Assembly: GCA_964592405.1 (NCBI GenBank) | Contig: CAZQBY010000002.1 | Location: forward strand, 58,353-122,352 | From: an uncultured archaeon | GTDB taxonomy: Archaea > Altiarchaeota > Altiarchaeia > JAFGQM01 | Reading direction: 5' to 3' | Length of the DNA stretch: 64,000 nt | Part shown: positions 1 to 64,000 of the stretch, piece after piece | Position numbering within the stretch: the stretch's first letter is position 1 | How the letters are laid out: each line of letters starts with the position of its first letter | Notes under the pieces: generated by a model | What the model saw: only the letters and a program-made list of their open reading frames with translations | Database searches by the model: none | Told to the model about the DNA's origin: nothing | Position numbers and translations under genes: made by a program

Positions 1-557
1 GCCCCGATTATGAGATTGCCCTCCCGATCAATAACATCCCCCCGCAGGCTTCCAACCGGTTGCAGGAAGGCAGTGAGGTTCTGACTACTGCTCAGGATCG
101 TCTCAAACTGCGAATAATAATCCTTGCCAGGAGTGTCCATCAGATCCAGTTTTAGGATTATGTTCCAGGTAGCAGGGGGGAGCTGAATCACCATCCTGCC
201 ATTCTCACCAACAAAGCGCAGTGTTGCCACCCGCTGCTGGCCGTTATCCAGATAAAGGCGTATATGTGCATTTGTTATCGGCTGGTAATTGGTTATGTCC
301 CTGAGGTTCAAGATCAATGGCACAAGCCCTCCCGTCTCTGTTTTTTCCTCCTCTGCTCCTGCTATTGGAAGAGCCATTGCTGGCCTTCTATCGCTCCCCT
401 TTCCTACAGCCATCTCACCAGCCAGTGCTTCCTCTACGGAGGGGGGTGTTATTGCCGCATCACCAGAAGCAAAAAGCTCCTCAAGCGACTGGTTTTCTGC
501 AGCAGTTAGAGATATAAGAAGCAGGACCAGAATTCCGGAAAATTTCAATGCATGCAT
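1..557 (-). CDS. Secreted protein with carboxypeptidase-regulatory-like beta domains (3' end lies outside the window)
   Basis: Absent from the ORF track because it has no in-window stop. My translation from ATG 557 gives MHALKFSGILVLLLISLTAA (signal peptide), then ...QPITNAHIRLYL...GSLRGDVIDREGNLIIG, open to the window edge. Confidence 0.7.
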   Translation of the reverse strand, partial: MHALKFSGILVLLLISLTAAENQSLEELFASGDAAITPPSVEEALAGEMAVGKGSDRRPAMALPIAGAEEEKTETGGLVPLILNLRDITNYQPITNAHIRLYLDNGQQRVATLRFVGENGRMVIQLPPATWNIILKLDLMDTPGKDYYSQFETILSSSQNLTAFLQPVGSLRGDVIDREGNLIIG

Positions 558-588
558 CTTTAAGTTATGAAAAACTCTAAATTAAAAT

Positions 589-1425
589 GTGGAAATTATA
601 CCCATAGCTGCGGATTCTCTCGGAGTTCGTTCGATGGCCACACTTGTGAAGACCAAAGATGCAAGTATAGCCATAGATCCGGATGCTGCCCTTGGACCGT
701 CTAGGTATGGACTTCCGCCCCATCAGAGAGAGCTGGACGCACTGGCATATTATACTGATCTGGCCCACAGGACGGCCGCTGAGTCTGATGTGATAGTTAT
801 ATCGCACTATCATTTTGATCACTTTGAAATCTGGGGGGAGCACTTCAGGGGGAAGACGCTCTATGTTAAATCCATCAGAACAAACATCAACAAATCCCAG
901 ACCATCCGTGGAGAGAAGTTCAGAAATGCAGTGTCTGGTATTGCCCATAGGATAATTGAGGCAGATGGACAGAAGTTCAAACAGGGAAACACGACAATAC
1001 ACTTTTCGCCTCCAGTCCCACACGGCCCTCCGGGAATACGGCTCGGTTTTGTCCTAATGACACTGGTGGATGATGGGGATATGCGCTTCATTCACACGTC
1101 AGATGTGCAAGGTCCTGTGGCCGATGAGACCGCTGATTGGATAATAACCCAGAAGCCGGATCTCATCTACATAGACGGCCCCCCGATACTATTTCTGGGA
1201 TGGAGGTTTTCCCACAAGAATCTAGAGCAGGCGAAGCAGAACTTCCAGAGGCTGCTGGATGAGACAAAAGCAGATATCATTCTGGACCACCACCTTCTGC
1301 GTAGCCTGGACTACAGAGAGGTTTTTCCGTTTTTTGATAACAACCGCGTCAGGACAGCAGCAGAGTATCTGGGGAAGGAGAACGCTATGTTGGAGGCGCG
1401 AAGAAAGGAATTGTGGAAATCCTAA
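589..1425 (+). CDS. Metallo-beta-lactamase-fold hydrolase (UPF0282-like)
   Basis: ADSLGVRSMAT, SHYHFDH, HTSDVQGP and LDHHLLR motifs; GTG start. Confidence 0.85.
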   Translation: MEIIPIAADSLGVRSMATLVKTKDASIAIDPDAALGPSRYGLPPHQRELDALAYYTDLAHRTAAESDVIVISHYHFDHFEIWGEHFRGKTLYVKSIRTNINKSQTIRGEKFRNAVSGIAHRIIEADGQKFKQGNTTIHFSPPVPHGPPGIRLGFVLMTLVDDGDMRFIHTSDVQGPVADETADWIITQKPDLIYIDGPPILFLGWRFSHKNLEQAKQNFQRLLDETKADIILDHHLLRSLDYREVFPFFDNNRVRTAAEYLGKENAMLEARRKELWKS

Positions 1426-2069
1426 ACCGGGCAGCTGGCCATTCTCATGAGTTCAATCTCGTCCCAGATGTGCCTTGCAGTGTCCATCTTGCTACAGACG
1501 CCCAGTTCCTTGACTGTATTCCTGTTGACCAGTATGGCTTCTGTTGTTTCTGAACCAAATGGGTTTTTTTCAATATCATTTGCAACCACCAGATCCACCT
1601 TTTTCTTCTTTAGGAATTCCTCAGCAACAATCCTCAGCTCATCCCTGCGCATACCATATTCGGCCTTGAATGCCGCTATAAAGAGCTGGGGGTGCATTCT
1701 CCTTGCCTCATCTATGAGCTTGGGAGTTGGTTCTAGCACGAGGTTTATGCATTTTCCACTCTTTATTTTGCCACAAACCTTTTTGGGGGAATAGTCAGAT
1801 ATGGCTGCACAGGATATCATGATGCTATACCTATGCTTCAGCTCACCCATGACGGCATCCACCATCTCGCGTGCAGTTTTGATCCTGATTTTCTTCACAT
1901 CTGGCAGCTTTATGTCCACCGGCCCGTGGACCAGAGTCACTTCATAGCCGCGCCTCCGAGCCTCCTCAGCCAGTGCGGCTCCCATCTTGCCGGAGCTGGC
2001 ATTGGTTATGAAGCGCACATCATCTATAGGCTCCTGTGTGGGGCCTGCTGTTATTAGGACTTTTGTCAT
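1422..2069 (-). CDS. coaB: Phosphopantothenate-cysteine ligase (stand-alone CoaB half)
   Basis: VLITAGPTQEPIDDVRFITNASSGKMG, AAISDY, FKAE and VVAND motifs. Confidence 0.92.
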   Translation of the reverse strand: MTKVLITAGPTQEPIDDVRFITNASSGKMGAALAEEARRRGYEVTLVHGPVDIKLPDVKKIRIKTAREMVDAVMGELKHRYSIMISCAAISDYSPKKVCGKIKSGKCINLVLEPTPKLIDEARRMHPQLFIAAFKAEYGMRRDELRIVAEEFLKKKKVDLVVANDIEKNPFGSETTEAILVNRNTVKELGVCSKMDTARHIWDEIELMRMASCPV

Positions 2070-2404
2070 TCTCGTGTTGATTCTACCAAGTGGGTTATGT
2101 GTATGTCCTGAAGAGGAATTTTCAAGGGACTTGAAAGACCGAAAAACTGCTGGCGCCTTCCAGTTTTATTGCCAGATTGGGCTATTGACATGTGTGTGAG
2201 GAAGAATTTGCCACCGCTTGCAAAGCCCAGGAAGCTGGCCTTTTGATGCACATGACCGCTAGTTCCGGCCTTTATGTGCGCTAAGAACATCTGGCCTTCC
2301 CGCAGGGAGCCCAATGAGACCATCCCTGATCTCCACTCTCGTCTGGATAATGAGAGACTGCTTATCTCCCGCTTTCTGAGGAGCGGAGGCACACGTCGTG
2401 GCAT
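2066..2404 (-). CDS. Orphan basic protein inserted between coaC and coaB
   Basis: 112 aa, co-oriented with both neighbours; its stop overlaps the coaB ATG (ATGA); N-terminus MPRRVPPLLRKR. Confidence 0.65.
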   Translation of the reverse strand: MPRRVPPLLRKREISSLSLSRREWRSGMVSLGSLREGQMFLAHIKAGTSGHVHQKASFLGFASGGKFFLTHMSIAQSGNKTGRRQQFFGLSSPLKIPLQDIHITHLVESTRE

Positions 2405-2427
2405 AGCAGTTAATTGGAGGCTCAGGA

Positions 2428-2994
2428 TTAAAAAAAGTTGAGAACAGCCTCAGCTACCCTTTCCCACTCCAGCTTCGCCTTGCCCTCCTCCTTTCTCGGC
2501 TCGACGAACCTGACGCCTGCTTTCTTGAGCTTCCCGATGTTCTCTTGGACAAAGGAGTTGTTCATCATTGAAGCGTGCATGGCAGGGGCAATGACCACAG
2601 GCATCCCGGAGCCCAAAGCGGTTGAAGCAAAGGTTGTTATCACTGAGTCGTCTATTCCATTTGCTATTTTAGATATTGTATTGGCAGTAGCGGGGCATAT
2701 CAACAGCAGGTCGCACCTGCCCTCCCACTTGCCGCAATGCTGGATATGCTCGCATGAGCCGGTGATGTCCGTGATGGTTTTTTTGCCAGTGATGCACTCC
2801 AGCGCCCATGGATGGATGATCTTCTGGCCGCTTTCGGACAAAACACAGATGACACCCGCCCCATGACGCATGAGCTCACGTGCCAGCTTGGGCGCCTCAA
2901 TGGCGGCGATGCTGCCACAGACGGCCAGGACTATGCGCTTGCCCTTGAGCCTCTTGGACTTGCTGCCGCAAACGGTCTCCTGATGCATCATCAC
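2428..2994 (-). CDS. coaC: Phosphopantothenoylcysteine decarboxylase (stand-alone CoaC flavoprotein half)
   Basis: KRIVLAVCGSIAA, PATANTISKIANGIDD and APAMHASM motifs. Confidence 0.92.
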   Translation of the reverse strand: MMMHQETVCGSKSKRLKGKRIVLAVCGSIAAIEAPKLARELMRHGAGVICVLSESGQKIIHPWALECITGKKTITDITGSCEHIQHCGKWEGRCDLLLICPATANTISKIANGIDDSVITTFASTALGSGMPVVIAPAMHASMMNNSFVQENIGKLKKAGVRFVEPRKEEGKAKLEWERVAEAVLNFF

Positions 2995-3045
2995 TGGTAA
3001 TTGAGGTTTCGTGTTTAAAACCTTTGAATTTCAAAATATTACAAA

Positions 3046-3546
3046 ATGCTCAGGAAAAGAGGTCCAAGTGGAGGGAGAAAGCTCCCTGGAGTTAGAGAGA
3101 TGGCGATGGGAATAGGTATAGAGAAGCATTATTATGACCCTTTTTCTGAAAGGGCTAGACAACAATGCTACAACTACGTCATCAATAATCTGCTAGGCCA
3201 ACAAGTACACAATTCTCTCAAAGCGCTCGGCATGGATCCGAACAAGCCTAATGAGTGGGAGCCTGATATCAAGAAGCTGTTGGGAAAAACTCGAGGGACT
3301 GCAAGAGTAAAGAGAATAGATGAGCTAAGAAAGCACATACACTCTGTGACAGCAGGATTGAAAAATGCCACTGACCACATTCTCTCTGAATGTCTGGAGC
3401 CCAACGGAAATCCAAAAAGCGATTTGCATGGGAGGGTACGACATAGGGCACTAAACACCATAACTGCAATGGGCCTTGCCCTAGTAGCTCTTAGAAAGAA
3501 ACTGGACAATGTAGAGAGTAGAGCTCGCAGAAGACGAAGACAGTGA
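3046..3546 (+). CDS. Orphan basic, mostly helical protein
   Basis: 166-aa ORF fills the coaC-DUF434 gap exactly; polybasic N-terminus and RARRRRRQ C-terminus. Confidence 0.7.
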   Translation: MLRKRGPSGGRKLPGVREMAMGIGIEKHYYDPFSERARQQCYNYVINNLLGQQVHNSLKALGMDPNKPNEWEPDIKKLLGKTRGTARVKRIDELRKHIHSVTAGLKNATDHILSECLEPNGNPKSDLHGRVRHRALNTITAMGLALVALRKKLDNVESRARRRRRQ

Positions 3547-4155
3547 TTATATCTCCCCTACCAAATCCACTACCCTGTCCACCTTTTCGATAATCGCCGT
3601 ATCACTGGTGGCCGTTATCCAGTTGAGTCTCTTTATCTCATAGTCCACGTTCGGGGCAGTCCTCGCATCGCCATCCACTCCCATTTCGTCCATCTTCCTG
3701 CGGACGAGAGCAGCCAGTTCGCCGCTCCTGGATACCTGCGAGTCAAAGATAAAGAGAACCTTCTTGGGTCCATGCTTCTTCAGGATGTTAAGTATTCCTT
3801 CAATGGCAGGCTCGGTGAACAACCCGGGTTTGTATCTGCCGGACAGCCCAAGTGAATCTCGATGGAGACCATCCTGTGCCTTGATTATGGGCCCTCTCCC
3901 AAGAGCGCACTCCGCTCCTATCAGGACATTGAAGCCGTCGATTACAAGCCTTCTTCCCCTTATCTTCTCGATGGGCCAGAGCCGCTTTCTGTGGTCTTTT
4001 ATCTCCTTTTCCGAATAGACACTTCTGACTATGATGTTACGCTGCTTTTTGCCAAGTCGGTAGTGGCCACAGACAAAGTTCAGGGCCGTCGAACGGCGGT
4101 AGCCCCTGTCAAGCAGATATCTGAAATCCTCAGAAGCCGCTTTTATTTTGTCCAT
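3547..4155 (-). CDS. DUF434 family protein
   Basis: YLLDRGY, LVIDGFNVLI, DGLHRD and FDSQVSRSGELA motifs. Confidence 0.88.
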   Translation of the reverse strand: MDKIKAASEDFRYLLDRGYRRSTALNFVCGHYRLGKKQRNIIVRSVYSEKEIKDHRKRLWPIEKIRGRRLVIDGFNVLIGAECALGRGPIIKAQDGLHRDSLGLSGRYKPGLFTEPAIEGILNILKKHGPKKVLFIFDSQVSRSGELAALVRRKMDEMGVDGDARTAPNVDYEIKRLNWITATSDTAIIEKVDRVVDLVGEI

Positions 4156-4177
4156 TACCTAATTTTATGAATGGATT

Positions 4178-5053
4178 ATGAAAACAGCCAGAGACGTGCT
4201 TCCACACTACTTTTCAATACTCAAAGGAGATGAGAGGGCAGGATATTTGGATGCGTGCATTGGAAAAAGGGCTTTGAAAGCCCATAAGATACTCGAGGAC
4301 TGTCATTTCTGTGAGCGCAGATGTGGAGTAGACAGGACAAGGGGCGAGAGAGGCTATTGTGGCGTCGGTAAAGCAGGAATAGCCTCCAGATTCCTGCATC
4401 ACGGCGAGGAGCCGGAGCTGGTCCCCTCATTCACCGTATTCTTCTCCGGATGCACCATGAAATGCCTCTACTGCCAGAACTGGGACATAAGCCAAAATCC
4501 AAAATCGGGAGTTTATGTGGAGCCGGAGCAACTGGCTGGAGAGATATCAACCATTGGCGCGCGCAATGTCAACTGGGTGGGTGGAGACCCCACCCCCAAT
4601 CTGTATTACATCCTTCAGGTGCTTGCCATATGTGAGCGCAGTATTCCACAAATATGGAATTCCAACATGTACTGTTCAAGGGAGGCGATGGAACTGTTGG
4701 ATGGAGTGATGGACGTCTATTTAACAGACTTCAAATACGGGAATGACACCTGCGCCAAGCGCCTTTCCGATGCCCCAAACTATCTTGAAATAGTAAAGAG
4801 AAATCATCTCCTTGCTTACAAGCAGGGGGACGTCCTAGTGCGGCACCTGGTCCTGCCGAACCACTTTGAGTGCTGCACCAAACCCATATTGCGATGGTTG
4901 TCAGAAAACCTACCAAATGCACGCATCAATATCATGGACCAGTATCGCCCGGAATGGCGCGCGCATGAGGTGCAGGAGCTCATGCACAAGCCGCTGCAGG
5001 AGTACAGGGATGCCGTCAAGCTTGGAACGGAACTCGAGCTGAACCTAGTGTGA
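4178..5053 (+). CDS. Radical SAM protein, PflX-like
   Basis: CHFCERRCGVDR, HHGEEPEL, CTMKCLYC and VRHLVLPNH motifs. Confidence 0.9.
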   Translation: MKTARDVLPHYFSILKGDERAGYLDACIGKRALKAHKILEDCHFCERRCGVDRTRGERGYCGVGKAGIASRFLHHGEEPELVPSFTVFFSGCTMKCLYCQNWDISQNPKSGVYVEPEQLAGEISTIGARNVNWVGGDPTPNLYYILQVLAICERSIPQIWNSNMYCSREAMELLDGVMDVYLTDFKYGNDTCAKRLSDAPNYLEIVKRNHLLAYKQGDVLVRHLVLPNHFECCTKPILRWLSENLPNARINIMDQYRPEWRAHEVQELMHKPLQEYRDAVKLGTELELNLV

Positions 5054-5068
5054 TTTATAACCCGCCCG
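5054..5068 (+). promoter_or_regulatory. TATA box (TTTATAA) plus GC-rich element upstream of cimA
   Basis: TTTATAA lies 28-34 nt before the ATG at 5088, with no Shine-Dalgarno sequence. Confidence 0.5.
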
Positions 5069-5087
5069 TTTCAAAATAAGCCTGAAT

Positions 5088-6551
5088 ATGCGCATAAACG
5101 TGCTGGACACCACACTGAGGGACGGGGAGCAGACGCCGGGCGTCTCGCTGAGCCCCGACGAGAAGCTGAAGATAGCCAAGGCGCTGGACGGGCTAGGCGT
5201 GGACTACATAGAGGCCGGCTCGGCTGCTACAAGCCAAGGAGAGGCGGAGAGCATAAAGCTGATATCGCAGGAGAAGCTGGACGCGAAGGTCCTGAGCTTC
5301 TCGCGCGTGATAGAAAAGGAGGTGGACCTGTGCTGTGCCTGTGGCGTTGATGGTCTCTTTCTGGTTGCCCCGACCAGTGAATCACATGTGAGATACAAAC
5401 TGGGCACAACACCTGAACAGTTCCTCAAGACCCTTGACAAAGTTATCCAACACTGTCGGGACTGCGGACTTTACATAGACCTGTGTTGTGAGGATGGATC
5501 AAGAACCGAATTATCCTATCTCAAAAGGATACTGGATACTGCCGGAGGGAGGATAGACCGTTTCACGATAGCAGATACTGTTGGTGCAGCGACGCCGGAG
5601 AAGATGGCGCGCTTCTTCAGAGAACTGTCAGAATATAAAAAACTCTCCTATGGGACCCACTGCCATGATGATCTGGGACTGGCTGTCGCAAACACCCTAG
5701 CATCCGTCCGGGCAGGAGCAGACACTGTGGATGTAACAATAAATGGCCTTGGTGAGCGTGCAGGCAACGCGCCGCTGGAAGAAGTCGTGGCCTCTCTGGA
5801 GTTGCTCTATGGCTATAAGACAGGAATAAAGACCGGCAGGATATATGAGGTATCCCGCTTGGTTGAGGATCTTACAGGGGTGGCAGTCCAGCCGAACAAG
5901 GCGCTGATCGGAAAGAACGCGTTCATGCACGAATCAGGGATACATGTGGACGGTCTGCTGAAACATCCGGAGACTTATGAGTTCGTCAAGCCCGAGTATG
6001 TCGGAAGACAGAAGGTTTTTCGCTTTGGTAAGCACGTGGGTGGAAAGGGTCTTAGGGCAATACTTGAGGACCTGAAGATAAGCGTCACCGAAGAGCAATT
6101 CAGGAAGATATTTGAGGAGATAAAGGCTATGGGCGACAAGGGAAAAACCATAACGGATGCAGATCTGAGTGCTATTGTACGCCAAGTCAAGGGAGAAAAA
6201 GAGAGCAGGTTCCTTGATGTAATAGACCTTAAGGTCCAATCCGGAAGCAGTATTACCCCACATGCCGTAGTGGTTGTCAGGATGGACAACAGGGAAATGA
6301 AAGAGGAGGCAGAGGGTGACGGGCCTGTTGATGCTGCCATAAATGCGATAATGAAGGTGGTTGGCAACAGGGATATAAAGCTGGAGGAGTATCATGTTGA
6401 TGCAATAACCGGCGGCACGGATGCCACTGTTTCTGTCAGGGTCAGGATGAAATCGGGAGAGAGAGTTACCACAGCCTCAGGCACGGACACCGATATAGTA
6501 ATGGCTTCGGTTCAGGCCATAGTAAATGGTATTAACCACCTGCTGGGTTAA
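5088..6551 (+). CDS. cimA: (R)-citramalate synthase / isopropylmalate synthase family
   Basis: [25 protein letters not shown] and a C-terminal regulatory domain; GSAATSQGE resembles archaeal CimA more than LeuA. Confidence 0.75.
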
Positions 6552-6613
6552 TCCTCGGTTACCCGACTATTGCCCACAGCGCATATTTTTATAGAACTAG
6601 TCGTTAGTATGTC

Positions 6614-7021
6614 ATGCGGAAGCCTGAATTCATAGACATGAAGGGCCTGCTCTCGTTCCAGATAATGTGGATACTTAACAGGCAGAGCATGTGTGGGGAG
6701 GAGCTCATTGAGGCACTGGGAAAGATGAGATTTGACGCTCCAAGCCCGGGAACCCTTTATCCAGCCCTGAACAAGCTCAAACAAGAAGGCCTTGTGGAGT
6801 CCAAGCGTGACAACAAACGTGTGGTTTATACTCCCACACTAAAGGGCAGAAAGGATCTGGAACTGGCTGTAAGATACTTCAAGGCTGTTTATGGCGACAT
6901 ACTTGCAGGGAGGGGAAGCATAGGCTATGCTCCAGGGGAAGAAAAAATGCATTTGGCTGGAGCAGCCAAAGAGGGTATGGTTTTGCAAGATGAGGTGGAC
7001 GTAGATATAGACTATATATAA
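6614..7021 (+). CDS. PadR family transcriptional regulator
   Basis: PSPGTLYPALNKLKQEGLV...YTPTLKG winged-helix motif. Confidence 0.85.
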   Translation: MRKPEFIDMKGLLSFQIMWILNRQSMCGEELIEALGKMRFDAPSPGTLYPALNKLKQEGLVESKRDNKRVVYTPTLKGRKDLELAVRYFKAVYGDILAGRGSIGYAPGEEKMHLAGAAKEGMVLQDEVDVDIDYI

Positions 7022-7028
7022 CTGTAGA

Positions 7029-7145
7029 ATGAAAACAGACAAGATAATGTTTGCGGCAGGAGTTGCAGCAGGTGCGATGGTGGGCATTCTCCTCTACGAT
7101 GCCATTATTTATGATTTGCTAAGGAGTTTTATCTGTTCATTATGA
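7029..7145 (+). CDS. 38-aa single-pass membrane microprotein (below track cutoff)
   Basis: My translation: MKTDKIMFAAGVAAGAMVGILLYDAIIYDLLRSFICSL. Its stop overlaps the next ATG (ATGA at 7142-7145). Confidence 0.6.
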   Translation: MKTDKIMFAAGVAAGAMVGILLYDAIIYDLLRSFICSL

Positions 7146-7576
7146 CCATATACATAAACCCCAAAAAGTTCGTTGAGGGATTTGCTGTTGGAATACTGTG
7201 CTCACTTATAGCCCTGGGGGCCATTACCGTTATACCGTCAGCCGAGATAGAATGTCCGCCCAAGTGTGTTTCCAATAACACACGCGAGTTGATGCGGGGC
7301 TTGGACAACGCCAAGGTCGGACTGTTTGAATACACAAAGGTAATCTGCCTGGATGCCGGTGAGAGTATAGACGGAACAATGCTGAGCAGGATGGCAAAGA
7401 CAGGACCGGTAACCTTTGAGTGCCAGAGTGATATCTGCCATGGGGAAAATCCAAAATTACGTGTGCTGAACAGCACCATAAGAGGGGAAGAGTGGTCAAT
7501 GTTCAGGACTATTATAGCTTGTACCGGGGCAGCGAACGAGAACCGCTGCAAAATCCGGATAACGAATCCTGAATGA
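7142..7576 (+). CDS. Membrane-anchored or exported Cys-rich protein
   Basis: N-terminal hydrophobic helix followed by a small domain with seven Cys. Confidence 0.75.
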   Translation: MTIYINPKKFVEGFAVGILCSLIALGAITVIPSAEIECPPKCVSNNTRELMRGLDNAKVGLFEYTKVICLDAGESIDGTMLSRMAKTGPVTFECQSDICHGENPKLRVLNSTIRGEEWSMFRTIIACTGAANENRCKIRITNPE

Positions 7577-7579
7577 ATA

Positions 7580-7924
7580 ATGAAGATTAGGGCACCCAGA
7601 GATAGCCATGACATAGTCCTGCAGGGTATACTCAGAAGGAAGCGAGAGGAACAGCTCAAAAAGCAGGATGAACTCAGGCTCAAGAAAGCCGAAGAGGATC
7701 TGAGAAATCTGGATGTTGTGCACAAGGATTACTACATAGATATGGAAACAGAAGCCTGGCTCAAGAGCGCCGTGGAGTTTCTGTTTAAGGAGTTTCCAAA
7801 CCTGGATATCAAAACCAAGAGAGAGGTGGCAAGACAGCTTGTGGATCAGATCAGCATCACGGGCCCGCCAAGGGAGCCGATGAAGGTTGTAGTGAGGGAC
7901 ACTGTGAACAGGGTGATAGGGTAG
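7580..7924 (+). CDS. Orphan charged helical protein
   Basis: 114 aa; starts 3 nt after the previous stop; coiled-coil-like KREEQLKKQDELRLKKAEE. Confidence 0.7.
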   Translation: MKIRAPRDSHDIVLQGILRRKREEQLKKQDELRLKKAEEDLRNLDVVHKDYYIDMETEAWLKSAVEFLFKEFPNLDIKTKREVARQLVDQISITGPPREPMKVVVRDTVNRVIG

Positions 7925-7986
7925 CTGCCCGGGATAGCCTCCCACACCGGCTTTCCCAACCTCCGGCCAGTGGCAATCTAGGGCTA

Positions 7987-8014
7987 TTGCCTTAAGGGTC
8001 TTGCCTTAAGGGTC
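7987..8014. repeat. Perfect 14-bp tandem duplication (TTGCCTTAAGGGTC x2) with palindromic CCTTAAGG core
   Basis: Read directly at 7987-8000 and 8001-8014. Confidence 0.9.
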
Positions 8015-8097
8015 GGCCCATATCAATAGAATAACCCGCGTGTGCTGTTTGTAATCTTTTTCTTTTCATAACATCAAAATATACGACTGATTCTAAA

Positions 8098-8553
8098 ATG
8101 CCTTTCAAAAAATCCATTTTAGGTGGCACTTTTGACAATTTTCACTTGGGCCATGAGGAACTCCTGAGGGTTGCCTTTGATCTAAGTGATTTTGTTTTGA
8201 TCGGCATAACCAGTGACCAGTTTGCACAGAGATTCAGAACAGGAGAGGTTGAGCCGTTCAAGAAGAGGAGCGAGGTGCTGAAGCACTATTGTGAGCAGTT
8301 TGGGAAGGATTACAGGATAACAGAGATAAATGATTTTTATGGACCATCCACGACCGACCCAAACCTGATGGCAATATTTGTCAGCGAGGAGACTGCACTA
8401 CGGGCAAAGGAGATAAATGCTGTAAGACGGAAGAAAGGGCTGAAGGAACTAATGGTAGTACAAGTTCCGTTTGTACTGGCCCAGGATGGACAACCCATAA
8501 GCAGCGAGAGGATAAGGAAGGGAGAGATTGACAGGGATGGAAACCTAGCTTAG
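8098..8553 (+). CDS. coaD: Phosphopantetheine adenylyltransferase (archaeal type)
   Basis: GGTFDNFHLGH, VSEET and ISSERIRKGEID motifs. Confidence 0.92.
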   Translation: MPFKKSILGGTFDNFHLGHEELLRVAFDLSDFVLIGITSDQFAQRFRTGEVEPFKKRSEVLKHYCEQFGKDYRITEINDFYGPSTTDPNLMAIFVSEETALRAKEINAVRRKKGLKELMVVQVPFVLAQDGQPISSERIRKGEIDRDGNLA

Positions 8554-8554
8554 G

Positions 8555-9241
8555 ATGGAAAACGTGTATCGCATACTGGTATTCTCTGACATGCATGGCA
8601 ATCGGAGAGCAGTGGACATAGCAAGGACAATTCTGGAGAAGGATGGTTTCAACATGGTTGTCTATCTGGGAGACTTCTCAGAAAGAATTGGTGATGAAAA
8701 ATCCAACATAGAAGATGCAGAATATCTCATCGGCAGGCTGAGCGAAATGGCAAAGATTAAGACACTCTTTGGCAACTGCGATACACCCAAGCTTCAAAGG
8801 TTCTTGGAACATAAGGGCATATCCCTCCACAACAAACTCTTCTTCATACATAAGACTGCCCTGATAGGCTGGGGCGGGAGTCACCCAACACCCTTCCATA
8901 CTCCAAGCGAGTTCAGTGAGACCGAAATAGAAAAATCACTGGCAGAGCTTATGGATGAGGCTGCGAAGAGGGGAGCGGAAAGGCTCATATTATTCACCCA
9001 TGAGCCGCCTGCCAACACAAAGGCAGATGAACTGCCATCCGGTCATGTTGGAAGTGGAGCCATACGCCACATAATAGAAAAGTATCAGCCAAACCTGAAT
9101 GTCTGCGGCCACATACATGAGGCCAAATGTGTGGACCATGTGGGCGATACCAAGATTATCAATATCGGCCCTAGTTCAAAGGGCCATTTTCTGGCCGTGT
9201 CTGTGGACGGGACTGTTGAGACCGAGGAGATAAATATCTGA
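8555..9241 (+). CDS. Calcineurin-like metallophosphoesterase
   Basis: SDMHG, LGD, GNCD, THEPP and CGHIHE motifs. Confidence 0.9.
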   Translation: MENVYRILVFSDMHGNRRAVDIARTILEKDGFNMVVYLGDFSERIGDEKSNIEDAEYLIGRLSEMAKIKTLFGNCDTPKLQRFLEHKGISLHNKLFFIHKTALIGWGGSHPTPFHTPSEFSETEIEKSLAELMDEAAKRGAERLILFTHEPPANTKADELPSGHVGSGAIRHIIEKYQPNLNVCGHIHEAKCVDHVGDTKIINIGPSSKGHFLAVSVDGTVETEEINI

Positions 9242-9279
9242 GCAACTATTTTTTAATCCGGCCCGTAAATTATGGGAAG

Positions 9280-10185
9280 ATGATCCTGATTAAGGACAAA
9301 GAGCGCAGTTTGCCCTTTGTGAGGGAGGTGCTGGTCGAGTCACTCACGCGGGCAGGAATGAAGCCATGGCAGGCACACTCATTTGCAAGAGAGATAGAGG
9401 ATGAACTATTGGCAAAGGGGGAGGAGGAAATTGAGCGCGAGGAGTTTGCCGCACTGGTTCATAACAGGCTGAAGGACGTCAATGAGGAGGTAGCAAACAG
9501 GTTCCATGCTTGGAGGAGCATCAAAAAGGGTGAGAGAGACCCGATGATAATACTGTTGGGTGGAGGCACTGGTGTAGGAACTACCACTGTGGGAACTGAA
9601 GTGGCCCACCGAATAGGTATCCGCAACATCATCTCCACTGACTCCATACGTGAGATAATGCGAAAGACTGTCTCTGAGGAGCTACTACCTGTGCTGCACT
9701 CATCTTCGTTCGATGCTCATAAGAGCATGAAGGTTCCAATCTCAAAGGAGAAAGATGCTGTCCTGACAGGCTTTCAGCTACAGGTAACTGAAGTTAGCGT
9801 TGGTATTGAAGCCATCATAGAGCGGGCAATAAAGGAGGGAACACCCACCCTGATAGAAGGACTTCATGTCGTCCCGGGATTCATAAACGAAGGACTGCTG
9901 ACGCGCTATAATGTCATGATGTTCATCCTGCACATAGACAATGAGAAGGAACATAAGAACAGACTTTATACACGTGCCTTTGAGACCAAATTCAAGCGCT
10001 CTGTAGAAGGTTATCTGGAAAATTTCAAAAGCATAAGGGAGATACAAAGGTTCATAAAGAAAAAGGCGGATGAGCATAGAATCCCGGTGATAGAGAACAC
10101 AGATGTAGAGAGAAGTATAGTGGAAATAATAGACCATGTTATTGAAACTATTGTCAAACAGCACAGGAGGGAAGAAGGTGGGTAA
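9280..10185 (+). CDS. pgk2: 2-phosphoglycerate kinase (ATP cone plus kinase domain)
   Basis: N-terminal ATP-cone-like region; ILLGGGTGVGTTT, ISTDSIREIMR and IEGLHVVPG motifs. Confidence 0.8.
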   Translation: MILIKDKERSLPFVREVLVESLTRAGMKPWQAHSFAREIEDELLAKGEEEIEREEFAALVHNRLKDVNEEVANRFHAWRSIKKGERDPMIILLGGGTGVGTTTVGTEVAHRIGIRNIISTDSIREIMRKTVSEELLPVLHSSSFDAHKSMKVPISKEKDAVLTGFQLQVTEVSVGIEAIIERAIKEGTPTLIEGLHVVPGFINEGLLTRYNVMMFILHIDNEKEHKNRLYTRAFETKFKRSVEGYLENFKSIREIQRFIKKKADEHRIPVIENTDVERSIVEIIDHVIETIVKQHRREEGG

Positions 10186-10750
10186 TGTCCTGACAGGAAT
10201 AAAAAAAACCATCATAAGGGGGAAAAAGAGCAATGAGTTAAAGCCGATTCTCTCGGGCGACAGGATTGTAGTCTATGAAGAGAAACTGGCAAACCAGTTA
10301 CTCAATAGGTCTTTTGGTGAGACCAAAAAAAGAGGCCTATACCTGAACATCTACGAGGCCCTTCTCCTTGCCGAGGAGAAGAAGCTGGATGTTTATGATA
10401 AAAGTGGTAAAAAGGTTCCGCTGAAGAAGCTTATGGAGGTAGGTGAATCGCTGAATGAGGGCTTTGCTATGAAGTATGATGTTTTCCGCGATCTCCGACT
10501 TGCACGCGGCTATGTAGTCAAGCCAGGTATAAAGTTTGGTTGTGATTTTGTGGTATATGCACGTGGAAAGAAACCAGGGAGGACGCACTCCAAGTGGATG
10601 GTTCAGGTAATACCTGAGAGTGCCCGTATGGATTATAGCCAGTTGACCGGAGCCGCCCGTCTGGCAACTAATGTAAGGAAGAAACTCCTGCTAGCCACAG
10701 TGACAGAGAGGGGACCTGTTTATTATGAGGTGGGCAGGGCAAAGCTCTGA
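10178..10750 (+). CDS. endA: tRNA splicing endonuclease, catalytic subunit
   Basis: GYVVKPGIKFGCDFVVY...H...NVRK carries the Tyr-His-Lys triad; likely GTG start at 10178. Confidence 0.9.
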   Translation: MGNVLTGIKKTIIRGKKSNELKPILSGDRIVVYEEKLANQLLNRSFGETKKRGLYLNIYEALLLAEEKKLDVYDKSGKKVPLKKLMEVGESLNEGFAMKYDVFRDLRLARGYVVKPGIKFGCDFVVYARGKKPGRTHSKWMVQVIPESARMDYSQLTGAARLATNVRKKLLLATVTERGPVYYEVGRAKL

Positions 10751-10892
10751 GTAGGACAAAGTTGTGAGGAGAGTAAAGCTGTAGGGATGGTGAGCCGTGT
10801 GAGGATGGTGGATAGGCATAACTAATCTCCCTATTGTAGGGATTTGTGCGAAAAGCTTTTTATGAGATGTGTTTCTATTTTTTCCATACCCA

Positions 10893-11120
10893 ATGGATGA
10901 TTTTATGTCTTGCCCAGATGACCTCTATGAAGAGGGCAGGAAGAGGAAAAAGAAGAAGGATGAAATAGAGGAACTCTTTGGAGATGAGGATGACGAAGAG
11001 GAAAAAGAATGCAGGCCCAAGGATGAATTTGATGAACTCTATGAACAGGGGCAGGGCGATCCTGAGGACGTATATGCCAACGAGGATTTTGAAAACTATG
11101 ATGATGGAGTCGCAGACTAG
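10893..11120 (+). CDS. Small, very acidic, disordered protein
   Basis: 75 aa from ATG 10893, Asp/Glu-rich with one RKRKKKK patch. Confidence 0.55.
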   Translation: MDDFMSCPDDLYEEGRKRKKKKDEIEELFGDEDDEEEKECRPKDEFDELYEQGQGDPEDVYANEDFENYDDGVAD

Positions 11121-11410
11121 CGGCGGCGTCTTCTCAATTCTGCAAGAACATCATCCAACTCCACCCCTTTGGCAACGAGCAGTACAAGCAGGTGATAAAT
11201 GAGATCAGAAACCTCCCAGACTAGGGAGTCCCTGCCACTACGAAGAGGACCGCTCCTAGCGGCCTTTTCCACCTCCAAAAGCTCCTCTCTGAGTTTTTCA
11301 AGTATTCTTTCTTCATCCACAATGAGGCTACTGGTATATGAATCGCTCTTGGGATCAGCCTTGCGATCCTGTATGACCTGCCAGAGCTCCTCAATGATGT
11401 CCAAATCCAT
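11117..11410 (-). CDS. hisE: Phosphoribosyl-ATP pyrophosphatase
   Basis: IQDRK...SYTSSL, KLREELLEV, WEVSDLIYHLLVLL and ELRRRR motifs. Confidence 0.88.
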   Translation of the reverse strand: MDLDIIEELWQVIQDRKADPKSDSYTSSLIVDEERILEKLREELLEVEKAARSGPLRSGRDSLVWEVSDLIYHLLVLLVAKGVELDDVLAELRRRRR

Positions 11411-11424
11411 CGCTGATTTAGAAA

Positions 11425-13455
11425 CTACTCGCTTAAAATCTTGGAGATATTACCTTCCTTGACAAACCGCACTACTTTATCCACAAAAGACTCTATTTTC
11501 GGCTCATGACTGACAATTATTGTCTGGCGATTGTTCAACTCATGAAGCACATCCCTGACAGAATCCATCTGATCATTTGAGAACCCGTCTGTTGGCTCAT
11601 CAAGTATAAGGAGGTCCTTGGTCCTTATTTTTTCAATCAGATCATTTATGACCCGGTTGAGGGCAAGCCTATAGGTTAGGGCTATAGCTGTTCTCTCGCC
11701 TCCGGACATAAAGGAGTAATCGGTCTCATAGCCGTTCTGCTCAATTACAACTGAAAAATTGTCATCTATGCGCGCACTCATATTGTCGTCCATTACGAGA
11801 GTGGAAAACCACTTCTGAAAGAGAGAGTTGAACTCATGTTGCACACTAACCATAACATGGCGCTCTATGTTTTCCATCAACTGGACGAAAGAGTCTGTCA
11901 GCCACTCATTGTATCTCATGTAGGATTCCATGAGCCTCTTCTTTTCCAGCTTATCTTTTATTTCCATGTCCAGCGATCTTATCTGCTCCTTCAAGCCAGC
12001 CGTTTTCTGCTTCACGGCCGATTCCCTCATCTGAAGCTCATTCACAATCCTTCTCAGCTCTTCAACTTTGTGTTGTTTCTTTTTGAAATCCTCTGGAGGA
12101 GTTTCATTTTTTATCTCCCGGGCAATGGAGTTTATCCTGTCGGCAAGTTCCCTGCGCCTTTTTTGTATGGATGTAATGTCCTGCATGTATTTTAACCTCT
12201 GGTCATTTAGACCTTTCTCCATCTCCCTCAGGGAATTCCTTTCTCTAAGGCGTGATTCATATCCTTGGACTTCCTCCAGTCGCTGCCGTAGTTTCTCTAG
12301 TTTTTTGCGCAACCCGTCCTGCCTCCTTCTAAGTTCCGCTATCTCAGATTTCTTTGCCTCAATGCCCCTCCTAAAAGACTTTCTATCAGCCACCGGCTGC
12401 TTACAGGTGCCACAAATGCCGGTCTTTAGAATCTCAGAAAGTGAAGCGACCTCTGTTTCGAGGGAGGCAATCTTGGAGATAATCTCCCTTTCACTCTTCT
12501 CTAAGGCAGATATGTCTGAAACTATCTCCTTCGCAGACTTTTCCGGCTTTTTGAGATCCTTGAAAGCTGAAAGTTTTTTGGCCAGCTCCTTCAGCTTGGC
12601 TCCAATGCCCTCCAGTGATTCTTCCAGTCGGGATTTTTGTCCATTCAGGGTCTCAAATTCGGCCTTGAGAGAGGCATACTCTTGTTTCTTCCTGCTGATG
12701 GCATCTGCCTTTTTCTGAAGCAGATCCAGTTCCTTTCTCTTGTCGTCAAGTATAGCCTGCTCCAGCTTTATCTTCTCTTCGAGCTCCCTGAGCACTTTTG
12801 TTTCGGCATTCAACTGGTCCGAAAGCCCCTTCCTCCGGGTCTGTTTTTCATCCAGATCCTGTATCGAACCGTGCAACTCCCTGATTCTGCCCCTCAGTTC
12901 GCGCGCAAACAGCTTGGCATTCTCGGCTATACGCTTGTATCTGTCCATACCAAAAAGCCTGCGTATAAGGTCAAGCCGCTCCTCCCGGTCAGCCTCTATG
13001 ATATGCCGCATCTGCTCCTGTGGGGTATAAACTGTATAGCGATATATAAGGGCACTGTTTTTCTTTAGGGCTTCTGGTGGATAACCCAGCAAGTCCAGCA
13101 CGAATGCGCGCAATTCCTGAGCAGTCATCTCTTTCTTCAGTCCATCAGCAATGATATAGCCGGAAGACTGGACAACTGTGTTCTTTCCCCTTTTGAGGGT
13201 TCTCCTGATAGTGTATTCCCTGCCACCAACCTCAAAGGTCAGCTCCACCGAACCCTGATCGCTTCCATGACGCAGGAGGCTGGCACCCGGCAGATTGGGC
13301 TTCTGTATGCCAAAGAGAGCAAAGTCTATTGCTAGAAGGATAGTACTCTTGCCGCTGCCTATGTCACCAGAGAGCAGCACAGACCCCTCTGGAAACCGTA
13401 TTTCGGCAGAATTATAACTGCGTATGTTCTCAAGCTTCAATCCCCTAAGGATCAT
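11425..13455 (-). CDS. rad50: Rad50 ATPase
   Basis: Walker A GDIGSGKST, coiled coil with CGTC zinc hook, MSGGE signature, LILDEPT Walker B. Confidence 0.95.
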   Translation of the reverse strand: MILRGLKLENIRSYNSAEIRFPEGSVLLSGDIGSGKSTILLAIDFALFGIQKPNLPGASLLRHGSDQGSVELTFEVGGREYTIRRTLKRGKNTVVQSSGYIIADGLKKEMTAQELRAFVLDLLGYPPEALKKNSALIYRYTVYTPQEQMRHIIEADREERLDLIRRLFGMDRYKRIAENAKLFARELRGRIRELHGSIQDLDEKQTRRKGLSDQLNAETKVLRELEEKIKLEQAILDDKRKELDLLQKKADAISRKKQEYASLKAEFETLNGQKSRLEESLEGIGAKLKELAKKLSAFKDLKKPEKSAKEIVSDISALEKSEREIISKIASLETEVASLSEILKTGICGTCKQPVADRKSFRRGIEAKKSEIAELRRRQDGLRKKLEKLRQRLEEVQGYESRLRERNSLREMEKGLNDQRLKYMQDITSIQKRRRELADRINSIAREIKNETPPEDFKKKQHKVEELRRIVNELQMRESAVKQKTAGLKEQIRSLDMEIKDKLEKKRLMESYMRYNEWLTDSFVQLMENIERHVMVSVQHEFNSLFQKWFSTLVMDDNMSARIDDNFSVVIEQNGYETDYSFMSGGERTAIALTYRLALNRVINDLIEKIRTKDLLILDEPTDGFSNDQMDSVRDVLHELNNRQTIIVSHEPKIESFVDKVVRFVKEGNISKILSE

Positions 13456-13509
13456 CTATTATTTAGAAACGGGGAGGGTAAAAGATTAACATTCTGCTTT
13501 TGATTTAGC

Positions 13510-14754
13510 TTAGCTTCCTGCCCTCATCCGGCTGGATCTCTGACTGGATCTGCGGCTGGGTATCTGATCTGGCCTTCGAGATCCCGGCTCACCCTCCCTA
13601 CGCATCCTGAAAAGCGTTATGACAACAATCGCCGCTATCAGTGCCAGCGCAATTACAGATGGCCAGGATCCTACACCCGGGGCAGACTCCCCAGCCGGTG
13701 CAACAGGAGACTCTGATTTGAAGACAACTCCCGCAACCTCCCTTGCTGTCTCTTCCACCTCTTTAGATTCTTGTACCGGCTCTGACTGTCCGGACTCTTT
13801 TGTTGCCTCTGGCTCTCCAGCCGGTTGGCCCTCTGTCCCAGGACTTGCACTCGAGACCGCCCAATCACTATAGTGCCCCCAGTCATGGGCATACCACTCG
13901 TATTCTAGGCCATTGACGCCCGCCTGGTAGGCTGTGTGCAGAACATCAGCTATGGCATTGATTATGTTATTGATGTTTCTTCCAGTGCACTCTATGAACT
14001 GTGGGTCATTCAAATCATAGTTGTTATCCATCCATTCAGCTGAGCAGGAGCCGTCTTTCCTTCCAAGATAGGTGGCCACACCCACCCTCAACACAGCATC
14101 ATAAGGCGATATGATCTCCAGTCTGCCGTCAAATTTTATATAGCTGCCGTATACCTCCTGAAACTCATCCGAGGGATATGTTATATCGGTCAGCCTGAGC
14201 ATATAGGTTTCGTAGTCAATGCCATGCTTTTTGTTGTCCAGAACCCGTGTGAATAAACCAGCATCTGAGATATATGATGCGATGACACCTGCCCATTTGG
14301 ATGCCGTGCCGGTGGCCCCAGATGCCAGAGAGTTGATGAGGAGCTCATATCTTTTCATAGAGCGCTTGGCCAGAGATGCGTCCAGAAGATTTCCTTTTTC
14401 ATCAAACCTTAGATATTGAGCCAATAGGTCATTTATACTCTCGGCATAGCCACTGCTATCAGGGAGTTCTGTGCCATAAAGATATAGTCTCTCACTGACC
14501 CATTCAGCCTCCTCAGGGGCCTGCCTGGCGAGCATTTCCAAGGCGGCCTTAGCAAAATAGTCATGGGTGCCAAACATGTTGGTTCTTTGCCACAACATTG
14601 GGTCATCCACAAATGTGGGCTCCCCCCACAAAGAATTGCCATTGCCCCAAGAAGAAACAGGAGGGATCATAGATAATGCAAAAAGCATGATAAGGGATAT
14701 CACAAAGAACCTGAATCCGGCCCTGGTGGGTGTGATCACAAACCTGGCTTCCAT
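13510..14754 (-). CDS. Secreted, C-terminally membrane-anchored protein with Zn-dependent phospholipase C / S1-P1 nuclease-like fold
   Basis: Signal peptide ending VSS-W; GTHD, ELPD, SYISD and HGIDYE motifs; Pro/Glu-rich linker; transmembrane helix followed by an Arg-rich tail. Confidence 0.65.
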   Translation of the reverse strand: MEARFVITPTRAGFRFFVISLIMLFALSMIPPVSSWGNGNSLWGEPTFVDDPMLWQRTNMFGTHDYFAKAALEMLARQAPEEAEWVSERLYLYGTELPDSSGYAESINDLLAQYLRFDEKGNLLDASLAKRSMKRYELLINSLASGATGTASKWAGVIASYISDAGLFTRVLDNKKHGIDYETYMLRLTDITYPSDEFQEVYGSYIKFDGRLEIISPYDAVLRVGVATYLGRKDGSCSAEWMDNNYDLNDPQFIECTGRNINNIINAIADVLHTAYQAGVNGLEYEWYAHDWGHYSDWAVSSASPGTEGQPAGEPEATKESGQSEPVQESKEVEETAREVAGVVFKSESPVAPAGESAPGVGSWPSVIALALIAAIVVITLFRMRREGEPGSRRPDQIPSRRSSQRSSRMRAGS

Positions 14755-14760
14755 ATATTG

Positions 14761-16035
14761 TTAATCAAAGCTTTTATTTAAATCCCCCCTATCGACGGTC
14801 TTCCCACTGATTATTGCATAGGCCTGAGAGTTTAATCTCTCCTCAAATGCCGAACTGGTTTCCCCTTCTGCCTTTTCAGTGTCAAATGCCGTAATAAAGC
14901 GTTTGATAAGCCATGCCTGCTTCTCATCCTTGGCATATTCCTCTATCAGGCGCCGTTCAAGGTTTTCCACGGTATCATGTGAAACCCTGACTTTTCCATA
15001 TTCTCTTGAGCTAAGCCCGCTGGTATTACGGAGGACAGCATACGCACCGTTCTCGTAGGCCATCTCCATATACCTTCGAAAATCTATATCAGTTGGCCGG
15101 CCTTCCTTAAGCGTGCCAAATACGCGCCAGAGGACTATCTGCCCGCCTTCTGATCCAGTCGCCGAGAGTCCAGAATTCAGGGTCTCTTTCGAACTGCTGG
15201 ATACTATCCTTTCCACACTCTGTGCAAGCTGAGCCTCTACCTCCCCGGGAGTCCTGCCATCAGCATTAATTTCATGGCATAAGATCGGATGAAGCACAAG
15301 TCTAATAAATGTGGGTTTGTTGTTATCTACAATAAAGAATCCGCATCCACTATCCGACAGATCCCACATCTCCCTGAAGTTGCAGGGAAAGATGGGTCCG
15401 GGGAATATCAGCCTCCCTCCATAGAAGTCAGTTTCGCTCCTGCGGTGTATATGTCCGCCGGCATAGTAGTCAAAACCCTTGGGAAGTAGCGACGCTGGTA
15501 TGCCCTCCACACGCTTCATATCCTCTGGTAGATAGTCCCTTATGCCTGAATGGAACATAAATATCTTATAGCCCTCACCCCTGCTTATGGAGCGGTCGAG
15601 TTCCCGATAGTATTGTTCTTCCAGGCCACCCTTCCTGCCAAACATGCCAACAATCATTGCTCCGGATTTGTCTTTGGTTGGATTCAGGACCAGTTTTCCA
15701 TTCTCTTCACTCCCCCTAGCCACATTCGTAATGAGCTCGGCATTCTCAAACACCCTGAGCATGGTTTTGCCTGAAGGGGAATAGTCATGCGAGCCGCAAA
15801 TTGTATAAACAGGAATTCCTGCTCTTTTGAGCAGGCTCAGCTTTTTTGAGACAAATGCCAGTGTATCAAGGGGTGGGACGGAGGTGTCAAACAGGTCGCC
15901 ACTTATGAGAATAAAATCAACATTCCGCTCTATGCAGATATCTACTGCCATCTCGAATGCCCTGAGATTTGCCTTCTGCAACTTTGGATCCCGCCACCCC
16001 CCCAGATGGAGGTCGGCCATGTGTGCAAATATCAT
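14761..16035 (-). CDS. mre11: Mre11 nuclease
   Basis: ADLHLG, GDLFD, GSHD and GGHIH motifs; ATG at 16035. Confidence 0.93.
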   Translation of the reverse strand: MIFAHMADLHLGGWRDPKLQKANLRAFEMAVDICIERNVDFILISGDLFDTSVPPLDTLAFVSKKLSLLKRAGIPVYTICGSHDYSPSGKTMLRVFENAELITNVARGSEENGKLVLNPTKDKSGAMIVGMFGRKGGLEEQYYRELDRSISRGEGYKIFMFHSGIRDYLPEDMKRVEGIPASLLPKGFDYYAGGHIHRRSETDFYGGRLIFPGPIFPCNFREMWDLSDSGCGFFIVDNNKPTFIRLVLHPILCHEINADGRTPGEVEAQLAQSVERIVSSSSKETLNSGLSATGSEGGQIVLWRVFGTLKEGRPTDIDFRRYMEMAYENGAYAVLRNTSGLSSREYGKVRVSHDTVENLERRLIEEYAKDEKQAWLIKRFITAFDTEKAEGETSSAFEERLNSQAYAIISGKTVDRGDLNKSFD

Positions 16036-16070
16036 TGTGACTACACTAAAATTATTCGGACTCACAAAAA

Positions 16071-16673
16071 TTACGGTTTTTCCTCCTCCCAGTCGGTATT
16101 TACATATCTGGTTATGTATTCAATAGGGACCTTGTTTATTGGAACCTGATGTACACTGCCATCCATAGCCCTAACCTCTGGTATGTGCCCGGGTTTCAGG
16201 CGGACCACTTCATAATCGCCGATTATGCCATGCTTCTTTGCCTTTTTGGCAGTCTCCGATATGTCCCTTATATACTCTTCGCTGACATTATTTAACATAC
16301 CTCCCGGGATTATGGTCAACTTTGTTTCGCTAGGCTCCCATATCCCAAGCCTGCTTTTCCCATGCCTTCCCTTAATCGCCCTCAGCATGAACCCCAGAAA
16401 ATCCTCCGGGTGGTGAAGCCGGTTTGTGACATTGACGACGTCTCCGCCCAACAGCCTGCTTATATCCCTCTCTGTGGGAAACTCTCGCATAGCCTTGGCG
16501 GACTGAGTAACCCTGTGACCAACAACTGCTCCCGGTTTTCCCGGCCTGTGAAGTACTATACCGGTGCAGATGCTGATTGGGGTATATATGGCATGGTGTT
16601 TGTTTGAAGCAACCACATAGCCGGACCCCAGCACCATTTTTTTTATCCTAGGCCTTGGAGACTTTGGAGGCAT
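16071..16673 (-). CDS. CheD/CNF1-fold deamidase-like orphan, copy 1
   Basis: YTPISICTGIV...VVGH and KLTIIPGGM align by eye with CheD TLGLGSCVAV...AMAH and AKIAGGASM; ATG 16673 lies 2 nt after the herA stop. Confidence 0.65.
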   Translation of the reverse strand: MPPKSPRPRIKKMVLGSGYVVASNKHHAIYTPISICTGIVLHRPGKPGAVVGHRVTQSAKAMREFPTERDISRLLGGDVVNVTNRLHHPEDFLGFMLRAIKGRHGKSRLGIWEPSETKLTIIPGGMLNNVSEEYIRDISETAKKAKKHGIIGDYEVVRLKPGHIPEVRAMDGSVHQVPINKVPIEYITRYVNTDWEEEKP

Positions 16674-16675
16674 TT

Positions 16676-18214
16676 TTATGAGAATTCCGACAGATCGGTC
16701 TTTGTCTGCCTGACAGACGATTGACATGAACCCGAGATAAAATCCCTATCAAACAGAGGGATGTGGACTGGAATGGCAAACTTTGTAAAGGTGGAGGTTA
16801 TCAGCGCCTCTCCCTTGTCCAGTGAGGCAATATTGCGTCCGTCCTTGCTAAGGTCTTGGGATGCACTCTCGATAATGGCACGCCTCTCCGGCTCCATCTC
16901 AATGCCCAATATTATCTTGGTGTTCATGTTGGCTAGGACCTCGCGCGGTATAAGGGATGGGAGCTGCGTTATCGCGATGAGGCCTATCTTGAACTTTCTA
17001 CCCTCCCGCGCAATGGTAGAGAAGATGTTCGGCCCGGCCTGCAACACGTCCTTCCCAAGGACGCGTGGAGCCTCCTCTATTATTATGGATATCACGGGCT
17101 TTGTGGAGAGCTTGCCATTCTTCTTGTAGTACTTGTACCTGTCCAGCGCCTCTGAGGCGACCATTGAGGATATGAGGAGTTCCAGCTCGCTGGAGAGTGG
17201 GGATGTGTCCACTATTACAGTCTTGCCCATCTCCAGTGCAGAAACCATGTTCTCCAGTGTATTCTCATACTTCTCCTCTGCAAAGACTCCCTCGCACTTG
17301 ACGGTACCGTCCTCCGATGATATGCCCAGTATGTTGAGTTTCCTTATCAGCACGGCAAGCGTTTCCTCCTTGACACCGGTAGCCGGTTCACCACTCAGTA
17401 TATTTGCCACCCACTCCTCCTTGTCCAATTTGTAGTATGTGAACAGCGCATCACGCTGGGCAGGTGAGAGATTGAGAACCCCTTGGAAGAACCACGGCTT
17501 CAGCAGGTGATAGTTTATCCTGAGCGTTTCCGCGCCAGCCGGCGGATTGGTGGAGTAATAGACAATTTTTTCTCCTGCCCTTGGGTGATTCCCCAGCCCC
17601 GCCTCTTTTCCGCCGGGGCCGTTGTAGTACTCATCATGCGGGTCAAGTATCAGCATACCGCAATAGTTCTTGTCAATGGCAGACCAAGACATTATTCTGA
17701 CAAGATTCGACTTGCCACGCCCGGTGGTGGCTGATATGAGGACATGGTGAGAGAGCACCTTCCTACCATCCAGCTCGACTGGTATGCCCATGTCTTTTGA
17801 TCCGGAGCGGATGTTGCCGACATAGAGGGCATTCTCCTCCCTGCCCAGGAAGTCCAGATCAGCCTTGTTTATCCTCCTGACAGGGCTGAAGAAGCTCGGC
17901 AACGTCTTGGGCATGCGCGCAATGCCTGCGTTTATGGACACCAGCCCTTTGACTTCTGCTAGAACATAATTGCGCAAGTCCGCCTCCATAAAGCCTAGAT
18001 CAGAGCCATGGCCCTCCAGTTCCATGCCGGAAAGCAGTTCCAGCGACTTTGGAGGTATCTGTGAGGCATAAAGGAGGTTGTATACCTGCAGAATGGTTTT
18101 TTTGTTGCCGTTCTCTGTCACAAGCAGCTCGCCCAGCTCCAGCTCCTCACCGCTTTTCTGGCGCACTAGAAGCTCGCCAAATTCCCCAGATAGAATCTGC
18201 CCAACTACTTCCAC
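16676..18214 (-). CDS. herA: HerA bipolar helicase
   Basis: N-terminal HAS barrel, [14 protein letters not shown] and [10 protein letters not shown]...ITQLP motifs. Confidence 0.93.
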
Positions 18215-18247
18215 TTTTGAGTTAATTTGACAAACATGGGAAATAAA

Positions 18248-18964
18248 TCACTGCCTTTCGACTAGTTTGAAGGGTATGTTTTGAAAATTTCTTTTGTAGA
18301 ATTTCTTTTTCCTCGACATCACAGCTTTGGACACCTTGGGGTGCTCGATTACTATCCCAAGTATCTGTTCTGGGCCGAATTTCTCGATTCCCCCCTGCTC
18401 TGGCTTTCCTGAACGTGTCATAGGGGCCATGATATGGAGAGTATATCTGTCACCCCTTATGGACTTGATAGACCTGGCATAAGGCAGATTTGGTGATGCC
18501 CAAGAGCTTGGGATTTTTCTCTCGTAAACCCTGTCAACATTGGGCCACCTTTCGGACCTGAATCCCTCTGAGAGTATAATTTTCAAAACCCCAAAGCTAT
18601 CTATCTTGTATGTTAGTGGGCGGATACCATGCATAACAGGATTCTGGTGCACAACAAAGCGCATTTTGCCCTTTGGGGAGCGGGCCACCCTAAAGTCCAC
18701 AACACCGTTTGGAAGACCAAAACTGAATATGTGCTGGCTTGCACTCCTCGTCTTCAGGTCCTGCATGCGGCGAATCACAGCCTCTTTCAGCCTTTTTGCA
18801 GTTTTCATCGCATGCGTTCTCTCGGAAAATTGCACCCCTGAATCCTCAAAAGCCGAGATTATCTTCTTTAGCGGCGTCCTGCGCGCATCTGTCAGTGTGC
18901 CCTCAAAAATGTGAAACGGCCTAGCCCCCCTAATCCTCTGTCTATGAAATCTTCTTATGGGCAT
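18248..18964 (-). CDS. Orphan basic protein with ADP-ribosyltransferase-like C-terminal domain
   Basis: VMHGI...ILSEGFRS...SWASPNLPYA...YTLHI...PEQILGI follows the ART/Tpt1-like motif order. Confidence 0.55.
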   Translation of the reverse strand: MPIRRFHRQRIRGARPFHIFEGTLTDARRTPLKKIISAFEDSGVQFSERTHAMKTAKRLKEAVIRRMQDLKTRSASQHIFSFGLPNGVVDFRVARSPKGKMRFVVHQNPVMHGIRPLTYKIDSFGVLKIILSEGFRSERWPNVDRVYERKIPSSWASPNLPYARSIKSIRGDRYTLHIMAPMTRSGKPEQGGIEKFGPEQILGIVIEHPKVSKAVMSRKKKFYKRNFQNIPFKLVERQ

Positions 18965-18987
18965 GTGAAAGTTAGAAGGGATAGGTA

Positions 18988-20094
18988 TTAAACCATTCTG
19001 TCCAGCCAGTCATGGGCATCACTTGCAGCGAGCAGGTCCGTGAAATCCTGAAAATCGCCGGTTCTGGATATCTCAGAGAATAACAGCATGCGAAGACTGT
19101 CCAGACCCTCCCGGCGGATTCGGGCATTCTTGTCTGCATCAATGAGGCCATATGGATATCCCGGAAATGTGATATCCCTGGAATTTGCAGCAATAGCAGA
19201 CATTATCCTTTCTTTCTGATCCTCCTGTCCCTGCAGTACTTCCACCCTGAGGGTATATCGGCTTTGTGGATGGAAGCAGGCAAAGTTCAGGTCTGCCCTG
19301 TGTGCCGTATCAGTGATATCCACAATGTTCTCATAATACCATGGCGCATGCACTCCATTTTCGCGTGCAAGTCTGTTTATGGCCACTGTAAGCGGTAGCC
19401 CGGATGTCGTATAGAGATGGGAGGTCTTTGAGATACCGCAAAACAGCACATTCTGCCTGTGTGCGGCATCATAGGCAGCCTCCGCATACCCAATCTGGTT
19501 TGTGTATGGTGCATGGAGCGTTCCGTCCCTGATGAATATACTGCCATCTGGCAGGGCACGACAGACAAAGGAGGCATAGTTCCACTCGGCAAAAGAGCGC
19601 GCAACATCGCCAACCCGTGGTATTCTTATCTGTTCCAAACCCTCTCTTATTGTCTTATCATAGGAATCAAAAACCAGATCTTCTTCATTGGGCAGATATT
19701 GGGCATGCTCCTTATGCAACGGAATAAAAGTGTTTTTATATTCTATTTGATTACCATTGCCCTCCCCATCCACACCGGCGGCAGTTGTGATGACAAAAAA
19801 TTCCAGCCTGTTTGGAATACCCAGCCTGATGCGCTTGTTATCCTGAAAACAGCTTACATATATCCTTTCAAAGTGTACTGCAAACGATGGCGCCTGTATC
19901 AACGCCATATTGCCGCCATCCAGAAAAGCTATAATTGTATCACGGTCGTGTGGGGAGGGAATCCTCCTGAAGTTCTTTGCATCAAAGTCCCTTGCCTTAT
20001 AATGGTCTTCCGGCCGGAAACTGGGCCTACCTAGGGGTAAATCAACTACCTGATCAGCTATATGTGCAACCCTCTTGGCAGCATCGGTTATCAT
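18988..20094 (-). CDS. nurA: NurA nuclease
   Basis: AFLDGG, IFIRDG, GISKTS and GYPYGL motifs; position upstream of herA. Confidence 0.9.
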   Translation of the reverse strand: MITDAAKRVAHIADQVVDLPLGRPSFRPEDHYKARDFDAKNFRRIPSPHDRDTIIAFLDGGNMALIQAPSFAVHFERIYVSCFQDNKRIRLGIPNRLEFFVITTAAGVDGEGNGNQIEYKNTFIPLHKEHAQYLPNEEDLVFDSYDKTIREGLEQIRIPRVGDVARSFAEWNYASFVCRALPDGSIFIRDGTLHAPYTNQIGYAEAAYDAAHRQNVLFCGISKTSHLYTTSGLPLTVAINRLARENGVHAPWYYENIVDITDTAHRADLNFACFHPQSRYTLRVEVLQGQEDQKERIMSAIAANSRDITFPGYPYGLIDADKNARIRREGLDSLRMLLFSEISRTGDFQDFTDLLAASDAHDWLDRMV

Positions 20095-21068
20095 CAGAAG
20101 GTTTCCGAAGGCAGTATTTGTTTATCCACCGCAGATATAATCAGATACTTTCTCTGGTTGTTTTTGAGATTGGCCACAAGCGCCTTGTATTTTGGATAAT
20201 ATATGGTCTGTGTTTCAATAGTTATACTCTCTTCCATAAGGGTTTTGTAGACTGGAGGGCGCTGGATTATCTGAGGCGTAAGGACCCTGGTGGTATAATC
20301 CTGCGGAGCAGCCTGCGTTCCAAGGACAGCACTTCTTGGTATGGGTTTTTCAGGGTTGAACTGGACCGTGGGTTTATCCCTGATATAGTTTTCCAGTACC
20401 GGTTTTTCAGCCCAGTTCAGATCATAATAAATGCTTTTCTCCACTACCTTGTTTACAATTTGTGAAACAGTCAGCTTGAGGGTTGGTGCAGATGAGCTGA
20501 AAAAGCCGCCGGCAGAGGGAGGTGATTCTATGTCATGCACCTTACTATCCATTATGACCTTGATAGTATCCGGATCCAGCGGCAGATTAAACTCCTTGAG
20601 GACTTCAAATATGCCCCGGTAGGTAGCCCTTATAAGGTGTATGGGCTCGTATATTTTTGTCAGTGACTCAACACGAAGGTCCGTGGGTTGCGGGCCGCCA
20701 AAGAAGCCGGAGAATGCCTTGGTCTTGAGGCCCCCGGATTCCAGTGCATCTTCGGCAGCCTTAAAATCCATGGATTCCTTCAGAGCCAGTATAACCGGTG
20801 GCTTTGTTATGATCTTCTTGACATCCAGTGCAGGGACTTGGGATGGTTTTGGGGGCGCTTTTGGAGGTGTTTTTGGAGACGGTTTCGGAGGCGGTACCTG
20901 CCTCTGGGCCTGAGCCGGTTTTTGTGCAGCTGGCTGTGGGCCGGTCACCGGCTCTTTGACTTTTTGGCCGGATGTAGTGAAGGGCACTATTTTCGGAACC
21001 GCAGCACCGCAATTTGTGCAGAACTTAGCATCATCGTGCAGTTGCATCCCGCATCTGGGGCAGAACAT
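20094..21068 (-). CDS. Double zinc-ribbon protein with Pro-rich linker
   Basis: CPRCG...FCTNCG; PPPKPSPKTPPKAPPKP linker; stop overlaps the nurA ATG. Confidence 0.8.
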   Translation of the reverse strand: MFCPRCGMQLHDDAKFCTNCGAAVPKIVPFTTSGQKVKEPVTGPQPAAQKPAQAQRQVPPPKPSPKTPPKAPPKPSQVPALDVKKIITKPPVILALKESMDFKAAEDALESGGLKTKAFSGFFGGPQPTDLRVESLTKIYEPIHLIRATYRGIFEVLKEFNLPLDPDTIKVIMDSKVHDIESPPSAGGFFSSSAPTLKLTVSQIVNKVVEKSIYYDLNWAEKPVLENYIRDKPTVQFNPEKPIPRSAVLGTQAAPQDYTTRVLTPQIIQRPPVYKTLMEESITIETQTIYYPKYKALVANLKNNQRKYLIISAVDKQILPSETF

Positions 21069-21120
21069 CTTGTTACCTCACTTGAAAACCTATATTTAAA
21101 CTCTTTCCCATAAAAAACTT

Positions 21121-21960
21121 GTGGATGTCTTCTTTGATCCTGTGTTCCTGAAGCATGATACCGGTTTCCACCCGGAAAACGCCGGCAGGCTGGAGCTGAT
21201 ATTGGACTCACTGGATGAGGATAAGCTGAAGAAGCCGCGCAATGGAGAGGGGTTCCTCAAGCTGGCCCACACGCCTGATTACATCACCAAGGTCAGGCAG
21301 GCCTGCAAAGATGGCGGTTATCTTGACATGGACACTCCTGTCTCGCCTGACACCTACAAAGCGGCATGCATGGCAGTCGGGGCTGCAGTAGATGCCTCAG
21401 AATCCGAAGGCTTCGCGCTGGTGAGGCCACCGGGGCACCACGCCTTCGCGGACCGCGGGTCTGGGTTCTGCATATTCAACAACATGGCCATAGCGGCCAT
21501 CAGGCTAGCTGAAAAGGGTAAAAGGGTCTTCATCTTGGACATAGATGTACACCATGGAAACGGAACGGAGGCATTGGTGTTGGGAAGGGAAAACATAGAG
21601 TTCCTCTCCATACATCAGAGCCCTCTTTATCCAGGAAGCGGGCTGACAGACCGGCCCCCAAATGTGATTAACATTCCCCTTCCGCCGAACACTGGTGACG
21701 AGGGTTACATTGCTGCTCTAGAAGAGAGGGTCGAACCAGAGATAAAAAAATTTGATCCGGATAATGTTGGAGTCTCAGTCGGCTTTGACGCCTACTATCT
21801 GGACTGTGGTTCTGTCTTAGGTAATGCCCTGACTATCACACAGAAGACCTATAAAAGGATCAGGGATATGCTCATACCTTATAAAACCTTCTTCACACTT
21901 GAAGGCGGATACCACCCCCGGAGCCTGCTGGAGGGTGCACACGCGCTGATGGACTTATGA
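21121..21960 (+). CDS. Histone deacetylase family (class II-like) amidohydrolase
   Basis: HPEN, RPPGHHA, GFCIFNN, DIDVHHGNGT, GFD and EGGY motifs. Confidence 0.93.
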   Translation: MDVFFDPVFLKHDTGFHPENAGRLELILDSLDEDKLKKPRNGEGFLKLAHTPDYITKVRQACKDGGYLDMDTPVSPDTYKAACMAVGAAVDASESEGFALVRPPGHHAFADRGSGFCIFNNMAIAAIRLAEKGKRVFILDIDVHHGNGTEALVLGRENIEFLSIHQSPLYPGSGLTDRPPNVINIPLPPNTGDEGYIAALEERVEPEIKKFDPDNVGVSVGFDAYYLDCGSVLGNALTITQKTYKRIRDMLIPYKTFFTLEGGYHPRSLLEGAHALMDL

Positions 21961-22613
21961 TGACCAGAAAGCATAAGACGAGGGCCATGACACCAGCAAG
22001 GAAGTTCAGGATATCTGCAAGTAATCCTGTATTAATGTCTGAAGTTAAGGTAGTAAAGGAAAGGGAAGGAGCAACGAGCTTTGGCACAGGGCCGTGCTTC
22101 ACGCTGGTCTTCCAGCGCAGGGGCAAAGTTGTAAGGGAGAGGGGACCGCATGGCGTTAGGAGAAAGCGGGGGAAACCCACAAGCGTCATCTGGCATGCCA
22201 TGCCGACTTATATCTACTACAACCCCCGGCAGGGGCCGGAGGGTAGTAAAGAGGTAGCGAAAAAGCTGAAGGAGGCAGGGGGGCTCCGAAAGTATGAAAC
22301 TGATGAATTTCACCCAAAGACTGTTACAGACGGCATACTGGACTATCTTTACGGCAGGGGGAGAGGAAGTGCGCGGATATCTGTAACCATCATACCGGGC
22401 AGGATGACCCTGAATAGTCCGCTTTTTTCAAGATCTATGGATGAGATAATAAAGCTCCTGCACATGTACAAAAAGGAAGGCAAGATACACAGCCTCCGCA
22501 CCCGTGGGATATCAAAGGGCAAGGGAAGTCTTATCACACATGTGGACCAACACGGAAGGATATACAGAGACTCATTGAAGCCGTGGAAGAGAAGAGGGGA
22601 GGGTAGAGCATAA
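21957..22613 (+). CDS. CheD/CNF1-fold deamidase-like orphan, copy 2
   Basis: VLMSEVKVV...SFGTGPCFTLVF...VIWHAMP...VTIIPGRM; ATGA overlap with the deacetylase stop. Confidence 0.65.
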   Translation: MMTRKHKTRAMTPARKFRISASNPVLMSEVKVVKEREGATSFGTGPCFTLVFQRRGKVVRERGPHGVRRKRGKPTSVIWHAMPTYIYYNPRQGPEGSKEVAKKLKEAGGLRKYETDEFHPKTVTDGILDYLYGRGRGSARISVTIIPGRMTLNSPLFSRSMDEIIKLLHMYKKEGKIHSLRTRGISKGKGSLITHVDQHGRIYRDSLKPWKRRGEGRA

Positions 22614-22749
22614 AGACAAAAAGGTAAAATCAAAACAGGATAGCCTGGCAGCCTGCTTGGGCAAGGGGACACCCGCACATCTGGGATGAAGGCATATGGG
22701 GGTGTGTAGATCTGTCCCGGCGTCAGGATTTACAGACTGAAGTGAAAAA

Positions 22750-23406
22750 ATGGTGAAAACCATTTTTATTCCATGCCGCGCGGAGGCGGACATCAAGCTC
22801 GTGGTTGAGAGCATATTGGAGAAGGTGGACTACGACAAGATAGGCCTGGTGACGACGGCCCAGTTTGTCCACCAGTTGAATGAAGTCAAAAGGGGACTTG
22901 AGAAGGGGGGTAAGACCGTTGTCATCTCCCCGGGCCACCCAAACCCCGGACAGATCCTGGGCTGTGATGTGCGCGCAGCAAGGGATGCCGACTGCTATGT
23001 CTATCTGGGCACAGGCCACTTCCACCCGCTGAGGGTGGCAGAGGAGACTGGCAAGCCCGTGTTCATGGTCCACCCGAGCGGAGGTATTGAGGCAGTATCC
23101 GAAGACCAGCTTATGAAGCGCGCAAAGATACGCGCTGCGCGCATGCACAGGTTCAAAGAGGCTAAGACCGTGGGCGTGATAGTCTCTACAAAACCGGGTC
23201 AGAACAGGATAGGAAAGGCACTGGAATTGAGGGAGAGGCTCAGAGGAAAAAAACAAACGTTTATATTCGCCGCGAATGAAATTAAACCCGACTGTTTTGA
23301 AGGATATGATGTGGACGCATGGGTCAATACGGCGTGCCCGCGAATTACCGAGGACCGTTTTGGAAGGCCCATGGTTGACATTTCTGAGATCTGGAGGGAT
23401 TTGTAA
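22750..23406 (+). CDS. dph2: Diphthamide biosynthesis protein Dph2, short form
   Basis: LVTTAQF, GQILGCD, GHFHP, STKPGQ and NTACPRI motifs. Confidence 0.85.
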   Translation: MVKTIFIPCRAEADIKLVVESILEKVDYDKIGLVTTAQFVHQLNEVKRGLEKGGKTVVISPGHPNPGQILGCDVRAARDADCYVYLGTGHFHPLRVAEETGKPVFMVHPSGGIEAVSEDQLMKRAKIRAARMHRFKEAKTVGVIVSTKPGQNRIGKALELRERLRGKKQTFIFAANEIKPDCFEGYDVDAWVNTACPRITEDRFGRPMVDISEIWRDL

Positions 23407-23426
23407 GGATTTAATAAGAGTGAAAA

Positions 23427-23981
23427 ATGGCTGAAAAATTTGTTATACCCGGGGATGTTGTGAAAACCCAGAAAGGAACCGGCCCCGGCCTTTATACTGA
23501 GAACGGCCAGACGTATGCTGCGCTGGCCGGGATATTGAAGGAGGATGACAAGATGGTCTCAGTGGAGTCTATAAACCCACTGGTAGAGGTACATGAGGGG
23601 GACACGGTAATAGCATCTGTTGAGGCTATCAAGGGGGAGAAGGTCGTGCTAGTGAAGATACTGAAGGTTGTGGGAAAACAGAGGACCCTGCCGACAGAGG
23701 ACTATGGGGTTATAAGAGTCATGGACATTGCCCCGGGCTACACGGAAAAGGCCAGTGATGAGTTCAAGGTTGGTGATATCGTGAAGGCAGAGGTTATGTA
23801 TGTACTGCCCGATGATATAATACTGACTACAAAAGGACCAAATCTGGGGGTTATTGAGGGCTATTGCTCCAGATGTAGGAGCATACTCCGGATGAAGGGA
23901 GACAGACTCTTTTGCGACATATGCGATCGTTTCGAGAGGCGAAAGGTGTCAAGGGATTATCTAATAAAAAAGGGGGAATGA
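23427..23981 (+). CDS. csl4: Exosome cap protein Csl4
   Basis: FVIPGD, S1 domain (FKVGDIVKA) and CSRC...CDIC zinc ribbon. Confidence 0.9.
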   Translation: MAEKFVIPGDVVKTQKGTGPGLYTENGQTYAALAGILKEDDKMVSVESINPLVEVHEGDTVIASVEAIKGEKVVLVKILKVVGKQRTLPTEDYGVIRVMDIAPGYTEKASDEFKVGDIVKAEVMYVLPDDIILTTKGPNLGVIEGYCSRCRSILRMKGDRLFCDICDRFERRKVSRDYLIKKGE

Positions 23982-23982
23982 C

Positions 23983-24249
23983 ATGGAGGCAAAGATAATA
24001 GAAAAAAAGAAGGGAAAGACAAGATTTTCACTGAAGGGCGTTGACCATACGCTGATGAATCTGCTCACAAAGAAGCTTATGGAGAGCAAGGGTGTTGAAT
24101 TTGCCACCTATTCAGTCCCGCATCCGCTCTTGGAGGAATTCCAACTTACTGTAAAAGCAAGGGATCCGGAAGGCGAGGTGAAAAAGGCCCTTGATGGCCT
24201 CAAGAAGGAAACCGCCCAGATGGGAAAGGCCTTCAGGACAGCCAAATAA
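23983..24249 (+). CDS. rpoL: RNA polymerase subunit Rpo11 (L)
   Basis: GVDHTLMNLL...FATYSVPHPL; follows csl4. Confidence 0.92.
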   Translation: MEAKIIEKKKGKTRFSLKGVDHTLMNLLTKKLMESKGVEFATYSVPHPLLEEFQLTVKARDPEGEVKKALDGLKKETAQMGKAFRTAK

Positions 24250-24266
24250 ACAACAGATCCTCCAAA

Positions 24267-25736
24267 ATGCCGCTGGGTGGTCTGAAATGGAGGGATGAGC
24301 TAGAGCCCAAGGAGTTCAGGAGAATCAAGAGCGAGGTCCAGATTCTGGGCATAGATGATGCGCCCTTCGGGAGGAAGGACAAGAATGTCAAGATAGTTGC
24401 AGTCCTTACGCGGGGTGCCAAGATGCTGGACGGCGTCTTTCACTCCAGTATAAAAAAGGATGGGCTTGATGCCACAGACAGGATAATCCAGCTTGTAAAG
24501 GACATAAAGCGTGAGAACGTGCGCACCATACTGCTGGACGGTATCACATACGGCGGCTTCAACACTGTTGACATCCAGAGAGTTTACCATGAGACTGGTA
24601 TTCCGGTAATTGTTTCTATGCAGAAGCGCCCGGACCACGCAAAGATACATGCAGCCCTGAGGAATCTTGAGAATGCAGATCTGAGGAAGAGTATGATAGA
24701 TGCAGCCGGCAGGGTATATGAGATCCGGCTGGATGGTAACAGAAAGGTTTATATGCAGACTGCCGGGATAAGGAGGGAAGATGCAGAGGAGATTATCAGG
24801 CTCACAACAGTTAATGGCCTGGTGCCGGAGCCAATACGGGCAGCCCATATGATAGCCAAGGGTGCCTACACTGAGATACCAAAAGAGCAGCGCAATGATG
24901 AATGGCTGCATATGAAAGCGTATAACTATGTGAGGGATACCCACAGAAAGGTCAAAAAGTGGAAGAGGAAAACCTTTCCGGGCTTTGCCGGCGAAGTAGT
25001 CAGCTTCCTTTTTGCCCTTTTGCTCGCCTGGCTCTTCATACAGATGTTGGGCTGGATGCTAAACACATCCTCACCACTGGTGGTTGTAGAATCAGAGTCT
25101 ATGGTGCATACCGGCGACTGGATGACATGGTATTTCGACCATAATCTTGACCCAATGACCTATGGCTTTGGCAGCGGGATGGGCGTCGGCGATATCATAA
25201 TCGTAAAGGGAGACAATCCTGATGATATAAACATAGGGGATGTAATCCTGTACACCAAATACAGCTCCAGGACAATCGGCGGCGAGCCGGTTATCCACAG
25301 GGTAGTTGGTATTGTGGGCATAAACGGTGATGAGGTTTACACTGAGGGCGCGGTAAGATGGGACGGAGAAAGGATTATTACACCATGTAGCAGCAGTTCT
25401 AGTTACAGCCTTGATGAGATAAGGAGCCTGTATTCGGGCGATGCTATAAACCGTGTAGTGCCGGGGGTGAAGGACGATCTGACCAGCTTCCGGCTTTTCA
25501 TAACAAAGGGGGACAACCCCAAAAACAATCCCCGGGAAGACCAGTGCAGATTTGGAGGCTCTCCGATGATATCCTATCCCGTCCATGAAAGAACTGTTGT
25601 TGGGAGGGCCAAACTTGACATTCCTTATATCGGATACGTCAAGCTGGGTCTGGTCTGCGCCTACCGCTTTGCCACAGGCAACGTCTGCGGCTGCAGGTGC
25701 TGGTGGGCCGCCGACCATCCCAACTGCTGCAGGTAA
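24267..25736 (+). CDS. Fusion of DUF99 (endonuclease V-like) domain and signal peptidase I (S26)
   Basis: N half: ILGIDDAPF, LLDGITYGGFN and PEPIRAAH. After a transmembrane helix: VVESESM, GDIIIV, VIHRVV and FITKGDN. Confidence 0.85.
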   Translation: MPLGGLKWRDELEPKEFRRIKSEVQILGIDDAPFGRKDKNVKIVAVLTRGAKMLDGVFHSSIKKDGLDATDRIIQLVKDIKRENVRTILLDGITYGGFNTVDIQRVYHETGIPVIVSMQKRPDHAKIHAALRNLENADLRKSMIDAAGRVYEIRLDGNRKVYMQTAGIRREDAEEIIRLTTVNGLVPEPIRAAHMIAKGAYTEIPKEQRNDEWLHMKAYNYVRDTHRKVKKWKRKTFPGFAGEVVSFLFALLLAWLFIQMLGWMLNTSSPLVVVESESMVHTGDWMTWYFDHNLDPMTYGFGSGMGVGDIIIVKGDNPDDINIGDVILYTKYSSRTIGGEPVIHRVVGIVGINGDEVYTEGAVRWDGERIITPCSSSSSYSLDEIRSLYSGDAINRVVPGVKDDLTSFRLFITKGDNPKNNPREDQCRFGGSPMISYPVHERTVVGRAKLDIPYIGYVKLGLVCAYRFATGNVCGCRCWWAADHPNCCR

Positions 25737-25740
25737 CGCA

Positions 25741-26139
25741 ATGGAAAAAAAGATATCCCGGATAACTGCAGATGCTGTCATAATAGAAAACGGCAAGATA
25801 CTTCTTATAAAGAGAGGCAGGGAGCCGTTCAGGGGAAGCTGGGCCCTTCCGGGAGGACATGTAGAGTATAATGAGGTGGTTGAGGATACCATGGTGCGTG
25901 AGGCAAGAGAGGAAACTGGGCTGGATGTAGAGCCCGCCGGGATTGTAGGGGTTTATTCCAAGCCCGGGCGGGATCCACGGGGGCATTATGTGACAATAGC
26001 ATACCTCGCAAGGGTTAGGGGCGGATGCCCTAGACCAGGTGATGACGCGGAAGATGTTAGATGGTGGCCGCTCGATAATCTACCAGAGATGGCCTTCGAC
26101 CACGCGGAAATCATCCGGGATGCAGAAGGTTTGGTCTAA
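25741..26139 (+). CDS. NUDIX hydrolase
   Basis: GGHVEYNEVVEDTMVREAREETGL Nudix box; ATG at 25741. Confidence 0.92.
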   Translation: MEKKISRITADAVIIENGKILLIKRGREPFRGSWALPGGHVEYNEVVEDTMVREAREETGLDVEPAGIVGVYSKPGRDPRGHYVTIAYLARVRGGCPRPGDDAEDVRWWPLDNLPEMAFDHAEIIRDAEGLV

Positions 26140-26302
26140 TCCTCTTGGGGCGTGATAGATATTATTTAAGGAGCAAAAAATTTTGGCGACCTGTGTCAGC
26201 AGCCTCTTCGCTCACTCTGACAGTCCGGACCGTGCCAAAATACTCCAAAGTAACCTTTTTATTCATTGACCCATTAAATTCGCGCAAATTTGGGGGAACG
26301 AG

Positions 26303-27043
26303 ATGCTGAAATTAACAATATCTGATGCCAACTCTTGGAAGAGGAGTGTTGACGCTATAGCCGCACTGATAGACGAGGGGACATTTGAATTCACGGAAGA
26401 CGGGATGGCACTCAAGGCCATGGACCCGTCGCAGATAGCAATGGTTGACTTTGAGATGCCAAAAAAGGCGTTCAGGGTTTACAACATCAGTGAGAAACAG
26501 AGCGTTGGTATAGATTTCTCAGAATTGTCTAGGGTTATGAGGAGGGCCCATCCGGATGACACAATCCACATAGAGCTTAAGGAGAACAAACTTGAGATAA
26601 TATTTGAGGGTAAAGGTAAAAGCAAGAGAAGGTTTCTTCTCCCCGTTATAGATGCAACTGCACATCCAAACAAGCCGAAGATAGAGTTTGATGTGGTTGT
26701 CAAGATGCCAGCGAACGATGTCAAGGAGGTGCTGGCAGACGTTGAACTGGTGAGCAACTATGTGGTTTTTGAAGCAGATGCCAAAGGTCTCCGGATATCC
26801 TCCGAAAGCGAGAGCGGCAAGGCCGAGATAGACCTGTCAAAGGATACGCTCATTGAGCTCAAGGCAAAGCAGGCTGCAAGGGCGATGTTCCCGCTGGAGT
26901 ATCTGAAAAACATGACGCGCAACACGGATGTTGCAACCGTCATACAGATAAGCCTCAAGAAGGACAACCCGCTGGAGATGAAGTACACCATCGGGGAGGG
27001 AAGCGTTACCTATTTCCTGGCTCCACGGATAGAGAATCCCTGA
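26303..27043 (+). CDS. pcn: PCNA sliding clamp
   Basis: AMDPSQIAMV and C-terminal YFLAPRIE. Confidence 0.96.
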   Translation: MLKLTISDANSWKRSVDAIAALIDEGTFEFTEDGMALKAMDPSQIAMVDFEMPKKAFRVYNISEKQSVGIDFSELSRVMRRAHPDDTIHIELKENKLEIIFEGKGKSKRRFLLPVIDATAHPNKPKIEFDVVVKMPANDVKEVLADVELVSNYVVFEADAKGLRISSESESGKAEIDLSKDTLIELKAKQAARAMFPLEYLKNMTRNTDVATVIQISLKKDNPLEMKYTIGEGSVTYFLAPRIENP

Positions 27044-27139
27044 GCGCCCGCACCAAAGATAGGATTGTCTAGGCTGTTTTCAAATATTTTTATTGTCCTA
27101 GAGCTGAAAACCGCGGACGGTCTTCTCACCGGAGTCAAG

Positions 27140-28084
27140 ATGCCTGGTTATTATCCGTTCCTGAACAGTGAGAGGGACAGGCTCAAATCACTGGATGTGA
27201 GAATAGAGGATATCGCCGACAGCCCCATATATTCAAAAGCCCTAGAAAACGCCGCCAAGGACATCCTAGGCATGGCCAGTGAACCCGGAGACCGCGACCT
27301 GGCCATAGTAGAATTCACACTGGCAAAGATACTCCTGTCAATAATAGGAAATCCTACATTGAATGAAAGGTATGCAGAGCGCAAGAGTAGCGAGTTTATG
27401 CAGGGACTTGAAAGAGAAAGCCTGCCCTATCTGATAAAAATAGCCCGTGGAGACTTCGGTATGGACATAAAAACCGAGGATAGTCTGAGGATACACTTCA
27501 TTGATTTCCTTAGTTATAAGCCAGATTTCCTCAAACTGTTCCAGATGGATATGCTGAAGGGATATGTTCAGGTAACAAAAAGCCAGCTGGCCTGGATACT
27601 GAGGGGCGCAATAAAGGAAAGAATACTCAAAACAATACCGGAGAGGACAAGGTTCCCGGAAGCTCTGGAGAAGACTGCCAAGGGCATAAAGGAAAGGGCA
27701 ATACGCGAAAGGAGGTTGCCTGCAAGCCGGCCAAGGGTAGGCAAGCTGAACGAGGCTGCACTTCCGCCATGCATAAAGAATATTATAAATGCCTTGGAGA
27801 CGGGGACGGCCGGCCACAATGCCCATTTTGTGTTGGTGACCTTTCTCCATGGTCTGGGTTTGGATGAGGAGTCTATACTACAGGTATTCAGGAGATCACC
27901 AAGGTTTAAGGAGAAGACAACACGCTACCAGATAAGGTTCTCAAGGGAGAGAGGATATACATGTCCTGCATGCATATCCATAAAGGAATATGGCTTGTGT
28001 CCTGCAAACTGCCCGAGGAAGCACCCGGTTTCAAATTATTTCCTCAATCTCAAAAAGCTGCGTGCAGAAGGGAGGAAAAAATGA
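27140..28084 (+). CDS. priL: DNA primase large subunit
   Basis: YPF start; LPPCI...H...Y.CPAC...LC..NC Fe-S domain; ATG at 27140. Confidence 0.88.
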   Translation: MPGYYPFLNSERDRLKSLDVRIEDIADSPIYSKALENAAKDILGMASEPGDRDLAIVEFTLAKILLSIIGNPTLNERYAERKSSEFMQGLERESLPYLIKIARGDFGMDIKTEDSLRIHFIDFLSYKPDFLKLFQMDMLKGYVQVTKSQLAWILRGAIKERILKTIPERTRFPEALEKTAKGIKERAIRERRLPASRPRVGKLNEAALPPCIKNIINALETGTAGHNAHFVLVTFLHGLGLDEESILQVFRRSPRFKEKTTRYQIRFSRERGYTCPACISIKEYGLCPANCPRKHPVSNYFLNLKKLRAEGRKK

Positions 28085-29160
28085 GCGGAAATGATATGCT
28101 CCGGACTAAACTCTGGCTCAAGGGCCTCTTTTCAGATTATTACTCCGGCTTGGATAAACCTCCGCCTGTATCCGAACTCCACCGGAGAGAGTTTGGCTTC
28201 GGTTCATTCTCAAAGAAGATTGTTGTCCGTCACCGGGCATTCCGAGACCAGAAAGAGCTGGATGAGTATCTGAAAAGAGAAGCACCGGCTCATGTAAGCC
28301 ATTCCACTGCCCGCTATGAGTTTCCGGCAGCAGAGGATATGACTGAGAAGGTCTGGCTGGGGAGTGATCTGGTATTTGACATAGATATAGGTGACCTCAA
28401 TCTGAAGCACCAGCACGAGAGTGGATGGATATGTGAGGAATGTTTTACAGCCCTGAAGGAGGAAGCCTATAAACTCATCGATTTTCTGGGTGATGATTTC
28501 GGATTTGCGAAGGATGAGCTCTTGGTCAACTTCTCGGGATCCAGAGGCTACCATGTGAGAATAAAAAACGAGAAAGTCCTCACGCTGGACAGCAAGGCGA
28601 GGAAGGAGATATGCAGCTATTTGAGCCTTGATATGAATCTGAATGAACTTATCGTTGAGCATGAGGGGATGATACTCGGGCCGCGCCCGGATCAGCATGG
28701 GCTGAAGGGCCGTATCGCTAAGACGGTGATAAACAGAATTGCCAACTCCGAAATGAAAAACCGGGAGTGGGTGATCAAACAGATAGGGGAGGGCAACTGG
28801 GGGGCCTTTCCGAGGGGGTATGGCCTGAAGAAGGTAATAGAATATATAAGAGATGCTGCAGTTAGAATACCAGTGGATTCAAGGGTTACCACAGATTTGA
28901 CGCATTTGATACGTATGGCCGACACCCTCCACGGAGGCAGCAGTCTGCTGGCAAAGACCGTCAGCAATCTGGACCGCTTCAATCCCCTCAGCGACTGCTT
29001 TGTCTTCAACGATATGGAAACAGAGGTGGAGTTTGTAATGAAAACCCCAGAGTTGGTGGCTAAGGAGCAGACATTTGGACCGTTTGAAAAGGGTAGGGCC
29101 AGACTGCCGAGGTATCTGGCCGCTTATCTGGGGGCGAAGGGGAGGTGCACAGTAGGATGA
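28081..29160 (+). CDS. priS: DNA primase small subunit
   Basis: REFGFG, LVFDID, FSGSRGYH and RMADTLHG motifs; ATGA overlap with priL. Confidence 0.92.
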   Translation: MSGNDMLRTKLWLKGLFSDYYSGLDKPPPVSELHRREFGFGSFSKKIVVRHRAFRDQKELDEYLKREAPAHVSHSTARYEFPAAEDMTEKVWLGSDLVFDIDIGDLNLKHQHESGWICEECFTALKEEAYKLIDFLGDDFGFAKDELLVNFSGSRGYHVRIKNEKVLTLDSKARKEICSYLSLDMNLNELIVEHEGMILGPRPDQHGLKGRIAKTVINRIANSEMKNREWVIKQIGEGNWGAFPRGYGLKKVIEYIRDAAVRIPVDSRVTTDLTHLIRMADTLHGGSSLLAKTVSNLDRFNPLSDCFVFNDMETEVEFVMKTPELVAKEQTFGPFEKGRARLPRYLAAYLGAKGRCTVG

Positions 29161-29924
29161 TAAAGGGTTACATATTTGATATGGACGGTGTCATCTGGGA
29201 TGGTAACAGGAGAATACCACATGCCGTCGACGGGATAAACAGGGTAATCCGGGCCGGCAGAGAGTATATGTTCATGACAAATAATGCCCTCAGGTCCAGA
29301 AAGAGCTATGTGGAAAGGCTTGAAAGACATGGTATTAGGACAGGTCCGGAGCATGTGGTAACTGCCTCTTACGCAGCAGGCCTCTACATCAGGAGGAAAA
29401 GCGGCCCCTCGTGCACATACCCGATGGGGACCAGAGAACTCGGGGATGAGCTGGAATCAGCAGGCCATAAAATTGTGGATGAGGGAGCAGACTTTGTGGT
29501 TGTTGGACTGGACAAGGAGCTGACCTACTCCAAAATGGACAAGGCCTTCAGAAATCTGCTGGCTGGAGCGGAGCTGATAGCATGTGCCCCGGATTTAACA
29601 TATCTTGAGGATGGGCACAAACATATAGGCAGCGGAGCATTTGCAAGGGTTTTGGAAATGGTCTCCGGCAGGGAGCTGATCATAGTGGGCAAACCCAACA
29701 CCATCATGGTGGAGCTTGCCATAGAAAAGATGAGGCTGAAACCGGAAGAGGTGCTGATGGTGGGCGATAAGCTTCATACGGATATTCTAGCCGCAAAAAA
29801 AGCAGGCATGAGAGCAGCACTGGTCCTTACCGGAGAAACAGACTTGACAGATGTCGGAAAATCAAACATAAAGCCGGATTACATAATAAAGGATCTGAGA
29901 GAGCTTCCGGAAGAGGGCTGCTGA
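29157..29924 (+). CDS. HAD-IIA (NagD-like) phosphatase
   Basis: FDMDGV, TNN, GKP and VGDKLHTDI motifs. Confidence 0.92.
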   Translation: MIKGYIFDMDGVIWDGNRRIPHAVDGINRVIRAGREYMFMTNNALRSRKSYVERLERHGIRTGPEHVVTASYAAGLYIRRKSGPSCTYPMGTRELGDELESAGHKIVDEGADFVVVGLDKELTYSKMDKAFRNLLAGAELIACAPDLTYLEDGHKHIGSGAFARVLEMVSGRELIIVGKPNTIMVELAIEKMRLKPEEVLMVGDKLHTDILAAKKAGMRAALVLTGETDLTDVGKSNIKPDYIIKDLRELPEEGC

Positions 29925-29938
29925 ACCAATGGACGTCC

Positions 29939-31339
29939 TCAGGCCTCAGTCAGCTTCATCTGCTTGGCTCTCAGTCCGCCGAGCTCACTTGGATAATCCT
30001 CATTCAAGCAGGCCATACAAAGACTCTTCCTAGGTATGCCCAAGGCTTCAACCAGATTGTCTATTGTATTGTAGGCTATTGAGTCAACACCTATGAATCT
30101 TCCGATCTCCTCTACAGTCTTTTCATTGGCTATGAACTGCTTGTATTGCTGCATATCCACCCCATAGAAACATGGGGCTATGATTGGCGGGCATGATATC
30201 CTCAGATGTATCTTTTTCGCCCCTACCTGCCTGACCAGGGCGACTATCTGCTTCATTGTCGTGCCGCGGACTATTGAATCATCAACAAGTATGACCTCCT
30301 TTCCCTTTATCTCTTCCTCCAATGGTATGATTTTTGTGCGGACTATCTGGTCTCTCTTGGCCTGTGAAGGCATGATGAAGCTCCTGCCGGCATAACGGTT
30401 CCTCAGCAATGCCTCGGTGTAGGGTATTCCACTCACCTCCGAATAACCAATAGCAGATGCAACGCCGGAGTAGGGCACAGCAGAGACTATATCTGCTTCC
30501 ACGGGGAAGTCCCTAGCCAACAGCCTGCCCAAGGTCTTTCTGGCCTTGTAAACCGAAACATTGTTGAGTGTTGAATCAGGGCGGGAGAAGTATACATATT
30601 CAAACATACAATAGGCACGCCTGTTTATCCTGCCTATGCGGTCTGTGTGGATCCCGTCCTTGTTCACACACACAATCTCACCCGGCTTAACGTCCCGCAC
30701 AACCTTGGATGGTAGAATCTCAAAGGCACAGTCCTCCGAAGCGAATGCATACCCCCCAGGAAAGTCGCACATCATCAGCGGCCGGAATCCAAAGGGATCA
30801 CGAATAGCATAAAGTTCATCAGGTGTCAGTATGAGGAGGGAATAGGCACCATCAAGATGGCGGGCTGCATTCTTTATGGCTGAAAAGAAGTTCTCTTCCT
30901 TGAGATACTCGCTAACCAGTATCTTGGAGATGACTTCCGTATCAGCCGAAGTAGAGAAGGTATGCCCCCTTTCAATAAGCCTCTCACGCAGTTCGGTGAA
31001 GTTGACCAGATTGCCGTTGTGGGCTATGGCAAACTGAATATTTGCCCCTTTGGTTATGAATGGTTGGGCATTGTTTATATCAGACTCTCCGGCAGTTGAA
31101 TATCTAACATGACCTATCCCCATATTGCCCTTTACCTCGCCCAGAATCCTGCCGTTGAACACCTGATTGACCAATCCCATTCCGCGTATGAGGTCTATTT
31201 CACCATTTCTGACAACCGCCATGCCTGCCGACTCCTGGCCGCGGTGCTGAAGAGCCGACAAGCCGTAGTATATCCTTGTTGCACAGTCTGACTTGGAGAG
31301 GATACCGAATACCCCACAGCTTTCCCTAGGACCAAACAT
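29939..31339 (-). CDS. purF: Amidophosphoribosyltransferase
   Basis: ESCG N-terminal nucleophile, QHRGQE, HNGNL and VDDSIVRGTT motifs. Confidence 0.96.
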   Translation of the reverse strand: MFGPRESCGVFGILSKSDCATRIYYGLSALQHRGQESAGMAVVRNGEIDLIRGMGLVNQVFNGRILGEVKGNMGIGHVRYSTAGESDINNAQPFITKGANIQFAIAHNGNLVNFTELRERLIERGHTFSTSADTEVISKILVSEYLKEENFFSAIKNAARHLDGAYSLLILTPDELYAIRDPFGFRPLMMCDFPGGYAFASEDCAFEILPSKVVRDVKPGEIVCVNKDGIHTDRIGRINRRAYCMFEYVYFSRPDSTLNNVSVYKARKTLGRLLARDFPVEADIVSAVPYSGVASAIGYSEVSGIPYTEALLRNRYAGRSFIMPSQAKRDQIVRTKIIPLEEEIKGKEVILVDDSIVRGTTMKQIVALVRQVGAKKIHLRISCPPIIAPCFYGVDMQQYKQFIANEKTVEEIGRFIGVDSIAYNTIDNLVEALGIPRKSLCMACLNEDYPSELGGLRAKQMKLTEA

Positions 31340-31436
31340 CTTCTAGTTATCTATCTTAAGAAAACATATAAACACACGGCAGACCATGTAGTGTTGTGAT
31401 TGTAAAGTTTTTTAATGGAAAGAGGAAAATAGGTCT

Positions 31437-32756
31437 ATGACCAATGAGGATGTGAAGGGTGTGGTTCCGGAAAGGACAAAGGATGCATACTGCAGCATAC
31501 TTCAATGGATGCTACAAAGCACTGAATGGCGGAGGGAGTGTATAAATCTAATAGCAAGTGAGAATGTTGTCAGCCCTGCAGTAAGGGCGGCATTGGTCAG
31601 TGATTTTGGGGGGAGGTATGCAGAAGGTCGCCCCGGAGAGCGTTTCTATCAGGGAAGTTGGATGTTTGATGAGATAGAGATAATCGGTCAGGAGCTGGTC
31701 AAACGCCTGTTTGATTGTGATTACGCAGATCTAAGCCCCCTGTCCGGTGCAAACGGCAACCTTGCAGCCCTTATGGCACTTACCCGAAAGGGTGATAAGA
31801 TAATGAGCCTGTCGCTACAACATGGGGCCCATATAACCCAGACCAGCGTCTCTGCAGCCGGGGTACTAGGACTTAAGTCTGTCTATTTCCCGTTTGATGT
31901 TAAGAAAATGAATATTGATGCCGAAAAAGCAAAGAAGCTCATAATCAAAACCAGACCAAAACTGGTAATCACAGCCGGATCAATATACCTTTTCCCACAT
32001 CCGGTAGAAGAGCTGAAGGAGGCATGCGACAGGGTTGGTGCACATATTATGTATGATGGAGCGCATGTAGCTGGTTTGATAGCAGGAAAGGCATTTCCAA
32101 ACCCGTTCGAACAGGGAGCTGATGTGGTAACCTTCTCAACCCACAAAACATTTCCCGGCCCCCAGGGAGGGATGATACTCTATAATGATTCACTGGATAA
32201 CAGTCTGAAAAAGCGGCTTAGAAATGCAACATTCCCTCGCCTGGTCAGTAACCATCATCTCCACCATGTTGCCGGAAAGGCGATAGCTGCTGCTGAGATG
32301 CTGGAATTCGGAATGGAGTATGCCGAACAGACAATCACCAATGCGAAGATGCTCGCAAAGATGTTGGATGAAAACGGTATAACGGTTCTGGCAAAGAAGA
32401 ACGGCTTTACTGAATCGCACCAAGTCCTCATGGATGTGAGCAGACAGGGTGGTGGAAGGGAGATTGCCGAGAAGATGGAGCGTGCCAATATCATAGTGAG
32501 CAAGCAGGTTCTGCCATGGGAAAACGATTTCATCAATCCTTCAGGTATAAGGCTGGGAACGCAGGAAGTAACGCGTCTTGGTATGGGAGAGGATGAGATG
32601 TCAGCAATTGCCGAGCTCATAAAGAGAATAGTAATTGACGGGGAAGATGCCAAGAGGGTCAAGCCGGATGTAATGGTCCTTAAAAAGAACTTCAACAAGG
32701 TCAGATACTGCTTTGAGCCAGGAGAGGCCTATGATTATATAGACAGGATAATATGA
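31437..32756 (+). CDS. glyA: Serine hydroxymethyltransferase
   Basis: NLIASEN, RYAEG, THKTFPGPQGG and GIRLGT motifs. Confidence 0.95.
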   Translation: MTNEDVKGVVPERTKDAYCSILQWMLQSTEWRRECINLIASENVVSPAVRAALVSDFGGRYAEGRPGERFYQGSWMFDEIEIIGQELVKRLFDCDYADLSPLSGANGNLAALMALTRKGDKIMSLSLQHGAHITQTSVSAAGVLGLKSVYFPFDVKKMNIDAEKAKKLIIKTRPKLVITAGSIYLFPHPVEELKEACDRVGAHIMYDGAHVAGLIAGKAFPNPFEQGADVVTFSTHKTFPGPQGGMILYNDSLDNSLKKRLRNATFPRLVSNHHLHHVAGKAIAAAEMLEFGMEYAEQTITNAKMLAKMLDENGITVLAKKNGFTESHQVLMDVSRQGGGREIAEKMERANIIVSKQVLPWENDFINPSGIRLGTQEVTRLGMGEDEMSAIAELIKRIVIDGEDAKRVKPDVMVLKKNFNKVRYCFEPGEAYDYIDRII

Positions 32757-32769
32757 TAGATAGGATAAT

Positions 32770-33378
32770 ATGAAACTCACAGATGAACAGGGAAAGAAGG
32801 CAGTGCATATAGCCAGAAGGACTGTGGACACCTTTGTCAGAGGGAGGGGGAGGTATGTGCCAGAGGAATTTCCAGAAATCTTTAAAGAGAAGCGTGGGGT
32901 GTTTGTAACCCTGCAGAAATATCCGGGTGGAGAGCTTCGGGGCTGTATAGGCTTTCCTGAACCAGTGGCACAATTGATAGACGCACTCATTGATTCGGCC
33001 ATATCGGCAGCGTCCAGGGATCCAAGATTCGAGCCGGTCAGGGAGGATGAACTGGATGGAATAACCGTTGAGGTCTCAGTTCTAACGCCTCCGCAGTTGC
33101 TGAAAGTAAAGGATACACAAGATTACCCGAAGAGAATCAGTATAGGCAGAGACGGGTTGATTATAAGGCAGGGATTTGCATCCGGGTTGCTGTTGCCGCA
33201 GGTCCCGGTAGAGTGGGGATGGGATGAGGAGGAATTCCTCTCACAGACATGCTGGAAGGCAGGGCTTCCGCCAGACGCATGGCTAGACCCGGAAGCTGAG
33301 ATCTATTCATTCCAAGCACAAATTTGGACGGAGAAGACGCCAAGAGGAGAGGTTGTGAAAAAGGAACTAGATAAGTAG
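32770..33378 (+). CDS. AmmeMemoRadiSam protein A (AMMECR1 family)
   Basis: GVFVTL, LRGCIG and GLLLPQV motifs. Confidence 0.93.
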   Translation: MKLTDEQGKKAVHIARRTVDTFVRGRGRYVPEEFPEIFKEKRGVFVTLQKYPGGELRGCIGFPEPVAQLIDALIDSAISAASRDPRFEPVREDELDGITVEVSVLTPPQLLKVKDTQDYPKRISIGRDGLIIRQGFASGLLLPQVPVEWGWDEEEFLSQTCWKAGLPPDAWLDPEAEIYSFQAQIWTEKTPRGEVVKKELDK

Positions 33379-33768
33379 ATATGGCTTCTCCTCAATCACC
33401 CTTTTATATTTCCTATAAAAGCTGTTGACAGTTTTGGTATCTATCCGTTTTCCAAAGCACTCATGGGGCACAAGGGCGCCACTGAAAGTCTTTGGCACGT
33501 GGAGAAGCTCGTGAATAAGTGTCTTATCCTGTTCCTCTTCTGACATATTATCAAATTTTTCGGAGATTACTTCTATTATATAATATGCCCTGAGGTAGAG
33601 GGCCTGTTGCCATATCCTTGGCAACCCCCATATACGCGCAACGGCACGTGTCTTTGCACCGGTAGAACGCATGCAGATTATATGCTTGCCGCTAACATGT
33701 TTCAGATCCAACGCACGCACCATGGCCCTTATCCTGTGGTCAATATCCGGAGCCAGCTCAGTCTTCAT
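33367..33768 (-). CDS. Putative metallopeptidase (HExxH)
   Basis: ARIWGLP, YIIEVISE and LIHELLH motifs. Confidence 0.8.
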   Translation of the reverse strand: MKTELAPDIDHRIRAMVRALDLKHVSGKHIICMRSTGAKTRAVARIWGLPRIWQQALYLRAYYIIEVISEKFDNMSEEEQDKTLIHELLHVPKTFSGALVPHECFGKRIDTKTVNSFYRKYKRVIEEKPYLLI

Positions 33769-34999
33769 CCTTCAGCAGATCTCTGCTTATCTTGACAGAG
33801 CAGAATTCCCCGCACATGGAGCATGCCTCATCACTCCTGGCTGGGCATTCCCCACGCATCCTCCGGGCAGTGGAGGGATCTATCGCCAGTTCAAACATTC
33901 TCTTCCAGTCTAGGGCCGCGCGCGCCTTTGACATATCATCATCCCAGTTGCGGGCGCCCGGGAGACCCTTAGCAATATCTGCAGCATGGGCAGCAATCCT
34001 ACTGGAAATAGTCGCCATTTTTATATCTTCTATGTCCGGAAGGCCCAGATGCTCCTTCGGACTTACAGCACAAAGATAATCCGCCCCGTAGTAGGCTGCC
34101 AGTGTGCCCCCAATGGCCGATGTGATGTGATCATAGCCTGGAGCAATATCAGTTACCAGAGGGCCAAGAACATAAAACGGTGCCCCATGGCATATCCTTT
34201 TTTCCTGCTTTATGTTGAACTCAATTTGGTCCAGCGGAACATGACCGGGGCCCTCAATTATAACCTGAACCCCCTTATTCTGTGCACGCCTGGTAAGCCT
34301 GCCAAGAATTCTCAGCTCATGCAGCTGTGCCTCATCTGTGGCATCCCCCAAACAACCGGGCCGCAGGCCATCGCCAAGGCTTATGACAACCTCATATTCC
34401 CTGAGTATGTCCAGTATGGAGTCAAAGCCTGTGTACAGAGGGTTTTCAGCCTGGTTCTCCAGCATCCACTTTACAAGGAAGGAACCGCCACGGCTGACCA
34501 CGCCCATCATACGCTTCTTTATGAGAGGCAGAGCTGCACGCGTCAAACCGCAGTGTAGTGTAACAAAATCCACGCCGTCCCTGCAATGGTGTTCAATAGT
34601 GTTGAGTATATGATCTATGCTCATGTCTTCAATCCCGCCGTTGGTTATGGCTGCCTGATATATGGGCACAGTCCCAAGCGGTAGGCCGGATTCCCTCAGC
34701 AGCCGGGCGCGCACCCTGTCAATATCGCCACCAGTGCTCAGGTCCATGACAGTATCTGCCCCATATTTTACGGCAATCTTGAGCTTCCTGACTTCATTGT
34801 TTATGTCCTCCCTTGCCGGGCTGGTTCCAAGGTTGACGTTTATCTTGGTTCGCAGACCTTCCCCTATGCCCAATGGCCTGATATCCCTACGGGCATTTTT
34901 GACAATGACCACCCTGCCATCCTCAGTAAGGCGGGACAGCTTTTCAGAACTTATGCCCTCATCTTCTGCTACAGTCTCCAGTAGTTCTCTCGCAACCAT
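33758..34999 (-). CDS. thiC: Phosphomethylpyrimidine synthase
   Basis: TKINVNLG, MDLSTGG, SRGGS, EGPGH and C-terminal CSMCGEFC. Confidence 0.96.
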   Translation of the reverse strand: MVARELLETVAEDEGISSEKLSRLTEDGRVVIVKNARRDIRPLGIGEGLRTKINVNLGTSPAREDINNEVRKLKIAVKYGADTVMDLSTGGDIDRVRARLLRESGLPLGTVPIYQAAITNGGIEDMSIDHILNTIEHHCRDGVDFVTLHCGLTRAALPLIKKRMMGVVSRGGSFLVKWMLENQAENPLYTGFDSILDILREYEVVISLGDGLRPGCLGDATDEAQLHELRILGRLTRRAQNKGVQVIIEGPGHVPLDQIEFNIKQEKRICHGAPFYVLGPLVTDIAPGYDHITSAIGGTLAAYYGADYLCAVSPKEHLGLPDIEDIKMATISSRIAAHAADIAKGLPGARNWDDDMSKARAALDWKRMFELAIDPSTARRMRGECPARSDEACSMCGEFCSVKISRDLLKDED

Positions 35000-35140
35000 G
35001 CCAGCTTATTTTTAATTTCTATCAATAAAACCTACAAGCAAATCGACAAATAGAAGATAATAATAGTATTATTAAAAGTATATTTTCTAGAACAATAAAA
35101 ACCGATACATTTTTATAGGCTTAATAGCAATATACTCACG

Positions 35141-35220
35141 GGTTGGGCTTGGGAGTCTGGCAACAGCTCCCCTCTATTTCTCCCTAATGCTTATGGATGA
35201 GCATAGCCGGCCGTTCAACT
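35141..35220 (+). ncRNA. Candidate structured small RNA or leader (three-way junction)
   Basis: GGGAG(U)CUG-GCAA-CAG-CUCCC hairpin, AUGCUUA-UGGA-UGAGCAU hairpin, closing GGCU/AGCC stem; TTTTATA upstream and a short T-run downstream. Confidence 0.3.
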
Positions 35221-35246
35221 TTTATTAATCTTCCAGTAATTAGCCC

Positions 35247-35555
35247 ATGCTTGTCATAGCCTATATTCCGTGCAGTTCCGAGGAGGAGGCACAGAGGATT
35301 TCCAAAAGCCTCATAGCGGAGAAGCTGGTCGCATGCGTCAACATAATCAAGAGCAGGTCCATATATCTGTGGGAGGGCCAGCCGAGGAGTGAAAATGAGT
35401 GGATAATTCTTGGCAAGAGTCTGCCAAAAATGTTTCCGGCAATCAAAAAACGTGTTATGGAGCTGCACTCCTATGAGCTTCCTTGCATAATAGGGATACC
35501 TGTGGCAGACGTCAATGAACCCTATCTGGAATGGGTGGAAGATCAGGTAAAATGA
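35247..35555 (+). CDS. cutA: Divalent-cation tolerance protein CutA
   Basis: LVACVNI, SIYLWEG and HSYELPCI motifs. Confidence 0.93.
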   Translation: MLVIAYIPCSSEEEAQRISKSLIAEKLVACVNIIKSRSIYLWEGQPRSENEWIILGKSLPKMFPAIKKRVMELHSYELPCIIGIPVADVNEPYLEWVEDQVK

Positions 35556-36205
35556 ACAAACGTCACCTTATGGAGCACCTGATAAAGACCAATCACATAA
35601 AGAGTGTGGCAGTCGAGAAGGCCTTCATGAACGTGGATCGCGGCAATTTTATACCGGAGGACCAGAAGGGGATGGCTTACTATGACATCCCCCTCTCTAT
35701 CCCCGGCGGACAGACAATATCAGCCCCCTCAATGGTGGCCACAATGCTAGAGGTTGCAGAGCTCAAGCCCGGGTTGAAGGTACTGGAGATCGGAGCCGGC
35801 TCCGGATGGAATGCCGCACTGCTGGCAGAGATAATCGGACAGGAGAATGTTATAACCATAGAGCGTCTGCCCGAGCTGGTTGCCTTCGCCAAGATAAATC
35901 TGGAGAAGAACGGTTATGGGAAAGTGAAGGTGATTAGGGGTGATGGCAGCTTGGGATATCCGGAGGAGGCACCATACGACAGGATAATCTCAACGGCTGC
36001 AGCCCCAAGGATACCCCGGTCATGGATAGACCAGCTAAAGCCCGGCGGGCTTATAGTAGCCCCCATAGGGGGGCGCCACTTCTATCAGGAGCTTATAGTT
36101 ACACGCAAGAACAGTAATGGGCGCATGAACCAGCTCAGATACGGAGGATGTGTCTTTGTCCCGCTTATAGGGGCACAGGGGTGGCCCGAATATTCCGAAC
36201 GTTAA
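35552..36205 (+). CDS. pcm: Protein-L-isoaspartate O-methyltransferase
   Basis: QTISAP, VLEIGAGSGW, GDGSLGYPEEAPYDRI and FVPL motifs; ATG 35552 overlaps the cutA stop. Confidence 0.94.
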   Translation: MNKRHLMEHLIKTNHIKSVAVEKAFMNVDRGNFIPEDQKGMAYYDIPLSIPGGQTISAPSMVATMLEVAELKPGLKVLEIGAGSGWNAALLAEIIGQENVITIERLPELVAFAKINLEKNGYGKVKVIRGDGSLGYPEEAPYDRIISTAAAPRIPRSWIDQLKPGGLIVAPIGGRHFYQELIVTRKNSNGRMNQLRYGGCVFVPLIGAQGWPEYSER

Positions 36206-36321
36206 TCTGCAAAGAAACCTGTTGCCAGCAGAAACATGATGAAAACCAGTATGAACCCGCCTATTTCAAGGGAAACTGCTCTCCAGTTGATGTTTTTTAT
36301 GATTTTCCGGATATCTGCCAC
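36202..36321 (-). CDS. Possible 39-aa single-pass membrane microprotein
   Basis: My translation from GTG 36321: MADIRKIIKNINWRAVSLEIGGFILVFIMFLLATGFFAD. Confidence 0.4.
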   Translation of the reverse strand: MADIRKIIKNINWRAVSLEIGGFILVFIMFLLATGFFAD

Positions 36322-36399
36322 AGATAATTATGGTGGGGTGGGAGAAAAATGGTAGGAAAAAAGTGCAGAGAGTGTCTGCATGAAATGCTACCGTAACTA

Positions 36400-37344
36400 T
36401 CAACCCCCGATAAGGAAGGTGATTTTCAGCTCCTCAAAGCCGGGCTGGGAGAAGAGAAATCTGTAAGCACCCATCCTGACAGGAAAGGAAACCGAACCAT
36501 CCACTCCGAGTGTATACTCCCTGCCGTTTATGAAAACCGGCAGGCTGGCCAGCGCCTTGCCCATTGAGGTAAGGATTACAGTAAACGGCTTCTTCAGATC
36601 AGTTATGACTTTGGGGTAGTAGTCATATTCCACTCCTCTCAGGGAGCTGCCCCCAAAGCCTTCAGCAATGATGTCGGTGTTGTTTTTTTGTGAGAACTCT
36701 TCAGCTTTTTGCTGTTCAGCTCTGTGTTCCCTACAGCGCCTTGCAAGGTTCTGAGGCGGGATACGATCCGTATATTCTATCCCACAGTCTTCTGCATACC
36801 TCCTCCAAAACGGTCGTGAAGACTGTAATATCTTCTTTTGAACCGGCCCTCTATTAGGCTTTTCACCGCAGATGTCTGCAAAGCTGAGGAATTCCGGATA
36901 ACCGGATGGGAAGTTATCTGTGAAGTGAAAACCAAGAACATCACCATCACGCGCACAATAGTGGCCCTCATAGGACGGTGTCCTGTAGTCTCGATTCCAG
37001 CAGCCTCCGGCCGTGAAACCGACAGGTGAGTGGCAAGTCCAGCCATCTGAGCGGTTCAGTGAAAGGCTAAATGCCCAGTAGGAATTCCAGTCAGAACAGG
37101 CAGTCCCGACGGGCTCTGAACCCACGCCTTCTATCTTGCACAGCGCGCGCCCCCAAGGGCCATCATCAGACCATTCTGTCTCCAGTCCGGTGCTCCTCAG
37201 TATCCGATATGCACTGCTACCGTCTGGGACGGAAACACATCTTGGGATGATACTCCCATTAGGGAGTTCCACCACCACCCCAACCTCCGCACAAGACAGT
37301 CCTGCCAAAGCCAGAACCAACACCGGCAAAAACAACCTGTTCAT
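36400..37344 (-). CDS. Secreted protein with DUF4430 (transcobalamin-like) N-terminal domain
   Basis: Signal peptide MNRLFLPVLVLALAGLSCA; LCKIEGVG...YWAF...PVG...DGDVLGF pattern. Confidence 0.7.
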   Translation of the reverse strand: MNRLFLPVLVLALAGLSCAEVGVVVELPNGSIIPRCVSVPDGSSAYRILRSTGLETEWSDDGPWGRALCKIEGVGSEPVGTACSDWNSYWAFSLSLNRSDGWTCHSPVGFTAGGCWNRDYRTPSYEGHYCARDGDVLGFHFTDNFPSGYPEFLSFADICGEKPNRGPVQKKILQSSRPFWRRYAEDCGIEYTDRIPPQNLARRCREHRAEQQKAEEFSQKNNTDIIAEGFGGSSLRGVEYDYYPKVITDLKKPFTVILTSMGKALASLPVFINGREYTLGVDGSVSFPVRMGAYRFLFSQPGFEELKITFLIGG

Positions 37345-37458
37345 TTTGTTTGTATGATCAGCAAAAACAGCCATCAGTAAAGCTTGGATATTATATCCAA
37401 GTAAAGTCCCGTATTTTTAGAAACATGGGGTATAAAAATGCAGGATAATCAAGAATAA

Positions 37459-38046
37459 TCAGTTCAGTAGAGTCGAAGCTGCCACCCAGGCAGCCTCCTC
37501 GGCCATCTGCGGGTTGTCCTCGCTGCCGATAATAATAACGCTCTCGTCATCTGGTCTTAGAAGGCTTTTTATCTTCTGTGCATCATCAGGGTAGATCTCA
37601 TCTACCACCAGGCTCTCGTCAAATCCGGGCATAATGAGCCTGCCTTCTCGGACGACCAGGGTTGTTACACCACTCCGGCCGGCCTTTATTGCCTCATCTC
37701 TCTGCTCCATTCCGGACTTCACTTTTCCGGCCATATCCTTTATCATTACGATGCAGTTGTTGATTTTCTTGGTCATCTCCAGACGGCCAACGCGCTCTAC
37801 CCTTATCATCCCGTTTAGCTTTCTGATTACCTTCAAGCCGTGCTCGGTAAGCATCCTGCCGGAGCGGGCAGACCTCACCAGTCCATATTCCTCAAGCCTT
37901 CTGAGTATGGTCCGCAGGCTCCCCTCTCCCAGATTGGTTTTTGTTACAAGCATCTTGCGGCCCATGGGCTGGTTATTGGCTATCTTCCAGAAAACCCAGT
38001 TTACATGAGCTTCTTTGAACTTTGGGGGCGCTCCAGCTTTGGCCAT
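37459..38046 (-). CDS. Winged-helix protein, DUF4443-like
   Basis: PMGRK...LGEGSLRTILRRL HTH; GMEQRDEAIKAG. Confidence 0.75.
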   Translation of the reverse strand: MAKAGAPPKFKEAHVNWVFWKIANNQPMGRKMLVTKTNLGEGSLRTILRRLEEYGLVRSARSGRMLTEHGLKVIRKLNGMIRVERVGRLEMTKKINNCIVMIKDMAGKVKSGMEQRDEAIKAGRSGVTTLVVREGRLIMPGFDESLVVDEIYPDDAQKIKSLLRPDDESVIIIGSEDNPQMAEEAAWVAASTLLN

Positions 38047-38171
38047 TCTTTAGGAGTAGCTAGAGAATTATAAAAGAAAAGAATAAAAAATGAGGATGGA
38101 AATGAGGATAGTATGGGGGGTATAGAAATAACAAAGACTGGAAAGATGGATGGAGACCTTATATCATAATA

Positions 38172-39518
38172 TTATAATATCTCCAGATATTTGCTTATCT
38201 CCCAGTCGGTAACCACTGTACAATATTCGTTCCATTCAGCCATCTTGTTTCTGAGGAACTGGATATATGCATGCTCGCCCAAGGTCTCTCGGACAATCTT
38301 GCTTGTCTGCATCTCCTCAAGGGCCTCACCCAGGGATGCGGGAAGTGTCCTTATGTACCTGGACTCGAGCTTTTTGTCGTCAAACTCATAAACGTCCTCT
38401 TCCACAGGCTCGGGAGGCTTCTTCTTTTTCTTTATACCCTCCAGACCGGTCTTCAGCATAACGGCAAATGCCAGGTATGGATTACAGGATGGATCAGGAC
38501 ACCGAAGTTCAGCCCTAGTTGCCTTTTCCCTGCCGGAGGAGTATCTGGGCACGCGTATGAGAGCACTGCGGTTCTTCTGTCCCCAGCAGATATAAACCGG
38601 TGCCTCATATCCCGGAACAAGTCTCTTGTAGGAGTTTACAGTAGGTGCTATGATGGCGGATATTTCCCTTACATGTTCCAGTTGTCCTGCTATAAAACCA
38701 TATGCGACATCCGAAAGCCTGTATTTGTCATCCTTATCGAAGAAAGCATTGTTGCCTTTTTTGTCAAACAGACTCTGGTGAACGTGCATGCCACTACCAT
38801 TGACACCATATATCGGCTTTGGCATGAATGTCGCATGGAGATTATGCATGTTGGCTATTGCCTTGAATGCATACTTGAGGGTTATTGCATTGTCGGCTGT
38901 TGTGATGGCAGGTCCATAGCGAAAGTCTATCTCATGCTGGCCAGCCGCCACCTCATGATGGCTCATCTCAACTGTTATGCCAAGCCGCTCAAGGGCCAGA
39001 ATCATATCGCGTCTCACGCCATAAGCTAGGTCCATGGACAGATCAAAGTAGCTGCCCCTGTCATGCGGCAGAGGAGTGGTAAGACCATTTTCACGTTGAA
39101 ACAGGAAAAATTCCAGCTCAGGACCAGTATTATAATAATAGCCCATCTCCTCCGCTTCCTTCACCACTTTTTTGAGGATGTACCTCGGATCTCCCTCAAA
39201 TGGCTTTCCGTCGGGCATATAAACATCGCATATCATCCTCGCCGTGCTGCCGCTCTCCACAACCCTCCAGGGTATCACTGCATAAGTGCGGGGATCTGGC
39301 ACAAGATACATGTCGCTCTCGCATATTCGGGTGAAACCCTCTATAGACGAGCCGTCAAACCACGTCCCCTTCTCAAAAGACTCCTCCAGATGCTCCGCGG
39401 GTATCGTCACGCTCTTGACCGTGCCGAACAAATCGGTGAACTGCAGGTCGACGAACCTGACCCCGTCCTTTCTGGCCCTTTCCAGAACCTGCTCTTTCTC
39501 CCTATTTATGGATTCCAT
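38172..39518 (-). CDS. glnA: Glutamine synthetase type I
   Basis: FDGSSI, GPELEF, HHEVAAGQHE, GSGMHVH and ELRCPD motifs; ATG at 39518. Confidence 0.96.
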   Translation of the reverse strand: MESINREKEQVLERARKDGVRFVDLQFTDLFGTVKSVTIPAEHLEESFEKGTWFDGSSIEGFTRICESDMYLVPDPRTYAVIPWRVVESGSTARMICDVYMPDGKPFEGDPRYILKKVVKEAEEMGYYYNTGPELEFFLFQRENGLTTPLPHDRGSYFDLSMDLAYGVRRDMILALERLGITVEMSHHEVAAGQHEIDFRYGPAITTADNAITLKYAFKAIANMHNLHATFMPKPIYGVNGSGMHVHQSLFDKKGNNAFFDKDDKYRLSDVAYGFIAGQLEHVREISAIIAPTVNSYKRLVPGYEAPVYICWGQKNRSALIRVPRYSSGREKATRAELRCPDPSCNPYLAFAVMLKTGLEGIKKKKKPPEPVEEDVYEFDDKKLESRYIRTLPASLGEALEEMQTSKIVRETLGEHAYIQFLRNKMAEWNEYCTVVTDWEISKYLEIL

Positions 39519-39525
39519 TTTCAAT

Positions 39526-39556
39526 ATATGTTTATTTTACAGATATGTTTATTTTA
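39526..39556. promoter_or_regulatory. 14-bp direct repeat (ATATGTTTATTTTA x2, 17-bp period) immediately upstream of glnA
   Basis: Read at 39526-39539 and 39543-39556, within the very AT-rich glnA-lrp divergent region. Confidence 0.45.
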
Positions 39557-39771
39557 ACGGTAATTTAATATATAATCCTTTAAAAACTTTAGATTTTTAT
39601 ATTATTTTTTTAAAAAATAAATTAAAAAATAAAGACATCTAAATGGACCCGGTCTTGTTTTGGAAAAGGCTGATAGGAGGGAGAGAAGACACGAAAGAGC
39701 ACAACGGGGGAGAGATCTGCGGATCCCAGGAGTAGGATAGCTTTTTCAAAGTTGGCCGGCAAAAGATAATT

Positions 39772-40221
39772 ATGGAAAAAATCGACGACCTTGACCTGAA
39801 GATAATCAAGGAACTCCAGAAAGACGGGCGGGCCAGTTTCAGGGATATCGCCGAGAAGATAAAGGTCTCTGAAGGCACAGTATACAACCGCGTCAACAAA
39901 CTTCTGGAGGCTAGGGTGATAAGAAAGTTCATGCCGGACCTTGACTACTCAAAACTGGGCTATGATCTGACTGTTCTTGTAGGCCTCATAACCGAAGGCG
40001 GGAAGCTCATGGACATCGAACGAAGGATAACCGAATCACCAAATGTGAGCGCAGTCTATGATGTTACTGGTGAATACGACGCCATAATAATAGCCCAGTT
40101 CAAGAGCCGCGAGGAACTCAACGACTTTGTCAAGGCTCTGCTTGCCATGGAAGGAGTCAAGCGCACGAATACTATGCTCGTCTTGAACACAATGAAAGAG
40201 GAGCACGGTGTCTGGCTTTAA
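39772..40221 (+). CDS. Lrp/AsnC family regulator
   Basis: IDDLDLKIIKELQKDGRASF HTH; VYDVTGEYD RAM domain. Confidence 0.93.
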   Translation: MEKIDDLDLKIIKELQKDGRASFRDIAEKIKVSEGTVYNRVNKLLEARVIRKFMPDLDYSKLGYDLTVLVGLITEGGKLMDIERRITESPNVSAVYDVTGEYDAIIIAQFKSREELNDFVKALLAMEGVKRTNTMLVLNTMKEEHGVWL

Positions 40222-40267
40222 CAGCCAAATAAGGCTTTAATAAGGGCTTTTTCTAATTAGGCGGAAG

Positions 40268-41053
40268 ATGGACGCATACTCTATCTTGCAATCTGTCAGA
40301 GAGAAGAGACCACTCATCCACCATCTGACCAACTGGGTAACAATATATGATTGTGCCGCTGTAACAAGAGCCGTGGGTGCGCTTCCGGTCATGGCCCATG
40401 CACCTGAGGAGGTAGCACAAATGACAGGAATAGCCAGCGCACTGGTCCTGAACATCGGCACGCTGACCCGAGAGTTCATTGATGCGATGATAATCGCCGG
40501 CAGGGCGGCCAACAAGAAAGGTATACCAATTGTCCTAGACGCTGTGGGGACAGGAGCCACAGACCTGCGGACGCAGGAGTCCAAGAGGCTTCTCAGGGAG
40601 CTTAGGATAAGCATAATCAAGGGCAACGCCGGCGAGATAAGCACCCTGGCAGGGACCGAGGCCGAGGTCAAGGGAGTAGAATCTATCAGATCGGGCGACC
40701 CGGTGAAGGTCGCTCAGTCTTTGGCCAAGTCAAGCGGCTCGGTCATCGCCATAACCGGGAGGGAGGATATCGTTTCAGACGGGAAAAAGACCTACAGGAT
40801 ACTCAACGGCCATGAGATGATGGGCAAGGTGGTTGGGACAGGCTGCATGGCTGCTTCAGTCATCGGGAGCTTCGCGGCTGTTGAGAGGGATTACGCGAAA
40901 GCGGCCGCCTCGGCGCTGGCCTGCTTCGGGATAGCCGGCGAGATAGCCGCCCAGACCGCGAAGGGCCCGGGGACTTTCAAGGGGGCTTTTTTCGACGCGC
41001 TTTATAACCTGAAGAAAGAGGACATCGCCAAGCTAAGGGTAGATGAACTTTAA
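40268..41053 (+). CDS. thiM: Hydroxyethylthiazole kinase
   Basis: PLIHHLTNWV, NIGTL, IKGNAGE and GTGC motifs. Confidence 0.94.
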   Translation: MDAYSILQSVREKRPLIHHLTNWVTIYDCAAVTRAVGALPVMAHAPEEVAQMTGIASALVLNIGTLTREFIDAMIIAGRAANKKGIPIVLDAVGTGATDLRTQESKRLLRELRISIIKGNAGEISTLAGTEAEVKGVESIRSGDPVKVAQSLAKSSGSVIAITGREDIVSDGKKTYRILNGHEMMGKVVGTGCMAASVIGSFAAVERDYAKAAASALACFGIAGEIAAQTAKGPGTFKGAFFDALYNLKKEDIAKLRVDEL

Positions 41054-41657
41054 CGGCTTCTACTTCATCACGGACAGCAGGCTGAGCAGGCAGGGCATAG
41101 TCAGGGACGTGGAGGACGCCATAAGGGGCGGAGCGACCATAATCCAGTACCGCGAGAAGGAGAAGGACACTGGTCCCATGATTGAAGAGGCGCGTGAAAT
41201 AAAGGGGGTATGCAGAGGGAAGGCTGCTTTTCTAATCAACGACCGTGTAGATGTCTGCCTTGCTGTTGACGCAGATGGGCTACACCTCGGCCAGACGGAT
41301 ATGGGCTACAAGGATGCGCGCAGGCTCCTCGGTGATAAGATAATCGGAATAACGGTCCACAACCTGAAGGAGGCCAAGGCCGCTGAAGCCATGGGAGCCG
41401 ACTATGTCGGCGTGAGCCCCATCTTCGAGACGAAGACGAAGGCGGACGCCGGCCCGGCGGCCGGACTGGAGACGCTAAAGGAGATAGCGCAGAACCTTGC
41501 GATACCCGTAGTAGCCATAGGCGGAATAACACTGGAGAATGCAAAGAGCGTCATGGAGGCCGGAGCCACCACCCTCTGCGCAATGTCGGCAACGATAGGC
41601 GAGGATGTGGGGAGAAGGGTCAGGGCATTCACAAACATAATCAATGCTTCCAAGTAA
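41043..41657 (+). CDS. thiE: Thiamine-phosphate synthase
   Basis: QYREKE, INDRVD, HLGQTD, TKTK and AIGGI motifs. Confidence 0.94.
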   Translation: MNFNGFYFITDSRLSRQGIVRDVEDAIRGGATIIQYREKEKDTGPMIEEAREIKGVCRGKAAFLINDRVDVCLAVDADGLHLGQTDMGYKDARRLLGDKIIGITVHNLKEAKAAEAMGADYVGVSPIFETKTKADAGPAAGLETLKEIAQNLAIPVVAIGGITLENAKSVMEAGATTLCAMSATIGEDVGRRVRAFTNIINASK

Positions 41658-41702
41658 TTCCCACTTTTATTCATTTAACAGTTATTAACTCCTAACCATA
41701 CG

Positions 41703-41879
41703 ATGGCTCTGATAGTGGAGGAAACCTTTGAAGCGTTGTTTGCCCTAACGGACATCCGTCAATTGCTCAGAGAGACAAAACCCTCATACAAGCTCACTCC
41801 GGAGCAGAGGAAGCTGCTTGAAAAGAGGATTGCGCGCGTACGCAAGGCACTGGAGATTATTGAGAAGGAATTTGGATAA
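41703..41879 (+). CDS. 58-aa helical protein coupled to SepCysS (candidate SepCysE-N-like partner)
   Basis: My translation: MALIVEETFEALFALTDIRQLLRETKPSYKLTPEQRKLLEKRIARVRKALEIIEKEFG; TAATG overlap with the pscS start; TATA box upstream. Confidence 0.7.
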   Translation: MALIVEETFEALFALTDIRQLLRETKPSYKLTPEQRKLLEKRIARVRKALEIIEKEFG

Positions 41880-43054
41880 TGCAGCCAATACGCAATATAC
41901 AGGTTAGGACGCGCGAAGAGGAGTACATCAACATCCAGCCGATACAGGCCGCTGGCCGTCTGACTGCAGACGCCATGAAGGCGCTCATCGCCTATGGGGA
42001 TGGTTACTCGACCTGCGATTTGTGTCTCAAGCCGTTCCGTCTGGATTATATCAGGAAGCCGAATATCGCCGATTTCTACACAGACTTGGCCAAGTTTGTC
42101 AACATGGATGTCGCGCGCGTCATGCCGGGCGCGCGAAGAGCCTTTCAGGCTGTCTGCCTGAGCCTGTTGAGTAAGGGTGACACCGCCTTGATAAGCCAGT
42201 ATGGCCACTACTCACTAGCCTTGGCCATCGAACAAAGCGGCGCACAGTGGAGGGAGATTCCTGCAAATGACAAAAACCTAATTACTGCAGAAGCAACAGC
42301 ACAGAAGATAGAATTAGTCAAAAAGGAGACAGGAAATCTGCCAAAGCTGGTTGCCATGCATCACTTTGACTACATGCTTGCCAACGAGCATGAAATCAAG
42401 GATATAATCAGGGTGGCTCATGAGTATGATATCCCCCTCCTCTACAACGGGGCATATACAGTTGGTGTGATGCCCGTAGACGGCAAGAAGTTAGGTGCTG
42501 ACTTTGTTGTTGGATCAGGCCACAAATCCATGGCGGCTCCGGCACCAACGGGTGTTCTGGCAATGACAGAGGAATGGGCTGAGAAAGTCTTGAACACTAC
42601 AAACGCCGCCGGGGATGTTACAGGCAGAAAATTCGGCATCAAGGAGGTCCAGCTCTTGGGCTGTACGGTCATGGGCGCGCCGCTGATAGCCATGATGGCT
42701 TCTTTCCCCCATGTGCAGGAGCGCATCAAGCACTGGGATGAAGAGGTCAGAAAGTCCAACTATTTCATAGATGAGATGCTCAGGATAGAGGGAACTACAT
42801 GCATAAGTGAGTATCCACGAAAACACACTTTGACAAAAATAAACACAGAGGGTTTTGACAGGGTGGCAAAGACCCACAAAAAACGCGGTTTTTTCCTGAC
42901 CAGTGAGCTCTCAAAGCGTCACATAACCGGGCCGTTCCCCGGGGCAACCCGCGACTGGAAGCTGAACACCTACGGGCTGACCTGGGAGCAGATAGAATAC
43001 ACTGCTAACGCCTTCCATGAGATTGCCAAGAAGAGCGGCCTGACCGTTTCTTAA
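41879..43054 (+). CDS. pscS: O-phosphoseryl-tRNA:Cys-tRNA synthase (SepCysS)
   Basis: INIQPIQAAGRL, GDGYSTCDLC, GSGHKS (PLP Lys) and LLGCT motifs. Confidence 0.93.
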   Translation: MQPIRNIQVRTREEEYINIQPIQAAGRLTADAMKALIAYGDGYSTCDLCLKPFRLDYIRKPNIADFYTDLAKFVNMDVARVMPGARRAFQAVCLSLLSKGDTALISQYGHYSLALAIEQSGAQWREIPANDKNLITAEATAQKIELVKKETGNLPKLVAMHHFDYMLANEHEIKDIIRVAHEYDIPLLYNGAYTVGVMPVDGKKLGADFVVGSGHKSMAAPAPTGVLAMTEEWAEKVLNTTNAAGDVTGRKFGIKEVQLLGCTVMGAPLIAMMASFPHVQERIKHWDEEVRKSNYFIDEMLRIEGTTCISEYPRKHTLTKINTEGFDRVAKTHKKRGFFLTSELSKRHITGPFPGATRDWKLNTYGLTWEQIEYTANAFHEIAKKSGLTVS

Positions 43055-43090
43055 AACAGGATTTATTAATCCCGACCGGCAAGATTACCC

Positions 43091-44266
43091 GTGGACTACA
43101 TCTATCTGGATAATGACGCCTCTACGCGCGTGGATGATGAGGTAGTGGAGGCAATGATACCCTTCTTCACCAAAGACTATGGCATGGCCAGCTCCGACTT
43201 CGGTCACACCTACGGAGTCAAGTGCAGGCGCGCCATAGAGGAAGCGCGCGCAATAATAGCCGAAAAGATAAATGCTGAACCGGAAGAGGTTTTATTCACC
43301 TCTGGTGTGGCAGAGTCCAATAACACCGCCATCCGCGGGATGGGAATGGGCAAAAATGGTAATATGGTGACCAGCACCATCGAGCAGAAAACAGTTCTCA
43401 ACGTCATGAAGTTTCTCGAGGACCACAAGCGGGTCAAGAGGGCGGTCGTAGGAGTTGACAACGAGGGTTTCGTGGATTTTGAAGAGCTGGAAAGGGCGAT
43501 TACCAAAGACACGAGGGTAGTATCCATCCAGCATGCGAACCATGAGATAGGCACAATACAAGACATTGCCCGGATAGGCAGGCTCTGTAGCGAGAAGGGC
43601 ATCCCCTTCCACACGGATGCATCACACAGCTTCCTGAAAACCGATATAGATGTAGAGAGGATGAACATAGACCTGATGACTATAAGCGCACACAACATAT
43701 ACGGGCCGAAGGGTGTGGGTGCACTCTACGTCAGGAAGGGTATAGAAATCACACCGCTACTGATTGGCGGGGGGGAGCAGAGAGGACTGCGCTCCGGGCT
43801 GGAGGATGTTCCAGCAATAGTCGGATTTGCTAAGGCAGTAGAGATATACAACGAGAAGGACAACGCCAAAATGCGCGTACTGAGGGATTATTTGATAGAT
43901 GGACTGCTGGGAATAGAGGATACACACCTCAACGGTCCCAAGGGCAAGAAACGCCTGTGCAACAACGCCAACATAACATTCAAATACGTAGAGGGCGAAT
44001 CTATCCTGCTCCATCTGGACATGCGTGGTATAGCAGTCACAACCGGCTCTGCCTGTTTCAGCAGGGAGCTCACCCCAAGCCATGTAATACATGCTATAGG
44101 TGGCAGCCATGCAGACGCACATGGATCAGTCAGGTTCAGTTTGTCCAAGTACAATAACAGGCAGGAGATGGATTATACAGTGAAAAACGTCAGGGAGGTT
44201 GTCGAAAAGTTAAGGGAGATAAGCCCTGTTGGAGGGGGCAAGACCAAAAGGGGGACTAAAGACTAA
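43091..44266 (+). CDS. iscS: IscS-family protein with the PLP-binding Lys replaced by Asn
   Basis: YLDNDAST, HANHEIGT, SAHNIYGPKG and TTGSACFS motifs. Confidence 0.88.
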   Translation: MDYIYLDNDASTRVDDEVVEAMIPFFTKDYGMASSDFGHTYGVKCRRAIEEARAIIAEKINAEPEEVLFTSGVAESNNTAIRGMGMGKNGNMVTSTIEQKTVLNVMKFLEDHKRVKRAVVGVDNEGFVDFEELERAITKDTRVVSIQHANHEIGTIQDIARIGRLCSEKGIPFHTDASHSFLKTDIDVERMNIDLMTISAHNIYGPKGVGALYVRKGIEITPLLIGGGEQRGLRSGLEDVPAIVGFAKAVEIYNEKDNAKMRVLRDYLIDGLLGIEDTHLNGPKGKKRLCNNANITFKYVEGESILLHLDMRGIAVTTGSACFSRELTPSHVIHAIGGSHADAHGSVRFSLSKYNNRQEMDYTVKNVREVVEKLREISPVGGGKTKRGTKD

Positions 44267-44278
44267 AAGAAGCTGAAG

Positions 44279-44917
44279 ATGTATACAGAGAAGGTCATGG
44301 ATCACTTCAAGAACCCACGCAATGTAGGGGAGATAAAAAACCCGGATGCAAAGTCAACTGAAGGCAGTCTTGCCTGCGGAGATATGGTAACCATGTATCT
44401 CAGGATAGACAAGAAGTCGCATGTGATAAAGGACATCAAGTTCAAATCCTTCGGATGCGCATCCAACATCGCCACATGCTCCGCGCTGACAGAGATGGTA
44501 AAAGGCAAGACCATTGAGGATGCCAAAAACATCAAATTTGAGGAGATTGCTGATTATCTGGGCGGCCTGCCCAAGATAAAGATGCACTGCGCGGTTTTGG
44601 CTACAGTGGCCCTGCGCTCGGCAATCAAGAACTATGAGGAGGAGCATGGCCTTGTTGATGTTAGGGAGGAGGTGAATGAGGAGAATGTCAAGAAGCGACT
44701 ACGCCATGTCATGGATCCGGACAGTGGTAAGGATATTGTCAGCCTAGGAATAGTCAAGAGAATAATGATAAAGGGCGAGACCATTGAGATTCTGGTCGAG
44801 CTTCCCCCCAACTACCGCTATGCAGAGGTGGTGTTTGACGAGATAAAGGAAAAGCTGATAGGTCTGCCCAAGATCAAAAAAATTGACGTCAAGCTCGTTA
44901 AGGGCGGGGCTTTCTGA
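44279..44917 (+). CDS. iscU: IscU scaffold fused to a C-terminal DUF59/MIP18-like domain
   Basis: DHFKNPRNVG, ACGD, FGCAS and KMHC motifs, then VMDPDSGKDIVSLGIV. Confidence 0.88.
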   Translation: MYTEKVMDHFKNPRNVGEIKNPDAKSTEGSLACGDMVTMYLRIDKKSHVIKDIKFKSFGCASNIATCSALTEMVKGKTIEDAKNIKFEEIADYLGGLPKIKMHCAVLATVALRSAIKNYEEEHGLVDVREEVNEENVKKRLRHVMDPDSGKDIVSLGIVKRIMIKGETIEILVELPPNYRYAEVVFDEIKEKLIGLPKIKKIDVKLVKGGAF

Positions 44918-45539
44918 TCGGAATCTTCGATTTTTCATGCATCATGTGCCCCGGCGGATTGTATCCCCGGGGGAGTTCAGTTATGCCAGGTATCCATGTC
45001 AGCATCCTTTGGTTTACACCTACTGTCCTAAATTTGGAATACGGGCCAGCCTTCGGCTTTGTGCCAAAACTCACGGCAGATATACCCAGATGTTCACCCT
45101 GCATAAGCTCATTCAAACCTATTTCACTTCCCAAGCCCAAGCCCTTTATGACGGCCACCTCACCGGGCCCCACAGTCATATGCTCTAGTTTTCTCTGACT
45201 TTTTCCCCTCCATTCAGGTGAGGCGTGGAACATAAGAAGACCCTCGATCCTTGGACTGACTTTATAGGCCGTCATGTTGGGAGTATACTGTATGCAGGCC
45301 ACAGGTGTGAGCCTCCCTGCCTCACCCACGTGGTTGACAAGCAACATTTGGTGGTGTCCGCCTCTCTTGATCTTTTTGTACCATCTCTGGACTACAATAC
45401 CGTGTCCTTCCCTCACCTTTCTCATCTCATAACCGGCCCTCTTAAGGCCTTCCTGGGTGGGAATCCTCAGGTTTGGGCGCCTATGAACCTCCATCCTGAT
45501 AGGATGTGTGTGCCCATGCTGTGGTTTTCGGTGAGGCAT
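44898..45539 (-). CDS. Orphan basic protein, GNAT-like fold
   Basis: LMFHASPEWRGK...KGLGLGSEI resembles a split acetyl-CoA motif A; polybasic termini. Confidence 0.55.
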   Translation of the reverse strand: MPHRKPQHGHTHPIRMEVHRRPNLRIPTQEGLKRAGYEMRKVREGHGIVVQRWYKKIKRGGHHQMLLVNHVGEAGRLTPVACIQYTPNMTAYKVSPRIEGLLMFHASPEWRGKSQRKLEHMTVGPGEVAVIKGLGLGSEIGLNELMQGEHLGISAVSFGTKPKAGPYSKFRTVGVNQRMLTWIPGITELPRGYNPPGHMMHEKSKIPIRKPRP

Positions 45540-45663
45540 TTTTGTGGTTTTAATGAAATAAAAAATAAAAACCTACCTAGAGGACTGTGGCAGATGCAAG
45601 GTGGAGAAGCCGGCAGAAAACCTCTGATTTTTATATAATCTATCCAAAAATTAGGGTTTTACT

Positions 45664-46242
45664 ATGGCCGAGAGTGTGTTAGAGATTCGCATCCACGGAA
45701 GAGGGGGCCAGGGCGGTAAAACTGCAGCACAGTTCATAGCCGAGGCAGGGGTTGACGAAGGAAAATTTGTACAGGCCTTCCCGGAGTATGGGCCAGAGAG
45801 AAGCGGTGCCCCTGTGACAGCCTACGCGCGCATATCCAACAAACGCATCCGCCTCTACCAGCCAGTGCACAACCCGGACATCGTCCTAGTCATTGACCCC
45901 ACGCTCATAGGCCCGATAGACGTTACCGAGGGCATGAAAGATGATGGCATACTCATAGTCAACACCCCCAAATCTCCAGAGGAGATAAGAAAGCAAACAA
46001 AATTTAATGGCCGGATATACACTGTGGATGCCACCAAGATATCCATGGATGCCACAGGGACCAACAAACCCAACGTCCCCATGCTGGGGGCTATGATAAG
46101 GGTCACAGGAGTCATAAAGCTGGACAGTATTGAGAACAAGATACGCCACAAGTTTACCAAGAAACTGGGCGAGGAGAGAACACAGGCCACTGTGGATGCC
46201 ATCAAACGGGCATATAAGGAGGTTGTGGGTTATACAGGCTAG
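45664..46242 (+). CDS. porC: Pyruvate/2-oxoacid:ferredoxin oxidoreductase gamma subunit
   Basis: EIRIHGRGGQG and YGPERSGAPV motifs. Confidence 0.93.
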   Translation: MAESVLEIRIHGRGGQGGKTAAQFIAEAGVDEGKFVQAFPEYGPERSGAPVTAYARISNKRIRLYQPVHNPDIVLVIDPTLIGPIDVTEGMKDDGILIVNTPKSPEEIRKQTKFNGRIYTVDATKISMDATGTNKPNVPMLGAMIRVTGVIKLDSIENKIRHKFTKKLGEERTQATVDAIKRAYKEVVGYTG

Positions 46243-46255
46243 CACTATACTTAAG

Positions 46256-46588
46256 ATGACAGAGGACAAATTGGTAGAGAACAAATCCAAGGCATTATTA
46301 CGGAAGAAGGGCTGGAGGGAGATACCGATAGGTGGGGTAATTGAAAACACGCCCACCTCCCTAATAAACAAAACTGGTGCGTGGCGTGCATTCAGACCTG
46401 TCTGGGACAAAGAGAAGTGTATAAACTGCATGATATGCGTAGCCTACTGCCCGGACATGTGCATACCTGTTGAGGGCGACAAACGTCTAGAGACCAATTT
46501 TGACTATTGCAAGGGTTGTGGTATCTGTGCCACAGTGTGCCCAGTCAAATGCATCAGAATGGAGGAGGAGGGTAAATTCAGAGAATGA
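46256..46588 (+). CDS. porD: Oxidoreductase delta subunit (2x[4Fe-4S])
   Basis: TGAWRAFRP, CINCMIC..CP and CKGCGIC...CP motifs; ATG at 46256. Confidence 0.92.
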   Translation: MTEDKLVENKSKALLRKKGWREIPIGGVIENTPTSLINKTGAWRAFRPVWDKEKCINCMICVAYCPDMCIPVEGDKRLETNFDYCKGCGICATVCPVKCIRMEEEGKFRE

Positions 46589-47751
46589 GCAGAGTGAGGC
46601 CTTTGACAGGAGCAGGAGCAGTCGCGGAGGCAATGAGGCAGATAGACCCTGATGTAGTTGCAGCATATCCCATAACCCCCCAGTCGCCGATAGTTGAGGC
46701 CTTTGCCAAATTTGTGGCAGATGGGAGAGTTAAGGCAGAAATGATAAGGGTTGAGTCAGAACATTCCGCACTGAGCGCAGTAGTAGGCTCTGCCTATGCC
46801 GGAGCCAGATCAATGACTGCCACATCCTCGGCCGGACTTGCGCTTATGCATGAAGTACTTGGTGTGGCCTCCGGATTAAGGGCACCAATCGTAATGGCAA
46901 TCGCCAACCGCGCGCTGTCAGCCCCGCTCAACATTCACTGTGACCACTCTGACACTATGAGTGCACGTGAGATGGGATGGATCCAGATCTATGCTGAAAA
47001 TGCACAGGAGGCCTATGAGAATATCCTGCTATCCGTGAGGCTGGCCGAACACAAGGATGTCCTCACCCCCGTAATGAGCTGTATGGATGGTTTCATAACC
47101 AGCCATGGGGTGGAAAATGTCAACATTTATGAGGATGATGTAGTCAGCAGGTTCATAGGAGAATACAGATTTCCGTTTAATCTTCTGGATTATAAACATC
47201 CGATAACAGTAGGCCCCATAGAATTAACAGATTACCTCTTTGAGACCAAGCGTCAGCAGGTCGAAGCCATGAAGAACGTGCCAAAAGTCCTGCCGGGCAT
47301 CGCCAAGGAGCTGTCCAAGATAACGGGCAGTAAGTTTGATGTTGTGGAGGAATACAAAACCAAAGATGCAGATGTTGTAGTAGTGACTATGAGCTCGGTT
47401 GCAGGAACAGCAAAGACTGTAGTAGACAAAATGCGTAAAAAGGACAAAAAAGTGGGTCTCCTGAAGCTCAGAATGTTCCGTCCGTTTCCATACAGGAGGG
47501 TAGCCAGTGTGCTCGATGGCACCAAGGCTGTAGCCGTTCTTGACAGGGCCTTTTCTTATGGTGCACATGCACCCATATATTCAGATGTTCTTAATGCATT
47601 ATTTGATTTGAAATCCAAACCAAAAATACAGAGTTATGTCTTTGGGATTGGCGGAAGAGACATAAGCGACTTCCACATAGAGGCTGTCTTTGAGAGATTG
47701 CTCAGGGGGGACATAACTGGGAAAGAGGAATACATAAATCTAAGAGAATGA
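46585..47751 (+). CDS. porA: Oxidoreductase alpha subunit
   Basis: AYPITPQS, ESEHSA and ANRALSAP motifs. Confidence 0.94.
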   Translation: MSRVRPLTGAGAVAEAMRQIDPDVVAAYPITPQSPIVEAFAKFVADGRVKAEMIRVESEHSALSAVVGSAYAGARSMTATSSAGLALMHEVLGVASGLRAPIVMAIANRALSAPLNIHCDHSDTMSAREMGWIQIYAENAQEAYENILLSVRLAEHKDVLTPVMSCMDGFITSHGVENVNIYEDDVVSRFIGEYRFPFNLLDYKHPITVGPIELTDYLFETKRQQVEAMKNVPKVLPGIAKELSKITGSKFDVVEEYKTKDADVVVVTMSSVAGTAKTVVDKMRKKDKKVGLLKLRMFRPFPYRRVASVLDGTKAVAVLDRAFSYGAHAPIYSDVLNALFDLKSKPKIQSYVFGIGGRDISDFHIEAVFERLLRGDITGKEEYINLRE

Positions 47752-48671
47752 ACTATAAGGACTTCGCAAAGAAGGAAGCAAGACTGGCCCCGGGCCATGG
47801 CCTATGCGGAGGATGTACACAACCCATGATAGTCAAGACTATCTTGGGTGCAACAGACAAACCCGTGGTTGTGGCAAACGCCACCGGCTGTCTGGAGGTA
47901 TCGACCACAATCTATCCAAAATCCGCTTGGAGGCTTCCTTGGATACACAGTGCGTTTGAGAATGCAGCCGCAACCATCGCAGGCGTTGAAACAGCCTATA
48001 AATCCCTCAGGAAGCAGGGAAGGATCAAGGAGGACATTAAGTTTGTGGCCTTTGGGGGGGATGGAGGAACCTATGATATTGGTTTGCAGTCACTCTCCGG
48101 AGCCCTTGAGAGGGGGCACGATTTTCTCTACGTCTGCCTTGACAACGAGGCTTATATGAACACAGGGGGACAGAGATCAGGTGCCACACCGTATGGTGCC
48201 TCTGCCACTACTGCACCCGCCGGAAAACTCATCCAAGGGAAGATGGAGTGGAAAAAGGATTTGATAAGAATCTGTGTCGCCCACAACATACCCTACGCAG
48301 CGCAGGCGTCCGCCGGCAACTGGTTGGACCTTGCGAACAAGGCGGAGAAGGCCTGGACCATTGAGGGGCCCAAGGTGCTCTTGGTCTACTCACCCTGCAC
48401 CACGCTCTGGGGTTTTCCAAACAGCAAGGCCATAGAGATCTCCAAACTGCTCATCGAGACGGGTGCGTGGCCATTATATGAGGTGGAGAACGGCAAGTAC
48501 AGGCTCACATATAAGCCCAAGAAGCGCAAGCCTATAGCAGAATATCTCAAAACTCAGAGGCGTTTCAAACACCTGCTCAAACCAGGAAATGAGGAGCACA
48601 TCAGGCATATACAGGAGGGCATTGACAAGTACTGGAATGAGATCCTCAGGCTCTGTGGCGAAAGTGAGTGA
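47748..48671 (+). CDS. porB: Oxidoreductase beta subunit
   Basis: GHGLCGGC, ATGC, GGDGGTYDIG, DNEAYMNTG and SPC motifs. Confidence 0.94.
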   Translation: MNYKDFAKKEARLAPGHGLCGGCTQPMIVKTILGATDKPVVVANATGCLEVSTTIYPKSAWRLPWIHSAFENAAATIAGVETAYKSLRKQGRIKEDIKFVAFGGDGGTYDIGLQSLSGALERGHDFLYVCLDNEAYMNTGGQRSGATPYGASATTAPAGKLIQGKMEWKKDLIRICVAHNIPYAAQASAGNWLDLANKAEKAWTIEGPKVLLVYSPCTTLWGFPNSKAIEISKLLIETGAWPLYEVENGKYRLTYKPKKRKPIAEYLKTQRRFKHLLKPGNEEHIRHIQEGIDKYWNEILRLCGESE

Positions 48672-48703
48672 GAGTTGGTAGGCCAAAGTCAGGGTAATTG
48701 AAA

Positions 48704-49195
48704 TCAGGGTAACTCTATCTGCGCAAGCATATTCACATAATAATCCAGCCGCTTTATTTCCCTCTCAAGAATATCAATTATTCGCCTGATTCTCCTTTGC
48801 TCATTGCGGTCCAGTCCATCAAGGTGCTCCCTGCTCTCTTCGAACTCCCTGAGTGAGTCAGCTAGAGTCTTCTTGACCCGAATCACCACCGCTTTCTTCA
48901 GGATATCCAGAAGGCTTCCATTGAGCTTGACGTAGAGTTTTCTGTCGCCCGGTTTCTTGATTTTCTTCACAACCTCCATGACCTCCAGGAAGTCCAGACT
49001 TAGGGATATCATGGATAAGGAATAGCCAGTCTCCTTGCTCAGTTCCTGGAGAGAGACTGGTTTGCTTTTTATCAGGAGGACCCCAATTATCTTCCCGTGC
49101 AGTGGAGAATACCCGATGGTTTCAGCCACCGCAGCAAAATTGTTGAGTATCTTCTTCTCCAGTTGTCTTTCATTGAGTTTCTCAGCCACTGCCAC
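48704..49195 (-). CDS. GbsR/MarR family regulator
   Basis: GKIIGVL...SLQELSKETGYSLSMIS...PGDRKLY winged helix. Confidence 0.85.
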   Translation of the reverse strand: MAVAEKLNERQLEKKILNNFAAVAETIGYSPLHGKIIGVLLIKSKPVSLQELSKETGYSLSMISLSLDFLEVMEVVKKIKKPGDRKLYVKLNGSLLDILKKAVVIRVKKTLADSLREFEESREHLDGLDRNEQRRIRRIIDILEREIKRLDYYVNMLAQIELP

Positions 49196-49268
49196 CTACC
49201 ATTAAGTTTATATACTCAGTATATTAAAATTTACAAGTTTTAATAAGTATTAAAAGTTTGACAAGAAA

Positions 49269-50894
49269 TTGGCTGGAACCTCAGACATAGAGCCAACGAC
49301 CGGATACAAGCAGCCCCTTCCACACAGGACTAGCTCACTCTGCCCGGAGTGCAAGAGGAAGATAGACGCATTGGTATACGCTGAGGGCGATATAGTCTGG
49401 ATGAAGAAGGAATGTCCAGAGCACGGCGAGTTCAGGGAGAAGTACTGGGAAAGTGTGAAGATGTACGAACGGGAGCGTCGCCATGGCGCTGTTGGAGTGC
49501 CCACCTTAAACCCCAATGTTGACACCAACGGCCTGAACTGTCCATTTGACTGTGGACTCTGCACCCGCCACAAAAGCCACACTGCACTGGCCAACATAGT
49601 AGCGACCAATCGGTGCGATCTGAGTTGCTGGTACTGCTTCTTCTACGCGAAGGAGGGCCAGCCCATATATGAGCCATCTCTGGAGCAGATAAGGGCCATG
49701 GTAAGAAACCTGCGTCAAGAGAAGCCGGTTCCCTGCAATGCAGTCCAGATAACAGGGGGAGAACCCACCCTTAGAAAGGATCTCATTGACATCATAAGGA
49801 TATGCAAGGAAGAGGGCATCGATCACGTGCAGGTCAACACCGACGGCATAAACTTCGCCTTCAATCCCGATTTGGTGCGGCGCATACGGGAGGCAGGCAC
49901 CAACACCGTCTACATGAGCTTCGACGGCATGACTCCGAAGAGCAACCCAAAGAATCACTGGGAGGCCCCATATGCCATAGAGAACTGCAGAAAGGTCGGA
50001 ATGGGAATTGTGCTTGTTCCAACAGTCATAAAAGGCATCAATGACGGAGAAGTCGGCCAGATGATTAACTTCGCTCTGAACCATAATGACGTCATACGTG
50101 GCGTCAACTTCCAGCCGGTCTCGCTGGTCGGGCGCATGCCCCAGAAGCAGAGGGAGCAGCAGAGGATAACCATACCCAAGATCATAGAGAACATTGAGGA
50201 ACAGACCAATGGTATGGTAACCAAGGAGGATTTCTACTCCGTCCCAATAGTATCCCCCATAACTGAGATTGTGGAAGTCATGACGGGTAAGAGTAAATAC
50301 CGTTTGAGCACACACTTTGCCTGTGGGATGGCCACCTACATCATAAGAGGTAATGACGACAAGATAGTCCCCCTCCCGCAATTCGTGGATGTGGAAGGGC
50401 TTATGGAATATCTGCACGAGACTGCGGAGGAGAGGAAAGGCAAGGGCAAAATATGGACAGGCCTGAAAATCTGGAGGAATATCGGGCGCTTCATTGATAA
50501 GAGTAAACAGCCCAAGGGGTTCAACCTGAACAAGATGCTCATGCAGGCGCTCATAAAGCATGACTACCGCTCGCTGGGTATCCTGCACCACCGCTCGCTG
50601 TTCATAGGCATGATGCACTTTCAGGACCCCTACAACTATGATGTGGAGAGGGTTGAAAGATGCTGTATACACTACACCATGCCCGACGGCCGAATAATAC
50701 CATTCTGCGCATTCAATGTCATTCCTGAGATTTACAGAGACAAGGTGCAAGCTGAATATGCCATCCCGGCAGGGGAATGGGAAAGGAAAACCGGGCGCAA
50801 GCTGGCAGAAGACAAATACAAAAGGGATGCCAAGAAACTGGAAGAAGGGCAGATTTACAAGGACATTTACACCCTGAAAGACTATTTCAAATGA
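49269..50894 (+). CDS. tes: Tetraether lipid synthase (MJ0619-family radical SAM)
   Basis: TSSLCPEC...CPEHG, CPFDCGLC..HKSHTALANI, NRCDLSCWYC, HFACG and RCCIHY...PFC motifs. Confidence 0.85.
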   Translation: MAGTSDIEPTTGYKQPLPHRTSSLCPECKRKIDALVYAEGDIVWMKKECPEHGEFREKYWESVKMYERERRHGAVGVPTLNPNVDTNGLNCPFDCGLCTRHKSHTALANIVATNRCDLSCWYCFFYAKEGQPIYEPSLEQIRAMVRNLRQEKPVPCNAVQITGGEPTLRKDLIDIIRICKEEGIDHVQVNTDGINFAFNPDLVRRIREAGTNTVYMSFDGMTPKSNPKNHWEAPYAIENCRKVGMGIVLVPTVIKGINDGEVGQMINFALNHNDVIRGVNFQPVSLVGRMPQKQREQQRITIPKIIENIEEQTNGMVTKEDFYSVPIVSPITEIVEVMTGKSKYRLSTHFACGMATYIIRGNDDKIVPLPQFVDVEGLMEYLHETAEERKGKGKIWTGLKIWRNIGRFIDKSKQPKGFNLNKMLMQALIKHDYRSLGILHHRSLFIGMMHFQDPYNYDVERVERCCIHYTMPDGRIIPFCAFNVIPEIYRDKVQAEYAIPAGEWERKTGRKLAEDKYKRDAKKLEEGQIYKDIYTLKDYFK

Positions 50895-51193
50895 CTCACG
50901 GAACGAAAGTTGGGGAGCTTCCGTTTGAGAAGGTGATGATGGCGGAGTTCGAGCTCAGGGGACTGGAGTCTATGGAGCACGCCGCGCACCTGCAGTACAA
51001 ACTGCTTCTGCTGGAGCCGGTCATAAGGGCGCATGTGGACTTCGTGAATAAGTCCATGAAGGTCTGCTACCTGGAGCCCAACAGGACCACCGAGAAGATT
51101 CTTGAGACCATCAAGCCTGTGAGGGCCACGCTGAAGAGTAGAAGTATAGTGGAGTACGACAAGATAGTGGCCAAAGGCTACCATTTAGTCTGA
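50891..51193 (+). CDS. Small HMA-like ferredoxin-fold protein lacking CxxC
   Basis: ATGA overlap with tes; FELRGLESMEHAAHL...AHVDFVNKSMKV pattern. Confidence 0.65.
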   Translation: MTHGTKVGELPFEKVMMAEFELRGLESMEHAAHLQYKLLLLEPVIRAHVDFVNKSMKVCYLEPNRTTEKILETIKPVRATLKSRSIVEYDKIVAKGYHLV

Positions 51194-51358
51194 GGGATGT
51201 CTTACAGGGGTCCCTGTTATGACAGCCTGATGTGCGTCCCCACAGTGCGTTTAGCCATTTCAGGGTGATATCAAACATTATGCAAAATTAAAGCCATAGC
51301 TAATAGGAGTAGCTAAGTAGCTAGGAGGGTAAAAAATAAAGAAAGAGCGAGCGGCCGC

Positions 51359-52627
51359 TTACGCAGCCAGCTCCTCTAATAGCGCGTCAATGACCTCCCT
51401 GAAGTCCTGCGCCTCGGCCTCCAGGTCGCCCTCGCGCTCGTGGGCGTTCCCAATCCTGTAGTACTTGCACCCAAAGACGAATGTCGGGACGCTGGGGGGC
51501 CTTGAACTGAAGGTGCTGTATATCTCCAACTCAGACTCTGGCACCTCGCTCTCGACCTCTTCAGTCAGTGTGTCGTCGCCCGTGATAACCTCCCAGTGGT
51601 GGGCGACTATCTTGCCCTCGTCCACATACTCTTTGACCGTAGAGTCAAACGTATCTTTTATCCAGTTGCAGTGCGGGCACCCAGTCGTCGTGAACAGGCG
51701 CACTATAGGCTTGCCGTCCTCTGTGCAGATGCCATCAGGCAATAGGAGGCTGTCAAACGATGCCACACTTTCGCCCCTCTCGGGTGGAGGCTCCGGGAAA
51801 TCGCCCTTCAGGGCTTTCTGGATAGGCTCCTCAAAGGCCGAGAACGGCTGTGCACCGACAACCTTGTAACCATTCTCACCGCCAACAAAGAATGTTGGAG
51901 TGCCTGTTACACCCCATTCTCTGCCCAATCGGGTATCAGCATCCACAACGGCCTTCTTCTCACCGCTGTCAAGGCAGGAATCGAATTTATCAGCGTCCAG
52001 CCCTATCTGAGCAGCATACTGCTTGAGATCATCAGGTTCCAGATTGCCCTGATTCTGGAACATTATATCATGCATCTCCCAGAACTTGCCCTGATCGCGC
52101 GCGCACTCGGCGGCCTCGGCGGCCTTTCTGGCAGAATCATGCACAATATAATGCTTGAACACAATAGCAACGTCATCCCCATATTTCTCTTTTATATTTG
52201 GTATTGCAGGTTTGTATGACGGATCTTGAGATTGGAACCGTTTAATCAGATTCTTGTTAAAGCCTGTTGCAGCGCTGCAGAACGGACACTTAAACTCACT
52301 GAACTCATAGATTAGGAGTTTGTCTCCGGTATCCTCTGTTCCGGCACCTTCGCCACTATCACCGGCAGTATTGTCGTTGCCTGTGGCACCAGTATTACCG
52401 CTCTCATCTCCCGTGCCGGCCGGCACAGTACCACTCTCCATATAGGTAGAAGCAACTGCTGCACCGATCGGGCAGTTCGCATTAGAAGCGAAGTAGAATG
52501 TTGCCATTCCCAACAGTAATACCAATACAACCAGACCCACAAACACGGGGTCCTGTATATATCTCGAATATGCCCTGCGGCTCTTCTTAGAGGCCTTTCC
52601 TTTGTTATCAGTTGTATTATCAGTCAT
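51359..52627 (-). CDS. Membrane-anchored DsbA-like protein with two thioredoxin domains
   Basis: N-terminal transmembrane helix; FSEFKCPFC...GVTGTPTF; second domain TTTGCPHC...VPTFVF. Confidence 0.88.
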   Translation of the reverse strand: MTDNTTDNKGKASKKSRRAYSRYIQDPVFVGLVVLVLLLGMATFYFASNANCPIGAAVASTYMESGTVPAGTGDESGNTGATGNDNTAGDSGEGAGTEDTGDKLLIYEFSEFKCPFCSAATGFNKNLIKRFQSQDPSYKPAIPNIKEKYGDDVAIVFKHYIVHDSARKAAEAAECARDQGKFWEMHDIMFQNQGNLEPDDLKQYAAQIGLDADKFDSCLDSGEKKAVVDADTRLGREWGVTGTPTFFVGGENGYKVVGAQPFSAFEEPIQKALKGDFPEPPPERGESVASFDSLLLPDGICTEDGKPIVRLFTTTGCPHCNWIKDTFDSTVKEYVDEGKIVAHHWEVITGDDTLTEEVESEVPESELEIYSTFSSRPPSVPTFVFGCKYYRIGNAHEREGDLEAEAQDFREVIDALLEELAA

Positions 52628-52745
52628 TTTCACGTTTTTTAGCTTTTTAGTTAATGTTGTCTTTTTTAGTTAGTTCAGTTTTTAGTTAATAGTTAATTGT
52701 TGGTTTGCTTATTTTTAATTATATTTTAACATTATCCTATAAAAA

Positions 52746-52765
52746 TTACCACTGCAAGGTGGTAA
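52746..52765 (-). terminator. Hairpin TTACCAC-N6-GTGGTAA followed by T5 on the minus strand
   Basis: Lies 47 nt downstream of the 52812 stop. Confidence 0.4.
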
Positions 52766-52811
52766 CATCTGTTCTTTTTCTTTTTTCTATTCTCTTCTTT
52801 TTCTTTATTCC

Positions 52812-54170
52812 TTATTCTTTTCTGGCACCCACTAGCTTGGTGCAGATGTCTTTGTCATCGACACAATAATATTTCAGTTCAAGATAATCGCCAAATTCCT
52901 CTTTAAGCTTGTCTAGGAGGTGTCTCTGGTCCTCACAGGCCTGAGAGCCCGGCCTGTGGAATACCTGCAATAGGACAGTGTCATTATCTGGTTTGCAAGA
53001 TTCCTGCCCGGTCTCATACATCGAGAATATGTACTCCGTGGGCAACTGCACTTCTATATCCCCTGTTGCGTTGCTGAATACCCCCAAGGGTTCGCACAGT
53101 TGCCTTGGATTGCCATTATTATACATACAGGTAAGGGTCTTAAGAACATTTTCTTCCAAACCCTGCGGAACTTCGCCGGCCTGTTCGGCACTGGCAAGAG
53201 TCCTTGCCAAGGCAAATTTGCAGTTCCATACAAGGCGTGGAACAGATTCGATATTGTAAGCCTTAATCAGAACAGGGTTATATTCATCAAAGGTCACAGA
53301 GCTTTTATCCCTTAACTCATAGCTGTAGCGCAGTTTCCCGGGAGCGATCCTGTCCACATAGACAAAAACCCCCTTTCTGACATCCTCCTCCGGGATGTCC
53401 AGCTCATTGGTTACTATACCCTTCCTGAATCCATGTCTGTAGTAATAGCCATTCAGAGTAGTCTTCACAAAGCCGTCTCCTATCTCCAGCCTGTAGGGAT
53501 AAGAGGTTCCGCTACAATTGATTGTTTTAGGTATTGTCATTATATGTCGCTGAATGGCAGTGCCATTTACCCACCGGCCGATAAGGTTTGGTATAATTGC
53601 CTTCTCGTTAAATATCTTGGCACAGGACTGGAAGGTGTTTGGAGTACGCTGCGACCGCATGAACTCATCCGGCCTGAGCATGGCACCGTTGAGGCCTATA
53701 AATTGGAGCTCTAGATTTTCATCCAGAATGACATCAAATGTCCTGTATTCATCGGACCCCTCAATGGGAAATCTCACAATCGTTGACTTTGAATTGTTGC
53801 CAGAAATGATTTCGCCCTGATTGCGGAGTATTACAAAGTGGTTTGTCTCTTCCGCCAGGTCCATAGCATCACTCGCGGAGACTGTGGCTCTTGCTAGTAT
53901 ATGGGCCTTTCCAGAAGTATTTTCCTGTGGTGTTGTAAGAACCAGAATGCCTGCAGTGATTACTGCAAGACCCAATATCACTACAGCATAGTAGAAGAGA
54001 ATACTCCGCTTCCCTTCTGGTTTGCTTCCAGCTTTGGCTTCTGCCTTCTTTAGGTCCTTGGCTCCCGGTTTTGTCTCAGATTCTGTCTGCCTCTTTTCTG
54101 TTTGTTTCTGCTTCTTCTTTTTCCCTTTGTTTTCTTCTACTGCATTCCCTCTGGTTTCTTCTCTGTCCAT
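52812..54170 (-). CDS. Membrane-anchored protein with C-terminal degenerate thioredoxin domain (SxxC)
   Basis: Likely start ATG 54170; charged N-tail, transmembrane helix, then VLLQVFHRPGSQACEDQRHLLDKLKEEF. Confidence 0.75.
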   Translation of the reverse strand: MDREETRGNAVEENKGKKKKQKQTEKRQTESETKPGAKDLKKAEAKAGSKPEGKRSILFYYAVVILGLAVITAGILVLTTPQENTSGKAHILARATVSASDAMDLAEETNHFVILRNQGEIISGNNSKSTIVRFPIEGSDEYRTFDVILDENLELQFIGLNGAMLRPDEFMRSQRTPNTFQSCAKIFNEKAIIPNLIGRWVNGTAIQRHIMTIPKTINCSGTSYPYRLEIGDGFVKTTLNGYYYRHGFRKGIVTNELDIPEEDVRKGVFVYVDRIAPGKLRYSYELRDKSSVTFDEYNPVLIKAYNIESVPRLVWNCKFALARTLASAEQAGEVPQGLEENVLKTLTCMYNNGNPRQLCEPLGVFSNATGDIEVQLPTEYIFSMYETGQESCKPDNDTVLLQVFHRPGSQACEDQRHLLDKLKEEFGDYLELKYYCVDDKDICTKLVGARKE

Positions 54171-54368
54171 TTGCCTTTTTCTCCTTCCCCCTGCCCCAAC
54201 TTTTGAAACCCCTAATCTTGAAAGTAGATATATAAATACCTTGAGTTCGAGGAGATTGCTGGTGAGGCGATTGTCTGTTCTGTTACTCTTCCAAATGCTG
54301 CCTGTCTTTATATGGTAACTGTGTGCCTCCCCCAGATTCAGCAAGCTTACGCATCTTGGAAAGTCTGG

Positions 54369-54518
54369 CTAAAGCGGCCTTGGCTCGGACAGCATTCCCA
54401 TCGCTTTGTCAATATCCTTCTCAACCCTTGCTCTTGCCCCAGCCTTTTTTTCCTCAACCAACTGGTTTATCCGGGCCTTGTAATCCGCTATCCGTTTTAT
54501 CTTCTCCAACTCATTCAT
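54369..54518 (-). CDS. Possible 49-aa helical microprotein
   Basis: My translation: MNELEKIKRIADYKARINQLVEEKKAGARARVEKDIDKAMGMLSEPRPL. Confidence 0.4.
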   Translation of the reverse strand: MNELEKIKRIADYKARINQLVEEKKAGARARVEKDIDKAMGMLSEPRPL

Positions 54519-54673
54519 TCGCAAATTTTGACAAGATAAGAACTAAAAATATATGGAATTTTTCTAATTTCTATGGTATGCTTCCAAGGTACGCCCGATT
54601 ATCTGTTTGGCGTGACAGGTGGTGTAGCGGTATGGCGCTGTGGCATTCAAGGGCCGCCACATCGGTCATAGCA

Positions 54674-56065
54674 CTATTCAAGTTCTATTCTTAATAATTC
54701 AATAACCCTTCTTGCATCCGCACGGCCGCGCATTTTTCGCATGACCTGACCCATCAGGAAGTTCATGGCCTCCTTCTTGCCGGACTTGTAGTCTCTGACA
54801 GGGCCAGGGTTCTCGGATATTATATCCAACACAGCCTTTTTGAGGGCCTGTTCATCCTTCACTACATCTAGTCCCTCATTCCTAACGATTTCCATAGGGG
54901 ATTCGCCACTGTCTATTATGCGCTCTAGGAGTTTTTTGGCAATGGTATCTGTTACCTTCTTGCTGTCAACAAGCTCAAGAAGCTCTGACATTTCATCCAC
55001 TGTGAGCTTGGTTTCCGAGAGTGCCACTTCACGATAGTTCAGCTGTGCTAATACCTCTTCCGCAATCCACGTCGCAGCAAGGTGCGGATCAACTCTCGAG
55101 GCCAGCTGTTCAAAGAAGAGGGCAAGCCCCTTTTCCTTTGTTAGAACCTTGGCATATTTGTCCGAAATTCCATACTTGCTCTTAAAGCGTGCACGCATCT
55201 CCTGAGGAGTCTCCGGTCGTCCGGCCCTGAGTCTGGACTCCAGGGTTTTCTCTATCTTCAGGGGCGGCAGATCCGGATCAGGAATATAACGATAATCCTC
55301 GGCTGATTCCTTGGTTCGCATAAGGTAGGTCTCACCCTTGTCATCATCCCAACCACGGGTCTCCTGCTGCACTCGACGCCCCTTGGACACAATTCCCTCT
55401 TGACGTGCAATTTCATGCTCTATAGCGCGGTAGATGCTACGGATGGAATTGACATTTTTTATCTCAGCACGATTTCCTCCATTCAGTGAGACATTGACAT
55501 CAGCACGGATGATACCAGCACCTCCAAGAATCAGATCGGAATACTCCAGCATCTTGACCAGCTCCTTCATGAATGCGCGCGCCTGCTCGGCCGATTTGAT
55601 GTCGGGAGCTGTTACTATCTCAACAAGTGGAACGCCGCTGCGGTTGTAGTCCACCAGCCCCTTGACAGGGTTATACTGCCCTGGATCCTCTTCCAGATGA
55701 ACCTCCCATATGCCAATGTCGCCAAAGCTACCATCCTCAAACACAAACTTTCCATCCTTTCCTATCGGCTCTGAGGTTATCTGGTAACCCTTTGGCAAAT
55801 CGGGGTAATCGTAATGCTTTCTCTTCATGAATATCCTCCCCCGTGGGATTTTACAGTTCAGGAGATGGGCTATGGTTATCACGGCTTCCAGAGCGCGCAT
55901 GTTCACCGGTCGCGGTTTTATTCCGGGCATGCCCGTGCAGACCTCGCAGACCAGACTGTTCGGCTCATTCGTGTCATGGTATGATGTGGGGCAATCACAG
56001 AAGAGCTTCTTCCCTGTCTTCAATGGAACGTGGATCTCCAGACCTATGTTGATATCAGTCATCAA
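54674..56065 (-). CDS. gatB: Asp/Glu-tRNA amidotransferase subunit B
   Basis: IGLEIH, RKHYDYPDLPKGYQI, DYNRSGVPLVE, DYRYIPDPDL and NFLMGQVM motifs. Confidence 0.95.
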   Translation of the reverse strand: MMTDINIGLEIHVPLKTGKKLFCDCPTSYHDTNEPNSLVCEVCTGMPGIKPRPVNMRALEAVITIAHLLNCKIPRGRIFMKRKHYDYPDLPKGYQITSEPIGKDGKFVFEDGSFGDIGIWEVHLEEDPGQYNPVKGLVDYNRSGVPLVEIVTAPDIKSAEQARAFMKELVKMLEYSDLILGGAGIIRADVNVSLNGGNRAEIKNVNSIRSIYRAIEHEIARQEGIVSKGRRVQQETRGWDDDKGETYLMRTKESAEDYRYIPDPDLPPLKIEKTLESRLRAGRPETPQEMRARFKSKYGISDKYAKVLTKEKGLALFFEQLASRVDPHLAATWIAEEVLAQLNYREVALSETKLTVDEMSELLELVDSKKVTDTIAKKLLERIIDSGESPMEIVRNEGLDVVKDEQALKKAVLDIISENPGPVRDYKSGKKEAMNFLMGQVMRKMRGRADARRVIELLRIELE

Positions 56066-56116
56066 TATATTATTTGCTAGCCGTATTAAAGCGGGATACG
56101 GAAGGGGCAGGACGGA

Positions 56117-56530
56117 CTAAGATGGATATGTCATCCATAGATTGAACAGAAATACCAAGAGACTCACAGCCGCCGCCGTCCTGTTCACCATGCTGTTATG
56201 TGCACTAAAAAGACGCAACCCATAGTGCTTCTTCCGCCATGGATATAATATTGGAACGCCTGACTTTGTGATAAAATCAAGGAGGACATGGGAAGATACT
56301 GCCAGAAACGCCACAAGTGCATAGACATGCTGGAAACCAGATGCAACAAACGCTACAATTGAGAATATCAGGGCTGTGAAGATTGAATGGCTGAACCAGT
56401 GGCGATGTCCAAAAGGTTTATCAATGTCCGGAACCAGAGAGAGAAGAGCAGCCAAAAGCAGTAGCATGGGATCCACAATAAGAAGTGATACCATCGCCAA
56501 GCTGAACAGCAGATGGGCATACCAGAACAT
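56117..56530 (-). CDS. Membrane-bound metal-dependent hydrolase (YdjM-like)
   Basis: PDID, HRHWFSHS, SHVLLD and GVPILYP motifs. Confidence 0.88.
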   Translation of the reverse strand: MFWYAHLLFSLAMVSLLIVDPMLLLLAALLSLVPDIDKPFGHRHWFSHSIFTALIFSIVAFVASGFQHVYALVAFLAVSSHVLLDFITKSGVPILYPWRKKHYGLRLFSAHNSMVNRTAAAVSLLVFLFNLWMTYPS

Positions 56531-56578
56531 AAGATAATAGAGGCTAACGGCTTAAAAGCATTTGATTGATGCCTCCAA

Positions 56579-57841
56579 TTAGATATTTTGAAAATCCCTC
56601 AATGACTTTTGGGTGTTGTCATAGAAGTTCTCCCTAAGTGGCTTTTTGTAGAGAGGCCGGCCATACCTTCCACCGCCACCAGCATCATAGAGCATACTGC
56701 CGTTTCTGAAGGACTCTATAATACCACCTATCTTGGAGTCATAATCTTTTAGGTCTGCAATAGGCGTGTCTATGAGTATAGTAATCTCAGGTCCAAATTC
56801 ATTTACCATGGTTTGCCACTCCGCCTGCACTTTCGGGCTGTGCAGGGTTTTCACCTCCCGTGCCATACTTATCACCTCCGCCAAGGGGACTATGTGAATA
56901 TACGGCGGTCTGTGTTCCGGGCGGACAGTCTTTCGTCCATGAGCGAGTTCTCCTATCCTCTCCCTGACGCCCTTCTTGATTACGCCTCCGCACTCAGGAC
57001 ATCTGCGTCCAAGACGGATGGCATCACTAATCCTGAATTTCAGAAAGCAACGCGTGCAAGCAGTTTCATGGTATTTTCCCTCCCGGGGGTTGAGACCCAC
57101 ATTTAGGATGAATCTCCGCCCGTTCTTCCGCTCTATGGCCTTTTTTATTTCCTTGAAGCTCAGATCTCTCACAAGCAGCCGGTTAAATTCTCTCCCGAGC
57201 CTGTGCGGCCACGGGCTGTGGGCATCGCTGTTGCTCATAAAGGTCATATCCCTCAGCTCCTCAATTCTGTCAGCCATGTCGCTGTCGGCACTCAGACCCA
57301 GCTCCAGGAATCTAACATATCTGAGATTATCGCCATAACACCCGCTCAGAGAGTCGTATGTTTTATAGACTGATGTCCAAGGTGTGAAAGCGTGGCACGG
57401 ACCTATCATCGCATCACAGTCATTGGCCAAGTCCACAAGCTCCTCACCGCTCAGCCCGACCCTCGGACGGCCATCCCTGTCTATGTCTGGCGAGCTCCCC
57501 TTTATATCATCCCTAAACCTGCGGGCACAGTCCAAATCAGGAAATAAGAGGAGGTGGTGCACACGATCCCTGCCCTCAACCTCTGCTGTTATGAGAAATC
57601 TTGTCTTTGAGTTGTTATAGGAATATATGCCATTACCATCATGCTCAAGATTCTTCTCAAGATGCTCCAGCCAGTGAGGGTTTGTGGCGTCGCCTGTTCC
57701 TACAACATCCAGCCCCTTGCCTTCCCCACCCTCGGCTATGCGAGGAATGTTCATATCCCTAGATGTGCCACCGGAATACCTGGAATGTATGTGGAAATCC
57801 ACATTTATTTCTTGCATAGCGGAATCGTCCAAATTGTCCAT
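56579..57841 (-). CDS. endQ: Endonuclease Q (TIGR00375 PHP family)
   Basis: DFHIHSRYS, GTGD, NSDAHS, GREFN and GKYH.TAC.RC...CPECG motifs. Confidence 0.85.
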   Translation of the reverse strand: MDNLDDSAMQEINVDFHIHSRYSGGTSRDMNIPRIAEGGEGKGLDVVGTGDATNPHWLEHLEKNLEHDGNGIYSYNNSKTRFLITAEVEGRDRVHHLLLFPDLDCARRFRDDIKGSSPDIDRDGRPRVGLSGEELVDLANDCDAMIGPCHAFTPWTSVYKTYDSLSGCYGDNLRYVRFLELGLSADSDMADRIEELRDMTFMSNSDAHSPWPHRLGREFNRLLVRDLSFKEIKKAIERKNGRRFILNVGLNPREGKYHETACTRCFLKFRISDAIRLGRRCPECGGVIKKGVRERIGELAHGRKTVRPEHRPPYIHIVPLAEVISMAREVKTLHSPKVQAEWQTMVNEFGPEITILIDTPIADLKDYDSKIGGIIESFRNGSMLYDAGGGGRYGRPLYKKPLRENFYDNTQKSLRDFQNI

Positions 57842-57881
57842 AACCTAGAGATATCAAAACAAAAAACCACAAGAAGTTGAA

Positions 57882-58676
57882 TCAGCGTATGTAACGCATG
57901 ATGTCCTCATCCGAGGACTGCACCATTGCCATCTGAAGGGCCTTGGCCTGTTCATCCTGGAGTTTCTTGATTTTTTCCAGCTCCCTCTCTGTCCTTCTGG
58001 CGTGATCCTCAAGATCTTTCATATCCACTTTTAGTTTTAGTATCTTGGATAGTTTTTCCAGCAGGATTTTGGCCGCCTTGGCATCAACCACCTGTCCCAC
58101 GGTTTCCCCCATCAGACATACCGCATCAATTCCCCTCAGCTTTCCCAATCCCAGCAGTAATCCGGATGCACCAAATATTCCTCCTCCCTCCCTGTCTCTA
58201 AATATCAGGCCGTGTTTTTCATGCGAAGCTATGAGCTTCTCATTATTGGTTGCAGCATACACCTTGGGAGATTTCACTATCTTCCCTGTCCCCAGCCCTC
58301 CCAATGTGTATATTATCTTGGGTTTGAATTGCTCCAAGACATCAAGTATCTTGCCGGTGATCTCATATTGAGATTCGGGGCTCATGCCCTGATAGTCGCC
58401 TCCCAAAAGTATAAAATCCCGGCCGTTGCCATTGTCATCTTTCTCTGATAGATAATAAAAGTCGTTCTTCACAAGGCGCACTACGCCCCGGCTATCAGTT
58501 ATGACCTGTGGAGGGAAATAGGGCGAATAAAGCTCGCAGAACTTCTTGGCCTTGGTCTTGGCAATTAGATGATCAGCAGCTATCTTGCCAACCAGTCCTA
58601 TGCCCGGAAGTCCCTCTATGACTATTGGTGACTTGAGTTTGGGTTTTGACAGAAATCGCACCTCAGTCTCTTTCAT
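57882..58676 (-). CDS. Proteasome assembly chaperone family (PAC2/PbaB-like)
   Basis: IEGLPGIGLVGKIA, TLGG and GASGLLLG motifs. Confidence 0.9.
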   Translation of the reverse strand: MKETEVRFLSKPKLKSPIVIEGLPGIGLVGKIAADHLIAKTKAKKFCELYSPYFPPQVITDSRGVVRLVKNDFYYLSEKDDNGNGRDFILLGGDYQGMSPESQYEITGKILDVLEQFKPKIIYTLGGLGTGKIVKSPKVYAATNNEKLIASHEKHGLIFRDREGGGIFGASGLLLGLGKLRGIDAVCLMGETVGQVVDAKAAKILLEKLSKILKLKVDMKDLEDHARRTERELEKIKKLQDEQAKALQMAMVQSSDEDIMRYIR

Positions 58677-58739
58677 GATAATTAATTTGGGGATGGAGAT
58701 TAAAAAACAATGGTCAACTTATAGTGAGGTCTCCCCAAA

Positions 58740-58792
58740 GCCCTCTTCCAGGCCCTCTTCCAGGCCCTCTTCCAGACCTCCTTCCAGACCCT
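58740..58792. repeat. 12-bp tandem repeat (GCCCTCTTCCAG x3 plus two degenerate copies)
   Basis: Read directly from the intergenic sequence. Confidence 0.9.
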
Positions 58793-58793
58793 A

Positions 58794-60431
58794 TCATCTC
58801 TTCGTGATGTTATATTTGGTAGCCCGCAGGAGGTTGGATATCCGGCGGGGAGGCTCCCCGATTCTCCCGGCCCGGAACAGAATCGCCAATATTACGATTA
58901 TCCCAATAGCAGCAATTATCCACAGCCAAAGCCCTCCACCAACAGCTTCGGGCTTCATGTCCGGTCTTTTGGAAGGTATCGTAGTTTCCATATTGGACGG
59001 CAACTGTTCTGCTGGTGGAGCTTCTCTTAAGAAAATCCTCTTGACTATCGTATCGCCCTTTGGTGTAACATAAGTAAATATCCAGTAGCCGGATTGGTCA
59101 GGAACTATTGTTGTATCTCCATCCTCCAGTCTCATCTTGAAAGAGCTTCCGTCTGGTTTTGTAATTATCAACTCACCATCGACAGCTATGCCACTGGAAT
59201 CCACCAAAGAAACGGTGAGTGTTCGCCCAACCTGAGGATTCTCCGTTCTCACAATAATTTCTATTTCGGCTTCTGGGGGAGTTGTTACATCCCCCCTTGG
59301 ATAGCCCGGCCAGAGATATGCTGTCACGGCTTCAGAAACCTCCTCTTCCTTTTTTGGCTTCTTGCAGTCGCGCCGGCAGGTTCGCCATGTCTCGCCGCAG
59401 TTGCATATCTTGTCCCCACAGTGAGAGACCAGAACTGAGGCAGAAGACTGGGAAGTGGTGGTGCCGTATGGGCCAACAATAGTTGCATTTACCAAGTTGG
59501 TTATGGAAGAGCACGAAGCAGTTGTGGTATAGCTCGTGGTATTGGATGCCCCGGGGGCAAGGAGGCTTATTGTGAAGTTTCTGCCGTTTGAATCGTTCAG
59601 GGTTACATTAACAGTTAACGAGCCTGTATTGTTGACAACTATAGTCCAGTTGAGGATGTCGCCGGGTTCCACTACCGAAGCATCCACTGATTTTGTAACT
59701 ACGACGCTCAGAGCTGTGTAGTTGACAGTCAGCCATGCAAGCGTGGTGTTGGCGCTGTTGCCTGCTGTGTCCTCACAGGCCGCCCAAACAGAGGAGTAAT
59801 TGCCATTGGCTAAGTCCGCCAGACTCCATGTTATATCCATACCGGAAGTGGAATTGACATAGTCAGTACCGTTGAAGTGGAGTGTGCAGTTCATGGCCTC
59901 GGAAGCATGTACGCCTATCCGGGTGTAATTGACATGTATTGTGGAGTTTATATCAGACCAGTTCCAGTCCGGGGCCGGGGAAATTGTGTCCACCCTGAGC
60001 CAATATGGATTAGAGTCTCCAGAGTTACCATACAGGTCTTCACAAGTGTAATAGATGGTGGAATAATTGCCGTTGCCCAGCCCTGTGATATACCAGGTTA
60101 TCTTGGTCGCGTTGCTGGTATTGATATAGTCCGTGCCGTTGAGATGGAGTGTGCAGTTGCCGGTTTCACTCAGAGAGACATTGAAGATGTGGTGGTCTGT
60201 TGATAGGGATGTATTTTTGGGGGAATTGACAGTAATGGAGGGGGGAACATCATCTGTTAGGACCAATGAGACACTGAAGGAGTCTGAAGCCGAATATGCC
60301 CCGGTTCCAGAATCTGCAAACAGAGTAGTAACACTGGCCAGAAGAAATGAAATCGCCAGCACTGCCATGAGGGAGTTTTGTTCCTTCAACTGGCCTCTTG
60401 TCTTTTGTTCATCCACCGGCTGTTTAATCAT
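58794..60431 (-). CDS. Surface protein: Ig-like repeats, DUF11, Cys-rich motif, C-terminal transmembrane anchor
   Basis: Signal or transmembrane N-terminus; two NCTLH.NGTDY repeats; TKSVD..VVEPGD..WTIVVNNTG; CGDKICNCGETWRTCRRDC; C-terminal WLWIIAAIGIIVILAILF. Confidence 0.85.
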   Translation of the reverse strand: MIKQPVDEQKTRGQLKEQNSLMAVLAISFLLASVTTLFADSGTGAYSASDSFSVSLVLTDDVPPSITVNSPKNTSLSTDHHIFNVSLSETGNCTLHLNGTDYINTSNATKITWYITGLGNGNYSTIYYTCEDLYGNSGDSNPYWLRVDTISPAPDWNWSDINSTIHVNYTRIGVHASEAMNCTLHFNGTDYVNSTSGMDITWSLADLANGNYSSVWAACEDTAGNSANTTLAWLTVNYTALSVVVTKSVDASVVEPGDILNWTIVVNNTGSLTVNVTLNDSNGRNFTISLLAPGASNTTSYTTTASCSSITNLVNATIVGPYGTTTSQSSASVLVSHCGDKICNCGETWRTCRRDCKKPKKEEEVSEAVTAYLWPGYPRGDVTTPPEAEIEIIVRTENPQVGRTLTVSLVDSSGIAVDGELIITKPDGSSFKMRLEDGDTTIVPDQSGYWIFTYVTPKGDTIVKRIFLREAPPAEQLPSNMETTIPSKRPDMKPEAVGGGLWLWIIAAIGIIVILAILFRAGRIGEPPRRISNLLRATKYNITKR

Positions 60432-60561
60432 CTGGGTAGTCCATCCCTTTTTTATTTCCTTGCATATTTCCTCCTGCTTTTATCCATCTCTCTGTTTTTA
60501 TTCACCCTTTTATGTTTTTACTCATCTTTTATGTTTTTATTCGCCTTTTTTCCACTTCTGT

Positions 60562-61290
60562 TCATCTATGTCTGTGCATATTCCAGAACCTAATCGACAA
60601 CAGCACTGTCACAGCAACTATGATTAATACTGCAATAACCACCAGCATGCTGCCATCTGCACCTGCACCGGCATTTGTCTGTTTCCTGATTTGTGGCAAT
60701 TCCGTCTGAGGACATTCGCCACAGTCTTCTGGACAGGTCTTGCAGGTCTCATCGCCGTTGCATTCTTTATCACCACACTCCGGCGGCAGGTTGACCGTTC
60801 TGGGAAGCTGGCCACAGCGATCCGGCACTACGGTATCTGAATCCACAACCCTTATGACAAATCCCGAACCTATTTTTCCAACAAGATTAACCATACCCGA
60901 TCCGGAGGGGGGAGCTACACCCTCAACCAAGAAGCTCACCCTATACTCCGCTCCTATCTCCTCACCGGCTGGGGGAGTTATATAGAAGATTATGGCTTCT
61001 GAGCTTCCTTTTGTGGTATTGTAAATCCCGTCTTCCCTCAGATCTACCTGCACGAAGTCCGGCAGAGATGATGGATTCAAGACCAATCTGGCCTGCCCAT
61101 GCTCAATTGTTGGTGATGTAGAAAGCCATATCCTGTGGCAGGTTGTCCCGCCTCTCGGGGCCTTGACCACTTCATCCTCCATATAGTCCTGGATGACACC
61201 TATACTCCCAAAAGCATCGGAAGTTAGGACCATTACCAGTACCAAGACAAGTAGTGGAAGGATCCATGATCCAAGTATTTTCCGGCTCAT
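60562..61290 (-). CDS. Surface protein: signal peptide, one beta-sandwich domain, Cys-rich motif, C-terminal transmembrane helix
   Basis: ITPPAGEEIGAEYRVSFLV...GSGFVIRV; CGDKECNGDETCKTCPEDCGEC. Confidence 0.82.
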   Translation of the reverse strand: MSRKILGSWILPLLVLVLVMVLTSDAFGSIGVIQDYMEDEVVKAPRGGTTCHRIWLSTSPTIEHGQARLVLNPSSLPDFVQVDLREDGIYNTTKGSSEAIIFYITPPAGEEIGAEYRVSFLVEGVAPPSGSGMVNLVGKIGSGFVIRVVDSDTVVPDRCGQLPRTVNLPPECGDKECNGDETCKTCPEDCGECPQTELPQIRKQTNAGAGADGSMLVVIAVLIIVAVTVLLSIRFWNMHRHR

Positions 61291-61381
61291 TTTGTTCCTC
61301 TTATAGTTTGCATTTTATTTTTTATTTGATTTTGTGAGAGGTTTTTGTTTTGTGGAAGTGTTTGATTTTGTGAAAATGAAA

Positions 61382-61398
61382 TGGGGCTTTTCGCCCCA
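61382..61398 (-). terminator. GC stem-loop (TGGGGC-GAAAA-GCCCCA) just after the putative major subunit gene
   Basis: 6-bp stem 9 nt after the 61407 stop, followed by TTTCATTTT on the minus strand. Confidence 0.5.
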
Positions 61399-61406
61399 AA
61401 AGTCAT

Positions 61407-62297
61407 TTACGGATTCTGGTTTCCTGCATTGTATACTGTCAGCACCCAATTCTGTGCAGAATTGTAGGTCTGCGGACTGACTAGAGACGATATCTGCTCC
61501 AGGTATACATAGACATCCTCTGTGCTTCCCTGGCCGATTAACAAACTCGTGCCAGCCACAGTAACAGCTGTGTCGTTTGCAAGTTGCTCGCCCTCTGAGG
61601 CATCAACATCGTTCGCACTGAAATCGCTTGCGGCTATCTTGTCTGTTGCATCTGTTGTCCCTACCAGCTCGTATGCGGTTATGTTCAGGTTTGCGAAGTA
61701 GGCGTTGCCCAGATTCTCTACGGTAACCGGGTCGTCGTCCGCACCCACATTTGTGCTGGTCTGGGAGACTGAACTCCAGCTTATCGAGGCTGGTGTTACA
61801 TCCACAGACTCCAGCCGGTTGTATGTCAGCGTCTGCGTGTCGTCGTTGTCTGAAGCCGAACTGTTATCAACTACTGTACAGTTCACTACCCAGTCAGAAC
61901 CGGACAGGTAGTAGTACTGCATGTTGCCACCAGTGCAGTTCAGGGTTACCGTCGTTGCACTGGAATTGCTTATATTCGTGCAACTCAGGTTTACGACAGT
62001 GCTTCCCTTGCTGACATTACAGTAGGTGGCACTCAGGTTTATGTCTTTCCAGCCATCCTCGTCCGTTACATCTATTGCTACGCTTATTGCGGTTACGCTT
62101 CCTGACGTCGGATTGTAGGTTCCACCATTACCCACTGTTACCGAATTTATGACAGGTGCGGTGTTGCCAAGGACAAGCGACGCGCTGAATGTGTCACTCG
62201 CTGAGTCGGCAGCCAAAACAAGAGTGGCTCCGAAAACAGCGGCAATCGCCAGCGAAAAAAGCGCCAAGCTCATGCTTATTCCATTTCTGTTTCTCAT
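61407..62297 (-). CDS. Secreted two-domain protein, putative major filament/surface subunit
   Basis: GGAGG Shine-Dalgarno sequence; signal peptide; no C-terminal transmembrane helix; ends QTYNSAQNWVLTVY. Confidence 0.85.
   Translation of the reverse strand: MRNRNGISMSLALFSLAIAAVFGATLVLAADSASDTFSASLVLGNTAPVINSVTVGNGGTYNPTSGSVTAISVAIDVTDEDGWKDINLSATYCNVSKGSTVVNLSCTNISNSSATTVTLNCTGGNMQYYYLSGSDWVVNCTVVDNSSASDNDDTQTLTYNRLESVDVTPASISWSSVSQTSTNVGADDDPVTVENLGNAYFANLNITAYELVGTTDATDKIAASDFSANDVDASEGEQLANDTAVTVAGTSLLIGQGSTEDVYVYLEQISSLVSPQTYNSAQNWVLTVYNAGNQNP
61545..61828. repeat. 284-bp segment, copy 1 (identical to 62492-62775)
   Basis: Line-by-line comparison at offset 947 shows no mismatch; similarity with mismatches continues about 60 nt further. 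Confidence 0.9.
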
Positions 62298-62350
62298 TCC
62301 CTTTTCCTCCTTTTTGTTTTGTTTGTTTTTTGTGTGTTATGTTGTGACTT

Positions 62351-64000
62351 TTATGGATTTGAGTTCTCTGCTCCGTAGACCATCAGCTCCCACGGCGATA
62401 CCGAACTGTATGACTGCTTGCCCAGCGGGGCGTTTGAGATCTGCTCCAGATAAACATATACGTCCTCTGTGCTTCCTGCTCCGATTAACAGACTCGTGCC
62501 AGCCACAGTAACAGCTGTGTCGTTTGCAAGTTGCTCGCCCTCTGAGGCATCAACATCGTTCGCACTGAAATCGCTTGCGGCTATCTTGTCTGTTGCATCT
62601 GTTGTCCCTACCAGCTCGTATGCGGTTATGTTCAGGTTTGCGAAGTAGGCGTTGCCCAGATTCTCTACGGTAACCGGGTCGTCGTCCGCACCCACATTTG
62701 TGCTGGTCTGGGAGACTGAACTCCAGCTTATCGAGGCTGGTGTTACATCCACAGACTCCAGCCGGTTGTATGTCATATTTGTTGATGATTTGTTGCTTGC
62801 AGAGTTGTTGCTCTGGTCATATACCGTGCAGTTCACCTCCCAGTCATCTCCGCTCAGATAGTAATACTGCATGTATCCCGTGCAGGATAATGCTATGGTA
62901 GTGGAGCTTGAGTTTGTCAGGTTAGTGCATGAGCTCAGGTTGACTGTCCTTGAGCCCTTCGTGACATTGCAGTAGGAGTTGGTCCAGTTGACATCCTGCC
63001 AGCCGTCGGAATCGGTGACGTTCATGGTGATGTTTATTAGGGTGGCACCGCCCGATGTCGGATTGTAGACACCGCCGTTGCCAACTGTGATATCCTTGAC
63101 AGACAACGTGGGCATCTCCCCTATAGTGTAGTTGCTCCATGCACTGACGTTGAAGACTACCACAGCAGCGTTTAGAGGGGTGAGATTGTGACAGCATGGG
63201 GTGGTGGTATCATCACAGACCGCTCCATTCCTGAGTATCACCGGGTTGCTGAAGCCCCACTCGTCGATTTCGTAGAGGGTAATGTTGGCAGGCCTGTCGA
63301 ATCCGGGAGCCGCGACGGTGTCCACAGTAACTGTGTTATTGCCTATATAGACTATTGAGCTGATGCCCACATTTAAACTTGAACCAGTCCCGTTGACGGC
63401 CTGCAAGAAGCGTATCTCTCCCTGGTTGGTGTCTCTGAAGTAGACAGGAGAACCATTCTGGCTTATGTTGTAGGTGCCGAGATGCGTGTCTATCAGATAG
63501 GTGATGGTGGTGTCCTGTCCTATATAGAGGTCAGAATAACCAGATTTTGTTACACTTACAGTGATGTTTGTGAAGTTATTCTCGCCGGAAACCGAGCCGC
63601 TTATGTCTATGCCATCCTCGCTTGAGTTGTAGATTGAGATGTTCTCGAATACATTACCATAGGTCGCACTCAGAAGTATACCGTTCTTCGCGGTGTCATT
63701 TATCACGGCATTGGAAAAGGTGTTGTTATAGCCGCCAAGAATCACTATGCCCTTGTTGGAGTTATTGACCAGTTCGATGTTGGTGAAGGAGCAGCCATGG
63801 CACGAGTCGCTGTTACAGAATATGCCATGGTAGGTGTTGTGACTGGATGTTATGTTGTCAGCCGATACATTCACTGTGTCACTCCTGAGATATAGGCCAT
63901 AATAGCCATTTCTAAGGGCGGTTATGTTGGTCAGCACGGCGTGGTCCGACCACCGGATATACACACCGGACTGATGATTGTCATTTGTGACTATGTTCTT
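62351..64000 (-). CDS. Large surface protein: right-handed beta-helix repeats plus the same two C-terminal domains as 61407 (5' end lies outside the window)
   Basis: N..GI.L PbH1-type repeats; PANITLY...PVILRNG..C...C.N...FNVSAWSNYTIG motif; frame open to base 64000. Confidence 0.88.
   Translation of the reverse strand, partial: KNIVTNDNHQSGVYIRWSDHAVLTNITALRNGYYGLYLRSDTVNVSADNITSSHNTYHGIFCNSDSCHGCSFTNIELVNNSNKGIVILGGYNNTFSNAVINDTAKNGILLSATYGNVFENISIYNSSEDGIDISGSVSGENNFTNITVSVTKSGYSDLYIGQDTTITYLIDTHLGTYNISQNGSPVYFRDTNQGEIRFLQAVNGTGSSLNVGISSIVYIGNNTVTVDTVAAPGFDRPANITLYEIDEWGFSNPVILRNGAVCDDTTTPCCHNLTPLNAAVVVFNVSAWSNYTIGEMPTLSVKDITVGNGGVYNPTSGGATLINITMNVTDSDGWQDVNWTNSYCNVTKGSRTVNLSSCTNLTNSSSTTIALSCTGYMQYYYLSGDDWEVNCTVYDQSNNSASNKSSTNMTYNRLESVDVTPASISWSSVSQTSTNVGADDDPVTVENLGNAYFANLNITAYELVGTTDATDKIAASDFSANDVDASEGEQLANDTAVTVAGTSLLIGAGSTEDVYVYLEQISNAPLGKQSYSSVSPWELMVYGAENSNP
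62492..62775. repeat. 284-bp segment, copy 2 (identical to 61545-61828)
   Basis: See copy 1. Confidence 0.9.

Follow-up and report, generated by a model that had tools for sequence, protein, structure and literature searches.

A polybasic N-terminal leader is a real feature shared by at least four unrelated protein families in a 64-kb window (the whole stretch of DNA that was analysed) from an Altiarchaeota-like archaeon, and it is kept in kind across their orthologues. We re-examined seven ORFs in this window, c1 to c7 (Table 1), and find them to be several different things rather than one class. The reading that we favour, to which as a whole we give a probability of about 0.45, is that the leader-bearing proteins are intracellular enzymes or factors, with a putative nucleic-acid-binding basic arm acting as a tether.

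Table 1. The seven re-examined ORFs and two neighbouring genes in the window
Feature	Coordinates	Strand	Description
c1	2066..2404	-	112-aa ORF between CoaC and CoaB; leader MPRRVPPLLRKR
c2	3046..3546	+	166-aa singleton orphan, divergent from CoaC; leader MLRKRGPSGGRK; tail RARRRRRQ
c3	7580..7924	+	114-aa conserved small protein
c4	16071..16673	-	200-aa CheD/NTAN1-like Cys-His protein (c4-type), HerA-x-Mre11 slot; leader MPPKSPRPRIKK
HerA	16676..18214	-	Context gene between c5 and c4; Pfam DUF87/HerA, E 1.5e-23
c5	18248..18964	-	238-aa orphan, NurA-x-HerA slot; leader MPIRRFHRQRIRGARP
HDAC-type deacetylase	21121..21960	+	Pfam Hist_deacetyl, E 5.8e-64; stop overlaps c6 start (ATGA)
c6	21957..22613	+	218-aa CheD/NTAN1-like Cys-His protein (c6-type), HDAC-x-Dph2 slot
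c7	44898..45539	-	213-aa orphan, NifU/IscU to POR-gamma; leader MPHRKPQHGH; tail KIPIRKPRP

All seven ORFs are present where the initial annotation had placed them, with the N- and C-termini that it quoted. The start given for c4, 16673, is an internal ATG of an ORF spanning 16071-16727, and this start is backed by orthologues. We scored each leader as the net charge over the first 16 residues, with a cut-off of +4 or more, and ranked 66 ORFs of the window. The initial annotation had counted seven polybasic leaders: c5, c6, c2, c4 and c1 are indeed the top five, at +4 to +6, c7 is moderate (+3, plus four His), and c3 drops out at +1. The observation thus stands for the ORFs and their leaders, with c3 outside the set and c1 a doubtful gene. 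The leaders of c1, c2 and c4-c7 contain Pro, sometimes in an [ST]-P-x-[KR]-like core, and alternative starts do not strip the leader from c4-c7. As the initial annotation had expected, such leaders are rare on housekeeping genes, at least in the window: scores of +4 or more occur in 5 of 18 ORFs lacking a Pfam match and in 2 of 50 genes having one (Fisher p=0.012; Mann-Whitney p=0.010; a post hoc comparison on a small sample).

Orthologues of c4, c5, c6 and c7 all keep a basic leader in kind. The family formed by c4 and c6 has a mean score of +4.8, against +0.34 for the Pfam genes of the window. Polybasic leaders are found on 8.8% of ORFs in this lineage and on 2.0% in other archaeal loci, a roughly 4-fold difference that has to be read with the fact that the relatives were partly picked for carrying these families. 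Known proteins with similar N-termini in the compared loci are ribosomal protein L37ae and the RNA polymerase subunit RpoL.

The leaders could also lack any common function, as a by-product of the very basic, low-complexity composition of young, fast-evolving, lineage-specific proteins and of a choice by eye of the seven most basic N-termini. We regard this as unlikely, though a serious alternative. Each of the seven proteins is basic throughout (pI 9.2-11.8), the enrichment in the window is modest (p ~0.01) as well as post hoc, the leaders cannot be aligned between families, the lineage comparison carries the selection just described, and c1 and c2 have neither homologues nor clear codon usage. 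However, charge is about three times as dense in the leaders as in the remainder of each protein. In the c4/c6 family, whose 28 clusters have drifted apart to 14-30% identity, 21 of 26 full-length members still have a basic leader (+4 or more). The c6-type leaders show a semi-conserved core, R-x-[ST]-[TR]-P-x-K-R-F, and the non-homologous ORFs that three relatives carry in the same slot all start polybasic.

Three of the seven ORFs lie outside the families discussed below. c1 fills a 340-nt insert between CoaC and CoaB. In four relatives (L091, L092, L094 and L130) these two genes are only 5-70 nt apart, which makes the insert peculiar to this organism. Its codon usage is ambiguous (delta -0.003), tblastx and blastn returned no homologue in any fetched locus, and a shuffled insert yields an open frame as long as c1 with a chance of 0.018. 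c1 is a doubtful or very young gene. The length of c2 is well beyond chance (P<5e-5), its codon usage is likewise ambiguous (delta +0.027) and no homologue was found in the fetched loci. Its start is uncertain, as a GGAG lies 8 nt upstream of an internal ATG at 3100. The c2 slot holds non-homologous ORFs with polybasic leaders in L091 (3487-3927) and L130 (2024-2248). c3 is a conserved protein with coding-like codon usage (delta 0.29) and an orthologue that is 66% identical (L130 144-488), and it is probably helical or coiled-coil. With a score of +1 it has no real leader, and the orthologue begins MELQYPRETHD; we therefore rejected c3 as a member of the leader class.

c4 and c6 are paralogues. 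Their families align in hhalign with a probability of 89% (E 2e-6, 138 columns), and the Cys, the His and a PG loop line up between them; the near-invariant residues are C47, H80, P147 and G148 in c6 numbering. The combined family is small, with 28 clusters among 1.84 billion representatives, and is restricted to the Altiarchaeota-related lineage. An AlphaFold2 model of c6 built from 31 sequences has a pLDDT of 88.3 and a pTM of 0.85. Confidence falls to about 58 over residues 1-20, and the leader (residues 1-22) is probably disordered. The C-terminal tail of c6 is basic; c4 ends in an acidic one, DWEEEKP.

Searching the PDB with this model using Foldseek returned CheD (2f9z_C) on top, with E 5e-3 and probability 1.00, a moderate match with a TM score of 0.62 on the target and 0.46 on the query. 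Human NTAN1, the protein N-terminal asparagine amidohydrolase, came second (6a0f_B; E 1e-2, probability 0.93, TM 0.34/0.26), and a search of the viral BFVD library returned Mimiviridae proteins, one of them named CheD. By sequence, neither c4 nor c6 matches any Pfam or PDB entry, CheD (PF03975) included; hhalign of CheD against the c4/c6 family gives a probability of only 3.5%, and one family member has a faint match to NTAN1 (PF14736, E 0.076). The two CheD/CNF1 deamidase calls of the initial annotation thus hold at the level of fold alone, and its ADP-ribosyltransferase and GNAT calls found no support in searches of Pfam, NCBIfam, PADLOC, PHROGs and PDB sequences.

The likeness to CheD extends to the putative active site. 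CheD (PDB 2F9Z) has the triad Thr21/Cys27/His44 and NTAN1 (PDB 6A0F) has Ser69/Cys75/His92 (PMC7022378). In c6 the putative triad is Ser41/Cys47/His80. As in CheD, a Ser/Thr stands six residues ahead of the Cys and a His follows, in the same order and spacing, and the Ser-Cys offset equals that of NTAN1. A strand, a Gly-containing loop and a helix follow the active site in CheD as in the c6 family. The Ser six residues before the Cys is found in c6-type members, whereas c4-type members have no Ser or Thr there. Unlike CheD, the c4/c6 family carries the polybasic arm and additional inserts and is longer by about 60 residues, and no chemotaxis genes lie nearby; NTAN1 is eukaryotic, and its C-terminal lid, which confers specificity for N-terminal Asn, has no evident counterpart in c4 or c6. 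Given the Cys-His pair and a CNF1/YfiH-like fold as in CheD and NTAN1, c4 and c6 are probably cysteine amidohydrolases, and we take them as putative deamidases of Gln or Asn in a protein.

c5 and c7 represent two more lineage-restricted families, separate from c4/c6. An orthologue of c5 with 65% identity occupies the same slot in relatives (L087 3046-3765, L089 2339-3058; leader MPIKKIRRQDSRRLKP), and in L003-L006 c5 is missing, with NurA and HerA adjoining. c5 has a codon-usage delta of 0.15 and no match in Pfam, NCBIfam, PADLOC, PHROGs or the PDB. For c7, the sister genome CAZINR01 has a homologue of 37% identity, P0008, next to POR-gamma (L083 8001-8663), and L083 7272-7946 is a possible distant paralogue (27% in alignment, BLASTP E 0.098). 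The sole Cys of c7 is not conserved, and c7 has no Pfam or PDB match. A separate leader-bearing family (L089 5257-6108, L084 4508-5314) has sub-threshold HTH matches.

Our favoured reading of intracellular action draws on the genomic context. The slots HerA-c4-Mre11, NurA-c5-HerA and HDAC-c6-Dph2 are fixed, with a further FEN1-x slot in a relative. c4 orthologues hold the same slot at L003 11703-12251, in L087/L089 (frameshifted) and at L131 147-698, and syntenic copies of c6 are present in L003 (two), L005, L006, L084 (two) and L087 (two). That the c4 and c6 types keep their slots over long divergence indicates vertical descent. The translational coupling proposed earlier is borne out for c4, whose ATG lies 2 nt past the HerA stop codon, for c6, and for c1, which overlaps CoaB by ATGA. 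With their genes in fixed slots of DNA-repair and protein-modification operons, these proteins resemble accessory factors working internally more than effectors that are secreted, and the slots and coupling suggest that they act inside the cell, although operon position is no proof of intracellular function. Identity to the nearest relative is 58-65%, against 56-88% for neighbouring genes, a moderate divergence that argues for purifying selection. These genes diverge faster than most neighbours: against L003, c4 is 36% and c6 47% identical, while the median for the neighbours is about 67%. Tandem duplication and gain or loss between relatives are also seen, and all of this is just as characteristic of genes involved in interaction or conflict.

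On this favoured reading, c1, c2 and c4-c7 would share a disordered, Pro-containing polybasic arm, preserved in kind but not in sequence, on genes that would have been inherited vertically within information-processing operons, in fixed and often translationally coupled slots. The arm may tether the protein electrostatically to DNA, to RNA or to an acidic partner, by analogy with NLS-type motifs of ribosomal proteins, and so could bring the enzyme or factor to the repair, chromatin or translation machinery. NLS-type basic motifs occur in archaeal ribosomal proteins (Melnikov et al., bioRxiv 10.1101/671966); like the leaders, they are short, K/R-rich and Pro-containing and, being archaeal, cannot serve nuclear import. 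The ribosomal motifs are carried by nucleic-acid-binding proteins and are internal, conserved in sequence and universal, whereas the leaders here are N-terminal, variable in sequence and found on lineage-specific, non-ribosomal proteins.

Slots that hold different, sometimes non-homologous, ORFs across relatives might instead be occupied by selfish or conflict cassettes lodged between conserved genes (homing-endonuclease-like, toxin-antitoxin or defence), with the basic arm as a DNA-binding module. c1 and c5 are insertions missing from most relatives, and the c4 orthologue is frameshifted in one. We consider cassettes very improbable. Searches of Pfam, PADLOC and PHROGs turned up no domain of nuclease, integrase, toxin-antitoxin or defence type, and we found no viral relatives. 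The codon usage of c3-c7 is host-like, and the long occupancy of their slots by the c6 and c4 types also speaks against mobility. The initial annotation had seen no mobile elements nearby, and we agree: Pfam scans of the neighbours show no integrase or transposase, and we found no flanking, terminal or dispersed repeats.

The initial annotation went further and proposed a shared non-Sec targeting signal and effectors delivered to a host or competitor cell. Put more widely, the leader would direct export or transfer outside the Sec route, and the proteins would be effectors or toxins for a host, partner or competitor cell. A leader common to unrelated folds is what portable signals look like, the leaders are more frequent in this lineage, several proteins have basic C-terminal tails too, and evolution faster than that of neighbours, tandem duplication and presence/absence variation fit such a role. 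[quoted passage not shown] They are, however, domains of secreted toxins with dedicated delivery modules, to which nothing here is comparable, and they are not among the Foldseek matches of c6; the proteins nearest in structure, CheD and NTAN1, act as regulators in the cytoplasm and not as toxins. The slots and coupling in the HerA/Mre11/NurA and HDAC/Dph2 operons are kept down to 29% identity, with syntenic orthologues of c4, c5 and c6, and the 64-kb window holds no secretion ATPase, translocon or other secretion apparatus. To our knowledge, no polybasic export signal has been described in archaea. Nor does the gene content of the window (CoA, thiamine, purine, leucine-type, glutamine, pyruvate:ferredoxin oxidoreductase (POR) and Fe-S genes) suggest a strongly reduced or obligate symbiont. 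Delivery to another cell therefore finds no support, and we judge it improbable.

Sec and Tat signal peptides also have a positively charged N-terminal region, but c1-c7 have neither a hydrophobic h-region or Sec-type core nor a twin-arginine consensus with a hydrophobic core after it. Elsewhere in the compared loci, the ORF at L085 9300-9839 is signal-peptide-like, with a basic n-region and then a hydrophobic stretch that closes with a lipobox-like AGC.

The strongest part of the finding is the leader as a shared feature: a cluster of Lys and Arg residues in a predicted unstructured N-terminal end, with a net charge of +4 to +8 over the first 16 residues. The seven orphan ORFs proposed to carry it (c1 to c7) are listed below. 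All seven, together with the N- and C-termini quoted for them in the initial annotation, are present in the sequence; the quoted start of c4 is an internal ATG of an ORF spanning 16071-16727. Domain scans of the window genes confirmed the housekeeping neighbours. Searches of c1 to c7 against Pfam, NCBIfam, PADLOC and PHROGs gave no match, even at permissive thresholds, and tRNA and Rfam scans of the window gave none either.

Orphan ORFs of the window and their genomic context
ORF	Position	Strand	Context
c1	2066-2404	-	flanked by CoaC and CoaB
c2	3046-3546	+	divergent from CoaC
c3	7580-7924	+	
c4	16071-16673	-	flanked by HerA and Mre11
c5	18248-18964	-	flanked by NurA and HerA
c6	21957-22613	+	flanked by HDAC-type deacetylase and Dph2
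c7	44898-45539	-	antisense, flanked by NifU/IscU and POR-gamma

A codon-usage likelihood trained on 44 long window genes (training delta 0.09-0.30) places c3 to c7 inside the range of real genes (delta 0.15-0.29) and is ambiguous for c1 (-0.003) and c2 (0.027). The length of the c2 open frame is far beyond chance (P<5e-5); for c1, the corresponding probability is 0.018. We regard c1, which occupies a 340-nt insert missing from the adjacent CoaC-CoaB pair of four relatives and has no homologue in any locus searched, as doubtful. No homologue of c2 was found either, and its leader could be 5' UTR, because an internal ATG is preceded by GGAG at the correct spacing. Conserved intergenic DNA upstream of c2 was considered as a c2 promoter and rejected as a better fit to that of CoaC. 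Here the element TCAAAGGTTTTAAA (CoaC-strand reading; 3013-3026), conserved at the equivalent place in two related loci (L091 and L130), looks like a BRE/TATA promoter element; it is located ~25 nt upstream of CoaC and probably directs transcription of that gene as a leaderless mRNA. That the orphans are selfish cassettes seems very improbable: as had been claimed, no integrase or transposase was found nearby, and a check for mobile-element signatures found no dispersed or inverted repeats flanking them.

When 66 window ORFs are ranked by the net charge of their first 16 residues, c5, c6, c2, c4 and c1 take the top five places (+4 to +6). The same stretch of c7 has a net charge of +3 plus four His residues, and c3, at +1, lies outside the leader-bearing set; its orthologue (66% identity) has an N-terminus that is not basic. 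The leader that the initial annotation saw in all seven proteins is therefore largely real for c2 and c4 to c7, does not extend to c3 and, in c1, belongs to a questionable gene. Such leaders are commoner in Pfam-less genes than in housekeeping genes, a net charge of at least +4 being found in 5/18 Pfam-less genes against 2/50 with a Pfam family (Fisher p=0.012; Mann-Whitney p=0.010), the test being post hoc and its sample small and restricted to genes accepted as real.

The leader might be incidental, a side effect of the basic composition that young proteins generally have, and c1 to c7 are basic throughout (whole-protein pI 9.2-11.8). The charge density of the leader is about three times that of the remainder of each protein, and we consider this explanation rather doubtful. 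A nucleotide-level origin, such as an A-rich 5' coding bias, was rejected because the base composition of the leaders is unremarkable, being near that of the remaining gene. No hydrophobic run occurs within 45 residues of the start in the leader-bearing orphans, and leaders that lack a hydrophobic core are neither Sec nor Tat signals. In an AlphaFold2 model of c6, residues 1-20 have a pLDDT of ~58 and no secondary structure.

Among relatives of c4 and c6, which form two subfamilies (c4-type and c6-type) of one Cys-His family, 21 of the 26 full-length members have a net charge of at least +4 over the first 16 residues (mean +4.8). Their leaders are not alignable, and only a loose R-x-[ST]-[TR]-P-x-K-R-F core can be recognized in the c6-type. 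The orthologues of c5 and c7 keep the leader in kind. A leader-bearing family of 268/283 aa with sub-threshold HTH matches adjoins Mre11 in relatives, and two Pfam-less proteins in the Mre11-Rad50 interval of an Altiarchaeota MAG (L004 13264-15102, 612 aa, and 15145-17961, 938 aa) both have polybasic leaders, as do the small, non-homologous ORFs that take the place of c2 in L091 and L130. When 21 orphans were compared all against all by BLAST, the only links were between c5 and its orthologue, c7 and its sister-genome homologue P0008, and L084_268 and L089_283. By a crude definition that asks for a net charge of at least +5 over residues 1-16 and excludes hydrophobic runs, leaders occur on 8.8% of ORFs in the window and close relatives; the figure for 70 other archaeal HerA loci is 2.0% (p=5e-6). 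The comparison is biased, since leader-bearing families served to select some of the first set. Polybasic arms on unrelated orphan proteins remain a lineage-wide habit. The annotated proteins with similar N-termini in these loci are ribosomal protein L37ae and RpoL. The orphan leaders also resemble the K/R-rich motifs of the nuclear localization signal (NLS) type known from the ribosomal proteins of archaea, in which they cannot serve nuclear import (bioRxiv 10.1101/671966).

The c4/c6 family is held together by a profile-profile alignment of its two subfamilies (probability 89%, E 2e-6, 138 columns) in which a Cys, a His and a Pro-Gly loop are in register. Across 31 aligned sequences, Cys47, His80, Pro147 and Gly148 (c6 numbering) are near-invariant. 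When 1.84 billion representative proteins were searched exhaustively with HMMER, the family came to 28 clusters only, and the ten that we looked up were all singletons without a name. Pfam CheD (PF03975) matched none of the 31 members at E values up to 10, NTAN1 (PF14736) matched one of the 31 faintly (E 0.076), and neither protein was found in PDB profile searches with the family; hhalign gave CheD a probability of 3.5%, in a weak alignment where helix, strand and Gly loop pair as expected. With the c4, c5, c6 and c7 families as queries, sequence and profile searches of the PDB found nothing real. Pentatricopeptide-repeat (PPR) matches were rejected as a repeat artefact, every stretch contributing ~3 bits.

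Structure prediction was more informative. The AlphaFold2 model of c6 built from 31 sequences has a pLDDT of 88.3 and a pTM of 0.85, with residues 1-22 and the C-terminal tail as its low-confidence parts; a first model from six sequences (pLDDT 74.8), whose best Foldseek match was APOBEC3F at a TM of 0.2, was discarded. The top PDB match in Foldseek is CheD (2f9z_C; E 5e-3, probability 1.00), a moderate one by TM (0.46 on query, 0.62 on target), and the second is human NTAN1 (6a0f_B; E 1e-2, probability 0.93). A viral structure library yields Mimiviridae proteins as its best matches, and one of these bears the name CheD. The model displays the alpha-beta-beta sandwich found in CNF1/YfiH-like cysteine hydrolases, a group that includes CheD, NTAN1, BLF1 and CNF1, with the triads Thr21/Cys27/His44 in CheD and Ser69/Cys75/His92 in NTAN1 (PMC7022378). 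Most c6-type members have a Ser at Cys-6, the offset of CheD Thr21/Cys27 and NTAN1 Ser69/Cys75, whereas c4-type members have no Ser or Thr there. Unlike CheD proper, the family has no chemotaxis genes nearby, since CheC, CheA and receptor domains are absent from the ~68 window genes scanned and from related loci. The designation of c4 and c6 as CheD/CNF1 deamidases is right at the fold level and finds no support at the sequence level. The two proteins represent a new family, not CheD proper, and are probable protein deamidases.

The other two folds that had been named, an ADP-ribosyltransferase (presumably c5) and a GNAT (presumably c7), were not supported by sequence searches. Neither c5 nor its orthologue matched an ADP-ribosyltransferase, or anything else, in Pfam, NCBIfam, PADLOC, PHROGs or PDB sequences, and c7, P0008 and a possible c7 paralogue had no match in Pfam or PDB profile searches. 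No relationship of c5 or c7 to the c4/c6 family was detected by hhalign. The c5 orthologue (65% identity; leader MPIKKIRRQDSRRLKP) lies in the NurA-x-HerA slot of L087/L089, and c5 is missing from L003-L006. The c7 homologue (37% identity) adjoins POR-gamma in the sister genome, with the more distant possible paralogue alongside.

The nearest genomes, identified through HerA (61-79% identity), are uncultured archaea and a 'Candidatus Altiarchaeota' MAG. In them, c4-type genes occupy the HerA-x-Mre11 slot in L003 (36% identity), L087/L089 (61%, frameshifted) and L131, and c6-type genes occupy the HDAC-x-Dph2 slot in L003, L005, L006, L084 and L087, often as a tandem pair and down to 29% identity. 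In three independent assemblies (L087 880-1470, L089 4635-5224, and L090), the frameshift falls between the Cys and the His motif and splits the c4 orthologue, which is a pseudogene unless an assembly error has recurred. Of two distant c6-type members, one is coupled to FEN1 and the other to a class-V aminotransferase that has Dph6 two genes away. The c6-type is found near diphthamide genes twice, beside Dph2 (window 21957-23406 and four relatives) and near Dph6 (L133 1202-4980), and a link of the putative deamidase to diphthamide or EF2 is conceivable. Truncation of Dph2 by insertion of c6 was considered and rejected, as the short Dph2 is common to all relatives: there and in the window (22750-23406) it has 217-227 aa and covers Pfam profile positions 63-287 of 302, which is a lineage trait.

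The c4-, c5- and c6-type genes keep the same intra-operon slots across several genomes, with varying presence and copy number, and appear to be inherited vertically. Identity of c4 to c6 to their nearest relative is 58-65%, against 56-88% for neighbours, and falls to 36-47% against L003, where the neighbour median is ~67%; they are therefore constrained yet faster-evolving than most neighbours. Their rapid evolution, duplication, gain and loss would suit the effectors proposed in the initial annotation, with the leader as a signal for export or transfer to another cell, and toxins also use the fold. There is no positive support for export, however, and the proposal goes unsupported by the fixed operon slots and by the 64-kb window, where a search for a translocation apparatus by domain scans found no secretion components. 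An accessory distribution outside core operons is not what these three types of gene display. No relatives of c5 or of the c6 and c7 families were found in viral contigs, and none among defence-system models. A reduced symbiont is not suggested either, because the window encodes CoA, thiamine, purine, leucine-type and glutamine biosynthesis, as well as POR and Fe-S assembly. Delivery to another cell is, in our view, quite unlikely.

We favour, at a probability of roughly 0.45, the reading that the orphans are intracellular proteins, because of their fixed and often translationally coupled repair and modification slots, apparent vertical descent and the lack of export machinery in the window. 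The basic arm would hold them on putative nucleic acid or nucleoprotein partners, and two of the held proteins would have predicted protein deamidase activity. An unlikely but more far-reaching alternative is that the polybasic, Pro-containing arm truly serves as a signal for sorting or targeting on several unrelated families, including the new CheD/NTAN1-like branch, with its destination either outside or in a partner cell, or in an intracellular compartment or condensate such as the nucleoid; if so, it would be an archaeal, pre-eukaryotic counterpart of an NLS. Whether as tether or as targeting signal, the arm bears on the pre-nucleus origin of NLS-like motifs, and its presence as a polybasic disordered segment on at least four unrelated lineage-specific families makes it a testable portable module in archaea. 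What also remains is a new and very small branch, of modelled CheD/NTAN1 fold, lodged within operons for repair and modification in archaea. Should the assigned fold be correct, the CheD/NTAN1/CNF1 superfamily gains a branch not described before, found only in the Altiarchaeota-related lineage and sitting in double-strand-break repair (HerA-Mre11) and protein-modification (HDAC-Dph2) operons. It would then point to deamidation of proteins as a step that regulates information processing in archaea, a subject almost unexplored.

Several other genes deserve mention. A 414-aa Pfam-less protein in the Mre11-Rad50 interval (13510-14754), kept in L003-L006 and L084, may be an unrecognised repair-operon partner. 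In L009, the NurA/HerA junction has a 1.6-kb gap that was considered as a further orphan and rejected, as it is an insertion inside HerA: the ORF there (L009 3106-6258) has 1050 aa against 512 aa in the window, and the ~540-aa insertion is probably an intein. The sister genome has a radical-SAM HMPTM-type gene (L083 1-2951) with Intein_splicing and LAGLIDADG_3 domains, neither of which occurs in the window copy (49269-50894; 541 aa). An Endo_dU (NucS-type) domain forms residues 23-200 of a 489-aa protein (24267-25736) whose long C-terminal part is without a family match, and the protein has the same length in relatives. An 83-aa ORF (10869-11120) with 39% Asp+Glu and a pI of 4.1 is coding-like in its codon usage and matches no family, and a 133-aa gene flanked by AMMECR1 and ThiC (33367-33768) carries a 'putative phage metallopeptidase' domain. 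Finally, a 300-nt direct repeat (61489-61788 and 62436-62735; 97% identical) lies within a pair of neighbouring, paralogous surface-type proteins (61407-62297 and 62351-63964), which share 75% identity over 250 aa and of which the longer has a beta-helix domain.

Follow-up and report, generated by a model that had tools for sequence, protein, structure and literature searches.

Old and lineage-specific neighbors within an archaeal nurA-herA-mre11-rad50 gene row

Introduction

Why does every internal junction of the nurA-herA-mre11-rad50 array of an uncultured Altiarchaeota-like archaeon hold one extra gene? Linkage of herA, mre11, rad50 and nurA in archaea has been stated for Sulfolobus and Pyrococcus (PMC2288612). 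An earlier note on the present DNA proposed that the extra genes, here ins1, ins2 and ins3, either form a damage-coupled defense or effector module or use the junctions of an essential operon as a safe harbor. We analyzed the array within a window of 64,000 nt, the whole stretch of DNA under study, and compared it with the loci of related lineages (numbered with the prefix L).

Results

The minus strand carries, in order, a Zn-ribbon gene (zr324), nurA, ins1, herA, ins2, mre11, ins3, rad50 and hisE (Table 1), with intergenic gaps of 23, 33, 2, 35, 6 and 54 nt from nurA to rad50 and of 14 nt from rad50 to hisE. The gene order, co-orientation and gaps of the earlier note match the ORF coordinates, and zr324, lying 5' of nurA, is a fifth co-oriented gene which that note did not include. 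The 2-nt and 35-nt gaps rest on the choice of ATG 16673 for ins2 and ATG 16035 for mre11; the mechanical ORF list holds alternatives at ATG 16727 (ins2, overlapping herA) and GTG 16065 (mre11), and homologues starting with MPP... and M.FAH back the shorter starts of ins2 and mre11. Between same-strand genes in the rest of the window the median gap is 40 nt (IQR 6.5-121), and the array does not stand out from this genome in its gap sizes; the inserts likewise fall inside the genome range in GC and GC3.

Table 1. Genes and TATA-like elements of the array, with positions in the window
Feature	Position	Strand	Description
TATA-like element 5' of zr324	21093..21103	-	GAGTTTAAAT / TTTAAATA, ~32 nt upstream; 8.2 bits, P=0.006
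zr324	20094..21068	-	Zn-ribbon protein, 324 aa; PF13240 E 1.8e-8
nurA	18988..20094	-	368 aa; PF09376 23.5 bits vs cut-off 21
TATA-like element 5' of ins1	18987..18996	-	ATGGTTTAAT across nurA stop codon, ~32 nt upstream
ins1	18248..18964	-	Orphan basic protein, 238 aa
Element 5' of herA	18240..18250	-	TGATTTATTTC: ins1 stop codon and T-rich TATA-like run, ~33 nt upstream
herA	16676..18214	-	512 aa, GTG start; PF01935 (DUF87) E 1.5e-23 and HerA NCBIfam models
ins2	16071..16673	-	Small basic protein, 200 aa
mre11	14761..16035	-	424 aa from ATG 16035; Metallophos E 1.6e-14 and Mre11 NCBIfam models
TATA-like element 5' of ins3	14775..14785	-	GGATTTAAATA in final mre11 codons (D-L-N-K), ~28 nt upstream
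ins3	13510..14754	-	414 aa, predicted membrane-anchored extracytoplasmic protein
rad50	11425..13455	-	676 aa; Rad50 NCBIfam models 1.6e-47, AAA_23, SMC_N
hisE	11117..11410	-	Phosphoribosyl-ATP diphosphatase, 97 aa; PF01503 6e-20, TIGR03188

The identities of nurA, herA, mre11 and rad50 were confirmed by Pfam and NCBIfam. HerA is 52-79% identical to HerA in 80 archaeal genomes, and NurA orthologues are 51-65% identical with their position unchanged. Rad50 has a short coiled coil, and its translation shows a CGTC (CxxC) motif in the middle of the protein; its orthologues measure 672-676 aa, except in L004 (740 aa). The locus shares with the archaeal end-resection operon the same four co-oriented, clustered families, and its HerA shares 52-57% identity with the orthologues of Bathyarchaeota and Thermoproteota, where the core genes follow in the same order, tightly clustered and without inserts (gaps of about 5-66 nt). 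Unlike the operon of Sulfolobus and Pyrococcus, it has the order nurA-herA-mre11-rad50, a Zn-ribbon gene in front, an extra gene per internal junction, a short Rad50 (676 aa), and internal promoter-like sites which suggest several transcription units.

In the flanking gene zr324 the Zn-ribbon is followed by a Pro-rich linker and a C-terminal domain without assignment. Its stop overlaps the nurA start (ATGA), as it does wherever the clade loci seen have nurA; orthologues lie directly 5' of nurA in L001-L004, L007, L081-L084 and L087, and 5' of the remaining array in L086. At the other end, hisE, conserved in position in L001, L086 and L087, served as a control of known unrelated function and equally tight attachment to rad50, which means that close conserved adjacency here need not imply shared function. 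Synteny extends over ~10 kb on either side (HDAC, diphthamide synthase, RpoL, Endo_dU, PCNA, tRNA-intron endonuclease).

Each of the three inserts is a real gene and has homologues elsewhere. The inserts' want of family annotation is the sole point in favor of spurious ORFs or a chimeric assembly at the junctions, an explanation we hold to be scarcely credible: the nurA-ins1-herA junction recurs unchanged, flanks included, in three assemblies of separate samples (ENA, Logan, JGI), so that the misassembly which the earlier note had allowed for does not account for the ins1 junctions. The protein collection also contains, on contigs of 3 kb and 125 kb, an ins2 protein with 99% identity and an ins3 protein with no difference, and insert homologues keep an open frame at 36-67% identity, with the exception of one frameshifted ins2.

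The first insert, ins1, encodes a strongly basic protein (pI 11.3, 20.6% K+R) for which we found no match in Pfam, NCBIfam, PADLOC, PHROG or PDB sequences and no significant fold match to its predicted structure (pLDDT 62); the ART similarity once proposed for it was not detected in any of these comparisons. Only two clusters occur among 5.8 billion proteins, one 100% and one 65% identical, both between nurA and herA, and the gene is present in two lineages only.

The product of ins2 (pI 9.8; unreliable structure model, pLDDT 42) carries a conserved C-x17-H motif (C.G.VLH..GKPGAVV.HR) and belongs to a rare family of about 10, with 13 matches among 1.84 billion representatives. In the family alignment the Cys and His are conserved in every member covering that stretch, a pair which suggests catalysis. 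The chemoreceptor glutamine deamidase CheD, to which the earlier note likened it, is of similar size and has a comparable Cys-His spacing. We take this resemblance in spacing as a lead only; CheD acts in a chemotaxis context, whereas that of ins2 is DNA repair. CheD similarity was not detected in Pfam, NCBIfam, PADLOC, PHROG or PDB sequences, no family member has a Pfam or PDB match, and none of the 10 matches CheD (PF03975) even at E up to 10. The gene starts 2 nt past the herA stop, and within -4 to +5 nt of it in five of six lineages, and it overlaps or closely abuts mre11 across lineages. Homologues lie directly 3' of herA in five further lineages (L001, L081/84/85, L089, L090, L091), always between herA and mre11. 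The L081/84/85 copy has a 1-nt frameshift between Cys and His, and L002, L003, L004 and L087 are without ins2 while their core genes are intact. Divergence of ins2 (36-61% identity) is faster than that of the core genes.

Although ins3, which has 31 homologues, gave no direct Pfam match, PF00882 is present in homologues that are 30% identical to it (E about 1e-24), and the profile built from these has Bacillus cereus phospholipase C as its sole, weak PDB match (E 0.04-0.4). Like this Zn-dependent enzyme (PDB 1AH7), ins3 begins with a signal peptide, and its mature form is predicted to start with Trp (W36, WGNG). Next come a degenerate Zn-PLC-like domain and an acidic linker; the C-terminal part consists of a TM helix, marked by hydrophobic sequence that starts near residue 358, and a basic tail. 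It differs from the enzyme in the added anchor and tail and in its zinc ligands: of the nine positions, four are changed across the operon-resident clade (Y in place of H69, S/A of H118, R of H128 and G of H142), while the residues matching H14, D55, D122 and E146 are kept. Because these ligands are lost and the homology is remote, catalytic activity is doubtful. The earlier description as a secreted PLC/S1-P1-like protein stands at superfamily level. The predicted ins3 product is anchored in the membrane, faces away from the cytoplasm and derives from a Zn-phospholipase-C-type domain whose tri-zinc center is no longer intact.

Comparison across relatives, as the earlier note had advised, found ins3 fixed, ins2 variably present and ins1 confined as above. 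The gene ins3 lies between mre11 and rad50 in nine of nine clade loci showing that stretch and was seen nowhere else within the clade; the gene of a PF00882-positive relative from beyond the clade has no such operon around it. The minimal form, zr-nurA-herA-mre11-ins3-rad50-hisE, occurs in L087; L001 adds ins2, and the window and L081 add both ins1 and ins2. A homologous family, ins4 (E 1e-8 to 1e-65), precedes rad50 in L002, L003, L004, L086 and L089 and encodes a Cys-rich membrane protein, a second exported protein in the mre11-rad50 stretch. Two large orphan genes also lie between mre11 and ins3 in L002, and ins5, a putative HTH protein, is carried by L081/84, L091 and L086 just past ins2, or just before mre11 where nurA, herA and ins2 are missing. 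Within the clade all inserts are co-oriented, and the divergence of ins1 (65% identity) and ins3 (67%) matches that of the core genes on either side (61-79%).

The PWM used to score TATA-like sites upstream of array genes was trained on 35 genes of the window that lie outside the array; P values of 0.002-0.008 stand among about 10 tests. The site upstream of zr324 is the likely main array promoter, and CTTAAATATAGG is conserved upstream of the orthologue in L001, L081, L004, L002 and L086. The ins1 site has the top score in the array (9.4 bits, P=0.002), with ATGGTTTAATACC likewise upstream of ins1 in L081 and L093. For ins3 the upstream TATA-like element, GATTTAAATAA, is conserved, and the site is a perfect TTTAAATA match (7.7 bits, P=0.008); (G/A)ATTTAAAT precedes ins3 in L001, L004, L086, L090, L003 and L089, and in L089 the element is non-coding, which argues for constraint on DNA rather than protein. 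Sites of herA, mre11, rad50 and hisE are marginal only (P 0.06-0.12); the herA element TGATTTATTTC (5.0 bits, P=0.066) is kept in L001, L081, L002, L003 and L093 whether nurA or ins1 precedes it. For ins2 no promoter-like site was found (PWM, P=0.58). The earlier note had tied its proposal to inserts lacking promoters and terminators of their own: conserved TATA-like sites exist at a suitable distance from ins1 and ins3, whereas terminators gave no comparable evidence.

Discussion

The three extra genes are old or lineage-specific neighbors, two of them with promoter-like sites, and not a demonstrable damage-triggered effector module. We consider it fairly probable that nurA-herA-mre11-rad50 serves as backbone to a compact row of co-directional genes, whose junctions have gained and lost clade-specific genes over a long time. 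The adjacency of hisE and the native gaps fit such a row, with gap sizes, GC and GC3 within the genome range. It could be held against it that the strict position of ins3 and the repeated presence of ins4 reflect function over inertia; ins1 and ins2, being without an assigned fold, might also have enzymatic roles on repair proteins.

If the inserts served the end-resection machinery as dedicated regulators or accessory subunits, as in the damage-coupled module of the earlier note, ins2 would act as a Cys-His hydrolase or deamidase on HerA or Mre11, ins1 as a basic DNA-binding or DNA-modifying factor, and ins3 as a tether coupling the complex to the envelope, e.g. for extracellular DNA handling. 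The coupling of ins2 to herA and its constant place before mre11 in six lineages, its conserved Cys and His, the zr324-nurA overlap, the confinement of ins3 to this site within the clade and the basicity of ins1 are all consistent with this explanation, which we nevertheless regard as unlikely: ART and CheD similarities were looked for and not found, ins2 is frameshifted in one lineage and absent from four, ins1 is confined to two, ins3 is exported with four Zn ligands lost and its own promoter-like site, no PADLOC defense model matches any insert, and hisE is held just as tightly without shared function. The analysis yielded no supporting evidence for damage coupling, and the TATA-like sites of ins1 and ins3 speak against it.

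Prokaryotic genomes contain variable accessory-gene hot spots, of the defense-island type or formed by integration, flanked by conserved core genes. If the junctions of an essential operon let incoming, possibly mobile genes land and persist, the inserts would be recent and unrelated cargo. This safe-harbor alternative fits the comparative data better than the effector module in that junctions are variably filled across the clade (orphans o612, o938 and o100, also ins1, ins4 and ins5), and the herA-mre11 gap spans 203-5733 nt in 33 of the 50 archaeal loci having both genes. Outside the clade the wide gaps, in Woesearchaeota- and Nanoarchaeota-type genomes, hold 1-4 genes each and resemble hot spots in their conserved flanks and variable, often orphan cargo: 19 of 54 junction ORFs of at least 100 aa are on the opposite strand, 64 ORFs fall into 54 clusters, and the cargo includes a HepT-like ribonuclease and nucleotidyltransferase (possibly a toxin-antitoxin pair), a DNA methylase, an HNH nuclease, phosphatases and a GGDEF protein. 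The window's clade, in contrast, has co-oriented cargo of native GC and GC3, with ins2, ins3 and ins4 vertically inherited over long periods, and PHROG, PADLOC, Pfam and NCBIfam models matched no insert. Since ins3, and probably also ins2, has long been resident here by vertical descent, diverging along with the backbone, and is no recent insertion, we judge recent cargo distinctly improbable here.

Under the preferred reading, a compact gene row, the Zn-ribbon gene, translationally coupled to nurA, and ins3 would be fixed old residents. Old but dispensable genes would include ins2 after herA and, in relatives, ins4 before rad50 and ins5 near ins2 or mre11, while ins1 would be a young addition. 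Transcription is probably segmented. The TATA box at the head of the row would serve zr324-nurA, and the TATA-like site across the nurA stop codon would serve ins1; herA and ins2 would form a coupled unit that may extend to mre11, and the conserved element at the 3' end of mre11, inside the gene or just beyond it, would drive ins3 and perhaps rad50 and hisE. That element, together with the clade's generally conserved gene order, may hold ins3 in place, and ins3 is most likely an envelope protein unconnected with break repair. The sole extras whose coupling suggests real partnership are ins2, which may work with HerA or Mre11, and the Zn-ribbon protein, which may work with NurA.

Architecture of the interrupted end-resection cluster

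The linkage of nurA, herA, mre11 and rad50 is already known (PMC2288612), and all four families are present in the window as a co-oriented, minus-strand NurA-HerA-Mre11-Rad50 end-resection cluster. Pfam and NCBIfam matches back these identities and that of HisE, and the translations contain a mid-protein Rad50 zinc hook (CxxC, read as CGTC) and the N-terminal D.H phosphoesterase motif of Mre11 (MIFAHMADLHLG). Direct adjacency of the four genes is absent, with one extra gene at each of the three internal junctions: ins1 between nurA and herA, ins2 between herA and mre11, and ins3 between mre11 and rad50. From the ORF list and translations, nine co-oriented genes form one row, running from zr324, a Zn-ribbon gene upstream of nurA, to hisE. 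The gaps reported in the earlier note (23, 33, 2, 35, 6 and 54 nt) were recovered from the junction sequences, which further give 14 nt between rad50 and hisE and a 1-nt overlap of the zr324 stop with the nurA start (ATGA). Its claim of an extra gene at every internal junction is real, and the arrangement is wider than it described, with a conserved fifth gene in front; zr324 falls outside the interval it considered. An Rfam scan of the window gave no matches.

The three insert ORFs are genuine native genes, as established by their homologues (for ins1 an identical cluster plus a second of 65% identity, for ins2 proteins at 99% and 61%, for ins3 31 homologues), by agreement among assemblies and by GC and GC3 values within the range of the window's genes. 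Assemblies of different samples in ENA, Logan and JGI all contain an ins1 gene identical to that of the window, flanked by the same gaps of 23 and 33 nt; this agreement rules out chimeric junctions and rejects the misassembly that the earlier note had allowed for. Recent horizontal transfer of the inserts is not suggested, since their base composition is native.

Coordinates of the array genes, with upstream TATA-like scores, and of features at related loci
Feature	Locus	Position	Strand	Length (aa)	Score (bits)	P	Remark
zr324	window	20094-21068	-	324	8.2	0.006	Zn-ribbon gene
nurA	window	18988-20094	-	368	4.0	0.11	
ins1	window	18248-18964	-	238	9.4	0.002	
herA	window	16676-18214	-	512	5.0	0.066	
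ins2	window	16071-16673	-	200	-0.8	0.58	
mre11	window	14761-16035	-	424	4.2-5.1	0.06-0.10	
ins3	window	13510-14754	-	414	7.7	0.008	
rad50	window	11425-13455	-	676	3.8	0.12	
hisE	window	11117-11410	-	97	4.4	0.09	
Start-proximal motif	window	13456-13490	-				before rad50
Start-proximal motif	window	11411-11445	-				before hisE
ins4	L002	19290-20051					between ins3 and rad50
ins4	L003	11287-11883					between ins3 and rad50
ins4	L004	7561-8043					between ins3 and rad50
ins4	L086	9295-10392					between ins3 and rad50
ins4	L089	3589-4311					between ins3 and rad50
ins5	L084	5257-6108					after ins2
ins5	L086	5976-6782					before mre11
ins5	L091	739-1179					after ins2
Array zr to hisE	L086	5019-12767					
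Frameshifted ins2	L081	12300-12886					two frames
Duplicated element	L081	9950-10000					nurA-ins1 junction
uvdE	L003	13933-14817					after rad50
Split herA	L007	3106-6258					

Gene content of the array in related archaea

A HerA scan of the genome collection returned 80 loci, the closest being archaeal MAGs, one labelled Candidatus Altiarchaeota, and gene orders were derived from tblastn, ORF maps and context look-ups. Comparison of the window's Altiarchaeota-like relatives (hereafter the clade), as proposed in the earlier note, separates the inserts: ins3 is fixed, found at the mre11-rad50 junction of each of the nine loci that show this region, ins1 and ins2 are variably present, and other genes occupy the junctions elsewhere. 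Among clade loci ins1 is limited to the window's lineage and L081, while six lineages have ins2 directly behind herA and four lack it. Both ins1 (65%) and ins3 (67%) are as conserved as the adjacent core genes (61-79% identity); ins2, at 36-61% among relatives, diverges faster than the core.

Gene orders at the compared clade loci (zr, Zn-ribbon gene; o and a number, ORF)
Locus	Order
L087	zr-nurA-herA-mre11-ins3-rad50-hisE
L001	as L087, plus ins2
Window, L081, L084	as L087, plus ins1 and ins2
L089, L090, L091	herA-ins2-...
L002	mre11-o612-o938-ins3-ins4 (o253)-rad50
L003	herA-o100-mre11-ins3-ins4 (o198)-rad50-uvdE
L004	mre11-ins3-ins4 (o160)-rad50
L086	zr-ins5 (o268)-mre11-ins3-ins4 (o365)-rad50-hisE; nurA and herA absent at the locus

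Two further junction families emerge from these loci. The ORFs preceding rad50 (o253, o198, o160, o365, and o240 of L089) are mutually homologous and form ins4, an N-terminally anchored, Cys-rich family found in five relatives and absent from the window; its position beside ins3 gives the mre11-rad50 junction of those relatives two exported proteins. A weakly related basic family, ins5, comprises o268 (L086), o147 (L091) and o283 (L084), the last with an HTH-like stretch recognized by eye, and it might encode a local regulator. As L086 lacks both genes at its locus, loss or relocation of the nurA-herA half is evidently possible. In L003 the array gained a genuine repair gene: the place of hisE after rad50 is taken by the gene for the UV-damage endonuclease UvdE (PF03851, E 3e-59). 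In the close relative L007, HerA (77-79% identical) is split after the Walker A sequence GRGK by an insertion of ~535 residues that starts with Ser, ends with HN followed by Ser, and contains the LAGLIDADG-like motifs LFGYYIAEGY and LLGAYFDGDG; the insertion resembles an intein carrying a homing endonuclease.

Beyond the clade, loci of Bathyarchaeota, Thermoproteota and Nitrososphaeria share this core order without any insert, their gaps measuring ~5-66 nt. Across the 50 loci with both herA and mre11, the gap between them measures 203-5733 nt in 33 and ~9-126 nt in the other 17; three of the wide gaps belong to the window's clade and the rest to Woesearchaeota-, Nanoarchaeota- and related DPANN-type genomes, each containing one to four genes. 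This junction is hypervariable in the Woesearchaeota and Nanoarchaeota loci L008-L080 (9-5733 nt), where nurA and rad50 are mostly undetected beside herA and mre11. The 64 junction ORFs fall into 54 clusters, and 19 of the 54 ORFs of at least 100 residues lie on the opposite strand. Their products include a HepT-like ribonuclease and a nucleotidyltransferase (possibly a toxin-antitoxin pair), a DNA methylase, an HNH nuclease, tyrosine phosphatases, a GGDEF protein and many orphans.

Predicted properties of the inserted proteins

The ins1 product is very basic (pI 11.3) and has no match in Pfam (searched to E 10), NCBIfam, PADLOC or PHROG and no sequence match in the PDB. Its AlphaFold2 model is mediocre (pLDDT 62, pTM 0.44), and Foldseek searches against PDB and BFVD returned nothing at E <= 0.001; the only ART-fold entry was Tpt1, at rank 26 with a probability of 0.30 for a model of pLDDT 62. 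With no sequence match to an ART family, the ART-like label given to ins1 in the earlier note is unsupported, and the best-supported reading is a young orphan with a promoter-like site of its own. In L081 the element TGGTTTAA is present twice, at the nurA stop and within the ins1 promoter-like site, with 8 nt between the copies, as a small duplication where ins1 joins nurA; the window has a single copy.

For ins2, a full HMMER search of 1.84 billion representatives added eight small proteins, and the resulting ten-member alignment contains a conserved block, C.G.VLH..GKPGAVV.HR, in which the Cys is kept in every member covering that stretch and the His is invariant. The protein has no Pfam, NCBIfam, PADLOC or PHROG match and no PDB sequence match, and its AlphaFold2 model, built from three sequences, is unusable (pLDDT 41.6). 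The earlier CheD-like assignment is likewise unsupported: searched to E 10, none of the ten members gives a match in Pfam, CheD (PF03975) included, and the family profile finds nothing in the PDB. The conserved Cys-x17-His spacing is presumably comparable to that of the CheD deamidase, whose centre is Cys-His-Thr, an equivalence that we take as a lead only. In L081, L084 and L085, assemblies that are possibly not independent samples, ins2 has lost 1 nt in the stretch from the conserved Cys to the His and is thereby split into two frames, with the remaining gene 61% identical to the window copy, which may represent recent pseudogenisation.

Two hydrophobic stretches were detected in the ins3 product, a leader at the N-terminus and, towards the C-terminus, a helix from ~residue 358. 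In 18 of 20 aligned members the leader is followed by an A/S-W-G/S-N-G motif (the other two are truncated), and mature ins3 would begin with Trp if the signal peptide is cleaved where we infer. The protein matches no Pfam, NCBIfam, PADLOC or PHROG model and no PDB sequence. Neither PF00882 (Zn-dependent phospholipase C) nor PF02265 gives a direct match, even at E up to 10; the link to PF00882 is transitive only, through homologues P0026-P0031 (30% identity, E ~1e-24). Searched against the PDB, the ins3 family profile gives low-complexity or transmembrane-tail matches only, and a profile of the PF00882-positive cousins matches only Bacillus cereus phospholipase C, weakly (E 0.04-0.4), in an alignment that passes through the known ligand motifs. 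Of the nine zinc ligands mapped to 1AH7 (W1, H14, D55, H69, H118, D122, H128, H142 and E146), all are present in cousins outside the operon. Like the Zn-dependent enzyme, the window protein has the Trp after the leader and keeps five ligands (W36, H64, D109, D164 and E182); unlike it, the other four are replaced (Y114, S160, R170 and G178). The operon-resident clade likewise keeps W1, H14, D55, D/N122 and E146, with H69, H118, H128 and H142 changed to Y, S/A, R and G, and two deeper-branching members, one from L087, still have H69 and H118. The earlier description of ins3 as a secreted PLC/S1-P1-like protein thus stands at the level of fold, but hydrolase activity is doubtful with four of nine ligands replaced; ins3 is predicted to be an exported, membrane-anchored PLC-type derivative whose tri-zinc centre is not intact.

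In front of nurA, zr324 encodes a Zn-ribbon, a Pro-rich linker and an uncharacterized domain at the C-terminus. Every clade locus seen keeps the gene at this position, and the loci fetched from beyond the clade yielded no orthologue. The gene is translationally coupled to nurA, as ins2 is to herA, and its product is a possible NurA partner.

Promoter-like elements within the array

In many window genes a (G/C)TTTWWWW element precedes the start codon by 25-37 nt. A 10-nt TATA position weight matrix was trained on 35 window genes outside the array and scored against random intragenic positions. TATA-like sites before ins1 and ins3 are conserved in relatives. The ins3 element GATTTAAATAA lies within the last mre11 codons (D-L-N-K) in the window, L001, L004, L086 and L090; in L003 it coincides with the extreme 3' end of mre11 and in L089 with non-coding sequence, so that it is the DNA that is conserved. 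L081 and L093 also have the ins1 element ATGGTTTAATACC, and a TGATTTATTT(T)C element precedes herA whether the upstream gene is nurA or ins1. Terminator candidates are weak T-runs only (T5 after ins2, TTTATTT after ins1). The earlier note had named separate promoters and terminators for each insert as what would refute its proposal; this holds in part, with promoter motifs for ins1 and ins3 and, on the terminator side, these T-runs. As motif evidence, the elements suggest that the row is transcribed in segments. Closer to the start codons, TTTCTAAAT occurs 5-14 nt before rad50 and hisE, and TAA(C/T)-type motifs lie ~8-12 nt before most array starts and those of many other window genes; both may be a proximal promoter or an initiation signal for leaderless mRNAs.

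Shared position and shared function

The earlier note proposed that the extra genes form a damage-coupled defence or effector module. We found no evidence for such a module, nor for ART or CheD enzymology, and PADLOC models matched none of the three inserts, detecting only generic HerA and SMC-like similarity of the core genes. Elsewhere in the window, neighbouring genes on the same strand are separated by a median of 40 nt (IQR 6.5-121), making the gaps of the array ordinary for this genome. The histidine-biosynthesis gene hisE keeps its place after rad50 in L001, L086 and L087, and gene order is conserved for ~10 kb on each side of the array across the clade. Given ordinary gaps, the attachment of hisE and this wide synteny, positional conservation alone cannot establish shared function here. 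Another explanation, which we consider unlikely, is that the HerA-NurA/Mre11-Rad50 machinery of this clade has acquired dedicated new partners: a Zn-ribbon protein co-translated with NurA, the rare Cys-His protein ins2 co-translated with HerA and Mre11, and a membrane-anchored, envelope-linking ins3. Under that explanation ins2 would possibly be a hydrolase or deamidase regulating HerA and Mre11, and the catalytically degenerate PLC-fold ectodomain of ins3, often followed by the Cys-rich ins4, would tie Mre11-Rad50 to the envelope, for example in the processing of imported DNA. The best-supported reading of the row is instead a compact, co-directional nurA-herA-mre11-rad50 backbone that gains and loses clade-specific genes at its junctions, with ins3 best read as an ancient, extracytoplasmic resident with its own promoter-like site.

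The archaeal end-resection operon is generally regarded as an invariant set of four genes. The entire clade described here threads up to five further genes through it, an interleaved arrangement for which we found no description in the literature searched. For new HerA, NurA or Mre11 partners in the repair complex, the only reasonable candidates are the Zn-ribbon protein and the ins2 family, both of them concrete and testable. The array is also a cautionary case, for where an archaeal genome is compact, a common transcript or function is not proved by short gaps and a shared orientation: the exported PLC-like protein and hisE adjoin their neighbours as closely as the repair genes do, and promoter-like elements in or beside the 3' end of the preceding gene may help to keep gene order constant even if no functional link exists.

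Follow-up and report, generated by a model that had tools for sequence, protein, structure and literature searches.

An archaeal gene between herA and mre11 founds a rare protein family with a predicted CheD/NTAN1-type fold

Introduction

Deamidases of the CNF1 fold are known mainly as chemotaxis adaptors, as N-degron enzymes, and as bacterial toxins that switch NTPases and helicases. CheD acts on chemoreceptors and CNF1 acts on Rho GTPases. The chemistry of the superfamily extends to YfiH/PgeF, which cleaves a peptide bond, and to DNT, a relative of CNF1 that functions as a transglutaminase/polyaminase. In archaea, Mre11-Rad50 together with HerA-NurA constitutes the core machine for the resection of double-strand breaks and serves as the prokaryotic model for eukaryotic MRN. 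Mre11-Rad50 also processes protein-blocked DNA ends. We know of no enzymatic deamidation or related Cys-hydrolase modification that regulates Mre11-Rad50/HerA-NurA, and a full-text literature search returned no publication in which HerA, Mre11 or Rad50 is connected with an enzyme resembling CheD or CNF1.

The active sites of CheD and NTAN1 are triads, Cys27/His44/Thr21 and Cys75/His92/Ser69, respectively, in which the histidine follows the cysteine by 17 residues and the Ser/Thr precedes it by six (PMC7022378). CNF1 employs a backbone carbonyl at the position equivalent to Cys−6 (PMC7022378). CNF1-like deamidases target NTPases/helicases, an example being the action of BLF1 on Gln339 of eIF4A (PMC8960835).

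Here we describe an archaeal gene, termed X, which lies in a stretch of 64,000 nucleotides that was analysed as a whole and is referred to as the window. A preliminary description of this DNA had compared the product of X by eye with CheD and had proposed it to be a deamidase outside any chemotaxis context. The sections below deal with the gene and its operon, the sequence family that it founds, its predicted structure, and the role that these suggest.

Gene X and Its Coding Status

Gene X (16071..16673, minus strand) encodes a putative Cys-His amidohydrolase of 200 aa with a predicted CheD/NTAN1 fold (CNF1/YfiH-like), an assignment that combines the open reading frame with an AF2 model and Foldseek. 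The minus-strand open reading frame in which it resides extends over 218 codons (16071-16727) and includes KKMVLGSGYVVASNKHHAIYTPISICTGIVLHRPGKPGAVVGH. The 18 codons upstream of M19 overlap the 3′ end of herA, and the homologues open with MPP or MAK (MPPK, MPPH, MAKRKH) straight after the herA stop; the start is therefore assigned to the internal Met at 16673, in agreement with the preliminary description. The two peptides quoted there were likewise recovered on translation, positions 16515-16568(-) yielding CTGIVLHRPGKPGAVVGH and positions 16296-16322(-) yielding KLTIIPGGM.

Comparison with the orthologue of the relative L001, which is 64% identical, gave a dN/dS of ~0.11 overall and 0.13 over the N-terminal 40 codons, with dS being saturated. 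X is a real coding gene under purifying selection. Its N-terminus is basic and non-hydrophobic, and the protein is a single domain of 200 aa without a signal peptide or delivery domain.

Organization and Conservation of the Operon

X lies inside an operon on the minus strand, the genes of which follow the order ZnR-nurA-Z-herA-X-mre11-Y-rad50. The first gene (20094..21068, minus strand; Pfam Zn_Ribbon_1) encodes a zinc-ribbon protein, orthologues of which are situated upstream of nurA in L001 and L006. It is followed by the gene for the NurA nuclease (18988..20094, minus strand; Pfam PF09376), by Z, which encodes 238 aa, lies between nurA and herA (18248..18964, minus strand) and has orthologues in L001 and L009, and by herA, the gene for a HerA/DUF87 hexameric ATPase (16676..18214, minus strand; Pfam PF01935, E=1.5e-23). 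DNA alignment places the ATG of X 2 nt beyond the herA stop in the window. Downstream of X are mre11, encoding a calcineurin-like phosphoesterase (14761..16065, minus strand; Pfam PF00149), Y (13510..14754, minus strand), and rad50, encoding an SMC-like ABC ATPase with a CxxC zinc hook (11425..13455, minus strand; Pfam AAA_23, SMC_N and SbcC Walker B, and alignment). Y is a protein of 414 aa with hydrophobic N- and C-terminal segments; it is kept between mre11 and rad50 in the lineage of X, and L004, L006 and L007 each have an orthologue there. Neither Y nor Z has a match in Pfam or in a profile search of the PDB. The true start of mre11 is probably the ATG at 16035 (MIFAHMADLH), which lies 35 nt past the stop of X. 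The position of X between herA and mre11 had been overlooked in the preliminary description.

The neighbourhood was compared across nine of ten distinct relatives with 31-64% identity, the tenth being a fragment. In six of these (L001, L004, L006, L007, L009 and L014) herA is upstream and mre11 downstream of X. The order is herA-X-mre11 in L001/L002/L012, ZnR-nurA-herA-X-mre11-Y-rad50 in L006/L011, and Z-herA-X-mre11 in L009; the 3′ end of herA is followed by X-mre11-Y-...-rad50 in L004/L010, by X-mre11-Y in L007, and by X-mre11 in L014. A single neighbour is present in L013 (mre11 only, X-mre11) and in L008 (herA only, herA-X-other), while L015 has no recognisable herA or mre11 neighbour within 995 bp. 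X firmly belongs to the fixed gene set of an expanded herA-mre11-rad50-nurA operon that is specific to this lineage.

The stop of X and the start of mre11 overlap as gaATGA in L006, L007 and L009, the classical arrangement for translational coupling of two genes. The terminal W-E-E codons of X (TGG GAR GAR) also provide mre11 with a Shine-Dalgarno-like element and a start context, and this overlap of signals may be part of the reason why EWEE is conserved at the C-terminus. The EWEE is also retained in L015 and L008, where no gene closely follows X.

The window contains 67 ORFs with a length of 90 aa or more, and Pfam was run on 58 of them. These comprise replication, repair and biosynthetic genes, and none of the 58 carries a CheA/W/Y/B/R/C or MCP domain, which bears out the earlier claim that no che or MCP gene is present in the window. 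Searches of the window with Rfam and for tRNA genes returned nothing.

Rarity, Distribution and Conservation of the Family

A HMMER scan of 1.84 billion representative proteins with the profile of the X family returned 13 matches, 11 of which are genuine and none of which is a CheD. The other two are repetitive coiled-coil artefacts and were discarded. A word-indexed set of 5.8 billion proteins contained four members only. A genome search with a 4-sequence alignment located the family in two MAGs only, both designated uncultured archaeon, and a search of metagenome contigs located it on one contig only, identical to L001. The ~11 known members come exclusively from uncultured archaea, mostly in vent-type metagenomes. 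The window is part of a 125-kb NCBI MAG contig, and its herA-mre11 region was found in seven public runs, six of which are labelled hydrothermal vent metagenome and one marine metagenome. Pfam, NCBIfam and PADLOC contain no model for the family, and we regard X with confidence as the founding member of a new, undescribed and very rare sequence family.

Conservation was counted on an alignment of 10 sequences with 31-64% identity, in which starts and one frameshift had been corrected from the contigs; because the family is tiny, all conservation statistics rest on these 10 sequences. The invariant residues are L15, L41, G45, P47, G48, H53, L74, G77, P89, A145, G149, G172 and W195. S17, H26, P32, C36, V50, D91, M96, G110, I151 and E197 (9/10 for E197) are nearly invariant.

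Predicted Structure

AF2 modelling of X from an alignment of 11 sequences gave a pLDDT of 87.9 and a pTM of 0.87, with all five models in the range 84.8-87.9. The depth of the input was decisive, since 3 sequences gave a pLDDT of 34 and 11 sequences a usable model. In a Foldseek search of the PDB, the best match to the model is CheD of T. maritima (2f9z_C; E=1.1e-5, probability 1.00), with a TM score of 0.53 normalised to the query and 0.66 to the target over 177 columns. Human NTAN1 (6a0e) and its mutants rank second (E=8e-5 to 1e-3, probability 1.00); these alignments extend up to 196 columns, nearly all of X, and the TM score normalised to NTAN1 is 0.32. YfiH/DUF152 proteins rank third (E ~9e-3, TM ~0.3, probability 0.92-0.94). 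CNF1 and BLF1 are absent among the Foldseek matches listed. In the viral library BFVD the best match is a Moumouvirus protein annotated as CheD (E=1.6e-5), followed by three more mimivirid proteins. On the strength of the model, X is firmly predicted to adopt the alpha-beta-beta(-alpha) sandwich fold common to CheD, NTAN1, CNF1, BLF1 and YfiH.

The elements of the model follow the order beta-beta-beta, Cys, beta, beta with His, helix, beta with KLTII, helix, and three beta strands, which we take to be colinear with the structure of CheD over the whole length of the latter. Beyond the CheD core, X possesses an insertion of ~35 residues after the His strand (~55-88) and a C-terminal extension of ~25 residues (~179-200) that ends in EWEE. 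KLTIIPGGM (16296..16322, minus strand) occupies strand 118-122 and the next loop, and forms the topological counterpart of the AKIAGGA strand of CheD. The preliminary description had equated this peptide with the AKIxGGAxM strand; its topological place proved right, but the GG is not kept across the family and conservation in this segment is weak.

Sequence Searches and the Relation to CheD

The kinship evident from the model is not visible at the level of sequence. Pfam and NCBIfam returned nothing relevant for X, and Pfam at E<=1 returned no CheD (PF03975), NTAN1, CNF1 or DUF152 match for any of the 11 family members. Searches of all PDB sequences, 2F9Z included, with phmmer and with the family profile gave nothing relevant to X. 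Comparison of the X family by hhalign with a CheD reference profile, built from 28 aligned PF03975 proteins of Thermotogota, resulted in E=0.68 and a probability of 0.07%. The sole alignment reported places X 12-44 on CheD 2-35 with Cys36 over Cys27 of CheD, in the same register as that drawn by eye in the preliminary description. Given the negative searches of Pfam, NCBIfam and the PDB and the hhalign E-value, the by-eye match is not above chance by sequence statistics. The proposed resemblance to CheD therefore fails in sequence and holds in structure, where the AF2 model retrieves CheD as the top Foldseek match. A fold kinship missed by Pfam, HMMER and HHalign was thus recovered from only 11 aligned sequences.

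The top rank of CheD could be understood if X were the divergent CheD of a chemotaxis system whose genes lie in another part of the genome, of which the inspection covered 64 kb. This explanation is largely refuted and barely credible: 0/11 members match PF03975 even at E<=1, hhalign remains at E=0.68, no CheD emerged when the family profile was run against 1.84 billion proteins, different lineages all keep X in its place between herA and mre11, and the 58 scanned ORFs of the window lack che/MCP genes. On these profile searches, the 64 kb inspected and the flanks available in relatives, X stands firmly outside the CheD family and outside any chemotaxis system.

The fold class also contains CNF1 and BLF1, and X had been put forward as a novel archaeal deamidase or transglutaminase effector. 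The fold, the Cys-His pair and the non-chemotaxis context are in favour of such an enzyme, but the effector part of the proposal finds no support in a protein without a signal or delivery domain and in a locus without mobile or defence context. PADLOC returned nothing for X, its distant paralogue (copy 2, described below), Y, Z or the zinc-ribbon protein, its only matches being to generic HerA models; no mobile-element genes are present near X. A secreted or toxin-antitoxin-type glutamine deamidase like CNF1/BLF1 is accordingly very improbable for X, which consists of one 200-aa domain, has an N-terminus that is basic and not hydrophobic, evolves under purifying selection and is kept in conserved synteny in a housekeeping repair operon.

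The Cys36-His53 Pair

The codon of Cys36, the putative nucleophile, is located at 16566..16568 (minus strand), and the residue directly precedes strand 37-43; it is retained in 9/10 relatives. The codon of His53, the putative general base, is located at 16515..16517 (minus strand), and the residue belongs to strand 46-54; it is retained in 10/10 relatives. The spacing between the two is always 17 residues in the X family, within the motif P.S.C.G..L...G.PG.VVAH. The claim that X keeps the Cys-His pair is thus upheld, at the +17 spacing of CheD and NTAN1. DSSP analysis of the AF2 model assigns strands 37-43 and 46-54 with a 2-residue turn between them. In this hairpin register residue 36 comes opposite residue 53, so that Cys36 and His53 should lie side by side in X, a juxtaposition predicted from the modelled register.

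The third position differs. All members of the family have an aromatic residue (Tyr, Trp or Phe) at position 30 of X, which corresponds to Cys−6, in contrast to the Thr/Ser of CheD and NTAN1. This replacement weighs against an active enzyme. Since CNF1 uses a backbone carbonyl at the equivalent position, an aromatic residue at Cys−6 is still compatible with catalysis in X.

A Distant Paralogue and Signs of Loss

The preliminary description had also implied a second copy. A tblastn search of the window for a paralogue of X gave nothing significant, and the best non-self match of the X-family HMM in the window, at 21957-22613(+), is non-significant on its own (E=0.4) and colinear through all motifs. 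hhalign of the X family against a 3-sequence profile of copy 2 gave P=5.2e-5 and a probability of 67% over 158 columns, in which Cys is aligned with Cys and His with His; a distant paralogue family of X therefore exists, and the claim of a second copy, a very divergent one, is sustained. Copy 2 (21957..22613, plus strand) encodes 218 aa, has no Pfam match, retains both Cys and His, and carries an insertion of ~16 residues within the Cys-His hairpin. The comparison of its family with CheD was non-significant. Copy 2 is preceded by a gene of the HDAC/acetylpolyamine-amidohydrolase family (21121..21960, plus strand; Pfam PF00850, E=5.8e-64), the stop of which overlaps the start of copy 2, and the two form a transcription unit divergent from the X operon. 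The same arrangement of the HDAC-family gene and copy 2 is observed in L006, where two relatives of copy 2 occur in tandem.

This neighbour of the paralogue bears on the kind of reaction that X may catalyse. X could be a Cys-His enzyme with other chemistry, namely a DNA-end adduct peptidase, a transglutaminase/polyaminase or an NTAN1-like N-terminal amidase. The acetylpolyamine-amidohydrolase-family gene beside the paralogue, the second and third ranks of NTAN1 and YfiH in Foldseek with the 196 columns of the NTAN1 alignment, and the processing of protein-blocked ends by Mre11-Rad50 all lend themselves to this explanation, which we nevertheless consider unlikely, as CheD is the best and most complete structural match (target TM 0.66) and no operon protein has Asn or Gln after its Met.

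Some relatives show signs that X may be dispensable. In the orthologue of the closest sister species, one nucleotide is missing between the codons for Cys and His, GGTATAGTA being changed to GGCAT-GTG, and the deletion is identical in the three assemblies L001, L002 and L012; some lineages have therefore lost the activity of X or can do without it. L014 has CGC (Arg) at the position of the Cys36 codon. The L001-type deletion and the Arg of L014 may be real losses, sequence errors being less likely, and both weaken the claim that catalysis by X is essential everywhere.

These changes would fit a protein that has kept the deamidase fold but serves the Mre11-Rad50 or HerA-NurA complex without catalysis, as an adaptor or a regulatory subunit, by analogy with CheD, which binds CheC independently of deamidation. 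The Arg in place of Cys in L014, the frameshift in the L001 lineage and the lack of Ser/Thr at Cys−6 agree with an adaptor, and the tight translational coupling of X and mre11 suggests a stoichiometric complex. Against an adaptor stand the invariance of His53 and the retention of Cys36 by 9/10 sequences despite 31-64% identity, the conservation of the flanking GxPG..V.AH, and the fact that the distant paralogue family keeps both residues. We consider a non-catalytic role for X unlikely.

Proposed Role

The reading that we prefer over an adaptor or another chemistry, and for which the balance stands about even, is that X is a cytoplasmic Cys-His amidohydrolase with its substrate or partner among the co-expressed repair proteins of the Mre11/Rad50/HerA machinery. 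The location of its gene, flanked by herA and mre11, suggests that break repair employs an accessory factor, so far unrecognised, that modifies proteins. For this putative enzyme, catalysis, amide chemistry and the choice of substrate are all inferred from fold, residues and neighbourhood.

The proposed sequence of events is as follows. X would share a transcript with HerA and Mre11, and several relatives would also couple the translation of X to that of Mre11. His53 on the neighbouring hairpin strand would activate Cys36, which in turn would attack the side-chain carboxamide of a Gln or Asn residue in Mre11, Rad50, HerA, NurA or a DNA-end-bound protein. The reaction would free ammonia and leave Glu or Asp at the modified position, and this deamidation may tune the assembly or ATPase activity of the target, as is the case for CheD, CNF1 and BLF1. 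Mre11 is the first candidate target because of the translational coupling, and HerA and Rad50 are candidates because deamidases of the CNF1 fold classically hit NTPases/helicases. The antiparallel coiled coil of Rad50 was considered as a carrier of the CheD recognition motif [AS]xx[QE][QE]xx[AS], but the motif occurs 0 times in all operon proteins; only ~0.1 occurrences are expected by chance, and its absence is hence uninformative.

A more far-reaching proposal, which is speculative and in our judgement improbable as a whole, is that X and its paralogue constitute an archaeal system in which enzymatic protein deamidation/polyamine transglutamination controls genome maintenance. The target of X would be a glutamine in Mre11, Rad50 or HerA, the modification of which would switch end resection, and the paralogue together with the HDAC-type enzyme would act on chromatin or repair proteins. 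If true, no earlier case of control of Mre11-Rad50 by enzymatic deamidation would exist in archaea, bacteria or eukaryotes. A CNF1-fold member between herA and mre11 would extend deamidase chemistry to DNA repair, and the hypothesis is directly testable. The general importance of X may be small, since the family is extremely rare, is confined to a few uncultured archaea, and has apparently been lost in at least one close relative.

Comparison with Known Systems

CheD (PF03975; 2F9Z) is the best and most complete structural match to X (target TM 0.66). Both are small single-domain cytoplasmic proteins with a Cys at the start of a strand and a His 17 residues further on at the hairpin partner. 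X differs from CheD in several respects. It has no detectable sequence similarity to CheD, and the site of Thr21 is aromatic in X; the genomic partners of X are herA and mre11 rather than che/MCP genes; and the insertion of ~35 residues and the C-terminal extension of ~25 residues are present in X alone.

NTAN1 (6A0E), the second-best structural match, shares the spacing of 17 between Cys75 and His92 and has a C-terminal appendage past the CheD core. The appended region of NTAN1 binds the alpha-amino group of the substrate (Glu260), and the C-terminal extension of X carries the invariant W195 and E197, the latter in 9/10 sequences. In contrast to X, NTAN1 is a eukaryotic protein of ~310 aa that serves the Arg/N-degron pathway, and X has no Pfam match to it. 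No protein of the X operon has Asn or Gln right after Met.

CNF1 and BLF1 are related to X through the fold superfamily and, in the case of X putatively, the Cys-His chemistry, and their class of targets, NTPases and helicases, is one to which HerA and Rad50 belong. They are secreted or delivered virulence toxins with extra domains or host targets, whereas X is operon-internal and of a housekeeping type. YfiH/PgeF (DUF152) belongs to the same superfamily and gives weaker Foldseek matches; it is larger, has a zinc-binding Cys/His/His site, acts on small-molecule or muropeptide substrates (peptidoglycan editing, purine nucleosides), and shows no sequence match to X. Measured against these systems, the fold of X and its probable chemistry are already known, and what is new is the sequence family and its functional neighbourhood.

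Putative lesions in homologues of X

The nearest relative of X, the 200-residue predicted CheD/NTAN1-fold protein encoded between herA and mre11, is its orthologue in L001, a contig of the closest sister species, with which it shares 64% identity. One nucleotide is deleted between the Cys and His codons of this orthologue (L001, ~4735-4745), and the gene is thereby split. Three assemblies of this species (L001, L002 and L012) share exactly this deletion, so the lesion is probably real and the orthologue probably represents a true pseudogene or a split gene. In L014, CGC (Arg) replaces TGC at the otherwise conserved, putative catalytic Cys of the X family (~125-135); this homologue may be a pseudo-enzyme, or the substitution may be a low-coverage error. 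Upstream of the X homologue in L013, at the place where herA would be, positions 1-200 hold a tandem repeat encoding ...MTPMHTTPKK*HRCTLRQRNDTDAHYAKE..., which may be an assembly artefact at the contig end.

Junction of X and mre11

X ends with TGG GAR GAR and the stop, and these codons form a Shine-Dalgarno-like GGAGG and an ATGA overlap with the start of mre11, as read at window positions 16071-16095, L006 10540-10550, L007 1412-1422 and L009 2727-2740. Because these terminal codons double as the mre11 start region, a portion of the "EWEE" motif conserved at the C-terminus of X may be constrained at the nucleotide level.

Further proteins of the repair operon

Y (414 aa; 13510-14754, minus strand) lies between mre11 and rad50, where at least four lineages retain it; it matches nothing in Pfam, NCBIfam or the PDB. 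Its N- and C-terminal segments are both hydrophobic and its linker is rich in Pro, Glu and Ser; a predicted membrane-anchored protein is an odd member for a DNA-repair operon. Z, a basic protein of 238 aa encoded between nurA and herA (18248-18964, minus strand), has neither a family nor a PDB match; it is kept in L001 and L009 and is missing from L006. The operon opens with a gene (20094-21068, minus strand) for a zinc-ribbon protein that contains a long linker rich in Pro and Lys. At 20094, the stop region of this gene overlaps the start of nurA. This gene is also found upstream of nurA in L001 and L006.

Paralogues of X and other genes of the window

Neither a tRNA gene (ARAGORN) nor an Rfam family at the gathering threshold was detected across the entire 64 kb (1-64000). 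"Copy 2" (21957-22613, plus strand), which is distantly paralogous to X, is translationally coupled to an HDAC/acetylpolyamine-amidohydrolase-family gene (21121-21960, plus strand); both genes (21121-22613) belong to a transcription unit divergent from the repair operon. In L006 (3973-6150, minus strand), the HDAC gene is followed by two X paralogues in tandem. The small ORF at 33367-33768 (minus strand), which is surrounded by housekeeping genes (thiC, AMMECR1), matches PF18894, the family named "putative phage metallopeptidase" (E=4e-21). The 489-aa protein at 24267-25736 (plus strand) carries an Endonuclease dU domain (PF01949, residues 23-200), followed by an extension of ~290 residues that includes a hydrophobic segment as well as a Cys-rich tail; L006 encodes a counterpart of equal length.
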